Of a stretch of DNA of 64,000 nt, positions 1 through 64,000 are shown piece by piece. The DNA is taken from contig NC_047062.1 in NCBI RefSeq assembly GCF_902459465.1, positions 7,254,001 to 7,318,000 of the forward strand, in the 5' to 3' direction. The position numbers and the translations under genes were made by a program. Position 1 is the stretch's first letter. Every line of letters begins with the position of its first letter. This stretch comes from Asterias rubens. Taxonomy: Eukaryota. A model generated the notes under the pieces. That model was not told where the DNA came from and ran no database searches. It was given only the letters and a program-made list of their open reading frames with translations.

Positions 1-41
1 CATCAGGCCTCATACAATGTACTTCCTGATGGAGGCAATAA

Positions 42-179
42 GAGACTTTCCAACACTAGGTGGCAGCAGACATACCGGGTAAATTTCCATTGTTTACGTA
101 GTTCTGAACATGCGCATAATTCTGAGAACAATGGATTTACCCGGTAAGTCTGCTGCCCTCTATCGTCCCAGAAAGTCTC
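42..179. mobile_element. Short palindromic MITE-like element
   Basis: Ends GAGACTTTC / GAAAGTCTC; inner arms GGCAGCAGACATACCGGGTAAAT / ATTTACCCGGTAAGTCTGCTGCC. Confidence 0.6.
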
Positions 180-1084
180 CCATTGCAGAGCAAAATGTTA
201 CAAACAAAAACATCATTTTCTACCCAACATAAAGCATTCAGTGTGCACAATAAAATATATTTTTTTGAAAACGTTACAAAAATGCGCCGCATAATAGGGT
301 TTTCAAATAAAACCCCCTTTCAACTGTCTAGCCTATGTTGAGATTACTAGATGAATACATGTCCTTGGTTTATGCAAGAGAAACCTTATAAGCATCAGAC
401 CAAAAGAAAGTACAGTCAATGGGACAAGACGAACTTACTTTTTCATACAAGAAATTTTGTTAAGAAACAAGGACAGCAAAACACAAAGCAGAAAAGAGAT
501 TTGGTCCTTAAAAATGTACTCTTTATAACAGATGCTAACCGATGAAATTTGAAGTACGTACATTTACAGAAGTGGGAAATATGAGCACAATGTGCTGGTT
601 GTAATGTAACTGCACTTGTATATCAAATCAATAAAACACACTCATGGCGAGTGGTTGCAAATAATTATAATGAAACCGTCAATGTGAATTCAACCTAAAA
701 AGGTTCCAATGATTTATATTGTGTTTTAAGCTGGCAGGTCCCAAAATAAAAAACAATAAAAAAATATTTAAGCTGATAATGACAAGAGAATAATATATTC
801 AAGCAAGATAACAAACCAGTAGGCCTAATGACAAGAACAAAGCTACATAAAAAAGTATGCGCTAACAGCGATCAGTATCTTATTTGGTGTAAAAACCAAA
901 AGATGAGCTCAAAAAATGCATTCCAAACTTAGTGTAGAAACCAAAAAAAGGACCTATAGAAATTCCAAAGTTGGTGTAGAAAGATAAAATGGACCCAAGA
1001 AGTTACTCACAATTATGTACACCCACAAAGTTGTATCTAAGAACATTGGCAGCAAACATTTTTAGGCAAGAAAACATTCACAGG

Positions 1085-1345
1085 AGGTATAACACAGGGT
1101 GTTTCTGATCAACAGAGTGTGGGTTCGAGTCCGGGTCTTGACACTTGTGTCTAAAGCAAGTAAGCTCTTAAGACCAGTATTGCTTCGTCGTTCCTATGGG
1201 ATGTTAAGCATGCAAAGCAGCATGTTGTACATTGCATGTAATGCATGTAAAAGAACTAAGTCACATTTATTTATTAAGAGGAGTTTACCCAAGTGTCTCT
1301 AGTAGTGACTGCTGAATGCGCCGCAGCACCTTGTAAACCATTAGA
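1085..1345 (+). mobile_element. tRNA-derived SINE (degenerate)
   Basis: Pol III B-box GGTTCGAGTCC at 1122-1132, followed by the GACACTTGTGTC...AAGCAAG core that recurs in other copies in the window (about 16155, 42770, 43170). Confidence 0.55.
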
Positions 1346-1658
1346 CGTTTCTACATAAATAGGTCTCCCTAATTCAAAACAAAGCTCTGCTTAAAACCTG
1401 TTGAAAAACTAAGACAATTAGCATTTTGATATGGCCCTAGGGGCGTGATAAAGTGCAACATCAAATCCGAGTATTATTATTATCTTGGTAAATCCATGAT
1501 AATATTGAAATATGTGATTTATCGTTGTGTCACCTATTTTGTACAAGTAGGTGCATCCATAAGTCTGTGGTACCACTCAGACACTTCTTATCTGTACCTA
1601 CTTTATTAAAAAACACACAATATAAGGACTCTTGATTCCAACTCAAATCGAAGCTCAC

Positions 1659-2130
1659 CATACAACCTGTAGATCTGTTCCCTCGACAAGAATTCCTCTT
1701 CCGGTGGCTTAAATGTGGTTGCATTTTTTCTTGACCAAGTCCTACTGCCCATTTCGTTAACCCCACGGTCGGGTTCCCTTCGATGTTGCCTTGACCTTGA
1801 GGAGCTTGCATCCTCAAGCGTCCTCTCTCTCAAGTTGCTAGTTTGATTCAGAGGTTTTGCATACAGATATTCAACCGATGCATCCGTTCCAGTCAGAATA
1901 ATTTCAGGGTTACTGGTGGTGTCAGATCGGTGATCATCCAAACTGTGGACTTCAGCAGAGCCATGCACGTCTATGACTGGTGAACACTCCGCGGATAAAT
2001 TGATCACGCACCAGTCTTGTAGCAGTAGAACCGGGTCACCGAAAGAGAGCTCTGAGTCTGTCTCGCTGATTGGTAGAGTAGTACAGCTACACCAACTCAC
2101 GTACCTTCTAAGGTAGTATCCAATGGGCAT
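1659..2130 (-). CDS. Candidate alternative first coding exon D of the SYT14/16-like locus (MPIGYYLRRYVSWCSC...EEEFLSREQIYRLY)
   Basis: ATG at 2130; 157 codons + 1 nt open to donor G|gtgagc at 1659/1658 (phase 1). Upstream acceptor gattttctcag at 2153 enters out of phase with the other donors, so the 5' part is likely UTR. Confidence 0.5.
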
Positions 2131-3610
2131 GATACCAGCTGCTGAACATTCACTGAGAAAATCGATTCAATCTGACCATTGACTTATTGCCGGCAAGGCT
2201 TGTTCTTGAGAACATAAGAAACTTGGAACTGATGATGTTATGTTGAAAGATGTTGGGAATACCCCAAAAATACAACAGAGACTTGCATGTTTCGGAGTTC
2301 CTGGCATCAGAATGACTCATATTGTGTCAGCATTAAAGTGGCAATATTTGAAGCTGTACCCTTTGAATGGCAGACACATGATAACTACATCCATCCAGCC
2401 AGGTATCTGGTCTGACTCCTCACAGGAAATGTATCGTGCATTTTTCACTGATATATCCATCAACCACTAGTCAGTCGCACAAAGGTCTCATCTTCTACAT
2501 TTCAAGCTTAGTGGCTAACAAACAGAGCATCAATGCAGGCTTCCTGGAGATTAAGAGTTACCATACATTGGAAACTCTTCTTACGCAAATGAAAATACGG
2601 AGAGACTGTGCAGTTTTTGTCCCACGATAAATGATAATTCTACAATATACCAGCAATATCACAGGGTTGTTGCCAATGCAATGGCACTCGACTTGAATAC
2701 CAGCAAAAGGTATATCACCAATACCATAAAAAATGTCACCAAACACTGTAATAACTCAATTCCCACATCACATGGTAATTTGAGTCAGTGACTTACTAGT
2801 TCTATAACAGTTCCAGTATGCTGTACATGTGTATAGATTAACAATAACTAAAAAAAAACTATGGAAGTGTAGTCCAATCGTGTTAAAATTTAATAGCAAT
2901 ACAAAATTTAGTTGGCTAGAAGTTCAGCAGCTTTCGATAGTATGGAGTATTTTTTAGAAAAATTACACTTTGAAGTAACGCAATTATAGAAAAGGATGTT
3001 TTTATCCCCCAAAATTTGAATCAGAAAAATGTTACCGTTAGATACGCTTTTCAGACAAAACCACTCCGGAATTTCGGCAATATCTCAAAAAGGCTACCAT
3101 CTTTTCAAATGAATTTTCACAGGTTAATTTGATTGTACATGTAGGACAAAAACAATCGAATGAAATGATTATTAAAAATTAAGGCATTCTTTGCCTTTAA
3201 CTCTTTCAGGCGCAGACCAGTCGCTAGTGAGTTGTTGAAAATAGTTGTAAAATGAAAAAATAACAACCGCACGGCCACACACTTTTCAGAATGCAAACAG
3301 GACTCTTGAGGGTGCTATTGTGACCCTTTTTTTTTTGGGGGGGGGGGGGGTGTCACCATTTGTAAATGAAAGGGTTAAACAAATAAATGTGTATATAAGA
3401 TCAATTTCTCCGTAAGATATATGGTGCAGTACACTCCATCTAAAAAAGGATCACTGTACTTTGCACAGAATGTAACCTTCACATCTGGATCACTTGAACT
3501 TATATCAGTAGTAATAGACTCTGTGCATAAAATAATAATAAAACACTTAATATCGGGTAAATGATTGAGGGCTTCTGAGCACATAAAAAAGGAAGCACAA
3601 AAAAAATATC

Positions 3611-3745
3611 TCGGAAAAAAACCTTATGGCGCCACCATTTTTTACCTCATTTTTACAAAAAGGGATATATCATTGAGGTAAATTAGATACTATATTATTC
3701 CATATCGAATGAAAAAGTGGTGGTGCCATACGGAAACTTTTCCGA
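3611..3745. mobile_element. MITE-like inverted-repeat element
   Basis: TCGGAAAAAAACCTTATGGCGCCACCATTTTT pairs imperfectly with AAAAAGTGGTGGTGCCATACGGAAACTTTTCCGA. Confidence 0.5.
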
Positions 3746-3935
3746 AACTTTCATATAAAGAAAACAGTCACAAAGTTTAAAAAGAATAACAGATTTGTGT
3801 AAAAAAAGCAACACATTTTTACACCCAAGAAAATTATTGATTTAGTATTACACAATCAAGATTATTGTGATGACCTCAGGTGAAATGGGTCAAAACCCTT
3901 GCCCTCAAAAAATTAAGGTGAAGGAGTCTTCTCAC

Positions 3936-4347
3936 CTGTTGTTCCAGTCGCTTTTTGAGTATTACCGACCCTTTTAAATGTGTAGGAGAAATCACTGTTT
4001 CCATCATCAATATTCCTAGTTCGACTTCCCAAAGATCCATTGTCTTTGGTTTGGTTATAGATGTTATCTTTCCGTAACCCATCCCTGGCGTTATTATAAG
4101 ATTTATCGTTTGAATTTGTCTGTACAAGGTCCGGAGCGTTGACCAGCAGCAGCAACTCTGGCTTCCCGCTGGTGTCACTATTCTGGGAGTGGGTTTCGCT
4201 CTTTGGCAGCTCGGATACAGAGGTTAGAGCAGAGGACAGGAGGGGTGTGGTTTCTTTCAGCGTACTGCCACTAGACACAGAGAACACATCATCATCATCC
4301 TTAGCAGGAGACTTACAGCAACAGCAAAGACTCCCAGCCTTGCCCAT
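3936..4347 (-). CDS. Candidate alternative first coding exon C, with an N-myristoylation/palmitoylation-type start (MGKAGSLCCCCKSP...)
   Basis: ATG in gagATGG context with an in-frame stop 4 codons upstream; 137 codons + 1 nt to donor CAG|gtgaga at 3936/3935 (phase 1). Confidence 0.6.
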
Positions 4348-7300
4348 CTCTTCTAACTATAGTTTAGTCTTAAACTCCAAGGTGCAGACCAAAGTATTAT
4401 GAACTACCAATAATCATTGAGCATGGAAAACAAAGTTTAACGTAGAGTCCACTTAATGTAACAATGGTGTATGCCTGCTTGTGTTCGCCTCCATGAAGCT
4501 ATGCAGCAAGGTCCCAGCTCAAGAAACGTATATTGAGATACTGGTGTACACAATTGGAGCCACAGTCAACAAACAATTCGGAAGGAAAGAGACCTTCATG
4601 CACCAACGACTGAGTGTTTTGAAGCATGGAGGTAGAAACAGAGTCAACTCTATGCCAGTTGAAGTACATATGTACATGCTTGAATGCAATTCAATATGCT
4701 GAATGGGTGGCTGGAAGAAATCTGCACTGTCTGCATAACTCAAACAGCTTGAGTTCTAAAACTATATGTACATGATTCAACCATGGAGGTAGGACCCACG
4801 GTTCAATGGTGTAACATAATAGACCTAAGCCACTGAGCATTTGGAGCTGAAAAAAAAATACTACCCACATGCATGGCTGGTCATACAATTACACAATGTT
4901 ACCTCAACTTCCCTCAGCTGAGGAATTTGTGTTGGAAATTCACTTCAAACATCATACTGGTTGTTAAACATGGAGGTATAACAATAGACATATACATGTT
5001 GCTGTTTTAGTCCAATACACAAAACAAGGAAGATGCTGGTAACTCTAAGACTATTTAAACAAAAATGCATGAGCTTCTGTAGCAATGGCGGAAATCTGTA
5101 ACTTTAAAACTAGTCAATAGTTATTTATTTTTATGGCGGAAATCTGTCAACTCATTCCCAGGTCAAACTCATACCCAAGTCAACTCAACCCCCTCCCCAT
5201 TTTTTTTTTAAACCCAAGACAACTGGTATCCAGGTTATTTTGTTTGTTGATGATGGAGACTGGTTTTATTTTTAATTGTAAAAACTGGTTTGTAAATTTT
5301 GCTTAGTCAGTTTTTCAGCTGTGGAATGGGTTAATAATTTAAAATAAAATGGTGTTATTTCAATAAATCATTTCAAAAGAAAAAAAAAACAATTGGTATT
5401 TTGCTAGAAAAACAGTCAACAGGTTTAAAAAAAGAAAATTAATTCATGAAACTTAGTCAACTAAAAATAAGTCTTTTCATATTTTATTTTTTTTCTCTTC
5501 ATATCGGAGTAAGGGTAAAAAAAAAAAAAATTCCTTGACTTACAAAAAAAAGGTGTTAGAGAAAGGTATAGATAGTTTATAAAAAAATACACAAAAGATG
5601 AACTAGAAAAAAACACGATAGATCTTAGGCAGAAGGTTAGGTAGTTGGCTTTTGGTAAGATTAAATAATCACTGTTATCTCCATGGCAATGCAGTCTGAC
5701 AGTTTTTTTGTCAGTAGAGTAAGTTTCAGATCCTATAAGCACGCCAAACATAATGAAGTCAGCTTCATACGACCACTGACCAACATTCCTACACTTCAAT
5801 TCTATGATCTCTTGCAAACAATGAGAAAACAAGAGAGCCTTGTGCCTTTACCCAATGAGCAATGCCTTCACATCACCATCGGCCGATTATCTAGTGTTAT
5901 AGAAGGACCCCAAGATGGGGCTCAAAAAGGGGAAGGGGGTTCTGTGGCTCGTGTACCATATAAGGTAATACATCTATAATACCTAGCACAACCATGAGGT
6001 ATTTGAATTTTTAGTCCAAAGAAAGGATTAAAGTACTAAAAACAAAATGAACATTATTGTTCTTTTGTTATAAAAAAGTGTTTGATTATATATAATAATT
6101 TAGTAAACTCAATAAAAATAGTGTTAAAGTTTAAAAAACAGCAACATTTTCATCAGTGTCACGAAAGACCCATAGCACCTAGGAATCAAAACAACACTGT
6201 GGCACTACAGATTCCATAAAAAAAAACATTGGAAAATGCATAGTAATGAAGATGAACAACTTCCATCCAGTCTTTATGTCACAACACAGGCTGGTTTTAC
6301 AACCGTTGATGAGGCACTGGTACGCCGGTCTTGATTTCATTTTAAATTTATTTTACACGGTTCTGTGCTGGGAACCATGCAGGGCAATGCCAACGACGGG
6401 AAAAAACACCAGTTCTCTAATGGCAGATTGGGGTGGGGGGGGCGGGGCAGGGTTGGCGGGCTAGTTTTTTTCCCTATCAAATGTCAACAAAATCAAAGGG
6501 AAGAAAACTTTACACTTATGATTGAATAATGTTTCAACAAAAAATAAACAAGGATTAATAGTTAAATTAGTTTAAGTTGAACTCTAAGAATGTTTTAAGC
6601 ACCATTGTTAATTACCCAGATTCCGGATCAACTCATTATCAAAAGCATTGTAACCAGTCTTCAAACATTCAGTCAAGAAATTGTACAACCCAATTTTTGC
6701 TGAGTGAAATCAAATTTGACTTATTTCTACAAATGAATTTTGACAGATGATGCTGTAAAAAAACCAAAAACAAAAACTAACCAAAACCAAAACTGTTGCA
6801 TACATGCTATTGACATTGCACAAAATACATGTGACTCGCTTATTTTAAAATGGCTCTTGGACACGAGATATCATTAATAAATGTTGAGGTTTTCAATTAA
6901 TACCACTTACTATTACTGCACAGTTAGTGCTCTAATGCACATGCTATAGTCTACTATGCATGAATACTTGCACGCATGTTTGTGATTGCGAATGTAACAG
7001 TGAGATCTCGGCTTTCGATCAAGAATTTGTGTATTATAACCATAAAATGCCTATGATTTTTTTCACAGGACTCGGGAAAAGTACTGAGTATACAGTGCTT
7101 ACAAACATTAGTGTATGGGTAAAAACCAGCATTCATAAATGCCCCAGACTCCTTTTGGTGGAGAGCGCGTCACACGAGGGGCGTTTAAACGGTTGATAAT
7201 AACCAGCTGGAGCTGTTTATAACCGGCTGGTTTCCGCTTGTCGGGTGCACAAGATTATCGCGTGGAACGCAATTCATTGCTATTAGTAACAGCACGTAAT

Positions 7301-7834
7301 CTATTTCTAAGCGCGTGCGCAAACACACAACCCATGCGCAATCAAACAGATTCTTCACAAAGTTTGTGAAAATAATAATTCAAACTTCAAATTTTCAATT
7401 GTCAAAGTGTCCATAATTGTATTTTTTTAACGTTTTTTTTAACAAAAGGGCATTCATGAATGGGAATAAGAGTAGTGACTCATTCTTAAATGTCTGTTAA
7501 AACTTTGCAGGGTCGTTGCCGTGCGATAAAGGCCCTCGCATTCGGCTTGGGCCTTTAACACACGGAACTCGTCGCTACCCTTTTGTTCCCTTAATAATAA
7601 TCTTTATCCCCAATGCAAACTTACCATCTAATATTACCATATAATCGCACAGGCCCTCGGGTGTATAAGGTGCAGAACACTTTTTGAGACCAAAGTAAGA
7701 CGCGGCTTATACACCAAAGATTACAGTCTAATCATTATAACCTCCAAGTTTGAATATCCGAGTCAGAAGATCAAAACCAGTGACTCAAGTTACGGCTAAA
7801 TTCATGCCAGATACCAATGCAACCCAATGAATAC

Positions 7835-8135
7835 CTTCAGACATGCAGGTACCGCTATCATGATCTGTACTACAATCCGAATCCTTCGTGCTGCCTCCTT
7901 TCCTTAGTAAGAAATCAGGTAAAGCAAGCAATGACGACAGCCCTTTGGTATCCTTGGTTTGCTCCCCATCCTCCTTATCAGTGGTCCCCGTCTCAATGTT
8001 ATTTGTTGTCCCTGTCTCTCCAGCGTCGGTCTCATCAGTCTTAAGGGCTTCCCCCTCTGCGCAATTTTCCTCCTCATCGCCAAAAATTGTGTTCAATTTA
8101 TCGTCCATCCACTGCTTGAAGCGATCCAGCGCCAT
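7835..8135 (-). CDS. Candidate alternative first coding exon B (MALDRFKQWMDDKLNTIFG + acidic/Thr-rich tail)
   Basis: ATG at 8135 (gctATGG) with an upstream in-frame stop; 100 codons + 1 nt to donor GAAG|gtattc at 7835/7834 (phase 1). An alternative phase-1 donor G|gtacct lies 18 nt earlier. Confidence 0.5.
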
Positions 8136-10156
8136 AGCAAAACGGTCTGTCCTCTTACACCGACTTCATTGAGAACATCTTTCAACACAACACAATGAAC
8201 CAAACGGAGATCTTCTCAGCTTTCACAAATTATCTCAAAAATTCACAAACAAAATGGCTCAGACATAACACGATAATGCTGGAAAGACTTTTTTCGGCAC
8301 ACTGATGAGGTGTAAAAATTTAAAATTAAACAATGGTAACATGACAACTCCCATAGTAAATCCCTGCATTTTGAACGTGACCAAACAAGTTGAATGTGTT
8401 GATGGACCTTTTGTTCATGACCTTCTATGAAGAATTTCTATTGTTTTCCAATCCAATACAGCTGCTGCATTAAAATGTACAAGAAAAACAATAAAATCGT
8501 TGACAGACTTAGGATGGGATGATGATACCTCACACCACCACATTAAGCCTGGGTGGGTTCGATCATACCACATCACCATGGAAACATGGACAATACTCAA
8601 ACAAACAGCAACTTCAGTGTGATGCTACAATTCATTGCAAGAAATCATAAATTCCTTTTGAAATTAAACAAGGAAGTGGAATAGAATAAACACCTCAACT
8701 TTCATAACAAATCGTATAAAGAAAATTAATTATCAACAAATTAAAACATTTATTGGTGGTGTGTACACTAAATTTTCTGAAAGACGTTAATGCTTCATAC
8801 TGTATGTAAAATATGATTGATGCTGAAGTTACAATGGCACTGTCATGATGAGTGGATAAGATGGTACTAAAGAGTACCACAGTCATCGAACAATGTCAAT
8901 GACAACATGTGACACAACACCAGCACTGATAATGTCACTAATCAATCATGGAAGGTGCACTGAAGAGTCCTCTTGACAGCGACACTGATGTGGGATGACC
9001 ATGATATTGTGAGTGCTAATGACACCACTTCCAAGTGACAATAATGGCACTGTCAATCATGCGACAACTGACAAGAACACCAAACTACACTCAATAGTGC
9101 ATATAGGTGCATATATCATCGAGGAATAAGTCATCCATGCATTATGTACTCTTAGTTATGGATACAAGAAGTGACTAGTATGCCAATGCATGAACATGTG
9201 GGACTAAATGTGTATAAAATCAGTGTTAGTGAAATAATAACAACAACAATTAGAGTTATGTAGCGCACAAATTGCCAATGGATGCAATGCGCATAAGAGA
9301 AAATGTTTTACTTGGATGTTTAATTAATTAATTTTAAGTTACTGTTCTCCTCCCAGTACTTCTCCCTCTCCGTTTTTCTGTGTAAGATTTAGGCAATTTT
9401 AAATAGTAATGTAATGTTTTACTCCAAATTTTTAACTATGTAACTGTTGAAGTAATTCTGCTGCTCACAGCGAATTGAATAGATTTTTAATAACCATTGA
9501 ATGAATGAAATGAAAAAGTTAAAAATTATGAGGACAACCAGCTACCAAATTGGAGAACAGGCAAGTCATTAGACTTTTTGGAGGACAAAACAGTCTGAGA
9601 ATTTTGTTATTTAGACAGGAAGACTGTTCCATAGGTGGGAGGCAGCAGTGGAAGAGGCGTGTCACCAGCTTGAGTTTGCATGACTTGTTCACCCTGAGGG
9701 AGATATCATCATAGCTTGGAAGTGACTACAGGCAGTCTTGGATTTCAAGAAGTCAAGAGTGATAATCAAGAGACAATGTACATCAGATTTTGTGCTTCAA
9801 TTATAGTTTAACCAATCTGTACTAGACACGCATCATCTTATCTTGAGAACTGACGACTGTCAAAATAAATTGTGCTAGTTTTAGTGCTGTTATCATTAGT
9901 TTGGTGTTTACATGTTGTATGTTAGTGTGAAAAAAATGATTTGATTTGATGTCCACTTTTATTCCATAAGGAACATTATACAAAATATCATTAAGTATAC
10001 AAGACTTTAGTTTCCACCACCAGTTAATCTAGGTTAACATGAAATGAGACTTTCTGAGATCAATATAAATAGGAAATTCAGGTATACAAACATCAACCTA
10101 AACCAATGTTGTCCTTTTTGGTCTGATAACAAGTCAAAAGTTCAGCCCAGATCAGG

Positions 10157-10390
10157 GGATCAGGTTGGCTCAGTGGTTTCGTTCCCTGCTTTTCATCTCT
10201 GTGTACCCTGGTTAGAATCCCACCTCGCATGTGGATTGGGTTGTCAGTTCCTACCTGATTGCATTGGTTTCCCCTCTCGGGTGGGGGGTTACTCCCACAT
10301 CTAAAACTGAACATTTCTACTCATTTCCTATTCATCTTGTTATTAGCGCGAAATGGCTGTTGGATGTGTATTCAAATAAATAAAAATAAA
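10157..10390 (+). mobile_element. tRNA-derived SINE, second family, with A-rich tail
   Basis: A-box-like TGGCTCAGTGG, degenerate B-box GGTTAGAATCCC, and AAATAAATAAAAATAAAA tail at about 10375-10390. Confidence 0.55.
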
Positions 10391-10509
10391 ACAATATTTG
10401 CTGAGGGTTGTTGCTGATTCTAGGACAAACTCCGCAAAGTTATTTGGGGGTTAGAGTTAAATGTTATTACACCATGAGAACCACCATATGAAATCTGCAT
10501 GTAGCGTAC

Positions 10510-10611
10510 CATTACTTTGTCCATCAAAGCTGCTATACCAAATGCCATCATTTTGTGGTTGAGGAATCAGAGAAACACCACTCATAACAGAGACATATTG
10601 CTGACTTTGAC
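10510..10611 (-). CDS. Candidate symmetric (phase 1-1) internal exon (GQSQQYVSVMSGVSLIPQPQNDGIWYSSFDGQSN)
   Basis: Acceptor ctcattttcag|GT and donor AATG|gtacgc; 102 nt, open in the phase-1 frame. Not in the ORF track. Confidence 0.4.
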
Positions 10612-11104
10612 CTGAAAATGAGGTACATTTACTGAGGTGTTACGTCCATGTATGACCAACTGCAGTAGTTCATAAACTCAATGGTAAGTTATCCCAATAC
10701 CCAACCAATGATCGACAGTAAATACTATACCTAAATACATGTACTGTAGTAATAAAAATGAATTTACGTCCTACTACTGCTATCTAACATTTATTCATCT
10801 ATCTAATAATTGCTCTTTTTTTGGTGCATCATATGCCCCTGGTCCAGCAAAGCGTGTTTGTTATATTTATGGTTTTTTTTTTAAGTTGAGTTATAAAAAG
10901 AAACCAAGGTCTAATTTCATGTCCCTGCTAACAGTTGAATTCTGAACTAACAACATGTTGAATCGAATCTCCGTAGAATCACACACTTTGCAAGGCAACA
11001 TAAACGCATAATTCTGCAATAAAGTAGGCCTGTAAACCCTTAATGTAGCTTTCTGTGTATCAAATTTGAATACCTAAATCCTCACTAATATCATGGCTAT
11101 TGCT

Positions 11105-11106
<2 letters not shown>

Positions 11107-11150
<44 letters not shown>
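11107..11150. repeat. (TAA)n microsatellite
   Basis: About 14-15 perfect TAA units. Confidence 0.95.
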
Positions 11151-11665
11151 TTTACATGTACAATAACCAAAATTGAAACGTAAGCCTAAGCTAAGAAGAA
11201 ATCCAGAACATGTTGAAGAGAAATACAATACAAATGCAATATCAAAGAAAACATCGAAGGGTAGAAATGGATATTGTAGTTAGCTAGTATTGCTTGCACT
11301 TGTAACTTTACACTTGCGTTTCATAAATCAATTCAAACACAATAATGACATGGGCGCTTTTACAACTTTTGATTTTTTACATTTTTAAATCTATAAACAA
11401 AACTATAAAAATGTATAAAAATATGCGGCAATTTGTTGATGGGTAAAAAAATGCTACACACTTAAGTTTATCATTGTTATTGTTATTACTTAGGTTATAG
11501 TCCTAACTAAAAAAGGGGAAAAAAAAGAAAGAAAAATATCACCAAAACATTTAACTACCCTGTTTGTAAATCCTTTTGTTTACAGATAATTTTGTATACA
11601 GTTCTTTGTCAAATCCATTTTAATATCCCCAGTATACTACACTAGGGGATCAAACAGTTTAATAC

Positions 11666-11735
11666 TAATCCAATCCAATCTAATCTGATTTAATCTAATC
11701 TAACCTAATCCCATCTCATCTAACCTAAATCTAAT
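11666..11735. repeat. Degenerate (AATCT/AATCC)n pentamer repeat
   Basis: taatccaatccaatctaatctgattttaatctaatctaacctaatccc... Confidence 0.7.
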
Positions 11736-12118
11736 ACAATGTTCTACATTGCACCAGAAATTGCAGCATACCCCTCTACTTTTCACTTATAGTGCACCAA
11801 CACAAGCATTATGCATGTCCACATACCGCCACACAAAGTTTTAGCAAACAAAATAAATAGCTATCATATATTATTGACAACAGGAAACTACAGTTTTACC
11901 CCTTGTACAAATTATAAATCCAATTGGTCTTTTCCAAGGGTTGCCTTTATTTTCAGCCACTAGTAATGACCCTAAACACTAACCTTTTAAAAACATGTAT
12001 CTAAACAATTGTTTCGGAATATATACTGTAATAATTCATTTACATTTTAATACGTAGATCTTTTTTTTAGGAAGCTAATAATGTTTACCTCAAGTTATTT
12101 TTTAATCACAGAACTTAC

Positions 12119-12497
12119 CCTCACTATTAGTTGGATCAAACCAACCAGGTATTTTATATGAATATTTAGTCGGAGTCTGTGGTTCAAGTTCACTAGGAGT
12201 CATAGGACTATCATCCGGTACACAGGCATCAACTTCATCCGACCTATCATCAGTCACTTCAATCGAATTCACTTCATTCTGACATGACCAACTAACAACG
12301 GTAACTTCTCCATCGATGTCTTCGAGTTCTTCCAATATTAGTCCAGGGTTATCAATACCAATCTTCCCATTGTTGTTATTCTTAGAGACTCGTTTCTCTT
12401 TAGCTACCTCGACATGCTGTACTTGTTGATCAACTCGTGCATCCGAAGACATAGACTGGACGACTTCGCTCAACCAGTCTGTAAGAGTGTCCAACAT
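12119..12497 (-). CDS. Candidate alternative first (or internal) coding exon A (MLDTLTDWLSEVVQSM + acidic tail)
   Basis: ATG at 12497; 126 codons + 1 nt to strong donor GAGG|gtaagt at 12119/12118 (phase 1). A phase-1 acceptor (ctgccag|aa acg acc atg) just upstream also permits internal use. Confidence 0.55.
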
Positions 12498-13317
12498 GGT
12501 CGTTTCTGGCAGTGGATTTCCTCTCCAGAGAAATCAACAAGAAATCACAACCGTAATCCCATGGCATACGGTGATACCAGGAAGAGAAAGACCGGTCCAC
12601 ATGGACTTGCACTGGGAGTGTTTACTAAAAGCAGTTGGGTTCTACTACATGTGCATAACACACCATAGACATACTGTTGCATGCAGACCTATATCATCAA
12701 ACCATGGAGCAACTAGTGCATGCCTGGTACATTGTACTCATGTGCTGGAGTTGAAGAGGCAGACAATAAATCAATTGACAAGTGGGAACAAAGGCCAACA
12801 AGTTATGAATTATGCATGAGTCTGGTTTCTGGCTTTAATTCCATGCCTCACTAAATAAGTAGATGGAACCATGGAGGATGGTTACACAAGGTCTCAAATG
12901 CAAAAAATAGTTAATGGCCTGACAGCCTTCCTAAGAGGTGTCAAAGTGTGCAATCCTAAGCAGAAATCTGGCACCATGCCATCCCGGAAGATCTAACACT
13001 GCAACTTTTCAAAGCCAGGCGGGTAGCCTTGTTTCCAAGATGTTACAATCCATGATTATTTCACAAGCACTTTTGCACTTTAAAAAGTATTCCAACACTA
13101 GAGGGAGCAATTTACACGATGTAAGCGTAACCGTACCACAGTGTTACGTAACGTGGATGTCAACAAGAATCGAGTAGAAGTCTATTGGGAGTCAATAGTG
13201 AATCAATATCCATTAGAGATACTACAACTAAATTCAAGTCCGAATGAGTTGATTTATATTACAGAAGCTAGGTTCGCATTGAGGACAGACTTGTACATTT
13301 TTTCTTGTGGGGAGGAA

Positions 13318-13361
13318 AAACAAACAAACAAACAAACAACCAAACAAACAAACAAACAAAC
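13318..13361. repeat. (AAAC)n microsatellite
   Basis: aaacaaacaaacaaacaaacaaccaaacaaacaaacaaacaaac. Confidence 0.85.
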
Positions 13362-15266
13362 GTATTGGAGCCAAGACTACTAGGAGAGAAAACAACTGTG
13401 TCAAGACAGCTGAACGAGGTCAATATTGCCCGATGTGATTGGGAGAATGACTGATAAACGAACACATTCTCATCAGGATCAATTCAATTGATTTCAACTC
13501 ACAGGCAACACCCTGGAAATGTTTGCAAAAGACTTCAAGTTAATAGCATCATGGTAAACTACCCGATTATGTTAATGCTGTAATAATAAATATTTGTTTA
13601 TTTTGTCAGGAAGAAAGGGGAAAAAAACCTGAATGTATGATCATAGTAAAGAGTTAAGCAAAAAGTAAACGTAAAAGTGTTAATAATCCACACCTTGTAA
13701 AAGATTAGGTTCAGGATTTTAATGATTAACTTTATGCCAAAGCAACAGCTGTACATGACATAAGAGAGAAGAAATGAACCCTCCCACATTAGATACTTAT
13801 GCCATGGTTATGCTTGATTGTCTAGTGGTCCACAGATGCAAGGATCATGGGTTTAAACATCGTCCAAGCATTTCTACCTCAATGGTCCAAGTAGCATGCA
13901 TACATTTTCTTCAAAATATGAGAAACCACTGAGGGATAGTGTGTTAAATAATAATAATAATCGTTAACAAAACAACACAAATAATAATACTGTTCATGTC
14001 TGTCTGGAAAAAAAAAACCCATGAGTGATAGTTTGTGTGACTGAATAACTTCCTTCATAGTTAAAGTGATTACAAATGAAGATACAGTAAGATTTAGTCT
14101 ACATTACACGTATTTGTCTGTAAAAAAAAATACAAGTTAGTTTCATCATGGTTTCATGTTCTTAGTGGTACTGACTGCTGAAGCAGTCAATGCAACACTG
14201 AAAATAACCAGACTGTTGAAAGTAAACAGGATTTAAGGGGTTTGAGGAAGGATCATTAATGATATGATCAGACTCGTAATAGAAGATCCTAACAAGCGGA
14301 CACATTCTTGGATCCTTGCCGCACCCAATAGCCCCACCATGTAACAAAGCAAGCCTTTTAAAAGACTATAATTTACATTGGGAAGCAAGCCTTGTAAGGT
14401 TGTTTTCCGGGTAGAAGAAGTTACCAGATAAAGTCACAAACCACAGGAGCTGCCCTTCAGTGGGCGGGTCATTCAGATGCAAACTCCAAATCTCAACTCA
14501 TTCTTGTAAGTCCTTTTGTTAATCCTCAACCATGCATAGTGTCATCAGGTAAACAGAGTTTAGAAAGAAGCTTTTTACAACAAACTGATTTATCTTGGTG
14601 TCCTTGGTGCTTTTGGGTTTGGAGCTACTCTCATTGTAAAACTGATTAAAAGAATGAAGACTTTCCAGAGGGATCAAGATGGGAATGTGTGTCATGCATT
14701 AATGATTTCAAGAAAAGTTCATTCAGGGGCATCGGACAGTCCAGTTCATACAAGTTTGAAAGCTTGATTCAAATAAATGACAGTATCACATAGTGCAGGG
14801 AAAGTATCAGTCCAAATGTTCTGGTGTAAATTAAGACCTTCTCACAGTAAAGAGCCAATTTCCAGGAAATAATTCCCCAGGAAAAAAAACGCAGGAAATA
14901 AATCGCCAGGAAATTACTAGGGAAATTTGATCCCCACCATAACACTTGCTGCAATTTTCTTGTGTAAAACAAGGACTTTAAATGGTAACCCCTGGGTTAT
15001 GTCCATTAACCCTACACCCAAGCAGAGTCAGCTATTTCCAATGAAAAGGCTGAATCCCAGGAGATTGCCGGGGTTGGTAATTTACGTGTAGAAAGGTCAA
15101 CCATTTAATTTCTTGGGAAGTTTATCTTGTGTGAAAGGGGCATATAAACCTTCATGTTATGTATAGCTTGTTCATTTGTGCAGGTGCTGTGTATCAATCA
15201 CTGCAAAACAATTTCAGAAAATAACAGCTTTAACTTTATGCAGAATTTATTCATAATATTTGTTAA

Positions 15267-15624
15267 AGACAGTGGACACTATTGGTAATTGTCAAAGACT
15301 AGTCTTCAAAGTTGGTGTATCTCAACATATGCATAAAATAAAAAACCTGTGAAAATTTGAGCTCAATCGGTCGTCGAGTTTGCAAGATAATAATGAAAGG
15401 AAAAATATCCTTGTCACACGAAGTTTTGTGTTTTCTGATGCTTGATTTCGAGACCTCAAATTCTAAACTCGTGAAAAATTAGTTCTTTCTCGAAAACTAT
15501 GCCACTTCAGAGGGAGCTGTTTCTCACAATGTTTTATACTATAAACCTCTCCCCATTACTCGTAACGAAGTAAGGTTTTATGATGATAATTATTTTGAGT
15601 AATTACCAATAGTGTCCACTGCCT
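15267..15624. mobile_element. MITE family A (TTAA-flanked, Kolobok-like), full copy
   Basis: TTAA|AGACAGTGGACACTATTGGTAATT ... AATTACCAATAGTGTCCACTGCCT|TTAA; high similarity to at least 7 other copies in the window. Confidence 0.85.
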
Positions 15625-16154
15625 TTAAAGTTTTACATTCAGGCAGTTCATTCTTTGCAGTTCCTACACCTGAGGTAGAAATACAATGCACATAATGCAG
15701 TGAAGTATTTACTTGATGTTTTTTACTAGTTACAATGATGAGTTAGTAGTGAACAGCACGGCAGAAACATCACACCCAATAAATGCATACCAAAAGAACT
15801 CATGCTTTCATTATCAACGTCGTGTTCCACAAGTATGTCTTAGGTAGCAATGGTAGGAGGAATAAAGAAAACAACATAAATTCACACAAAATATCAACCA
15901 TAATTTGTTTTTAAGAATGTTTTAAACTTTCATAATGAGGATAGGCTAGTTTACATGAAGCTACAAAAAACTACTCATGCATTTTAAAGTTGCAGCATGT
16001 AAAGTGGTTTTTATGTGCACACAATATACCACGCGTCAAGCTCTACCACTTTGTTTTGTCACTCATAATTATAAATGGCAGAGAAAATATTGCTGGTCCA
16101 TAAGCACAAATTGAAACTTTTAAGATAGTTTACCAAGAATAGGACCTGGGCTAT

Positions 16155-16320
16155 TGTGACCGAGCAGTCTGCACTAGTGCACCGGACAAACGTTCTGATG
16201 GCTAAGTCATCAGTGTGTGGGTTCAAATCCTGTTCATGACACTTTTGTCCTTGATCAAGACAGTTTACTGTCTTATCACACACACAGGTAAATGGGTATA
16301 GCATGTGAGGGTAGGACATG
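16155..16320 (+). mobile_element. tRNA-derived SINE fragment
   Basis: GGGTTCAAATCC B-box followed by ATGACACTTTTGTCCTTGATCAAGACA, and GGTAAATGGGTA. Confidence 0.5.
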
Positions 16321-16635
16321 GGGGTGCATTTTCCCAGATGCAACCAACTGTTTCATCTGGCCATTGGTTTATCCCTGGACAATGACGGAAACAGTTATTG
16401 TTTACAACCCCCCAAAATGCACCTACATGTATGTGTCTTGTAGTTGATTTTGCTTGATTTAGGCTGCATATTCCCGAGAAAGCTGAGATGGTTTTAAAGC
16501 ATAGAGCTAGGATGGTTTAAGGAATGAAAAAAAAGTCTCAGTAAATAGGGTAACATGTTTATGTGCCACAAATGTAAAAACGTTTAGACACCAGCAATAT
16601 ATAACTATCCATTATTATAATGAATAGGGTAGATG

Positions 16636-16674
16636 GCCTTAGCTTTCGATCCAATCCGGACCTTCTTCAGAGGC
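16636..16674 (-). ncRNA. Minimal type I hammerhead ribozyme (PLE-type)
   Basis: Minus strand reads GCCU CUGAAGA A GGUCC GGAUU GGAUC GAAA GC UA AGGC: stem I GCCU/AGGC, CUGANGA core, stem II GGUCC/GGAUC, GAAA, palindromic AGCU in place of stem III, and a UH (UA) cleavage site. Confidence 0.85.
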
Positions 16675-17187
16675 ATAAGACAAGTACAAACAAATACATA
16701 TCCATTTATAGAAAAAGAGAGGGGGAAAGGGATTAAGGAAAGGATCCAGAAAGAAGCGGGAAAATAACAGCCAATCAAAGTTCCTATTTCAGAAACAATA
16801 TTGGGGGCTATGAACCAATAGGAGTGAAGTGGCGAGGACAAAGGATGTTTAGAATGAAAGGAAGGGTTACTGGACCATAAAAGTGGTAAATGTATTGTTC
16901 GACAACAATGGAGGGAGACATGAAAGGGTAGGATTAGAGAGCAAGTTGCATCATGATGCAACTAACAATGGTCAATTAATAAGAATAGCAAGATCAAAGG
17001 TATGATGATTTTAAAAATAGGTATGAGGGACCTGTGGAAAAAAAAGGGGGGGGGGTTACTTACATCAGATAGTTACAGTGATGAATTTATAAAAACAACT
17101 TTAAACTAGGTTAATTTATACTTTATGTACAGAGTATATACAACATATGAGTTCTTAGGCAGAAGTGAAGTGGAGGGTAATGAGAAG

Positions 17188-17706
17188 TTATTTAACACCA
17201 GTGTTTATGTTAAGTCCAAAGGGTTTTACTGTCTTGAGTTGGTGAATCCAGTGTGATTCTCTATTCTTGCGGTGTGTGTCATCACCATTGCAAGCTTCAA
17301 TCACCAGAAGTTCAACATCAATGACACTATGATTGGGGCTGTTGAAGTGGATAGAGACTGGGTACGGTTTCTTAGTCTTTATGGAAGAGACATGATTCGC
17401 AAAGCGAAGACTAAGTTTGGTCTTAGTCTCTCCCACATATTGTAGCCCACATCTCTTACATGATATGACATAGACTACATTAGACGTGCTGCATTCAGAG
17501 TCGGTCTTGATGTTGTATGAAGAGCCAGTGGTATGACTCTTCACCTTAAGTGAGGGCTTAATGTGCAGACACGTTTTGCATTTGGAACGGGTACATTTGT
17601 GACAGCCCAGTATATCTGTCGGGGGTTGTGTTTGGACTGTACCTGGGGGAAGTTTGGCCCTGACTAGTATGTCACCAAGGTTCTTAGGGCGGCGGAATGC
17701 AACCAT
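17188..17706 (-). CDS. PLE GIY-YIG endonuclease domain (C-terminal part of the PLE ORF)
   Basis: VAFRRPKNL linker, Cys pairs (CHKC...CKTC), VVYVISCKRCGLQYVGET, LRFANH, RESHWI, FGLN. The frame stays open upstream to the direct-repeat junction; the RT domain is absent. Confidence 0.9.
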   Translation of the reverse strand: MVAFRRPKNLGDILVRAKLPPGTVQTQPPTDILGCHKCTRSKCKTCLHIKPSLKVKSHTTGSSYNIKTDSECSTSNVVYVISCKRCGLQYVGETKTKLSLRFANHVSSIKTKKPYPVSIHFNSPNHSVIDVELLVIEACNGDDTHRKNRESHWIHQLKTVKPFGLNINTGVK

Positions 17707-18302
17707 GGGAACCTCAGTGATTGCTGAGTGTAACCTAACTATCCATTATTATAAATATTATTAGAGGCAGTGAACTATCCAGAAACTTTAACATTATAAT
17801 ATATTATACTTTTTTAACACAAAGACAGCCAGAGTCATATTAAATCATGTGATTAATTTATCAGCAAATTTGAGAGAAACTATCTTCAAGCGATGTATTT
17901 TGCCAGACAATTTGAAAGTTCAAACTGATTGATAAATGAACTGAATTCTTGGCTGGCGCTCATCCACGGTCTTGAATATTGGCAAAGGTCTTGATGCTCT
18001 TCCTGCAAGGTGTTTTCGAGACAAAATAAACCAGCCAAATGATTTCCTATATCCGCCTTCTTAACATCTCACAATGCATCTTGGAAATAATCAACAAGTA
18101 TCGTTGATGCAGATTTGGCCATGTTTGACACAGTCTGCTGCACTGTACAGGTTCTGGTTGACTGTTTAAAGGAAAAGTGAAGCTACGGTACTAGACAACC
18201 TTCAGAGCAATCCTCTATAAGTTCATTGCAAAGCTCTTAGAAAAATTTAAAAGCTGTGGAGAAAATGTTCTTTAACCTTGCATTTGGTTGTTGAGCCACT
18301 TG

Positions 18303-18627
18303 GAGCAAGTTTGAGTGGGCACATTGAGTCAACCCGTGGTTGACTGCTGACCAGCAATGTACATATACTTGCACACCAAGGCACTCACTCGATCAACTCA
18401 TTTGGAAGTCTAGTCAACCTTCCGCATTTTAATTATAGCATCACTGGTTCCCATCTGCGCTTTACACATGTTGGAATGAAACATGCTGTTGGGACCACTG
18501 AAGAAACCATGGGCTCGAGGCTGGTTCCAAATGGTTGACCACAGTAGTCAACCAATGGTTGACCAGCTTGGGTTCGAGTGCAAATGGTCCACCTTTGGTT
18601 AACCATTGTGCCCACTCAAACTTGCTC
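18303..18627. mobile_element. MITE with 21-bp perfect TIR and 3-bp (TTG) flanking duplication
   Basis: GAGCAAGTTTGAGTGGGCACA (18303-18323) / TGTGCCCACTCAAACTTGCTC (18607-18627); TTG at 18300-18302 and 18628-18630. Confidence 0.75.
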
Positions 18628-18859
18628 TTGGCTGAGTATAAGAAAGAACGCTTGCAGAGCATAAAGCGCAACAACCCAAGTTCTCAGTAAATGCGGCAGT
18701 TATTGAAAACTATTCAATAAAACAAACAATAAAATGATCGGACCAAAGAGATCTCTTTCCTCTTGCATTACAGTACCGGGAACAATCAAGATTAAAAACA
18801 ATTTGTCGTAATCAGGAGTATTCCAAGAGCGATCATCCATATGCTATAAGTATATGGGG

Positions 18860-18930
18860 TAATAATGTGAAGCGCTTTGGGACGCCCTCCGGGTGTGAAA
18901 AGCGCTATATAAAAACGGGTTATTCTAATA
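18860..18930 (+). mobile_element. L2/CR1-type SINE/LINE 3' tail fragment
   Basis: TGTGAAGCGCTTTGGG...AAAGCGCTATATAAAAACGGGTTATT followed by ATT repeats. Confidence 0.45.
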
Positions 18931-19598
18931 ATTATTATTAAACGGGAGTTCAACACAAGAGAGTTAGATTCTTTAAACAGCGCAGTTAAGTGATTGTCAG
19001 CAAATTACACAGTTGGGACCAATTTGACTAATTTTACCACTTAACTATGCAGTTGTACACGCATTCTCTGTCAGTTTGGAATACCCACAAACAACTTCTT
19101 GTTTACAAAAACATTTATGTACATATAAGTGACTGAAAATATGTTGATTAACAGTGGTAGTCATAAAACAAGGTAGAATCATTTTTGATTCTTGACTGCA
19201 TTAAACAACAAATATTTGAACCAAGGGGTTAGTTTAAAGGTGTTGAGGATGTATGATGGTACTACAATAAAAGAAAGAAATCCAAGCCCAATGCTTAAGT
19301 CAGAGACGTTGTGGTCTGTTGTCCGTAAAACACAATAATGGACTTGGACTGATCATGATTCTCAAAGCTATGTATTAAGAGTTGCGGCATGGCGGCAGGG
19401 CTCAAAATTAACATTGAACCACAGGCCCTAAGCTAGTGATTCAAGCGAAGGACAGTAAATTCACAAATATCAAGCCCGGTGGTTTTGTGTTTTTCAATTA
19501 AATAACAGTACGCTAAGGTATCTTTTTTTAATAGATGTTAGGGTACCTTATTGTGGAATATCTTTGTGAAAACATTTTTGACGTCAAATCTGATTCAA

Positions 19599-19966
19599 AG
19601 CCATTGGACACTTTCGGTAAACAGTATTGTCCAAAGGCCCACACTTTGTGTATCACAACTGATATAAAAAATAACAAACCTGTGAAAATTTAGGCTCAAT
19701 CGGTCATCGGAGCCAGGAGAAAATAACGGGGAAAACCCACCCTTGTTTCCGCACGTTTCGCGGAAACAAGTGTTTGAAATAAAAATCCGTAATTCTCGAC
19801 AACGAGAATTGATAATTGTTTTAATGTTTTCTCGAAAAGTAAAGCATTTCATGGAATAATATTTCAAGAGAAGTCTTTCCCCATTACCTTCTGTAAAACC
19901 TGTAAGTTATTTGTAAATCTGTGAACTTTTTTTTTTTTTTTTTTGTGCCGAAAGTGTATAATGGCT
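19599..19966. mobile_element. MITE family A-related subfamily (TTAA-type ends)
   Basis: AGCCATTGGACACTTTCGG ... CCGAAAGTGTATAATGGCT|TTAA; shares AAATAACAAACCTGTGAAAATTT..GCTCAATCGGTCATCG with family A. Confidence 0.75.
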
Positions 19967-20559
19967 TTAATGTCTTTCAATTCCGTCGAGTATCGAAGGA
20001 TAGTGAATGTCTTTTCTTAGTGCTTGTTCAACTCATTTTGATTCTGGTCTTGTAAAATAAATAACATGTATGGTCCGGGACAAATCTTGAGCTATATTTC
20101 CCCTCCCCCCACAAAAAAAAATTCCATTCATGAGAGGGACCAGTTTTCTTCAGTCCAGTGGTTGCTGGATGCCCATTTTCTGTCCACTTGCAGCACAATC
20201 CCAAGGGCAGCCCAAGGGCAGCCTAGTCTAGCACCCTGTGTGTACCACAGACATAAAGAACCTATAGACGGACAGTAGGGAGCGCCCAACTGTAATTTTG
20301 TACTTTCTCAGACCATGGGCGGAAGTTAAGGCGCGACCCGCTGCTTTTAGTACACGTTTTGGTATAACCTTGAGGCAGTGCCCGCAACGTCTTAATTATA
20401 TTTTATAAAGTTGTATGAGATGATGACCCGATGCGGGATTGTAGCCTTAATATGTAAGACAACACTTCATAAATAATCCATATGACTGTTTGCAAATGTT
20501 GTGATTGAGGTTGAACTGTTAAAATGTCATGTTTACAATTTTTTTCCGGGAAATCCAGT

Positions 20560-20745
20560 CTAAACACGCTTTGAAACGCAAGTTCATACTATGGCCCTCC
20601 GTATTGCGTACGCTCGCGTCTAATGCACACCAAACAATCGCGTATCAGTTGCACCTTTGTCTATGCGGTACGCGTCATCAGCGCCCGGCGCAAAACACGC
20701 ACCGACGCGCCTTTTGGTCGGAAAGTGTGTCACAAACATATTTTT
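20560..20745. promoter_or_regulatory. CpG-dense segment, candidate promoter/enhancer
   Basis: About 20 CpGs in under 200 bp against a CpG-poor AT-rich background; no TIR seen. Confidence 0.3.
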
Positions 20746-21357
20746 TAAATAAAATTCTTCTAATTTCATCGTTTTGGAGAAAGTTCAGAAAGAGGAGGAG
20801 AAACAGCAAACAACTAACGGCAGAAAAGGTATCTAGCTAATGATCTTACATTGTTTCTTAGACTTTGGTGATTTGTTTATCCATAAAAACACACATTTTC
20901 TGTCGTCATCTCTTCACTCGCCCATTGCTTTACACAAGTTTTCGCTTGCGTTTTCACAGATTTTGCCCATGGTTTGGGTATAGTCGGGTGCTGTTCAAAT
21001 TACACTATCCAGACGTTGATTTCCATAGGTGCTGTCCGTCTATAGGTTCTTTATGTCTGTGGTGTGTACACATGAATTTTTGGGTACCAAACATGGCTTC
21101 TTTACGCAAGTTGTTGTACTTGATACAGCTTAACCAGATTATGCTACCATTTTAATATTTGAAATGTAAACATTGAAATTGTAACAAAAATGGGGATTGA
21201 CTTCAAGAACCACGAGCACTTTCCGTCAAATCTTCAGCCGACATCACCAAGGTCCAATAGGGAAAAAGAGTACAAATTTCTCACTACACACAAACAAACT
21301 GCTGGCCACCAATAAGCCTCCTTTTGACCTCAGCGAGGGGGCTATTTACGCCTGTGA

Positions 21358-21519
21358 CATAGACTTTATCGCAAATACTTGGTGTGCGCGCTTTAGGCGT
21401 GGAATGGGGTGCTAGCTGGTCTGACTAGTGATAAACTTTTATTGCTAGCTAGACCAGCATGCAGCTCATTCAACAATTAGTTCAAATGCAATGGGTATTT
21501 GCGTATTCAAGGGGTCTAT
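21358..21519. mobile_element. MITE family E copy (ATAGAC...GTCTAT ends)
   Basis: CATAGACTTTATCGCAAATAC ... GTATTTGCG...GGTCTAT; homologous to 22920-23067 and 23980-24115. Confidence 0.65.
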
Positions 21520-21546
21520 TAAAGAAAATACACTTTAGGATCATAC

Positions 21547-24319
21547 CTCCATTCATCATAGATGAGGAGCTCTTTGCCCTGAAGCTCCCACCCCTGGTTT
21601 TCTTGGCGAGTCCGCTGCCGTTGCCAGTGTCCTTGGCGCTGCTGACGTAGTGCTCATAGCGTAGAAGCATCTCATTATCGCTGTCTGATGAGGAATCATC
21701 TTCATCATAACCATAACTCTCACCTGTGGAAATGGGGTTAATTTTAAGAGAGGAAATTAGCATTTAAAAATTGTTGAATATGTATTTTAAGACATATTTA
21801 AAGGAACACGTTGCCTTGGATCGATCGAGTTGGTCCTTGAAAAGCGTTCTGCAACGTTTGTTATAAAATCGATATGGTTAGAAAGATGTTGTAAAAGTAA
21901 AATACAATGATCTACACAAATACGCCTGGCAATTGCTTAGTTTTCGTTTTACCTCGTCGACTAACACAGTCGGCCATTTATGGGAGTCAAACATTTGACT
22001 TCCATAAATGGCCGACCGTGTTAGTTCGCGTTGAAAATGAAAACCGTGCAATTTGGAGTAATACTTGTGTGGATCATTATATTCTACTTTTGAAGGCAGT
22101 GGACACTATTGGAAAATCCTCAAAATAATTATTAGCATAAAACCTCACTTGGTAACGACTAATGGGGAGAGGTTGATAGTAAAAAACATTGTGAGAAACG
22201 GCTTCCTCTGAAGTAATGTAGTTTTCGAGAAAGAAGTAATTTTCCATGAATTTTAGGTCTCGTAATCGAGCATCTGAAAGCACACAACTTCGTGTGACAA
22301 GGATGTTTTTTTTCTTTTATTATTATCTCGCAACTTCGACGACCGATTAAGCTCAAATTTTCACAGCTTTGTTATTTCATGCATATGTTGAGATACCGCA
22401 ACTGTGAAGAGTAGTCTTTGACAATAACCAATAATGTCCACTGTCTTTAAAACATCTTTCTAACCATATTCATTTCACATCAAAGGGTTTCAAGCGTTTT
22501 TCATAGACCAAATCGTCTGATCCAAGGCAATGTGTTCCTTTAACGTGATCTTGAAGTCTTTGCATCTGGCCAAGTGACCAACAAATTTTGCACATTTTCT
22601 CCCAAAGGTTTGACAGATAATGCCATTTAGAAAGTGAAAGAGAGGAGTGAAAAACGCTAAAAAATAGCGTGTACATTTAGCTAACTAATACTATAATCTT
22701 TGACGGATTACTTTGTTCACTGCCCTAAAATGAAAGTTTACAACTGCCTCGGCTAAACAAAATTAGCTCTCTAATATACATCCCCCCTCCCAACAATGTG
22801 GCAAAAATTAAGTGAAGCACCTTACAGAATGACAATTTAACATGTAAAGTCATCCCTTTGTCCAAGTTACAAGTAGATATCAAATTATCATTTCAATAGA
22901 GGGCGGTAAACAAAGAGCACATAGACCTTTTCGCAAATACTGGGGCGCGCGCGTAATACTGGTGCATTGTGGTCTAGCTGGTATCCAAATTTGATTCATA
23001 TCTATCCCACAATGCACCTCATTCAACAGTCTGCGCTTGCGCATTGGTATTTGCGATAAGGTCTATGATCTATACATCTAGAATTTGGTTATTTATCAGT
23101 CTTGTTCACAAGCTACCCAGAAACACCTGTTGCACAAAATGGGAAAAAGAGCTTGTTTTTTACAGGTCTTCAAATTTTTGTTTTTTTATTCTAGGTTACT
23201 TAAAGGCAGTGGACACCATTGGTAATTACTCAAAATAATTATTGGCATAAAACCTTACTTGGTAACAAGTAATGGGGAGAGGTTGGTAGTATAAAACATT
23301 GTGAGAAACGACTCCCTCTGAAGTGGAGTATTTTTCGAGAAAGAAGTAATTTTCCACGAATTTTATTTCGAGACCTCAGATCTAGAATTTTAGGTTTCGA
23401 AATCAAGCATCTGAAAACTTTGTATTACAAGGGTGTTTTTTCTTTCATTATTATCTCGCAACTTCGATGACCGATTGATCTCAAATTTTCACAGGTTGGT
23501 TGTGTTGTGCATATGTTGAGGTACAGCAAGTGAGAAGACTGGTCTTTGACAACTACCAATAGTGTCCACAGCCTTTAAACACTAAATGTTGAAGTGCCTC
23601 GAATGTCAATAAGTGACAGATATGAATGCTATAAGAAGGCACCTGTATCATTATGTACCACTTTCTAAAGGGATTGAGGTTAGGCATTGACATAACCAAG
23701 CAGCCATCTTAAGCCTGGTTTATACTTCCTGCGAATGTGAAACATAACTTGCATCAGTGGACTTGTGCTCAACTCCTGCAAAACATTTGCTGTGAAAACA
23801 GACCTGTGACATCAACATGCATATGGCATTAGCATTTGCAGGAAGTATGAGTCGGGCTTGAGAGCTCTAAACAATAAAAACACACAGCTATTTATGCGTG
23901 GCGCAGAGGTTGGGCCAATGACCAACCTTCTTTTGACCTCTAGTCCGAGGGCGCCCTACTTAAATGATATCATTTGCAAATAGACCTTTTCGCAAATACC
24001 CATTGCGTAAGCACTAACTGTTGAATGAGGTGCATGCTGGTCTAGCAAGCGATCAAACTTGATCAGAACACTATGCACCTGATTCCATGCCTGAGTATTT
24101 GCGATAAGGTCTATGGCGCAAAAGCTTTAGGACCGTTGCCCTCAAACCTACCCAGCTGGGACTTCTTCTTATCTTTCTTTGATTCCTTCTTCTCCTCGAA
24201 GCAATCGCAGCCTCCACAGTTGACGAAGCAGGCCATCTTGTTGAGGTACATGCAGAAGAGAAGCAGCACCACCAGCATCCCAGCGATGACGGAGATGAAA
24301 ACGATGGCCGCTAACGGGA
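21547..24319 (-). CDS. SYT14: Synaptotagmin-14-like N-terminal exons (TM exon 24152-24319; acidic exon 21547-21723); first exon unresolved, C2-domain exons not in window
   Basis: Spliced frame xPLAAIVFISVIAGMLVVLLLFCMYLNKMACFVNCGGCDCFEEKKESKKDKKKSQL-GESYGYDEDDSSSDSDNEMLLRYEHYVSS... resembles recalled SYT14 (LLLFLYINKKFCFENVGG; SSSESEDEALGKY). Canonical ag/gt sites; both exons are phase 1-1 (168 and 177 nt). Confidence 0.6.
21802..22539. mobile_element. MITE family B (TTAA|AGGAACACGTTGCCTTGG TIR) carrying a nested family A copy
   Basis: TIRs at 21802 and 22539 with TTAA flanks; an uninterrupted copy lies at 50012-50342. Confidence 0.85.
22094..22446. mobile_element. MITE family A copy (reverse orientation) nested in family B
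   Basis: TGAA|AGGCAGTGGACACTATTGG ... AATGTCCACTGTCT|TTAA. Confidence 0.85.
22920..23067. mobile_element. MITE family E copy
   Basis: CATAGACCTTTTCGCAAATAC ... GTATTTGCGATAAGGTCTATG. Confidence 0.75.
23204..23574. mobile_element. MITE family A copy (reverse orientation)
   Basis: TTAA|AGGCAGTGGACACCATTGG ... CCAATAGTGTCCACAGCCT|TTAA. Confidence 0.85.
23980..24115. mobile_element. MITE family E copy
   Basis: ATAGACCTTTTCGCAAATAC ... GTATTTGCGATAAGGTCTATG. Confidence 0.75.
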
Positions 24320-25996
24320 CTAGTCAAAAGACAAAATATAGTAGTGGGGTCAGACAACTGGGCTTGGAAAACCATGAAAATATTCGCGGCTGTGTTCAAG
24401 AAACAAATTGGGCTATGAAAGGAGGCACTTGTTAACATTAAATGATTTTAAGCAGTATGGTAGAGGGTGATTTGTGTGAGGGAGGATAAGATTTGGTGGG
24501 GTGTGAAAGGTGTGGTCAGGGAAAACCTGACAGAATGTCTAGGGCTGGGTCTGGACAAAACAGCAAGACAACAATGTCAAATAGAATTTGAGGATAATGT
24601 TCCAGAAACAACTGCAGATTTTTGTGTGTGTGGTGATGTTCGAGAGCTTTCAAATGCATAAAGCTATTGCACAGCAAATAATTAGTGATTTAATTTAATT
24701 GCCCCTTTGTGCTCCGAGAGGGCATTGTTAAATTTAGTTATCCAAGAATGAGTTGATGGATATATTCACTAACTCATGCTGCCAATGTTCGGGAATTCTA
24801 CTCAGTACACTGAATGCAAAGTTTATTTCAAATTAATAAATTAGTATGTTAGGCATTGAAGGTTGTATTACTCACGTTCACAGCATGAAATATTCACAAG
24901 TGTCAGATATTAGATGAAGGTGAATTAATGAAAACATATTTTCATTGGAAATTTGTTATTGTGCAGTATTATCCAAAGTTAATTGGGTGCTGTTTTGCTG
25001 AGATCAAGTTCAGCTTGAAAACTTTACAAAGGTTCACATCTTCCAAATAATGATTATGAAAACAAGTGCAGGTAATACAACTGCAGACATTTTTCGAAGA
25101 GCAACCCAAAAATTATAAGGAGTTATGCTATTTGCAAATAGGTAGAAACAAGTGGCAAAGTAACATTTTTTCCTCCATACCAAATGACCAAAATGATTTT
25201 TAAAAACCGCCCAGTTATATGTAATAGGACTGCAGAAATTTTGCGGAGTGCAAAACAAAAGTTATAAGGAGTTATGCTACTGCCCAATAGAAAGAAACAA
25301 GTAGCAAAGTAATAATTTTTTTCTCAACATATTCTCAAGACCAAAATTATTTGTTTCTGTACACATTTGGTATCAAGCACTTAAATAAAAATAATAATAA
25401 TGAGGTTAGCAATTCTTTTGTTAGTGTGTACCTTTATAATTGTTTTAAAAACGCAGACAAGACCACGCCAGAGATACGAAACACCACGCCACACCATACT
25501 TACTGCTGTATTCTACATACAGGTGTGAACACAATCCAAAGCAAACCAAAATTAAAAGTGATGACAATAAAGAGAGTTAAACTAAATTGATTGGTAGCAG
25601 GTGTCATGCAGATAGATAGGATGCCCAGTACAGACACGCACAATTGCACAAGCCACATGGAACAAGGGCCCTCCGCAGATGCAGAAACGGATACTTACAA
25701 CATCACAGTAATGACACTACGTATAATATACACATAAACAACCTGTCACTAACATCACAAGCATTATAAATGTTCACATATTATGTTAACATCCATGACA
25801 ATTTATGGTCCTTTTTTTGTCCCTGTACTTTTACTCCTCAAATATACTTTGTTTAAAATTCCTTTAATCCTTGTGGAGCACCCATTTTTTTAAGAATTCC
25901 TCTATGGAGACATTTTTTTTTCCTTTTCTGTTTTTTCCTCAGACACAGTAAGTTACAGAGTATTAAAACAAGCTATGTCAAGTACATGTGTATTTA

Positions 25997-26138
25997 CAGG
26001 CAAATTCTCAATTGCTGAATTCGGCGTTGACTCTCCACTAACACAATAGTGTAAAATGTACTTCAGGTAAATTCTCAATTGCTGAATTCGGCGTTGACTC
26101 TCCACTAACACAATAATGTAAAATGTACTTCAGGTAAA
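25997..26138. repeat. Near-perfect 67-bp tandem duplication
   Basis: CAGG(C/T)AAATTCTCAATTGCTGAATTCGGCGTTGACTCTCCACTAACACAATA(G/A)TGTAAAATGTACTT twice; CAGG recurs at 25997, 26064 and 26131. Confidence 0.9.
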
Positions 26139-27827
26139 AGACTAATGGCACAGGGCTGTACAGGAGCGTATTGATATAAATCTATGAGGGGACATACACA
26201 TGAAATTAGAGAACACTGAAAGCTATTATCTTCATCCATGACAATCATACAAGAATGACCAAAGCAACTACACAACACAACACAGTCTATCAATCATGAA
26301 CATGTAAGTAGCTAAACAAAACCATGTATGGCCACTAAAACATGTAATTTGACAATTAACATCAACACTAACACCACTGGTATAGTAAAAGTGTTGTTGA
26401 CATAATCAAGGACCATTTAAATGCAGTTAACATCAAGTTGTTAATTACTACATCCAAGGCTATTTGTGAAGGGTACAAAGGCCAACCAACTCTCAAGTCA
26501 AACAGTCAGCAAGAGACAAATTGTGAGCAAACATATCTTGAACATGGCCATGTAAACTACAACCCCTCAGCAAGTGAAGGTTCTGTGAAACAATTACTGT
26601 AAAGGAATGTCTTCTGAAATACAACCTCCCCGTACACGTTTTTTTTCCCCGCAATTTTTTTTTGTCTGGTGTCATCAATATTTGTTCCCCATAACTGCTC
26701 TTGATTATGTAAATAATGCCATCTCAGTCCTTCAGTGGTGATAAACAAGGCAGTAAAAATTGCATTATTGGCATGTACTAGAAGACATCCATGACGCATC
26801 GCTCATGCGTGACATATTACAGGCAGCTACTAGTCAGTTTTTTCTGCAATTATAATTTTTTATTACGATGGAAACTTAACTCTCTTTTGCTTGCATGATG
26901 CCACTTGCATTTTGCCACAGACTTCTGTCAGTTTTGTGTAATTTTATCCAGTGGACATCTGAAGTTTCCAATAATTATAAAAACAAGTCTGCAGGATTGT
27001 GACTTATCCATTGTCGTATTCATTATGTGCTTGAAAAAAAAATGAAAATTTCATGAAGATTTTCATTTGTGCGCGACAGCTGATGCTCTGATAATTCCAA
27101 TAGCACAAGGGATTAACATTTGAAATATATTGCGGCATCAAACTGCTGGCAACCCTTCCATTATTATGCATTATTTTTAATAATAATTGCTAGTGCGCAG
27201 TATGTACATAAACAAACGGTCTTTAGTACAAACAACTAATTTCAACCTTAGCTGTTTGCATATAAATTCATTCAAATTTAAACTTTCTTGCCATACTGTA
27301 TATTTTGTTGGTCAGTTTTATTTGCAAATTACAAGTAAGGGTTTTAACAAATTTGTGTCAGATAAAGTGTAGGCCCTTATTTAGGGGCCTACTCTTGTTA
27401 AGGGCCTTCTCTTTTTACGCCAAATTTTTCTGAAATGGATGATGGATGGCATAATTTAGAGCTACCTTTAGAGCTACCGAGCGCTCTGAAATTCCAGCAT
27501 ACCAAGGCAGGTTTTGCGATTCATGGTTAACGCATACTCATATATTCTCCCAAAGGGAGCAAATCACAATGCTTATTATGAGAAACTGTCTTTCCTTTGG
27601 AAGTCAGGGTTTCATTTTTGAAAACAATATATTTGGAAGGAAATTATTACTCCAGGAGCTCGAAAAGTTTCTGAAAAATAATAACACTAAGATAAAATGA
27701 TAAAACCTACAGTGTTTCCAAAACTCATGGAGGACGGATTTTGTCTATAGTCGTTTTCCGAAACCATGACTTAGGCTTTTGACACTGGCTCCAGCTTAGG
27801 CAACGTCCTCCTGTACTGAAAGTATAC

Positions 27828-28195
27828 TGTGACCCACTCTGTGAAAATGAGTCACATGACGCCCAATGCAATATTAAGTTATGGACAGTTTAATGTGGAA
27901 AATGTATTAAAAAAATTTTTTAAAAAAGCTATGAATACAACAATTTTGTGATCGAACTTATGTCTAATTTGTATCCTTTTACACACAATGGTAGTTTAAA
28001 ATATCACTTGTAATTCGTTTTTCACAAAAAATGGTGTAGTGGCTTATTTCAAACGGAAGTAACTCAGCAACACGATACACCCCAAAGCTTAGACACATAC
28101 CAAATTACTGCTGCTGATGTGTTCTTTCCAGCCATGCATATAACTCAATTCCTGAAATTGCCTACATCTGACTCATTTTCACAGAGCGGGTCACA
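27828..28195. mobile_element. MITE with 27-bp TIR
   Basis: TGTGACCCACTCTGTGAAAATGAGTCA / TGACTCATTTTCACAGAGCGGGTCACA (1 mismatch). Confidence 0.75.
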
Positions 28196-28628
28196 TTTGT
28201 ACATTTTCAGAATTACTGACATAGTCCAAGCCATAGCCTAAGCCATAGCCTAAGCCACAGCCTACACCAAATCAGTGATTTCATTAACGGTCAATGTTGG
28301 ATGATGGAACTCCCTTATAACATAACTCATTCATCAGTAATTTATCTACACATTGCAATACAACATTTGTACAACAGAAATCAACATCACATCAACTACA
28401 TTAAAACATTTTGGGCGGAGCGGGAAGTACATGCATGTCATGCAATAAATAGCACTACCACCAATAAGAGAAAATGTTTGTTTATTCACCACGGAAGAAT
28501 CCAAGAGAAAGATTGAACTCCTGTTAAGAAGAAGAAGAAGAAGTATACCAAGATGTGAGAGAGAAATATAAGCAACTGAAAACAAGGATATTCTTAAGAG
28601 TAAACCACCAAACTATATTGAAATTTCA

Positions 28629-29006
28629 AGACAGCGGACACTATTGGTAATTGTCAAAGACCAGTCTTCTCACTTGCTGTATCTCAACATATGCATAAAA
28701 TAACAAGCCTGTGAAAATTTGAGCTCAATCGGTCATCGAAGTTGCGAGATAATAATGAAAGAAAAAACACCCTTGTCACACGAAGTTGTGTGCTTTCAGA
28801 TGCTTGATTTCGAGACCTCAAATTCTTAATCCAAGGTCTCGAAATCAAATTCGTGGAAAATTACTTCTTTTTTGAAAACTACGTCACTTCAGAGGGAGCC
28901 GTTTCTCACAATGTTTTAAACCATCAACCTCTCCCCATTACTCAATACCAAGTAAGATTTTAGGCTAACAATTATTTTGAGTAATTACCAATAGTGTTCA
29001 CTGCCT
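28629..29006. mobile_element. MITE family A copy
   Basis: AGACAGCGGACACTATTGG ... CCAATAGTGTTCACTGCCT|TTAA. Confidence 0.85.
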
Positions 29007-30357
29007 TTAACATACTTGGCCTTTCCTATGCTGGTATATTTATCTTTTACCATTTGAATTTAATTTGTTCACTTCAAATAACTTGTTCTGATTTGGAAGC
29101 TAAGGATTCTCAGAAAAGCGAACTTAATCACTATACAAGCCAAGAACCCAAACAGAGAAGGAAGTTGCAGTATTTGATGTGGAAGGAAAACCCCGAAAAT
29201 AGTCTTACGCTATCCTCTGTTTAGGTTTTCTTCCAGCTACATCTATATTTGTGTAGACTGATCATGATTTTTTTTTTTTTGTGTGTGTTTAGTTTCGCCT
29301 GTAACGACATGTTGGAGTCATGATACATGATATTTTACTTACAGTATTTCTTAACAATTAGAAATTCTAGCACACCAACTAGTACATTAAACCAGTTTTT
29401 ATTCATGAATGTTTTCATGCAAATAAAATTTGAAAGGGAAATAGAAGTATGATTAAATGTTCAGTGATTGCTTATAATTTAGCTTTTTTTTGCTTCTTTT
29501 TTCCTCACTCACACTTGTATGTCTTTCAGGGACAGATAACTCTTGATATTTTAGCAAAAACTAAAGGATTTATGAGGACTATATTTCTTTGAAAAGGTGT
29601 GAACCTCACAGATACTGTTGATCAGGGTATAGACAAAAATAAAATGAGGCTTCCAAAAACGTCAATTAAAGAGCCTAAATGCATTGATACCATACAGCTG
29701 CAATCTTATAAACACACCAATGCAATGATGGCAAATTTACATATTTGTGGCCCTCAGGATGGGCCAAAGAGCAATCTTCTTGAGATTTGTCAGTGTTTTT
29801 AATTTAATTTACCACAAAATAGCATATTTGACGTGTTTGTTTGATGAGCTGAGGTCAGGGAGGGCGCATCTCTCTGATGCCAGTTTTGATGACCAGTGCC
29901 ATTATCCAAAGTTACAAAATTTAAAATCTTTAAACAAACAAGCACATTCATCCATCAGACTGTTTATTTTCTACTTTGAAAACTATGATTTTGTGTGAGT
30001 TGGTGGGAGTGTCTTATTTAACTGTAGTGTATGGCACTCTGATTGTGAAACGACTGAATCTACCCTAGTGACAATAATCACATTCTTTGATGATGTACTA
30101 TGATGCACTCATGCAAAGAAGTTTCTTTTGCCTTTCCATACAGTGTGCCATGGCGGGCAGGCCCAGTGCAAGATATAGTGGTACAGCAAATTGACAATTT
30201 GTTGGAGTACTGTGTTACATAAAGCTACATAGTCAAAGCTACATGAGACTCAATACAGCATACAGGAGTCAATTTTATAGAACTCCTTAATGATAAGCAA
30301 TCGTTATACCATAGAGAAAGGACAACTATGTGCTTGTGCCAGCATTTTTCACAGGTT

Positions 30358-30701
30358 AGGCTTTAATAAAATGTTATGTTGGCGTAGCCCGACCTACGCT
30401 ACCCTAAAAATACGGCTGACCTTGGATATTTTTATTTGTTCAAGAGAAGAAATTTAATGATTAAAATCTATTAAAGACATACAAATAAAATAAATGTCAT
30501 CAAGAGTTTAAAAATATACTATTTTTTGTGTGTAGCCTTGTTTACTTTTGTTACCGTGTATACTACCGGCTTTAAACAATAAGAAAACATGTCAATTTCG
30601 TTGCTGGGATGGGGGTAAAAATAAAATTAAAAAATCCCTTCCCACCTACCCTATTTTTTGGGGCCCGTTACGCCAACATAACATATCTTTTTTTATGCCT
30701 T
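30358..30701. mobile_element. MITE with ATGTTATGTTGGCGTA inverted arms
   Basis: ATGTTATGTTGGCGTA (30371-30386) / TACGCCAACATAACAT (30669-30684). Confidence 0.6.
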
Positions 30702-30812
30702 GTCGAGAAACTTAGTTGACCAGCTTGCACATTTACCATGGATTTGCATTAGAGTAAGCATCGACAAGGTTAGCAGGCAAAAGTTAGCAAAGTTTCAGAT
30801 CCTTTCTCCCAC

Positions 30813-31103
30813 TGTAATAGCCCTGTTTAGTGACAGCTTGATGAAATAGTTAAAATTCAAATCAACACGTTCATGGTCATGCAAGGTTATTTTTACCTCC
30901 GTCCACAGTTGAATAAAGTTCTATGAAGTGTGACACTTGTTTGCTTAAAATCCTTTAAAAAGATTTTCCTTTCTGGTAATACATTTGTTATAGCCCTGTT
31001 TAGCGACAGTCTGATAAAATGGTTCAAATTGAAATCAACACGTTCATGCGTAGTTATGGTTGATCGAAGTTCTATGAATTGTAACACTTGTTTGCTTGAA
31101 ATT
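30813..31103. repeat. Diverged tandem duplication (period about 173 bp)
   Basis: 30813-30875 vs 30986-31048 differ at 8 of 63 positions; a second shared block AAGTTCTATGAA.TGT.ACACTTGTTTGCTT follows each copy. Confidence 0.7.
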
Positions 31104-31118
31104 TTGCAGTTTGCTTTC

Positions 31119-31279
31119 TCGATTTCACAAAACTCTTCCTAACTTAAGACTAATCTTAGGACTTAGGACGAGTCCCAACTCTGCTCTGTAGCATGCAGAC
31201 CTTAAGATTAATCCTAAGTTAGGACGAGTTACTCGTCCTAACTCGAGATAAGACGAGTCCTAACTCTTTGTGAAATCGA
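31119..31279. mobile_element. MITE family D (ATTTCACAAA / TTTGTGAAAT ends, internal CCTAA/TTAGG motifs)
   Basis: TCGATTTCACAAA ... TTTGTGAAATCGA; related copy at 55868-55993. Confidence 0.7.
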
Positions 31280-31833
31280 CGGCTGGTATAATAGCCTTTA
31301 GGCTATTCTTCATCAACATAAAAATTGTTTATAAATTGTTTTTATAAAATGCAGTCACTGATGACCTTTCGGGAACGGTAGAGCAATTCATGCAAGTGCC
31401 TCTTAAAATATTTACTTTTTAATTACAAACTGAATTACAAAATGTATTTATAACAAGAACAGGCAATTCGGCAAGTTTTCAATGCTATTTTTTAACACGC
31501 ATCTAAAATTACTTGAAACATGTGCCAGCTAATTTTACAATTAACTGAAGCTACATGCACATGTTACATTGGATGACTAACACCAGTTTGTTTTCATTGC
31601 TTGTGGTAAAATGTATTTTTAAGTCAACTACCATGCATCTTTTTTCTATATATACATGTAACGCGTTCTTACGGATTGCACTTCGTTACTCAAGACAGTT
31701 GAAAGGAAGACTAAAAACCTTTATTTGGTCTCAAATAAATCAAGTAAATTAACATGCATAATTTTTTTTTAATAATGAATTTTCGTGTTGTTGTACTGTG
31801 TTACATGTCTTTTTGACATTAATTGCAGATTTA

Positions 31834-32210
31834 AGGAACATTACAAAATTGTTGTTTTTTCTGCTAACAAATCAGTTGCTGTCAGTGTAAGCCATACTGT
31901 AATCCACCTATACATACATTACATTGTAAACTGACAAACCTGTAGAAGTTTGTAATTGATCGGCCATCTGGGTCACAAAAAAATCGTGAAAAGCTGATAA
32001 CACATTTCGCATGACAACGATATTACACTCACTGAGCAATAAACTCTTATCAAAACGGGAAATAAGTTTCATTAATTTCTCATCAAATATAACTTTTCAA
32101 ACAGAAATATTTTGAGGATGTTTTCTACTAGCATCATCATTAGAACATGTGAGTTTTATGTATCTGTGATCTACGACAAGTTTTTTTCTTACCAATTCTG
32201 TAAAGTTCCT
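31834..32210. mobile_element. TTAA-flanked MITE family C
   Basis: AGGAACATTACAAAATTG ... CAATTCTGTAAAGTTCCT|TTAA. Confidence 0.65.
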
Positions 32211-34467
32211 TTAACTAATTAATATAAACCACAAGTAGTTAATGTAGTAAGATGCACAACAGAAGGAAGATAAAAAAATCATAAGAGTCTGTTGCAGCAG
32301 AAACAGAAATTTGTAAATTGTAAAAGTTGTTTTAAAGAGTGAGGTTTGAAGTGATTTGTAGAGAGAAACATTGTTTATAGGAAATTAGATATTGGTTTGA
32401 GACAATCAGGCGGATTTCATGCAGGATGAAAACTCACGAAGCATTTTGCTGAGTTTGAGCAGCTGCCTGGTGGACCTACAATAGGGGAAGACTGAGCAAG
32501 TCTCTGAAGAAGATACACTTGGCCAAAAGGGGGGGGGGGGGCTACTCCTCCACACAAGCAGGGATTTAGAGAACTGATGGCAAATATGAAACAAGTAAAT
32601 GGATGAAATACAAACACTGCTTTTAATCATTTGCAGAAACTTACATGAGCTGTAATACATGTATTCCGTACTTTCCAAAAGTGTGATGTTCCACAAATGT
32701 ATTTTGCATACGTGTATCATACCATACTATATTTAAAGCAATCACTTAATACAATACTCCTTTCGCATTGCCTTATGGGTAATGTTTTGATCGAAATGTA
32801 CTTATTTCTTTTCCTTCAGACCCCCCCCCCCCCCAAGGAAAAAAAGGCATGTACTTTCTGCCATTACGGTAAGTGTGTAAATCTTCCTGCCCAAGAAAAG
32901 ATTTTTAAAATCAATCATAATTCAACCTATCCACCATAGAGCAAGTAAAACAGATCTCAAATTTCAAGAGGCCTTTTTTGGCCTCGGTGTAACCCCATGT
33001 CTGATGATGCAGCGGCATACAATATGTATTTTTTTCTCTCTTTGTATTTGTTCTTATAAATACAAGTGAAACAGCAAATTATCATGTGGCAAGTGATTCG
33101 ACATGTGTTAAGACAGAGCTGGTGGTTTGTTTACTTTTAAAAAAATTCACTGGTAGCTAAATTGTGATGGATTTTTTTTTCTGGATTTGTAAGTTGATCA
33201 TTCTCTGGGTGACTGCTAGTTTACTTGTTATGTTAACACACTGAGATTTATTCAAGTTCGTTTGTTTGTTTATTTTAGATGGTCTTCCTGTCAATATAGG
33301 CAAACTCCAAAGTAGGGATATAAACACCATGCTGGAAACAGGCATTATCTTCAAGTTTTCACTGTTTTACACAGGGTCCATGACGATGTTCAAGGAATGA
33401 CCCTGCATGCCCCACATGTCCAATGACTAATGGCGACCTGCTACAAAATAAATTTCTACAATGTACCTGACAAAGGGTGAAGCTTGGGTTAATTTTTTCT
33501 GCATGGATAAAAATATATGAAAATGAATAATGGGGTTATTTCACCAAAACCAAAAACATACTGATGGAAAAATCCACTTTTCAAACAGAAATGCCACCCA
33601 AATCTCCAGCAAATTCTGGACTTACTGTTTGTGTTGAGCTAAAAATTGTATTAAATTATAAGTTAATTCAAGCTTTGAGTCCAGTCCAAGACTTGTAAGA
33701 TACTTTTTAAAAATAAAAATGGTGGTTTTCATTTTCAAATGGAGTTGTCCATCAGTATAAGTGATGTAATCTTAACCCCAGCTACTGCATGATTATAGCG
33801 AGACATTTACGCTTTGCCATTTTTTAAGGCTGTGCACAATATGTTTTAATCTTTGTCATGCCACTGCTGGCAAAAATTCACAGCCAATATTTTTGTTTTT
33901 AACTCTTTTGGACTCAACTACAGGTAGTACGTGAACCATCGTAAGTACATGTATTATCTAGATTTCGGATTACAGGTAAATTATCATATTGTGCAAGCTA
34001 TTTTTAAATGACAAAACAGCCAACTCTGAGGAAGACAAATGAACACACACTTAGACTGAAGCCTACATGTATATTCAAGATGACATATAATGTAGATTAA
34101 GACAAGAATAATACAATAAAACATGCTTACTGCCTCCAACGGTGTCTTCCATTTTGCTAATTATAGTAACACTTATTATGTGATGGAATCGGCTGAAGAT
34201 AGATGCTGGTGCCAGTCAGAATAATGTTGCTCCCAATGTGATTAAACTGTAGGATCAAACATCAATGTAAATAGTTATTGGGACATATTTCCATGATGTA
34301 ACTAATGCATTTTACACCATTCACCTTGGTTGTAAGAATATAAACCTGATACCATGTAAATAGCATCAATGCTATTATCACATAAAATGAATGCATCCTG
34401 TATTTGAGAACATTTTACATAAAACACAGAATTAATTAGGATAGTTTGGGTTTGAGTTCTATTTCAA

Positions 34468-34657
34468 TAACACTGGACACTATTGGTAATTGTCAAAGAC
34501 CAGTCTTCTCACTTGGTGTATCTCAACATATGCATGAAATAACAAACCTGTGAAAATTTGAGCTCAATCAATCATCACAGTTGCGAGATAATAATGAAAG
34601 GAAAAACACTCTTGTCACACGAAGTTGTGTGCTTTCAGATGCTTGATTTCGAGACCT
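34468..34657. mobile_element. MITE family A, 5' half only
   Basis: CACTGGACACTATTGGTAATTGTCAAAGACCAG...TTTCGAGACCT, after which similarity ends. Confidence 0.8.
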
Positions 34658-36270
34658 TATAATCTTAAAAGAGGATTAAACCAAAACAGATTTTCATACA
34701 GAAGAAATTTTTTATGAATTTGGTTTATCAATCCTACATGTAGGTTAGTTTTTGACAAAGGTGCATATCAATTAATTTCTAAACAAATGATGTCTTTAAA
34801 TTACTTCAATTGCTTTGTCATATTCAAAGAAATGAGAGAATTTGGTTGAATAAATTTGAGAATAAATATCTTAGAATAAGGCATACAGAGGAATTACAAC
34901 AAGGCATATCAATGTTTTTGGATTTGGGTGATCCCATAAAAAGTACATGTAACATTGTAGGATACAGTGCCACTGTCATCATGTTTGTGGGGAGCTTTCT
35001 GATCACTAGTTAGGGTTTACAAGGTATGACCTTCAAACATCCATAAATAATATTTACAAATCATTAGAGCTCAAAATACTTGATTCATGTAAACCGGTAC
35101 ATGTAGCACAAGGGCTCAAAATTTACACTGGACCAGAAGCCTGAGAGGCCAGTGATTTCAGTAATGGGCCAGTAACCTCACGACCAGACTGGTGGTCATA
35201 AATTTTTCAGTATCAAGTGTGTTATCTTTATTTACAAAAATGATTCTATTGTTGACTTTTAGCCTGATAAATGTTTTTAAATTCTAAAATCAAATAAGAT
35301 AAATCCTCTCTTAATAGCCTACTTGTTCAAATAAACAAGTTTATTGGGATTGATTAACTGTAGATATTTTGTCCGTTATTTTGATGTTCAAGAAATTCTG
35401 GTCCAGAAACAAATTTGAGCTACATGTACATGTAAAAGCCATGCAGACTTGTGTGGATTTTTCTCCAAACTTTTAAGCACTGCCGTACATGAACTAAGCC
35501 TACTCCTCAATTTTATCTTCATGCCACCCTGGTAAGCTTTCTATGGTAAGACACAGACAGTAAATGGTCATTTTCATACTATTTATGTATCATTAGACCC
35601 TACTATCCTGCACATTGAAACACAACACGAAACTAATCAATTTTTAAAAGCATTTTGAACTCCTTTATTGACAAAGTGGATTTGGAAGAATACAGTTAAG
35701 CCCATTGACAATATAGATTACTCTTCCTTCACAAGATCTGTTGCTGTTCTTTGCTTCCAAAAGGGGGGAAAATCAATATTTGTATTGTTGTGAAAGAGTT
35801 GTCTCTGTTCTGTCTTTCCATTTAGGAATTCTGTTTCTTTTAGAGTAACGTCGTTTGGTCACTTGGCACATGTACACAATACAATCGTAAGTTGTACTCC
35901 TACGCTTAGGCCCTAAAACATGAACAATAGTTTTAAATTGCTGAATTGTTATTTAAGCAATAGTCACACATACCAATTTCAATTTGATGTATTTTTGTTT
36001 TGATGATAAGTAAGAGAATTTTACTGCGATTCATCACATGTTTTTGAAAAGAAAAAAAGAAAAAAAACCAGGCAGATTGCATTGCTGTTTGGAATTTCTT
36101 CTTATCGCTTGTAGTTTTTGAAAGTTGTTTGTGCACTAAAAACACTTACTTCATGTTGTAATTAGTGGGTAGAGATTTTAAGAAAACTAAATTTTGCCGC
36201 TGGAAGTCACGTCTTCTTGAATAAAGTAGGCCTATGCAAATCAACTTTAGAATTATTAACAAGTGAAGTG

Positions 36271-36410
36271 GGTACCGGTCACTTCGGCACCTTGCAAACT
36301 CGGCACCTGCAAACTTGGCACCTTGCAAACTCTGCACCTACCTCGGTACCTTGCAAACTCGGCACCCACAAACTTGGCACATGTACGTACGTAAACAAAC
36401 TCGGCACCGA
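36271..36410. repeat. Array of about 15-16 bp AACTCGGCACC units
   Basis: About 8 degenerate units spaced by TTGCA/TGCA. Confidence 0.75.
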
Positions 36411-37953
36411 GTTGAAAAAGTTCGATTTTCACACTGCGTGGTAGGCCTTATTATATAAATGTAAAACTAAAAGTTCAGTCCCACCTACCTAGGGGCATAG
36501 TCCCATAAAAAGCTTGATTCTGTTATTTTTATAAAGTTATTAGTAATAACATTACAAATAATATTGGAATATAATTATCGTAAAATTTGCCAGAAAATAG
36601 AATTTCGAAGAAAAAACAGGAATACAGCGCCCCAGTCATTTTTTTACTAGGTCTAATCTAAAGTAAATGTAGGCCTACCCCCTTGCCCTCTAATATAATA
36701 ATCCTGCATGCTGCGCTGACTGGCATAGTTCAACTTCTAGTTTAAAAGAGAGATTTCAGTCATGTAAGTTTACCATAACATAAGAACAAGTTTACACAAA
36801 AACATACAGTCATGACACTGACAGTACACGACTACAGATTAAGGGAGGACCAATCAGAATCCCCATAATTCCTGTGTGTGTCCGAAAGCCCTTCATCAGC
36901 TGCAGTCTTCACGTTTTTGACCCCACTTCTTTTTGCGACGCGTGGGTTATAATTTGTACTTAGTAAAATTCATGCTTTGCATAAATTTAATTTCAATATT
37001 CCTAGGTTGATTACTCACTTTGATGTGCAGGAACTGCCATGTTTATTTTGAGGTTTTAATTCATTTGAAGGACTTCTCGTTTCAAGGCGAAGATCAAGAT
37101 GTCGGGACAGACAATCATCGAACCAGATACACCAGCACACACACACCCTGCCTGAATGTTTGTGTGGTTTCTACGGTCGGCTGCTCTTCCGCCCTGGCCT
37201 TGTGTGAATTGGTATCAACAAACCAACAGAGGGCGCCGTGGTATAAATTTCTAAAGTTTTTCCGCCCACCTCTTGTGTCAAATTTCGATTATTATTTTTT
37301 GTTGACGTAAAATTTATACCAAAAACGTATCATTTTTTTTCAGATGACTAATTTTAAAAAACTCTATGAAGAAACCAGCAGATTTTGATTACAACGTGAT
37401 CTTCCTCAATGACCATTCTACAACTATGGGCAGCCTTCCTCACAGTCACTGGTGTAGATTATTTTCCTTTGTGGCGTTCCATAGTAATTTGTAATGTTTT
37501 CCGGTATTGCATAATTTGTTGTACCGGTATGGTACAACCATTTTAGAATCATCAAGATTCTTCTGCCCATCATAGTAAGGAATAATCTTCCGCACGTCGC
37601 CACCAATTTATCCGCCGTTAATAAAATTCAAAGAAACAGTTAGCAAATGATGCTGAACATTTTTAGTACAACTACAAGAAATTGTAAAAGTTAAAAACTC
37701 AATCTCCACAAGTGTTGCAGTGGCAGTGTTGTGTGGACACTGGAATGGAGGTCAACTGGAACAGTAAGAAATCAACTCAGACATGTCAGATGCTAACTAA
37801 CTGTGTATGATGAAGTCTGATACAGAGTGAACTACCTCCATGATAAAACTAATTGACAAACTACTGTACAGCTGAAAAAGTTCTGTCTTACTATCTTCTA
37901 TAAAAAATATCAACTGATGATTTAAATCAAGCCTGAATGAAAGTGACGACAAC

Positions 37954-39045
37954 ATGGCAGGTTTTCAGCAGGCAGCCTTTCCAGTCATAAAGCTTGCATC
38001 ACTCGCCATAAAGCAAATCAGTAAACCTCTGGCAAAGAGAATCCAGCTGATGGCCAAGACGAGACCGTTTATTCGCAAATACATCTGCATGCCTCCCGCT
38101 CAGTGTAAGTAGAAACTTTTACCTTCGCCTGATTCTGTTCGGCCAGGGAAAAATGAGAGGTTGATATTTATCTGGACCAAAAATAAATAGTATCACACAA
38201 GCTAGTTGCAATAAACGTATACCTCCTCTGACTATAAGTGGACCCAAGGGTAGCCATTATCAAACTACACAAACACATAGAAGGAAAAATATAGTGCTTC
38301 TGTACTCCTAGAACTAATTCGGTTTCGTCCGGTTATCTCAGCTGGACGAAACCGAAATAGTTCTGCATCCATATCCAAATAGGCAGAATGGAATGCCGAG
38401 ATGCGCTATATGTCTTCCTTGAGCGCGCGTGTGATAACAAAATAATCTTTAAGCAATTTTGACGCACAGGTAAAGGTAATACGCAGTGTTGGAAAAGCTT
38501 TATGTATGGCGCTACTCCTAGATCTATGAGGTTTCTGTAGTGGAACGAAACCTCATAGTTCTAGTAGTTTGGCGGTAGCAAAATATCAACGAAGAGAGAA
38601 AATTATAAGAAAAAAGTTGAGACGCACTCGGTACAATTGTATATATTTGTGCTTTTGAACTTTGACAAATTATTTATTTATTTATAATCAACTTGTTTTG
38701 ATTTCTATTTCAACAGTACATCATTGGATAGAAATCAATCTCAAGATGCGTATTCTGGGTCTTGGGAAAGCCTCTTCGGTCAAACCTCTGAGCGAGGAAG
38801 CAGCCGTCGAGCTAGGAGCAGAAATCATCGGCGAGACCTTTCTCTTCTCGGTAGCCGTGGGAACGATATCGTTTGAATATTTCCGTCAACAGAGGAAGGA
38901 TCAAGAGCATGAAGGGGAGCAGACGTCGGCCATTAGTGAACTACAGAGTAGAGTTGAAGAACTAGGAATCTTCATAGAACAGCAAGATGCTAAGATTAGA
39001 GAACTCCAGAGAAATATGTTAAATCTCACACCAACAAGGAAATGA
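37954..39045 (+). CDS. OPA3: Optic atrophy 3 protein homolog (exons 37954-38104, 38717-39045; 159 aa)
   Basis: AFPVIKLASLAIKQISKPLAKRIQ...[24 protein letters not shown]...KPLSEEAAVELGAEIIGE...EYFRQ; GT-AG phase-1 intron after PPAQ, as recalled for vertebrate OPA3. Confidence 0.95.
38303..38567. repeat. Two short hairpin elements (TACTCCTAG...CTAG) in the OPA3 intron
   Basis: AGAACTAATTCGGTTTCGTCC/GGACGAAACCGAAATAGTTCT (38310-38364) and CTATGAGGTTTC/GAAACCTCATAG (within 38513-38567); related to 54315-54537. Confidence 0.65.
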
Positions 39046-39237
39046 TCAAGTTGCTCTTGGTTTGCTTGATGGTATGAATGTGAGGAGCTATTACTTTTGT
39101 AATAAAGAGCGATTTGTTACTGGGCGGTGACGTCCCACCCCAACTTGACAATCACCCCAACTATAGTTTGGACCGATCCCTGCTTGGGTGTTACAGTTGG
39201 GGCAGCCCAACAATAGCTGGGATCACCTTCTGACTGA

Positions 39238-39480
39238 GGGTGCGTTCGTTTAGCTTCCCTCGGTCGACCCCGCAGTGCTCACTCGGGTGAGCCCCCGACA
39301 AGAGCTAATCGAACGATCACACTCACCCTCTCATGGTGACGCCATGCACCTCAGGTCACCCCCAAGTGACCCACTCCACAAGCAGGGCACTGGGGGCTGA
39401 CCCGGGTGAGCCCCGTCAAAGCTATTCGAACATACTGGGGCAGACCGGGGTCGACTCAGGGAAGCTAAATGAACGCACCC
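39238..39480. mobile_element. GC-rich MITE (Harbinger-like GGGTGCG termini) downstream of the OPA3 stop
   Basis: GGGTGCGTTCGTTTAGCTTCCCT / AGGGAAGCTAAATGAACGCACCC (23 bp, 1 mismatch); no clear TSD. Confidence 0.7.
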
Positions 39481-41739
39481 ATTGTGATAGTGTTTACCGG
39501 GACAGAACAGTGACACAAATTATAGACCATCTTGGAAAACAATCTGTAAATTCAGGTTTGCAGTAACACCATGTAATAATCCCTCTAACAACTTAATGTT
39601 TCATTCAGTATCCCCTTGATTGTCTTTGGAGAAAAGATGGAATCTGATGCTGCTTGTTCAGTGTTTAATGGAAATCCAACAATCAAAACACCAACAGACA
39701 TGTACCAATATACACCTTTGAGGCTCTGGTTTGAGGTGGAACGTGAACTAGGGACAACATTGGTGAAAGCATGGTGAAAGTCTGAGGGGAGATGCCACTA
39801 TGAAAATTATAATCAGAAACATACCTTTCCTAGATTTATGTAAAACATGATGTTTTACGACAACTAGTGTATCAAACGGAGACTTCCCCAAAATATTTTT
39901 GCATTACAGTATTTGAAAGGTAAAGTACAAGATTGCAAGTTAAAAGAAACATGATTATGAATTTCATGCCAGTGCCAATCCTCCAGAGAAATGCTTTCCT
40001 CAAAATAAAATTCTGAAATTAAAATAAGCCAGATGTGAATGAGCACCAATCCCCTGAAATGTGACTGTTGATAAAAGTTTTAGGCAGGATTTGGTAAAAT
40101 GTTGTCAAAATTTGCTATATAAACCGAGTTTTAAAATGTTCACTTACTACGTACATTACATGTAAATGACAAACAATACGGGGTGTCCAAATTTACAGCA
40201 AGGTGTCAAAAAAAACGCCATTTCACCCCTCTGGCTAACACTATGCCATTGAGAAAATGTTCACAGGTCAATTGGATAGTGAGTGTTATTGAAAACTAGA
40301 GGATGTATAGAAATTTACTCTTTCCCCCCAAAGTGTGTCTTTCTCTTTTAACAGCCTTATTGAAATACTTAAAAGTTATCATTGATCAACCAAAAATATG
40401 CCAGATAAAATAATTGCTGAGAGATGTAGTGAATGCTTTGTAAATGCTTTGCAAAATAGATGGTTTGAATGGCTGTGGTTGTACCATCCCGTAAACGGTA
40501 TGAAGATTGGCTGACTTTCTCGTTTTTAAAATTTTAACCACAAAGGGAAGTGACAGGGTGAATTTTCTTTGGTACAAGTAAGTTGCATGCCGGAGTACAA
40601 TCAATTTTTGTTACTTCTACAATACTCCCGTTCACATAACTTTTTTAATATAGGTCAAAGGGAAAAGTTTTATTATATACTTTATGTATTTATTCAATAT
40701 AAAACTATCATAAAAACAAACAATATAAAAGTATTTACAAGTTATCTCGCCAATTCAGTATATGTACAAAACCATGTGTTTCTATTTCTCAAAAAATTGT
40801 TGTGACATTTTTCCTGAAAATGTAAACGGGACAACAATATCAACAATTTAAGCCATGTATGGGTGTGTGGGTCTATGAAGGGTTAGAATAGTAATTTGGT
40901 TTTCACAAACCTTTTGCAACACAGCTATTTCATGCCAATAAGTTTTGCTTTTGGTATGAATTTAAAAGAGACTGTGTCGTCTTGATCAAAGCAGGCCTGT
41001 GGCTGTACATGGAATTAGGAAATCTTACAGAGAAAAGGCCTGTCTTGATAACAAGAACAAAAACGTTAAAAATGTATGCCCTCGATTGGTTGAATAAGCG
41101 TGGGCGTATTCTGCATGGAGCAGTTCAACCAATAGAATGCTTTCTCTTTGCGACGTTATTGTTATCAATTTCGTTATCGCTGCAGTGTGACCAGGCCTTT
41201 ACTGTATTTGCGCGCTCTCCCACCATATCAATCTATGTAGAGCACGCACATGTGTGCAGTAACTGGGTGAGTCATAGTTCAATGTATAGCCAAAGTTCCT
41301 TTGATCACGATGACAGAGCCCATATAAGTTTTAAGTTTTTTAATGTGACCTAAATATCAGTTTTCCCTTTGTATGAAATGAAATATTCTTATGCAAATTA
41401 TGTTTTTACGGTCGTATTAAAAATGCGAGAATGTGGTTTACCTGCAGATTAGTATCTGATTAAAAAATTATAAAAAATGTTTAAAATAAAATTGTTTTAA
41501 TTAATGTCTCTGTACATATTTACAATCAATGATAAAACTCTGCGGAAATCAGAGGGATGCATAATTTTGTTTTCATTCAAATTAGAACTGATTGAGTCAA
41601 TGGATTGAAACTTGGAGATTTTTGTAATAGATCCTCCTGAAATATTTCACTTACTTTTTTGTAAGAGGCAATTCCCAGGGAAGAAAACCCCAGAAAATTC
41701 CTTAAAAATTAACACTATCCTGCAAAAAATAAGCACTCG

Positions 41740-42260
41740 GTATTCTACCCACTACATGTAATTGGCTGTAAGTAAAGTCTGTCCCGAGCCAATGGTGGTT
41801 CATCAGGCTGGTGTTTATATCCTGTTACTTTGGCCTTAAACAACTGAGAATATTTGTATACCCCCTGGACAGGATGCCAGAGTCCATCAAAGGTTACTTT
41901 CCAACTCTCACACCGGTGCCCATAAGCCTTTTTGAGATATGTGACCACAATGCTACAACACTGTAAAGTTGTGGTAAATTTGTGCGTATTGACCATTGAA
42001 ATAGAACGTATGTTATTCAGGCGACGCAGCGTTTACACGTAAACCTAATGACCACCAACATGGTGAGCGTGGCATCAGTCGCAGCGTGTGACGCGCGCGT
42101 ATCACGTCCGCCATACCCAAAAAGGCTTATTTGTACTTCTGGATGAAGAGAAGCAATTATGATAAAGTGCCTTGCTAAAGAACATAAGTGTCGCGACTGA
42201 CAGGCCAGGATTCGAACTTGCATTCTGTAAATTACAGAACCTGGGTTCATCCCCGTAGAC
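41740..42260 (-). mobile_element. tRNA-derived SINE (minus strand) interrupted by a TA-flanked MITE
   Basis: Plus strand shows AAAGTGCCTTGCTAAAGAACATAAGTGTC...GGATTCGAAC (reverse B-box); core sequence continues on both sides of 41925-42127. Confidence 0.55.
41925..42127. mobile_element. MITE family F (TA|AGCCTTTTTGAG...AAAAAGGCT|TA)
   Basis: TA flanks and TIR; second copy at 45599-45760. Confidence 0.75.
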
Positions 42261-42431
42261 TGTGCTCTGCCACGCCACCCCACTCACTGTGTCAGTGTAC
42301 TATAGTAAGACCATCACAATCTTTATTTTTCGAAAACCGAATCTCTGGGACATAACCACCTGAGAGATGAACTTTTTGCAGAAACCAGTCCAGATAGCAA
42401 GATACAAACTGCGCTACGACTCATAGGCTGA

Positions 42432-45400
42432 TCACTGGGGGATGTTACTCATGAACTTCTGAAGTGCGTTGAGACGAGCGTCAATCTCAGTCATTTCTGA
42501 TGAGCGGTTGTACATGGATTGATCTGAATGAAACAAAAAAGCAACATGAAAACAAGATCACTATAGGACACACAATCATGCGTTTCACATGTGCACCACA
42601 CTCACATTTCACACAACTTATTGCACGACTGACGACTGGTTAGTGAACAATACGGCTGCTATAAAAAATGTTTGAAAAGCACTGTTAACAAATTACTCAT
42701 GCTCATGTCGTGCAGAGAATACAGTGCTTACTTCTACCTCATTACTTGGCAGGATTCATAAGTTAGGACATAAAAGCAAAGGAGCAATGACACAAATGCT
42801 CAAGGACACAAATGCCGGGCCTGAGATTCGAACCCACATCGTGATGACTCAGCCACAACAAGTTGAACTTGGTTTGCTAGATCACACATCAGTGTATGGT
42901 AAACCCCCCAAATATACAAATGTTGACGCGGTTCTTTATTGTTACAGGCTGAGATGCATACCTCTGTCTACTCCATAGTCGTATAGATCCTTTTGCCTGA
43001 TCTTAGCTTGATTAGTTACTCGTTGGGCTCTGTCAGGATCATGGAGTGGATCAGGCGTACTCATCATCGTACTAAGTAGTTAAGGTAGAACCATTTACTG
43101 CGTTGCATTTAGTGGTTAATAATAATGATAATGGATATTTTACGTAGTGGGGGTATCCGCCAATTATGACGCTCATAACGCATGAACTGGGCCATTTAGT
43201 TCATTCCTTAAACCATCTCTGCTCTCTGGCGAGTGTACAGCCTGTATGGCATAGGGAGGCTTTGCCACCAAGCAAGTAGTGCACCAAGCTAAAACAGTCA
43301 CGAGAACATCTACCTTCACAGGTACCCATATGCTCCTAGGTGAATATAAGCAAATATAATTGAGTGTCTTGCTCAAGAACACAGGTGTCATAGCCTAGAT
43401 TTGAACCCCCACCCTGATGACTTGGCCAACATGGCCCAATTACATACAGCCGCTTAAAGCACAAAATATGGCCTAAACATCTTTCTGCTAAGCAGAAATG
43501 AGCAGCATACCAGCCATAAATAGTATATGTGACATCGTAGTTTGGTTAGTAACCTTATTCTGGTAAGCATAATTTTGTTGTGCTTGGCATCATTTTGTGC
43601 TTAAGTAGCTATATGAAAACAAAAACAAAAAACTTTGCACAGTGCTTTTCGGTTTTCATTTTGGCAGCTTTTAATTGTTTTTCTAGAGGAATTCTGCTGA
43701 AAAATTTTGTACACTGTAAGGTGATGTCACTGAAAGAGTTATAAGTGAACCTGTTAAAAGGATATCTTTTGGGCTTGCCTGCTGGTGCAGCTCTCCTGTA
43801 TGGCTGTGAAAGGAAATCAAAACATGTTCAATAAACAGTTGGTGATCAATGGTGAAGTCTAATAAGTAGGGCTTGAATTTGGGTGGGAGGGAACTACAAG
43901 ATTGCAACAAGGGCCAAGGCTTGAAGCTCAAAATATTTACTGGACCAGAATTTTGTGTACAAAACCATGGAATTGAAATGAGAAAACAAGAGGAAATCAG
44001 CAATTCAGCTGAGAAATTGCATGCCTGGTGAAAGTACAATTTGAAATGGTTTTCTTAGAAATTTTGATTTGCACATTAAATTGCACATTCACCCATCATG
44101 GCAAAAGATTTAGGTCAGAGATTGACAAAGTTATTGAAATACAAAAAACTCACTATTGTTGGGTTATCCCAGGCAGTAGACGCAGTCCTGCGTTGCTTTC
44201 TTACATTGTTAAGTACTCTACAGATAGAGGAGAAAAAAAAAAAAAACATTCTCAATTCAAATTCTACTTCTGATTAGCAACTCACCCATGCTATTACTCC
44301 AATGACCAAGTGCCACTCTATATATCAAGCAAACGAAACAGCAAAAGGTTCAACGCCATCAATGGCAGCCACCATCAAACTGCTGTTTTTAGATAAGATA
44401 TCCATTACAAATATCTGGGGCTTATGAAATTAGCAAAGACCCAAAAACCATCACAATGTACAAGTGTTTATTGATGACACAGATGAAAAAACTAAAATAT
44501 TAGTGCAAAATCAAAAACACTAAAATCACTTCACATATAGTGTTCTTAAAATAGCTAATAGCTACAAGAGAGAAGGGTAAACAAAATGTTATGTCCAAAG
44601 AAACCACAGAAAGTTCAAGTACAAAAAGAAGTTAATTCACTTTCAAGGATCACCTTTTTCTCTTCTGTGAGGAATCGGAGAGAACATCGATGTCACTCAA
44701 TCCACTCGTTGAGACTCGACTGCCGCGACTTCCAACTGATGAGTTACTCCTGGACCGAGGTCTTGAGTAAGCTTTCAAGAATTATTTGAAAAGGATCAGA
44801 GATTATTCTAATGAAACTCACAGGTAGCCTGAGTGTGAAGTTTGCAGTAGCCGCAGGAGACAATGAGGATACTCATGTGGTTATAATGGACTTGCCTTAT
44901 TCTGATAATGATCAAAAGATTTTAAAATTCAACATTTTGGTTGTTGCAACCAGAATTGTAAATACATGTTATCATATTGTATATTTAAAAAAAACAGACT
45001 GCTAAGATTATATTAGGGTTAGTACTCAGTTGGTAGAGTCCCAGGTTCCACTCTGGTCAAATTTTCTTTGTTCAACCTGAATAGGTCTTAATACCCAGTC
45101 AGTTTCCCTTGTGGTTTATTACTTGGTATTTGAAATAAAAAGTTGCAACCCTCGTAATATTACTGCTGCTTCCCAGGTTGTATCGTAAACTTTGGTGTAA
45201 CCCCTGGCTATAGGGCAGTTACAGAATGAATGGCTTTAGACTGGCACAAAATATGGAGACCACCACCCTGCACCAACATATAGGGCTAGATAGCTCAGTT
45301 GGTAGCTGATCGGAACTTTCATCTGGAGGTCCAAAATTATTTAAAACATAATCAGTCGGTTGCCTTTGGGGTTTATTACTATATATTCCATACACAAAGC

Positions 45401-48400
45401 CCAAGTCTGCTTAGCTTTAGGTACCTGGGTAAGATGGTGATGGCCTTGTTCTCGGTCTTCCTCTCTCCTGGGAACGAGGTGGCTGTGACCCAGATGATAA
45501 TGTTCGACTTCTCCTTCTCTCCCTACAAATGGGATAACAGCAGAGAAATAAGAGGCTGAACAAACAGCTGTGAGATTAGTTGCAGACAGATCAGCATAAG
45601 CCTTTTTGAGGTGTGGCGGACATACAATGTTTTACGCGCGCGCCTCAAACGGGGGCAACTCATAGATATAGAACATAATACCTAGATCGGCCACACGTAA
45701 ATACGCGCCATAAGCCGCAGTAGTGTTGTAGCATTGTGTCCGCCATATCTCGAAAAGGCTTATAGCAATATGTGGCTGGCAGTTAGGCTAAGAGATTAGT
45801 GGCTGACTGACCAGCAGAGAGATTACTGACTGGCAGAAAAGTAGACAGACTAGTGGCTGATAGAACAACATAGCGATAAGTGGCTGGCAGAACAGCTGTG
45901 AGATAAGTGACTGAGACTGATGTGGCTGACGGAACAGCAGAGAAATTAGATAGAGGCCGATTTTATTGCAGAGAGATTTGTGGCTGACCAAGGTACAGAC
46001 CAAGGTACAGAGATGATATAATGTTTTCTCTTTTTACAGTTAATAATTTAACTTCTTGTTCAGAAAAACACTACAAGAGAAACCACAAGTTCCATTAATT
46101 GATTTAGATAAGGGTCACAGAATTCAAGAATGTACAGACAGGTTATGTGACAAACCTCCTTGTTTTGGCTTCATCTTGCCTCCGTTTCTTCTCCTGTGTG
46201 TACGCTGTGGGGTCAAATCGGGGAACTCTTGCACCTGTCATGAAATAAAACAACAAAATACCACATCAGATTCCTAAAAGATAAGATAAAGAAGTATAAT
46301 TTGCTGTCCTAAGATACACCGATGAAGGCAAGCAACATCCGGTTGACAGTGAAGCAATTACTCTTTTGCCTGATTTTAGCTGTACACTGCCGTGTGTTAG
46401 AATTTGAACTGCCTCTAGCTACTGGCCAATCTTGGGGTCTAGTGCTAAGACATCTGCTCTGGAATGGCAACTGTTGTGGGTTCAAATTAAAACTGAGTAA
46501 AATGCCAGTGAATTTTTTCACAGGACTCTGGAAAATATTGAATATACAGTCCTGTCTATACATCGGTATATGGGTGAAACAAAAAGATTTTTTTTTTTTC
46601 TCAATGCAAAATTGGCCGCTAAGCAGCTTTATCTGGGCCAAACTTCATAAAGCCTGTAAGCAGAAACACATTCAAAACTTCCATGAACTTTGCATTATTG
46701 TGATTGGTGCCCACTAATTTGTTGCTTAGCAAATACATTTTCTAAGCAGTATTTTCAGCTGATCAGCTTTATAAATATTGGGCGATAATCTGCAACAGTT
46801 CTACCTGCAGGTGATGGTGACCGGCTCCCGACTGAGGAGACAGATGGAGGCCTCCTCCGATCTCTTGAAGTTGACCGCTCCCTGCTGACCATTCTAGCCC
46901 TCTCCCGACTTGCATCTCTGGCGTTGGCCAAGCGAGCCCTCTCCTGGGTGGATATGGAACGTCTGGAGGTGGACCGCTGGGAGACGGGAAGTGGTAAAGA
47001 GGGGGACCTACTAACTCGTCGTGATGAGCTGTTAGGAAATGATTATCATAGTCATTTATTCACTGGTTTGGATAGGTTGCATTTTTAAGTGTGATTTAAA
47101 GGGACACATTGCTTTTGGATTTGGCGCTTTTGGCTGTAAAATCGTTTGTTATGAAATGAAAGTGGTTGGAAAGATGATTTAAAAGTGAATATAAGGATTC
47201 ACACATATTTCCCATGAAATTGTGTGGTATTCCTTATACTTTGTGAACGAGTCCGCACTTTGTGTAGTAACAACTTTGGTTCTACAAAATGGTGAATCTT
47301 GTTAGTTCACAAAGTAAAAGGAAAACTACATATTTAAGTAAAAAGTGACTCAAGATGACTGGAGCAGGCTAATACAAACGTTGAGACCAATTAAGAACTC
47401 ACTCCGTAAGTGAAGTTTAAGGAGAAGTCCCCCTCGATCCACAAAGCAAAAGTAGTAGTCCTGAGAGATTTCCTAACTCCCCCAGGTAGAAGTATTAAGC
47501 AGGAAAGTTTCAGATCTAAGTGGTCTCCCAAATTCTGAAATCTTCTCCATTGCAGTAGAATTAGAATAAATAGCAAGACAAGTTCTCAAAGAACAAATTC
47601 CCTCATGGTAGATATAATTGATACACATAGTGTTACCTCAAAACTTTGTACACATTGATTGATACCTCACCATGCAATTCCTGAAAACCCATACATACAA
47701 GCAAGCTGAACAAAATATAATAAATGATAAGTGGTCTTTGATCTCTGTCTGGTTCCTAGCTTCTTCAATGACCTTTTAATGACGGCAAGTTCGTTGATCA
47801 GACTCTTGACCCGTACCCTCAGATTTCTCTCACTGGCACGTAACTCCTCTACCTAAAAACAAAGATATTTGCAAAATATAAACGTCATTTTTTATTTGTA
47901 TACTAAAAAAATAATGATGTTATAAACAAAAAGAGTGGAAAACCATGCAAAACGTTCAGTAATGTCCTTAATTAAGCTGTTGCATTTTTTGTCTCGGTTT
48001 TCAGATACAGTTTTCTCGCATATGACTTAATTTCAGTTCACAGAACAAAATGGTTCTTGTATGAACTTTATAATCTGTGTATTTGATCCTTACTAATTCT
48101 ATATAATACATTTAAAGACACTGGACACTATTGGTAATTGTCAAAGACCAGTCTTCTCACTTGGTATATCTCAACATATGCATAAAATAACAAACCTGGG
48201 AAAATATGAGCTCATATGGTCATCGAAGTTGCGAGATAACTATGAAAGAAAAAACACCCTTGTCACACGAAGTTGTGTGCTTTCAGATGTTTGATTTCGG
48301 GACCTCAAATTCTAAATCTGAGGTCTCTAAATCAAATTCGTGGAAAATTACTTCTTTCTCGAAAACTACGCCACTTCAGAGGGTGCCGTTTCTCAAAATG

Positions 48401-51400
48401 TTTTATAGCATCAACCTCTCCCCATTACTCATTGCCAAGTAAGGTTATATGATAATAATTATTTTGAATAATAACCAATAGTGTCCACTGCCTTTAAGCA
48501 GAATTGTAATGTTAAAAAACATTAAGGTACATTAAGGATAAAGGAACAAACATGAAAAAAAAAAACACTTCTGGAGAGGGAGCTGACATGCAAAGTCGCC
48601 GCATTTGAAACCAGACTAAATATCTCTAAAATGTGGTTTAAATAAATTGTAAATTACCTCCTCCATAAGATTCTTATAGTCTTGATTCCTTTTACTTGAC
48701 GACCGTTGAAACTTCCTTCTCTCATTCATCAATTCCTCCTCAAGGTTTCTGACCACAGTCTTCAAGATGCGGACCTCTTTAACTGCAGTTCCTTTGGACG
48801 TGTTCTTGACCTCTCGCCGGTACTGTAAGAACTCATCGTCAAGGTTCTGTTTCTCTTTTAGGAGATCTTCATAACTTTAGAGATGATAAAACAAAAGATG
48901 GATGTTATTAGGGGATTCAATTCATATAAAGTATTAAGCGGCATTTTTAATGACTTTCTATCCAGTGGCATAACTAAACATTTGTATATTTTGGGTCTAG
49001 GTTTATTTTTTTTAGGAGGGGTGGGGGAGCTATTAAATGTTTTGAATTGTAACTTTTCTGATGGATCATTCTCTACTTCTGGTTAAGAAACCGTAAAAAA
49101 CACTTATTTTGCGGTGTAACTCAGAGGCCTGAAAAACCTGTGAGGAGAAAATTATGGGGAAACCCTTTATTTGATATTGATTTGCTTTTTGTGCGGTAAG
49201 CATCTCACGTGGGATTTCAACCAACGACCCAGATATTCTAGCGCAAATGTCTTAACCATTAGACCATTGAGCATGTCCTGTGACAAAAGGCCAGTTTAAG
49301 TTTATGCACTAAGCAGTGGGTACCACTATAGACATAATAATTGAGGAAAATAATTAAATATAAAACCCATGTTGAAGTCTTTTGCCAAAGGTGAGATTCG
49401 AACACCATGGTAAAAGCCAGAAAACCAGTAGCTATCCTGCTACTCTGTACCCCCATTCTCTGTTGATAAAAACCAGCTAACTCTCAAACAAACTTCCTGA
49501 AAGCTACAACAGAAAAAAAGCAAGTGTTTGATTGGGGACGCTAACCACAGACTATAGCCCTTTTTTTTTAAACAAAGCTATAAAACTGTTAGCGCAAAAC
49601 TCACTCTTTTTTCAGTCTCTGAAGCTCGTTACTCCTGAAATCTGAATGCACCTGTAATGTAAGATAGAGGGTTGTGTCATCACTTTGCAGGACTAATTAT
49701 TCATTCCTATTTATCGAGTTGGGCATAGGTTCAACTGTAAATTACGTCACAATTTACAATTTTATCACACGTTGCTGCTGTAGCAGAGATGTCAATTTGT
49801 TCCGGTCAAAAAAATGCAAAAAAACACTAAGATTGTTCAACTGACCTGTGACTGCATTTTTCTTATTTCCTTCTTGAGTTCTCTGACTGTATCTTGTAGA
49901 GCTACAGGGTCTGGCTTGCCTTGGTAAGGCAGGGGTAATGGATAGTGTATCCTGTAAAACAACAAATAGAAAAACACTAACAATAACATTTTGTGAGGTA
50001 AATTTATTTAAAGGAACACGTTGCCTTGGATTGTCGAGTTGGTCTTTGAAAAGCATTTGTAACCGGTTTGTTTCAAAATTCATTAGAAATATATTTTAAA
50101 AGTAGAATACAATCATCCACAAACACGGTCGGCCAATTATGGGAGTCAAATTTTTGACTCCCATAAATGGCCGACCGTGTTAGTTCGCAAAGTACAAGGA
50201 AAACCACGCAATTTCGAGGCAAATGTGTGTGGATCATTGTATTCTACTTTTAAAATATCTTTCTAATCATATGCATTTCTTAACAAACGGTTACAAACAC
50301 TTGTCATAGACCAACTCGACCGATCCAAGGCAACGTGTTCCTTTAACAACTGTACATGTTTCTAAATAACTAGCCTTGCTGCATTGGTAGCCCTTACTTC
50401 ACTTGTGAACAAAACTATTAAACAAAATATTTTAGCAAAACCAAACAAATCTGAAAAATCTCTTCAAAACAAAAGTTTTTGACAAAAGCTTGATCAACAA
50501 TACAAGTTCCATAAAACAATTGCTACACACAAACACAATCATGCTCAGCAGAAACATGGTACCATCCAAAAATGCCTTAGAGTTTACATTTTAAAATTTG
50601 AGTGGTGCCCCACTCATTTATTGCAAAGAGATTTGCTGAGCAGAAATGTTTGTATGTTTAAACAGCCTTATGAAAATGGGATCACATGAGGGCCATTCAA
50701 AGCTCTGTCCAAGTGGTCGTGCTAGCTAGTTGATTGCTTCGGTATGCTTTTGTCAAATACACTGACTCCAAATTTCTTCACATTACAAATTCCATACCAA
50801 TAACAATATATAGATCCCTTGCATTGGTTGCATTGTTGATGAAACTTGCAAGCGTAAAGACTACCATTGGCTGAGAGTTGTGCGCAGTGCATACACAAGT
50901 GCACCTTTCAGTTGTTTGTTATCAAAGACGGCGGTGCGATCAGTGACGTTATGTGCAATAAAATACATATGGACCAGTGGAAAGGCTGACAAGCTATCTG
51001 GTCTTGCTGGCTATGTCACTGAAAACATATAAAGACACTGGACACTATTGGTAATTGTCAAAGACCAGTCTTCTCACTTGGTGTATCTCAACATATGCAT
51101 AAAATAACAAACCTATGAAAATTTCAGCTCAATTGGTCCTTGAAGTTGCGAGATAAAAATGAAAGGAAAAAACACCCTTGTCACACGAAGTTGTGTGCTT
51201 ACAGATGCCTGATTTCGAGACCTCAAAATCTAACTTTGAGGTCTCAAAACCAAATTCGTGGGAAGTTACTTCTTTCTCGAAAACTATGTCACTTCAGTTG
51301 TTTTATATTATAACACCCCTTGCAAGTATTCTGCCTGCTCATTGGTTTAGAGCGCGTCACATGACATGTCTTAGTTTTGCTAGACGACAGCCGTGTGATA

Positions 51401-53650
51401 GTGCGTTGGTTTGCCATGCGCTAGTCTGAAGACTAGCACACGGCGTGCAGTACCCGGACGTCCGTTGCGTGTACGAGGATGATAAATTAATAGTCTGTAA
51501 CCATTTCGGATTGCACGACACGACATGCAGCACAGTAAAAGTGTTTGCAATCTGTATTCGCGTCGTCCGTGGATTGTAGCATTCAGGTCTGTAACTTAAT
51601 AATAATAGTACAGTATTTAGAAATGTTTGGGGTGTTATAAAACAAATATCGACTGCTTTTACTCGTGCAATGGTTAAAAACTATGACTCCCTCGGTGATC
51701 CCCGTAGCTTTCTATTTTCCCTCGGCTTCGCCTCGGGAAAATAGAATGCTCCCGGGGATCACCTCGGGAGTCATAGTTTTAACCATAGCACTCGAAGCAG
51801 TCAATATTTGTATACTTTCAACCTCTCCCCTTTACTTGTTACCAAGTAAGGTTTTATTCTAATAATCGTTTTGAGTAATAACCAATAGTGTCCACTGCCT
51901 TTAAGGGTAAACCTAGCCTTTAAGATTAATCTACTCATCTTATCTTACCTGTCAAACTCCACTGTATATGTAACAATCAGATACCGCTTGGCACTCAGAG
52001 CAGCCTTCTGAGCTCCTGGTATATTGCTTCTTGTCACACCCGCTTTCCTGCTCCTCAGTGTCTCCAGGTCAGAATAGGTCAACAGGTCAAGGGTCACTGA
52101 GTCACTTGACTGTTCAGATAAATAATTGGGACAAGCTATGTCAGATTTTTTGCCCCAAACATTAAAAAATAGATTTTTTTTTTAGTGAATGGTATTTCAA
52201 AGAGTATCACCCGCTCTAAATAAAAAAAAATTAACTTTTACTTTTAATGGTCAGGAACCATGACAAAAAATTAAAACGTTTCTTATAAAACACATAAGAA
52301 ATGGTCACGTGATATATTGTCGGGATCTTTACAAAAACTAATTTAGAGCACTTTATTTCACTGCTACTAATAATTGGCAGACTTATTCGAGCAATGGCTC
52401 AACCGAAAGCTTGTAACTTTCTCGACCCCCATCAAAATACCTATTGAATTTTAAATCAAAATTTTAGGGTCAAATCGGCCAAAAATCTGACATAGCATCT
52501 TTAAAACAATGCCAGATTATCACATGAGAAAAATAGACAAACCTGAATGATTACATTAAGTGCCGCCACTACTTTAAAGGCATTAGTCTGTCCTATGAGC
52601 CTAGCATTTATTTCTTTATTCCAAACAGGTATCCTTAACCAATGACGTTCATTTGGCCCATGGGAGGGCATACGGTCCACCTGGTCCATTTATATGGGAA
52701 CAGGCTGTCTACAGTTGTTTTTCCCCCTACTGTGGACCCCCATTTCAAATCCCAAACTTGAACCTCTCATGTACTCTGGGTTTTCACTCCCTATACCTCC
52801 TTGCCTTGAGGTTTTCGCAATTGGGGTTTTCCTCCCTCATCTAAAAATGAAAATTTCCTCTAATTTTCCTTTCATCCCTGTTTTGGCCCTAACTGTGCTG
52901 TTGGATGGTAGTAAAAACAAAAATAAAATATATCCATAAAGAGATTTTCAACTACACCTTCTTGATGGCAGACTCCAACATACTGGTGAATATTGAGAAC
53001 TGCTTGAAGTTGCCAGTCTTGTGGGTCAAGTCTTCAATATCTAAGGAAATTGTGACAAAACGGTTAAACAATTAGCTTAAAAAGAGAAAGTATACGACTG
53101 GTAACTACTCTTAAAATGAAAGGCAATAAAAACTTGCTTGGTTAGAAGTACAACAGTGTGCAGGTTGTAAGAGTCAATTTAATAAAAAAGTAATGTGGTT
53201 ATAATGGAAAAAAGATCAGTTTTTATCCCCTCAAGTTGAATTTGAGTAATGTTACTTTCAAAAAGGAAGATGGACTTCTTTGAAAACCACCTCACATTTT
53301 TAAGACCCATCTTTTAACTTAATTGTTGTTAGTTTGTATTTGTCTTTTGTTTTGACTGCTTTGTATCTGTATCTGTGGATTTTTAACTGTCCAGTGCTTT
53401 TTTATGTCTATGTGACATGGAAAGCATTTTTTATAAACAAATGTTTTTTGTTGTTTTTTTTGTTTGTTATTATTTACTCACAAGCAGCATCAAATGTCCC
53501 CCTCCACTGGTCAGTAGTCAGTCTGTCTTCAACCTCAGTGGTCACTGTGTTCTGGTCATCATCCAACCACATACTGACCACATAGTCCATGCCACGGAAT
53601 GTGTATGAACCCGTCACAGTGGGTAGATTGTCCTCTTCCTCTGCACCCAT
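42432..53650 (-). CDS. CCDC61: Centrosomal protein CCDC61/VFL3 (SAS-6-like head + coiled coil + Arg/Ser-rich tail), about 552 aa
   Basis: Exons 53482-53650, 52958-53040, 51949-52109, 49846-49951, 49605-49651, 48658-48874, 47773-47852, 46805-47028, 46156-46234, 45425-45522, 44654-44771, 44154-44217, 43751-43803, 42962-43029, 42432-42523 join in frame (1659 nt). Motifs YTFRG, EVEDRLTTDQWRGTFDA, IEDLTHKTGNFKQF, TLDLLTY, KRYLIVTYTVEFDRIHYPLPLPYQGKPDP, RFDPTAY, EIDARLNALQ. Confidence 0.93.
43170..43430 (-). mobile_element. tRNA-derived SINE (minus strand)
   Basis: GAGTGTCTTGCTCAAGAACACAGGTGTCAT...GATTTGAACCC = reverse complement of the B-box and core seen in other copies; a similar fragment lies at 42770-42880. 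Confidence 0.55.
45599..45760. mobile_element. MITE family F copy
   Basis: TA|AGCCTTTTTGAGGTGTGGCGGACATACAATG ... CATTGTGTCCGCCATATCTCGAAAAGGCT|TA. Confidence 0.75.
48116..48493. mobile_element. MITE family A copy in a CCDC61 intron
   Basis: TTAA|AGACACTGGACACTATTGG ... CCAATAGTGTCCACTGCCT|TTAA. Confidence 0.85.
50012..50342. mobile_element. MITE family B, uninterrupted copy
   Basis: TTAA|AGGAACACGTTGCCTTGGAT ... ATCCAAGGCAACGTGTTCCT|TTAA. Confidence 0.85.
51033..51900. mobile_element. MITE family A copy interrupted by a double-hairpin element
   Basis: Family A 5' half to 51297 and 3' half from about 51811 to GTGTCCACTGCCT|TTAA. Confidence 0.8.
51298..51810. mobile_element. Double-hairpin non-autonomous element
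   Basis: Arms 51298-51319 / 51629-51645 and a long stem 51646-51807 around the central TTCTATTTTCCC-TCGGCTTCGCCTC-GGGAAAATAGAA. Confidence 0.65.
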
Positions 53651-54314
53651 TCTTAATTATGGTGAATCAATGGGACAGCTTATGAAGTCCTGTTAATATT
53701 GGGATTAAATTCTCTAGATAGAAATAGAAAGAACAAACTGTCTGAGATAGAAAGAGCAATATTGCAGTTTTATTACAGTATGCAGTCTTCTTGTTCTGCA
53801 TAGGGCCTACGTTTCTGTATACAATCTGCATCACTAACATGCACTACACGTAGAGCACTAATCGTTCGCAGACATTTCACTGAAATTTTGATCATAAGTG
53901 ACATTTTGGTCAGTCTCTACTCTGTGGTAACTTTTTGAGGTTTTTTTTTTCTTCAAAATACTATCACAACTATATTTTCATTGTTCTAATTTTATTCAAC
54001 ATATCAAGATTGTGAATATCAAATTTGTGATCTTATTTTAGAATGTATAATATTAAAAGTACATGTAATGATTGTTGAAAGCGGTAACAATTGCAGGGCT
54101 AAGCCTAAGCAGTCAAATATATAGAGTAGACTGATTGAAGAGACTTTATTGTTATTTTTAACTAATATTATTTAATTGGTCCTATTATTAACTTACTTGA
54201 ATTGCTTGGTAATTTTTATTAAAAAGATGAAATTTGTTATAAATAAGTCAGAAAACTGATATGATACAGAAATTCAAGTGTAACTTTGCATTTTGTAGCG
54301 CAACATATTGTTTC

Positions 54315-54537
54315 TACTCCTAACCCTAGAACTTAGACTATATGAGGTTCGTTCAGCTACCGTATCATAATAGTCATACTCATAGATAGCGGAACGAACC
54401 TCATTCTCATACTACACTGTACTAGTTCTAGGTAGGTTGTGATAACGTAACGTAACCCTCATCTGCTTCGCTGATTGGGAGGAGTGTTATGTTATCGCAA
54501 CCTTATAGCTCCATGTCGGAACTAAGTTCTAGGAGTA
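54315..54537. mobile_element. Multi-hairpin MITE (TACTCCTA...TAGGAGTA)
   Basis: Outer IR CTAGAACTTAG/CTAAGTTCTAG; inner ATGAGGTTCGTTC/GAACGAACCTCAT and GGTTGTGATAAC/GTTATCGCAACC. Confidence 0.65.
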
Positions 54538-55096
54538 CATTGTTTCAATATTTACAATAATATACATGTCAACCAAGCTGATCAGCTGAAATGATGTCCA
54601 GTCATGTTCTTAATCTTATCTTAGAGATAGAATATAATTATTAAATATAAGATTTATAGTTTCTAGAAGTAGCGCAATAGCAGATAGCGCAACACTCTGA
54701 AAGGACCCCCCCAACCCCTCCCCCACAAACACTTGAAGAATAAAATTGATTTGGGAATGGGAAAATTGAGTGAGGCACTTTTTACGTTGTTGCAGGAAAC
54801 TTCAAAGTTCAAAATCAAACTTAATTGTAAACAAACACAAAACCAAAAACTTGTCACTCCAGGTCAGCAGAGAGGTGAGACTCATATTTAGATCCATATC
54901 TCATCACGATTTAAAAAAGAAACAGCTGATAACGTAACTTACAATGCAATGTCAATACTCAATATCGAGTTAAGAGTAGGCCAAAGACGTGTGGAAAAAT
55001 ATCATTCGTAGTCCCACGATATCAGCAGAACTTGCACTTTTTGTTGCAGCAGTCAGTTTAAAAAAACGCGCACCACAAAATAAAAGTAAACCTTAC

Positions 55097-55200
55097 CACG
55101 CCCTCAAGCGACAGCAAATACACCTACGGAAGCCAAGAAAGACCATTCTACGTGTTTTTACTGAGTGCTTGCCGAGTTTGCCGAGTGACTTTGTATCAGC
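55097..55200 (-). promoter_or_regulatory. Candidate non-coding first exon / promoter of CCDC61
   Basis: Strong minus-strand donor GTG|gtaagg at 55097/55096 in a CpG-containing segment; an AG acceptor lies 1 nt before the ATG at 53650. The 5' boundary is a guess. Confidence 0.3.
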
Positions 55201-55867
55201 TTCTACATGTACATGTATTACTAATAGACTATAATAAAAATACATATAGTTTTTGTAGGTAGACCTAATAAATTAGTTCAACTTAGGATTTATAGCCTAA
55301 GTTGAACTAATTTATTCAATGGTATCGATCCTATAGCATACCATCTCGAAGGCGTGTTCATCATGATATTCCTTGATGTCATTAAAGGGCTAGTCATTTT
55401 GCAGGCAAAATATCGAATGGTTAATTGTTGAAAAGAAAAGAAAAACAATCCCACAAAGGGAGATTAACGAACGTTTACTATAGACTTAAAAAATAGTTTG
55501 TCCATGGCACTGACGTCACACGCGGCTTGGGAGTCAAACATTATTGTTGCAAGATAATTATGGTCGGCGACTCCCAAAAATGGCGCAACCAAGTAACAAT
55601 AGACCATTGATCTCTTTATATTGTCAATACAATAGAGATTAATGTAGTAGATGCACTGAGTCTGGTGCCCTCGCCAGCCAAGAGGTACGTCAGCATGAGA
55701 GGGTTGGTCAGCGTCGCGTGTTCGCCGCAACTAGCTACTGAGTCCCTAAGTCACTTCTCGTCACAAGAAGTCAAAACTCATGTAAGTTCTCTAGGCCTAT
55801 AATTTGTGTGCCCGACATGGGGATGTCTGATGCTTTAACAGTGCCCATTGTTGTTCTAGGGGCCTGG

Positions 55868-55993
55868 AGTCCATTTCACAAAGAGTGAGGACTTTAGGAC
55901 TAGTCCTGTAGGGGATAATATTAACTTGCGGCTCGTCCTAAGTTAGGCGTCCTAACTCGAGATAAGACTAGTCTTAACTCTTTGTGAAACTCC
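55868..55993. mobile_element. MITE family D copy
   Basis: GGAGTCCATTTCACAAAGAGT ... ACTCTTTGTGAAACTCC; shares CCTAACTCGAGATAAGAC with 31119-31279. Confidence 0.65.
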
Positions 55994-56059
55994 ACCCCGG
56001 CCCTGCTACCATAGAGAGAGCACTCTGGAGAAGTTTATAACTAAGAAAACTTTTATCTA

Positions 56060-56309
56060 GACTTGTGGACAAGTCGTTAATGGTCCCACGCGGTAGTCGT
56101 TGTCACTGCTCTCGCGCGAACTGCCCTGGTTGCCGACTTCTACTCAGCATAGGCTGTGTACAAACCGCTGTCAGCTTGTACAAGTCGTTTATGGGGAGTA
56201 GAATTCGGGGCAGCGCGCAGTAGTCGCACAACCAGCAGTTCGCGCGGAGAGCGCCGCTGCAACTCGACTATCTCACCGCGTGGGACAATAAACGACTTGT
56301 CCACAAGTC
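56060..56309. mobile_element. TA-flanked, largely palindromic GC-rich MITE
   Basis: TA|GACTTGTGGACAAGTCGTT ... AACGACTTGTCCACAAGTC|TA; inner arms GTCCCACGCGGT/ACCGCGTGGGAC and CGCGCGAACTGC/GCAGTTCGCGCG. Confidence 0.8.
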
Positions 56310-57125
56310 TATCATTATTTTATCAGAAACGAGCCTCCTCTATGTATTTATTAGGGGAAAGGTAAAATGCTCACCTTAAAATTTGCAAAGTTGATTTGAG
56401 CTGATGTAAATTCAATGCTGGAATGAAACATTATTTAAAAAAAGAGTTTTTTAAAGCTCGGAGATAAAGCCGTTCCTTCAGCAGGAAGGTCAAGGATGTA
56501 CTTGTTTGCGTACACACATGTACGGATCAGATATAACTGCAAATCTCCAGCTGAAAGCCACATTAAATGATGCGAGGACAAAGATGGTTATGTACAGGGG
56601 CTCAACGGCACTCTCTTTCGTCATGACTGCTGCGAATTATGTGACGTCAGATGTCCAGGCTAGCCAGGGGTGCGTTTTGGCGGTCGTAACCAATAACTGT
56701 TTCGGTCATTGGACAGTACTCAACCGAAACAGTTATTTGTTAGGACCGCCAAAACGCGCCTTTGTTTGTACACGTGCTTCCCCCAATCGAGGAGGGAAGT
56801 TTAAAGTCACCTTATGGAAGTGGTATTAATTTGTCAAAACAAAGCTTTTGTCACTAGCATGTGTTTTGATGAGTGGAATGTGAATAAACAGTTAACTAAG
56901 GTTCTAAAAAATTAGTTCTTATTTTATTTACAAATTTAAGAGTAGGCCCCGACCCGACAGGGCGCTGTTTGTTACGTCAATTGAGGCGCGATATTTGAAG
57001 AGAAAATGCTGCAAAGCGCTGAAAAAGACGTCGGACCTGACCACTAGGTACTATTGCTCTTGTGAGTCTGACCAGCCATGCAGACTGACCCCATTGTTTT
57101 GCTGCATCCAGCAGCAATACACTTT

Positions 57126-57440
57126 AATTCAATTCAATTCAAAATTATATTTATTTCCATACTTCATGGAAAAAGAGTACAAACAATGTTTTATATTAGG
57201 AATAACCAATAAGCAAAGCTATATAATGAGGGTGGGAGAAACATAAATAGAGTATGGAGGCATCATCTGGAAGCCGAGGCTTATGTAGGAATGCCTGGGG
57301 ACAGACAATAAACGGGGACAAGAACGAACGGACAGACAAAACGAACAAAGACAGACATGGTGAAGCCAACAATGATGAGAATACTAATTGCATAATAATA
57401 ATAAAACAAATAATAACAAAAATAATAAGAAATCGAGAAA
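57126..57440 (-). mobile_element. LINE 3' end fragment with (GAATT)n tail
   Basis: (AATTC)3 followed by TTTATTTCCATAC and an AAGCCGAGGCTTATG motif typical, as recalled, of CR1-group 3' UTRs. Confidence 0.4.
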
Positions 57441-57940
57441 TAACAAAAAGGCGTTTGCTGACAACTAAGCAAAAGAAGAATGAGAGTGAGAAAGCAAACT
57501 ATGTCAAATACTGGGAGAGCGCGTTTTAATCGGCATTGCCAGAAAAATGCAAGAAAAACATTTTTCTCGAAACGTACAAACTCACGACTTGGACTTGCAT
57601 GTATTTTGCACGTGGTTTACTCTACGCATCAAGGCAACGTCTGCATCGATTGTACCACAAAAGGGGTAGGCAGAGTCAACCCCCCAAACAACTTTCTATA
57701 TTTTTTAAACATATAAATCGTTATTACAAACAACTACTAAACAAATTGTTTTATTGTTACTAAATAAACATATATACTCTTATGTTTGAAATTTTTTTTA
57801 AATTTTATTCCGGTGACTTTAAGTGCTCGCGAAGTTTATATTGGCACCTACCGGCCTCTGTATAGTAGCCTACATACTCTTGGGGAACTTGTGGTATAAT
57901 AGTATACTCTTGCAACCTTGCTCAGAAAAACACAGTCATT

Positions 57941-58182
57941 ATGGCGAGCGGGAAGGTTGTATTTGCTGTGTCTGTAGTGTTACTAGTAGTGGGACTCGTG
58001 GTTGGGATTCTACTTGGACATTACGTGACTGCTCCCGCAGCAGGAGGTAATAAACCCCCGAGCGGGAGTTCCGAACCTACGGTACCAAAGAGCTACCAGG
58101 ATGCGGTGAGGAAACCGGATTCCAGTATAAGTGGACGGCTTATCAATGGCATAAACCCGGACAAAATCAGAGACAATCTCGA
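57941..58182 (+). CDS. First coding exon of a type II membrane M28B peptidase (glutamate carboxypeptidase II / NAALADase / TfR-like family)
   Basis: Short N-terminus, TM VVFAVSVVLLVVGLVVGILLGHY, stalk, then ISGRLINGINPDKIRDNL with donor GA|gtgagt (phase 2), matching the recalled '..NIKKFL|' boundary. Later exons were not found in the window. Confidence 0.7.
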
Positions 58183-59050
58183 GTGAGTTCAGTATTCATG
58201 TTTTTTTTTTAAATTATTGAATGGTTCGACTTCAGACATTTCGATATATTGAAATCAATTTAGGGCCGGACACACCCCGCCTAAACCTTATCTAAAAACT
58301 TTCTCCATGTGCGGTTCAACGTTCCTTCTGCAATTTCGTCTCTAGCGAAGCGAAACTCGCAGTCCTATTTACCACCATGGCCACTACCGAATAAAGTTTG
58401 AGACGAATTTATGAAGACCGTAGGCTATACCTGAAATGAAATCAAACCACCTTTTTTTTATCAAACTTAAAATTTGTATTTATTTCTGTAAAGCTGTTCC
58501 ACAAAGTTGATGGGGTATAGCCTTCAAACACGAGTCAAACATTTTGCCAAAAAATGCATGTCTGATTCTTTGCATATATTATAAGAAACGTGAGTTGTTG
58601 TCAATTTAATGAGAATGTCAATATTTTTATGGTTATTTTCGTGCTTTATAATGAAAAGGGTAAACCTACAAGCAGCTTCATAAGTTCAGTGAAGCCATTA
58701 CATGCCATGCTAAGATGGTGGACACTTTAATGAGTGCATTGGATGGGGCCGGGTGTGTATAGACAGTGCACAGGCACAGTTGAACCAAACCTACATCACA
58801 AAAACAGCATCAACGGTTCGTTGATTTGCCCATAACGAGGTCAAATTGATGCCAAATAATCGCTTTCAAATTATTCGACACCATTCATATAAAAGGAATC
58901 CAACCCACCGTGGGTAAATTCAAGGTCTTTTAAAGCTAATGAAAAAGACACACAATGAAAGGGAACAAAAGTTACTTTGTGAACTCTTTTTGTGTAAAGG
59001 TTATTATGCTTCCAAAAAGTTATCCGGTATGAAAAGCTGTCCGATTTCAA

Positions 59051-59415
59051 AGGCAGTGTATATAATATAGGCATACTTTTAGTATTGTCAAAGACCAGTA
59101 CTATATCATCACTTGGTCTATCCCATCATTAGCATACAACTTACAAACCTGTGAAAACTTGTGTTCCATTGGCAATCGAAGTTGCAAAAAAAAAAATAAT
59201 AAAAGAAAAGAAAGCCTTGTTGCATGTGTGCTTTCAGATGCATTAGAAATACTTTGATGCTTGATGCTCTTCTCAGACACAATTCTTTTTGTGAACAAGT
59301 TGCTTATTTCAATCTTTAAAAACACATTGAAGGGGGTGCTTAACAATGTTTTGATAATATCACCCTTTGCCAAGTACGTTTTATCGTTTACTGTGGTGCC
59401 TATATCCTGCCTAAT
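59051..59415. mobile_element. Degenerate MITE family A-related copy
   Basis: AGGCAGTG start, TTGTCAAAGACCAGT, ACAAACCTGTGAAAA, GTGTGCTTTCAGATGC. Confidence 0.55.
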
Positions 59416-59784
59416 ATACATTCAAGCACTTTACATCCCGTGAGCGAGACTTTAACATGCGCCTTCAAAACGCGAGCAACTATAGTAGTTGTAAATTTAA
59501 ATTTTCGTGGTTTAAATTCGGAATCGGTTTTTTTTCTGGAGCTGGATCAAGCAATTTCACGAAGGGCTAAAAAGTCCCCTGCAGCCAAAAATGTCTATTT
59601 CGAGAAAACCGCGTTTTAAGTTTAGCTAATTTTGAAACTACAAGTTGGTAGACTATTCGAAATTTAATCTTGGAATTTTTTACATGTCAGGGAAGAAGAG
59701 ATTTTAAATCATACAAATCTGTTTCAATTTTGTCCCTAACATGTTTAATTAATGAGTAATTATTTAATTAACAAAATGTTCTTT

Positions 59785-60285
59785 TCGTGAAAACGTTAAA
59801 AAACATGGTCTGCGTGCAGAACGTCGTGTATAAACTTTTTGGCTGTTCGTGAAAACGCAAAAGCCGGAGCACCCACTTTTGGCACCTTGCCAAGGGATAA
59901 TTACACGTGGTAGAGCAATACACTTTTCTGCACTTCGTGAAAACGCAATTTTGGGTGGTGCTTATTTTTTGTCCTTTTAAGTTTTTGGCTCGTCGTGAAA
60001 ACGCAAAAGCCGGCGCGCTCACGATTGGCACTGTGCCAGCTTTACAATCAACGTGGTAAGGTATAACAAAAAATGCCAAAAAGGTTTTTGGCTCTTCGTG
60101 AAAACATAATTCCAGGTTCTTGAGGTTTTTGTCATTCATCAAATTAGCGTAATTAGGAAACTACACAATTTTGAGACCTATAACTTTGTAAATAGTTAGA
60201 TCCCGATCACAATAGTCAAATCCACCAAAAAAATCAAAATCAGTTTTTTATCGAATTTTAAGGTTTTTGGCCCTTCGTGAAATTG
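59785..60285. repeat. Same-orientation array of TCGTGAAAAC motifs including a diverged 146-bp tandem unit
   Basis: Motif at 59785, 59847, 59935, 59993, 60096, and a variant at 60275. Confidence 0.7.
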
Positions 60286-61536
60286 GTGACGAAAGACGTT
60301 GCTCTTAAAACCAGAGTGAAGCCAAAGGTGCGGTTAGTTCTTTTAAAAATATAAATCTTTGTGGGCAATCCATATCTACTTCTCCATTATAGGTGCTGTT
60401 TTTGAGGGGATTGTACTGAAAGCCATTGATGTGGAACACAGGACAAACCAATCGAAGGCAAAGTCGTAAATCTTAATCAATATCAATAGTACACCATTTC
60501 GCAACAAGCCATTCATTTTGTTCATTTCAATACCGTTAAAAAGCAGAAAAGTTCTTTTCAGAAACGGTGAGAAGTGTCCCGAATTCCGAAAATCTACTCC
60601 GCGGTATGTAGTAGACAAAAATATGAAGCATGAAGCAAGTTTAGATACACACACACGGTGCAACCGCAAAACCAAATATACAGGCCTGTCCGCTGCCTAC
60701 TTGAATCAAAACTACAGAGAGCATGGCTCCATCGACAATCCACTACTTCCTGAAAAGGTCATCTAGTCTGGGTTAAATCAAATCAAAGTTTTTTTTAGAT
60801 CGTTTTTAAAGACACAACAAATGAGTTCTTCAGGGGGAGACGTAAAATGTTATGTGGAAGCGTATAATTAGCCCCTTTTGAGGTATGGCGGACACCATAG
60901 GAGTTCACTGTTTGGTTTTGGGGTAGGCTACATGCAGACAAATTTACACAAACCCCAATATGAATATTCACCATTATCTGAAATGGAAAATTTCCCTCAA
61001 AACTATCAAGGTGCGTTTTGTAACAGCCTTGCGTAAACTTCACTCATTCCAGTGTGTTCTATTTACCAATACCCACACAGTTCAAGATTCAAATATCTTT
61101 TTATGCGGGTTTAGTCCGTGTAAGTAGAGATGGGCATGAAGTCACGTAGCAAAGAGGTGTGATAAGATCGAGGTATGATAAAAGGTGGACATGTCAACCA
61201 ATTTGGACCTCAAGAAAAACAGGGAGACAATACGGAAGATGGAGTTATGAACGAATAATATTGTAGGGGCATTTGTTTTGCAACAGACAGCGCAGGATAT
61301 ATGGAAAAGATAATTATTTTGTGAAGAGGCTTTTACTCCTGCGAGTGAAATAGGCTAAAATAATCTGCCAGATTTTTTCTTTGGGCCTGGTTTCAAAAAG
61401 GTCGGACATCTGTTTTCGAAGGAGTCGACTAAAACGGCAGTTAAGTAAAACACATGTCACACGGCAAAAGTCTACACAAATTCAACATGAGCTTGTAACT
61501 ATTATTCGCATACGTTTGCACAGGGAATGTTTACTC

Positions 61537-62446
61537 TTTTTTTTTTTTTTTAATGGATAATATTGTATTTGTATTTGTATTTGCACACATTTATTTCATT
61601 GCTGCCCAAACTTACACATTTTACAAAGTTTTATAAATATATTCAAATTATGAGTAGTTTACAGTATTTACTAGTATCTTAGGATCTGAAAGTTTACAAT
61701 GATTTAGATAGTTATACATTAGGAAGCTTTTAAAGTAGGACAACAATTAGGTTAGGGTGAAGCAGAGGCTTTTGTGCCTTAACCTATGGACAGACAAACA
61801 ACACAAAATACTATACAGAAGAAAGAAAACACAAGACAAACTAGACAAACAGAAAACACAACAGAGGCTAATATATGATGGTGAGTAAGTTAACAATATA
61901 CTTAAATAAACCTACGAATAAGCATCAAGAAGTTGTTTTTTTAATTTTCTTGTGAATGCAGGAAGAGTGATTGAAGATTGAATTGAGTAACTCAAATTAT
62001 TCCAAAACATAACGCCACGTTGAACAACACTATTTTGGTATAATGTTGTTCTCTGGCGGGAAACGAACAGGTTTTTCTTGGCAGTGCTACGAGTATAGTG
62101 TGAATGGATGTTGGACGTTAGTGTGAAAAGTGAATTAATGCAACTTGGCAATGCGTTATTCATAGCTTTATACATAAATTTACCAAAATTTAGTTGGTAA
62201 AGCTCAATAATTTGTAGTAATCTAAGATTACAAAATAATGGAGCCGTATGGTCACGGGCACCAGCATTAGAAATAACACGAACAGCTCGCTTTTGCAAGG
62301 TGAGAAGTCTACTGTTTTGTGTTAAGGAACCAATATTGCAGCAACGAGCGTACCAGATGGTATTTTGGGGTTCATTACACTGCTTGCATAAGTCATGTGG
62401 GAAATACAAAATGCATTCAACTCATAATGGAAACATTCCAAGCTGC
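61537..62446 (-). mobile_element. 5'-truncated CR1/L2-group LINE (post-RT C-terminal domain + 3' UTR)
   Basis: ORF 61912-62409: LLTLQKRAVRVIS...HTAPLFCNLRLL...IHSHYTRS...RGVMFWNNL...FTRKLKKQLL; (TACAAA)3 and poly(A) at the 3' end. Confidence 0.85.
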
Positions 62447-62450
62447 TTAA

Positions 62451-62829
62451 AGGCAGTGGACACTATTGGTAATTGTCAAAGACTAGCCTTCACAGTTGGT
62501 GTACCTCAACATATGTATAAAATAACCAACCTGTGGAAATTTGAGCTCAATCGGTCATCAAAGTTGCGAGATAATAATGAAAGAAGAAAACACCCTAGTC
62601 ACACGAAGTTGTGTGCGTTTAGATGGTTGATTTCGAGACCTCAAGTTCTAAATCTGAGGTCTCGAAATCAAATTCATGGAAAATTACTTCTTTCTCGAAA
62701 ACTATGGCACTTCAGAGGGAGCCATTTCTCACAATGTTTTATACCATCAACATCTCCCCATTACTTTTCAACAAAAAAGGTTTTATGCTAATAAATATTT
62801 TGAGTAATTACCAATAGTGTCCACTGCCT
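62451..62829. mobile_element. MITE family A copy
   Basis: TTAA|AGGCAGTGGACACTATTGG ... CCAATAGTGTCCACTGCCT|TTAA. Confidence 0.9.
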
Positions 62830-63155
62830 TTAAGTGACACTCTCTTGACTGTACCGAACAAGGTGGACCTTTTATAGTTCTTAAGGTGACTGATGTGCCA
62901 TTGGGAGGTAGGGGTTAAACCCTAACATGTGAAGGTAGCCAATAATATTGCTCCACTAAACGTATACAGTATATCTTTTGTGGTTAACGACGAGAGTGAT
63001 TTTTGTAGTGGGTACCATGGTGTGCTTTGAAGTAAACCAAATTTTTAATTAATGTACAAATAATATTAGTGCATGAGTAGTATCAACCTATTTTCTGCGC
63101 CTAAGCTATATAGTGAATACTTGTTTAGGACACTAACAATAAATATGATAAAATG

Positions 63156-63237
63156 ACAAGGTTCCAGAAATGGTAAATGATAATGACGCCAATATCACAA
63201 GGTTCCAGAAATGGTAAATGATAATGACGCCAATATC
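63156..63237. repeat. Perfect 41-bp tandem duplication
   Basis: ACAAGGTTCCAGAAATGGTAAATGATAATGACGCCAATATC twice. Confidence 0.95.
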
Positions 63238-63729
63238 AAACACACTCTGTAACATTCTTCTCATGAGAGAAACCGATTGATTCTGATAGTGAAAAGACCA
63301 ATGTTTTTTTTAAACGCAGTATCAAACGCTTTTCTACAAAATGGTCCCTCTGTCGGTTACGGATTGGCCGGAAGATGCGTCACGTGAGTAAACCGAACAC
63401 CGAACGCGCCCATGTTGACTCACTAACCCTGCACGTGGCACAGCCTCACTGCCTTAATGATGTCTGTTACCATGACCAACACAATTGGTGATAACATTAC
63501 GGAATGTCTGATATCTTTATCAATTACTTATCCATAAGCAATCATTGTTAACCATCTCTTTTCTGTGGCGTTGTCATTCTGTACCAAAAAGCTGTTCCCG
63601 CGTTTTCACTGCTTTGGTAGTTTGACATAAATTCTCCAGGCAATCATTGCCAACCGATGTCCGAATGAGCGTTCACCTAGGATGCCAGCTTGGTTGGTGT
63701 GTACAAATCCACGTTCACTGGGCCGGTGT

Positions 63730-63905
63730 CGCATGCAATTATGTCCTCTATGCAATACTGTCCGTAGGAAATTATTGCATATGAAACAATGTCCGACGGA
63801 CGGTTTTGCATATGCAATCGTGTCCGCCCGGACGCTGCTGCATAATGCAATTATGTCCGCCCGGAAACATTCGCATATGCAGTTGTGTCCGCCCCTGTGC
63901 AAAAC
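63730..63905. repeat. Degenerate array of about 32-33 bp (TGCATATGCAAT.TGTCCGCCCGGA)
   Basis: About 5-6 units built on TGTCC(G) and GCATA(A)TGCA. Confidence 0.7.
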
Positions 63906-64000
63906 CGTCCTTGCAGTAAATTAAACACCCTTGGTCGACGGAACACGTTCGCAATTTTTTACATGCTAACTAGGTGCATGTCATGAATGACATGGGAAAT

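What the first reader, a model, noticed from the sequence alone, without database searches (positions are those of the whole stretch)
1659..24319. Synaptotagmin-14/16-like locus with an apparent series of interchangeable N-termini
Seen: downstream of the SYT14-like TM and SSSDSD exons (last donor at 21547, phase 1) lie four 300-470 nt minus-strand ORFs. Each starts at an ATG with a nearby upstream stop and ends at a phase-1 GT donor (12119, 7835, 3936, 1659). Five donors of one phase are what alternative first exons splicing to one shared downstream exon, left of base 1, would give. Known: SYT14 has an N-terminal TM and SYT16 lacks it. Inference: one gene may produce TM, lipid-anchored and soluble C2-domain isoforms from alternative promoters. 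I cannot see the C2 exons, so the four exons could belong to another gene.
Basis: partly seen in the sequence, partly recalled or inferred. Interest (0 to 1): 0.75.

Follow-up and report, generated by a model that had tools for sequence, protein, structure and literature searches.

The report
Sea-star Syt16 gene, alternative first exons
A sea-star membrane-trafficking gene of the synaptotagmin-14/16 type appears to start its protein in several different ways, with a membrane-spanning start or one of up to four other starts; the same trick is already published for this gene in sea urchin, sea squirts and vertebrates, so this is a fuller example, not a new principle.

Summary
On the minus strand, six exons all end at a phase-1 GT donor. 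They are a TM exon, an acidic SSSDSD exon and four ATG-initiated ORFs, here called A to D.

The TM and SSSDSD exons match published Syt16 N-termini (E=3e-15, 6e-9 and 2e-4).

RNA contigs from two Asterias-like organisms show that C and D are 5' exons. Each contig runs on upstream of the ATG for 440-500 nt, past the in-frame stop, and no acceptor is used. C is spliced exactly at 3936, and no C-to-D joint is listed. This rejects the rival reading of serial cassette exons for C and D.

C and D are conserved as coding sequence in other echinoderms. A and B rest on ORF, donor and Kozak context, plus RNA words that could not be placed on either exon.

Three things are not shown: the shared acceptor, the C2 exons (none lie in the window), and use of D's donor (one contig reads through it).

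Craxton 2010 (PMC2823689) already reports TM-less N-terminal Syt16 variants joining one common exon in S. purpuratus, Ciona and vertebrates. I therefore call this a new member of a known kind. The modest additions are up to four TM-less starts, one of them a conserved MG..CCCC lipid-anchor-like start.

The scan's only other note on this locus (s1-178789) sits on this same window, not on other DNA.

The parts
24152..24319 (-). TM exon, phase 1-1, 168 nt. It encodes ..PLAAIVFISVIAGMLVVLLLFCMYLNKMACFVNCGGCDCFEEKKESKKDKKKSQL. It needs a short upstream ATG exon, which I did not find.
   Evidence: Splice sites and frame. BLASTP against Ciona savignyi Syt16 var1 gives 46% identity over 48 aa, E=3e-15. 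Against Xenopus tropicalis syt16 var1 it gives E=6e-9. The comparison sequences come from PMC2823689.
21547..21723 (-). Acidic serine-cluster linker exon, phase 1-1, 177 nt: ESYGYDEDDSSSDSDNEMLLRYEHYVSS...
   Evidence: It matches X. tropicalis syt16 var1 'SYGEDEDLTSSSDSDE..' with E=2e-4. It fits the SSxS[E/D]xE linker motif that PMC3433447 reports as conserved in all SYT14 orthologues.
12119..12497 (-). Exon A coding part, MLDTLTDWLSEVVQSM..., 126 codons plus one base. Candidate alternative first exon.
   Evidence: ORF, consensus donor G|GTAAGT and A at -3. RNA runs X1 and X2 hold 6-8% of the sampled words of 7750-12650, but these were not placed on an exon. Only same-species copies were found. 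A fairly good phase-1 acceptor at 12520 leaves internal use possible.
7835..8135 (-). Exon B coding part, MALDRFKQWMDDKLNTIFG..., 100 codons plus one base. Candidate alternative first exon.
   Evidence: ORF, donor G|GTATTC, G at -3 and G at +4. Only a same-species copy was found. RNA words as for A. This is the weakest of the four.
3936..4849 (-). Exon C. Leader about 4348-4849, coding part 3936-4347: MGKAGSLCCCCKSPAKDDDD..., 137 codons plus one base. Alternative first exon with a start that looks like a myristoyl/palmitoyl anchor.
   Evidence: Contigs X1 rec7 (3933-4849), X2 rec15 (4178-4758) and X3 rec24 (3933-4735) run unbroken through the ATG and the in-frame stop at 4359. X4 rec32 (4346-4517) adds the ATG and leader only. 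X1 rec7 and X3 rec24 carry 14 and 24 unplaced letters beyond 3933, and X4 rec31 ends at 3937. Neighbouring intron bins have zero depth. The listed differences from organism A number 6 in the CDS and 24 or more in the leader, though 81 further differences were not shown. The homologue L003 is 73% identical in protein, starts MGMAGRLCCCCK and has frame-keeping indels.
1659..2568 (-). Exon D. Leader about 2131-2568, coding part 1659-2130: MPIGYYLRRYVSWCSCTTLPISETDSELSF..., 157 codons plus one base. Alternative first exon; use of its donor is not confirmed.
   Evidence: Contigs X2 rec11 (1723-2568), X1 rec6 (1812-2393), X3 rec20 and X4 rec29 (2023-2183, no mismatch) cross the ATG at 2130, the candidate acceptors at 2141/2138 and the stop at 2169. 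X1 rec5 (1594-1834) reads through the donor. In the homologue L002/P0002, the ATG and a phase-1 G|GTGAGT donor are conserved. In its conserved core the mismatches fall 6/5/16 by codon position.

Best explanation
The window holds the 5' half of the sea star's single Syt14/16-group gene, called 'Syt16' in Craxton's nomenclature. The gene is transcribed leftward.

One promoter lies upstream of 24319. It gives the classical form: a short ATG exon (not found), then the TM exon, then the acidic SSSDSD exon.

Inside the intron of more than 21 kb that follows, up to four further promoters drive first exons A, B, C and D. Each carries its own leader, its own ATG and an N-terminal module of 100-157 residues.

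All six donors are phase 1 and end in G, so any of them can join one common downstream acceptor left of base 1 in frame. The junction codon would be Gly if the acceptor begins GT. The common part would supply the linker and the C2A-C2B tandem.

Promoter choice would thus decide how the same C2 tandem meets membranes:
- by a transmembrane helix;
- by a dual-lipid-type anchor (C: MG..CCCC);
- by a conserved basic/Cys motif (D: RRYVSWCSC);
- or with no obvious anchor (A, B).

Shown here: the exon anatomy and phases; the Syt16 identity of the TM and SSS exons; first-exon behaviour of C and D; splicing at C's donor; coding conservation of C and D.

Inferred: the common acceptor and C2 exons, first-exon status of A and B, use of D's donor, lipidation and localisation.
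For: Anatomy and phases.

Syt16 identity of the TM and SSS exons: against sequences printed in PMC2823689. The SSxSExE motif comes from PMC3433447.

RNA:
- Contigs cover 3933-4849 and 1723-2568 without a break at the candidate acceptors or the in-frame stops.
- Intron bins 201-400, 2601-2800, 3201-3400, 5001-5200 and 5601-5800 have zero depth, and 401-800, 3401-3600 and 5201-5400 next to none. The cover is therefore RNA, not DNA.
- C's contigs stop at 3933/3937 and carry 14-24 further letters. This boundary is canonical (GT) only on the minus strand.
- The alignments run 3 nt past the exon end. The next exon therefore probably begins GTG, which would read Gly then a G-initial codon. The sea-urchin junction reads '..G|VTRTD'.
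- No C-to-D joint is listed, although joints of lower depth are.

Conservation:
- C against L003: coding 84% and leader 71% identical, with triplet indels only in the CDS and MG/CCCC kept.
- D against L002: mismatches fall 6/5/16 by codon position, and the ATG and the phase-1 GGTGAG donor are kept.

No C2 exon and no shared exon lie inside the window.

Precedent: S. purpuratus Syt16 has three N-terminal variants joining one exon. TM-less variants also exist in Ciona and in vertebrate Syt16.
Against: - The common acceptor and the C2 exons were never seen.
- D's donor is not confirmed. One contig (X1 rec5, 1594-1834) reads 65 nt into the intron and ends 8 nt past an AATAAA at 1607-1602.
- A and B have no junction or leader evidence and no cross-species homologue in the searchable collections. 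A has a respectable phase-1 acceptor at 12520.
- The leaders of C and D hold 12 and 17 upstream ATGs. I ran no expectation test, but this does not look like the depletion usual in well-translated leaders.
- A phmmer scan of 1.84 billion representative proteins found no longer protein containing exon D. No annotated D-isoform is in that library.
- Contig depth is a per-contig mean, so minor spliced-in forms cannot be excluded.
Confidence: 0.68

Rival explanations
1. The four ORFs are serial or optional internal phase 1-1 cassette exons of the linker between the SSSDSD exon and C2A. They would be spliced TM-SSS-A-B-C-D, and the ATGs near their starts would be coincidental.
For: Every ORF has a phase-1 AG between the upstream stop and the ATG. 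A's, at 12520, follows a good pyrimidine tract. The TM and SSS exons are themselves 1-1 exons. Syt linkers are known to carry alternative cassette exons, for example Syt7.
Against: For C and D, RNA contigs in four runs pass straight through the candidate acceptors and the in-frame stops into 440-500 nt of contiguous upstream sequence. No C-to-D joint is listed. An ATG within 13 codons of the stop in all four ORFs has roughly a 0.002 chance. All four ATGs have a purine at -3. The MG..CCCC start and D's ATG are conserved in other species. No longer protein containing D turned up.
Confidence: 0.1
2. Some or all of A to D belong to transcripts that never reach the Syt16 C2 exons. They could be separate small genes or promoter-proximal truncated transcripts inside the Syt16 intron. 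D, for example, could be a single-exon mRNA for the 174-aa read-through ORF, ending at the AATAAA at 1607-1602.
For: X1 rec5 reads through D's donor and stops at 1594, just past the AATAAA. The leaders are rich in upstream ATGs. No protein joining D to C2 domains exists in the representative library. The C2 exons were not seen.
Against: C is clearly spliced at its phase-1 donor. D's phase-1 GGTGAG donor is conserved in a distant species, while the read-through tail is not. Six same-strand donors of one phase, all ending in G, inside one intron of a gene whose sea-urchin orthologue uses exactly this design would be an odd coincidence.
Confidence: 0.17
3. The ORFs are chance open frames or decayed repeats with no function.
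For: A and B have no cross-species support. There are no Pfam hits.
Against: C and D are transcribed and spliced or conserved, with coding-type substitution patterns. The four are among the few long ATG-ORFs of the window.
Confidence: 0.03

Closest known systems
Strongylocentrotus purpuratus Syt16 var1/var2/var3 (Craxton 2010, BMC Genomics 11:37, Additional file 30)
   Same: It is an echinoderm orthologue. It has three transcript-supported N-terminal variants, including forms that lack the TM domain. All join one common exon ('VTRTDVVEQG...') upstream of C2A. Two of the three variable ends finish in G, as a phase-1 G-ending donor would give.
   Different: The urchin has three variants; the sea star has five candidates. 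The variable urchin N-termini are not in the held text, so I could not test homology with A to D. The sea-star common exon was not seen.
Vertebrate SYT16 (Strep14), TM-containing and TM-less variants, and SYT14
   Same: The TM segment, the NKK.CF juxtamembrane motif and the SYG.DED..SSSDSD cluster align with the window's two exons. In vertebrates a TM-less first exon replaces both of these exons and joins a common exon ('FRSGVSEK..').
   Different: The vertebrate alignments held show one full-length TM-less N-terminus (..FFQPFSSWISRVYEALQQAGD..), beside shorter variants. Exon A's likeness to it is not significant: BLASTP gives E=1.7, and a small profile ranks random window segments higher. No MG..CCCC start appears in those alignments.
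Ciona Syt16 var1/var2
   Same: It has the best sequence match to the TM exon (E=3e-15). A TM-less variant is produced by alternative splicing.
   Different: Only two variants are known. The details of the TM-less start are not available in the held text.
SH4-type dual-lipid N-termini (Src-family kinases, G-alpha subunits) and Cys-cluster palmitoyl anchors (GAP-43 type); from general knowledge
   Same: Exon C starts M-G-x-x-x-S followed by CCCC. MG and CCCC are kept in a second asteroid.
   Different: This is a motif-level resemblance only. Position 6 is R in the other species, and lipidation is untested.

Membership tests
Syt14/Syt16 group of synaptotagmins | N-terminal single transmembrane helix followed by a basic/Cys juxtamembrane motif (..NKK.CF..) | tested here: met
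   The TM exon 24152-24319 aligns to C. savignyi Syt16 (46% over 48 aa, E=3e-15) and to X. tropicalis syt16 var1 (E=6e-9).
Syt14/Syt16 group of synaptotagmins | Acidic serine cluster SSxSExE in the linker after the TM | tested here: met
   Exon 21547-21723 reads SYGYDEDDSSSDSDNE. It matches the Xenopus SYGEDEDLTSSSDSDE with E=2e-4. The motif is described in PMC3433447.
Syt14/Syt16 group of synaptotagmins | Tandem C2A-C2B domains at the C-terminus | not testable with these tools
   tblastn with sea-urchin Syt16 C2A, C2B and shared-exon peptides finds nothing in the window (best E 0.7). The exons must lie left of base 1, which the tools could not reach.
Syt14/Syt16 group of synaptotagmins | TM-less N-terminal variants joining the same exon upstream of C2A as the TM form | tested here: inconclusive
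   C is a spliced 5' exon and D is a 5' exon, but the acceptor was not seen. The three extra aligned bases suggest the next exon begins GTG, which is compatible with the urchin G|V junction.
Multi-promoter gene with alternative first exons | Each variable exon carries its own leader, contiguous with the genome, and an ATG preceded by an in-frame stop | tested here: met
   Met for C (leader to about 4849) and D (to about 2568) in RNA contigs. The stop/ATG geometry holds for all four. The leaders of A and B were not tested.
Multi-promoter gene with alternative first exons | Variable exons are not spliced to one another | tested here: met
   No 3936-to-D joint appears among the listed joints, and C's 24 extra letters were not placed within 1-6000. 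Limit: 8 joints and 535 loose ends were not printed. A/B/SSS joints were not tested.
Multi-promoter gene with alternative first exons | All variable donors share one phase | tested here: met
   All six donors are phase 1 and have G as the last exon base.
N-myristoylated and palmitoylated N-terminus | Met-Gly start, small residue or Ser at position 6, adjacent Cys cluster, and actual lipid attachment | tested here: inconclusive
   MGKAGSLCCCC in the window and MGMAGRLCCCC in L003: MG and CCCC are conserved, but Ser6 is not. Lipidation itself cannot be tested here.

The most novel reading that the evidence does not exclude
One ancestral-type Syt14/16 gene in asteroids uses five promoters to put the same C2A-C2B tandem on membranes in five different ways. 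These would be a TM helix, a myristoyl/palmitoyl-type anchor, a conserved RRYVSWCSC motif and two anchor-less heads. That is a wider 'targeting cassette' array than the two or three forms recorded for any Syt gene. It would suggest that the vertebrate split into SYT14 and SYT16 partitioned an older multi-promoter repertoire.
Probability: 0.35. Interest if true: 0.45.

Novelty: new member of a known kind. Interest (0 to 1): 0.3.

Why it matters
Syt14 and Syt16 are among the least understood synaptotagmins; SYT14 is linked to human neurodevelopmental disease according to PMC2823689. An invertebrate deuterostome with a single gene and clearly separate N-terminal modules offers a simple system. 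It would let one ask what membrane attachment does for this class of C2 tandem, and whether lipid-anchored forms stand in for the TM form in particular cells. The principle is already published: TM and TM-less forms arise from alternative 5' exons. The gain here is a better-resolved example and one conserved lipid-anchor-like start, not a new mechanism.

Tried and rejected
1. Serial cassette-exon model. Rejected for C and D on RNA contigs. It remains open for A and B.

2. Pfam on the four ORFs and on the TM and SSS exons: nothing meaningful.

3. phmmer of exon D against 1.84 billion representatives. The only real hits were two short metagenome contigs carrying host DNA. The bacterial FG-GAP-repeat hits (P0003-P0007) are spurious repeat-summed matches.

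4. Word-indexed searches with C, A and B. These gave genomic ORF fragments only and no spliced product. The length filter excludes full-length isoforms, so a blank means little.

5. Homology of A with B: no BLASTP alignment.

6. Homology of A or B with the vertebrate TM-less SYT16 N-terminus (..SSWISRVYEA..). BLASTP gives E=1.7 for A and nothing for B. A 3-sequence profile scored random window segments higher than A. Rejected as not distinguishable from chance.

7. Within-species contigs L001, L004 and L005 carry too few differences for any test of selection.

8. A search for the common exon or C2 exons inside the window found none.

9. The S. purpuratus variant N-termini are not in the held supplement text, so they could not be compared with A to D.

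10. Earlier scan notes for a neighbouring window with C2 exons: none found.

11. The first coding exon of the TM isoform, expected to be about 5-6 codons, was not located.


Full report
**Observation**

All of the following lie on the minus strand.

- The TM exon spans 24152-24319. It is 168 nt, with acceptor ttttgactag|TC and donor CTGG|GTAGGT.
- The acidic exon spans 21547-21723. It is 177 nt, with acceptor ccatttccacag|GT and donor GGAG|GTATGA.
- Both are symmetrical phase 1-1 exons.

Four ORFs follow:

| ORF | ATG | Last exon base | Donor |
|---|---|---|---|
| A | 12497 | 12119 | G\|GTAAGT |
| B | 8135 | 7835 | G\|GTATTC |
| C | 4347 | 3936 | G\|GTGAGA |
| D | 2130 | 1659 | G\|GTGAGC |

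All four donors are phase 1. The in-frame stops lie 12, 10, 3 and 12 codons upstream of the ATGs, and each ATG has a purine at -3.

Each ORF also has a phase-1 AG between the stop and the ATG (12520, 8146, 4352, 2141/2138). From sequence alone, a chain of 1-1 cassette exons was therefore a serious rival.

**What the gene is**

Pfam sees nothing in these N-terminal pieces. Published sequences do.

- Craxton's manual Syt collection (PMC2823689) prints invertebrate and vertebrate Syt16 N-termini.
- The TM exon aligns to Ciona savignyi Syt16 var1 at 46% over 48 residues with no gap, E=3e-15. The match includes ..ACF.NCGGCD.
- It aligns to Xenopus tropicalis syt16 var1 at E=6e-9.
- The acidic exon aligns to the Xenopus 'SYGEDEDLTSSSDSDE' segment at E=2e-4.
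- The acidic exon also carries the SSxS[E/D]xE linker motif that PMC3433447 reports as conserved in all SYT14 orthologues from mammals to insects.

These two exons are therefore the 5' coding exons of the sea star's Syt14/16-group gene. Earlier notes of this scan name the genome as Asterias rubens; I did not verify this.

No C2 exon and no equivalent of the urchin common exon is present anywhere in the window. tblastn with urchin peptides gave a best E of 0.7, and no suitable open frame lies in 1-1700.

**RNA evidence**

Only one read-laying run was allowed, and I used it on 1-6000. Four RNA runs were laid. X1-X3 come from organism A, about 95% identical to the window. X4 comes from organism B, about 99-100% identical.

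Cover is exon-specific:
- Bins 201-400, 2601-2800, 3201-3400, 5001-5200 and 5601-5800 have zero depth.
- Bins 401-800, 3401-3600 and 5201-5400 have next to none.
- The signal is therefore RNA, not contaminating DNA.
- High depths at 1-200, 1001-1400 and 3601-4000 are repeats.

Exon C:
- Contigs X1 rec7 (3933-4849), X3 rec24 (3933-4735) and X2 rec15 (4178-4758) run without a break through the ATG, the candidate acceptors at 4352/4349 and the in-frame stop at 4359. They continue into about 400-500 nt of upstream sequence. X4 rec32 (4346-4517) adds the ATG and part of the leader.
- At the other end, X1 rec7 and X3 rec24 stop at 3933 and carry 14 and 24 further letters that lie on nothing in 1-6000. 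X4 rec31 ends at 3937.
- This is the predicted donor, and the boundary is canonical only on the minus strand.
- The alignments overrun the exon by 3 nt. The next exon therefore probably begins GTG, giving a Gly junction codon followed by a G-initial codon. That is compatible with the urchin junction '..G|VTRTD'. This is weak support, with about a 1/64 chance.
- No joint from 3936 into D is listed, although joints of lower depth are. Eight joints and 535 loose ends were not printed.

Exon D:
- X2 rec11 (1723-2568), X1 rec6 (1812-2393), X3 rec20 (2054-2210) and X4 rec29 (2023-2183, no mismatch) cross the ATG at 2130, the AGs at 2141/2138 and the stop at 2169.
- D's donor is not confirmed. X1 rec5 (1594-1834, depth 3.3) reads 65 nt into the intron and ends 8 nt beyond an AATAAA at 1607-1602.

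C and D are therefore 5' exons with their own leaders, and the cassette model fails for them.

For the A-B region, the second run search shows that X1 and X2 hold 6-8% of the sampled words of 7750-12650. Given the roughly five-fold word loss at 95% identity seen for C-D, that could mean 1-2 kb of transcribed sequence.

**Conservation**

Exon D. phmmer against 1.84 billion representatives found only two real hits:
- a 98%-identical metagenome contig;
- P0002/L002, from a more distant animal, 49% identical.

In L002 the ATG aligns with ours. A phase-1 G|GTGAGT donor sits at the equivalent place, and the read-through tail is unrelated. In the conserved core (RRYVSWCSC..LPISET.SE.SF) the mismatches fall 6/5/16 by codon position.

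Exon C. P0009/L003, from another assembly (GCA_014845345.1), is 73% identical in protein.
- Read from its first in-frame ATG, it starts MGMAGRLCCCCK, against our MGKAGSLCCCCK.
- Indels are multiples of three in the CDS but not in the leader. The coding part is 84% identical and the leader 71%.
- Against organism A, the listed differences number 6 in C's CDS plus one 3-nt insertion. The leader has 24 or more, plus 1-nt indels. This table was truncated.
- L003 diverges from the window for the last 35 nt before our donor. I could not explain this.

Exons A and B. Only same-species copies were found, and these carry too few differences to test selection.

**Comparison with what is known**

[quoted passage not shown] It also states that vertebrate Syt16 has both TM-containing and TM-less sets, and that human SYT14 has TM-less forms.
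- The held part of Additional file 30 shows three S. purpuratus variants with different sequence up to a common 'VTRTDVVEQGISLDQEG...' exon just before C2A.
- In vertebrates, the TM form (...SSSDSDE..SRSQS|FRSGVSEK) and the TM-less form (M..FFQPFSSWISRVYEALQQAGD...|FRSGVSEK) likewise converge on one exon.

The possible additions here are:
- the number of TM-less starts, up to four;
- the conserved MG..CCCC start of C;
- the conserved RRYVSWCSC start of D.

A tempting likeness of A (MLDTLTDWLSEVV) to the vertebrate TM-less helix (..LSSWLSQLYEA) is not significant.

**Mechanism and confidence**

The most likely reading (about 0.68) is alternative promoters and first exons that feed one phase-1 acceptor left of the window. 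Promoter choice would then swap the membrane-attachment module in front of one C2A-C2B tandem.

Points against or still open:
- The acceptor and the C2 exons were not seen.
- D's donor is unconfirmed, and there is a possible promoter-proximal poly(A) site.
- A and B are untested. A has a usable acceptor.
- The leaders hold many upstream ATGs: 12 in C and 17 in D.
- No longer D-containing protein is in the representative library.

Rivals:
- separate or truncated transcripts that never reach the C2 exons (0.17);
- cassette exons, for A and B only (0.10);
- chance ORFs (0.03).

**Verdict**

This is a real and nicely resolved example, but of a design already described for Syt16 in urchin, ascidians and vertebrates. 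I rate it a new member of a known kind, with interest 0.3.

Noticed in passing
window 17188-17706 (-), with 16636-16674: A 172-aa ORF with a GIY-YIG domain (Pfam E=7e-7) lies in the intron between the SSSDSD exon and exon A. It fits a Penelope-like retroelement. This is not decisive, because minimal hammerheads often score below threshold.
   Followed up: partly
window 38662-39045 (+): This ORF segment matches the OPA3 family (PF07047, E=4e-26, profile positions 32-121 of 121). It is probably the last coding exon of an OPA3-like gene on the opposite strand. That would bound the 5' end of the Syt16-like gene to about 24.3-38 kb.
   Followed up: no
window 1594-1612 (-): An AATAAA at 1607-1602 overlaps the stop of D's read-through ORF (174 aa). 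One RNA contig (X1 rec5) ends at 1594. This may be a promoter-proximal intronic polyadenylation site that gives a truncated D-only transcript.
   Followed up: partly
window 2169 (-) versus L001: The in-frame TGA upstream of D's ATG is TGG in a 98%-identical metagenome contig. There the frame stays open for 110 more codons, up to an upstream ATG (P0001). The stop is thus polymorphic or species-specific, and the extension looks non-coding.
   Followed up: no
window 1-200, 1001-1400, 3601-4000: Very high RNA contig depths (10^3-10^5) with many rearranged joints mark interspersed repeats. The one around 1100-1160 looks tRNA-derived and SINE-like.
   Followed up: no
L003 685-745 versus window 3936-3971: The other asteroid's copy of exon C matches up to ..FSYTFKR and then diverges completely for the last 35 nt before our donor, with no phase-1 GT at the matching place. 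This could be a shifted donor in that species or a misassembled 981-bp contig.
   Followed up: no
window 4348-4849 and 2131-2568 (-): The transcribed leaders of C and D contain 12 and 17 upstream ATGs with short uORFs. This suggests regulated or inefficient translation of these isoforms.
   Followed up: partly
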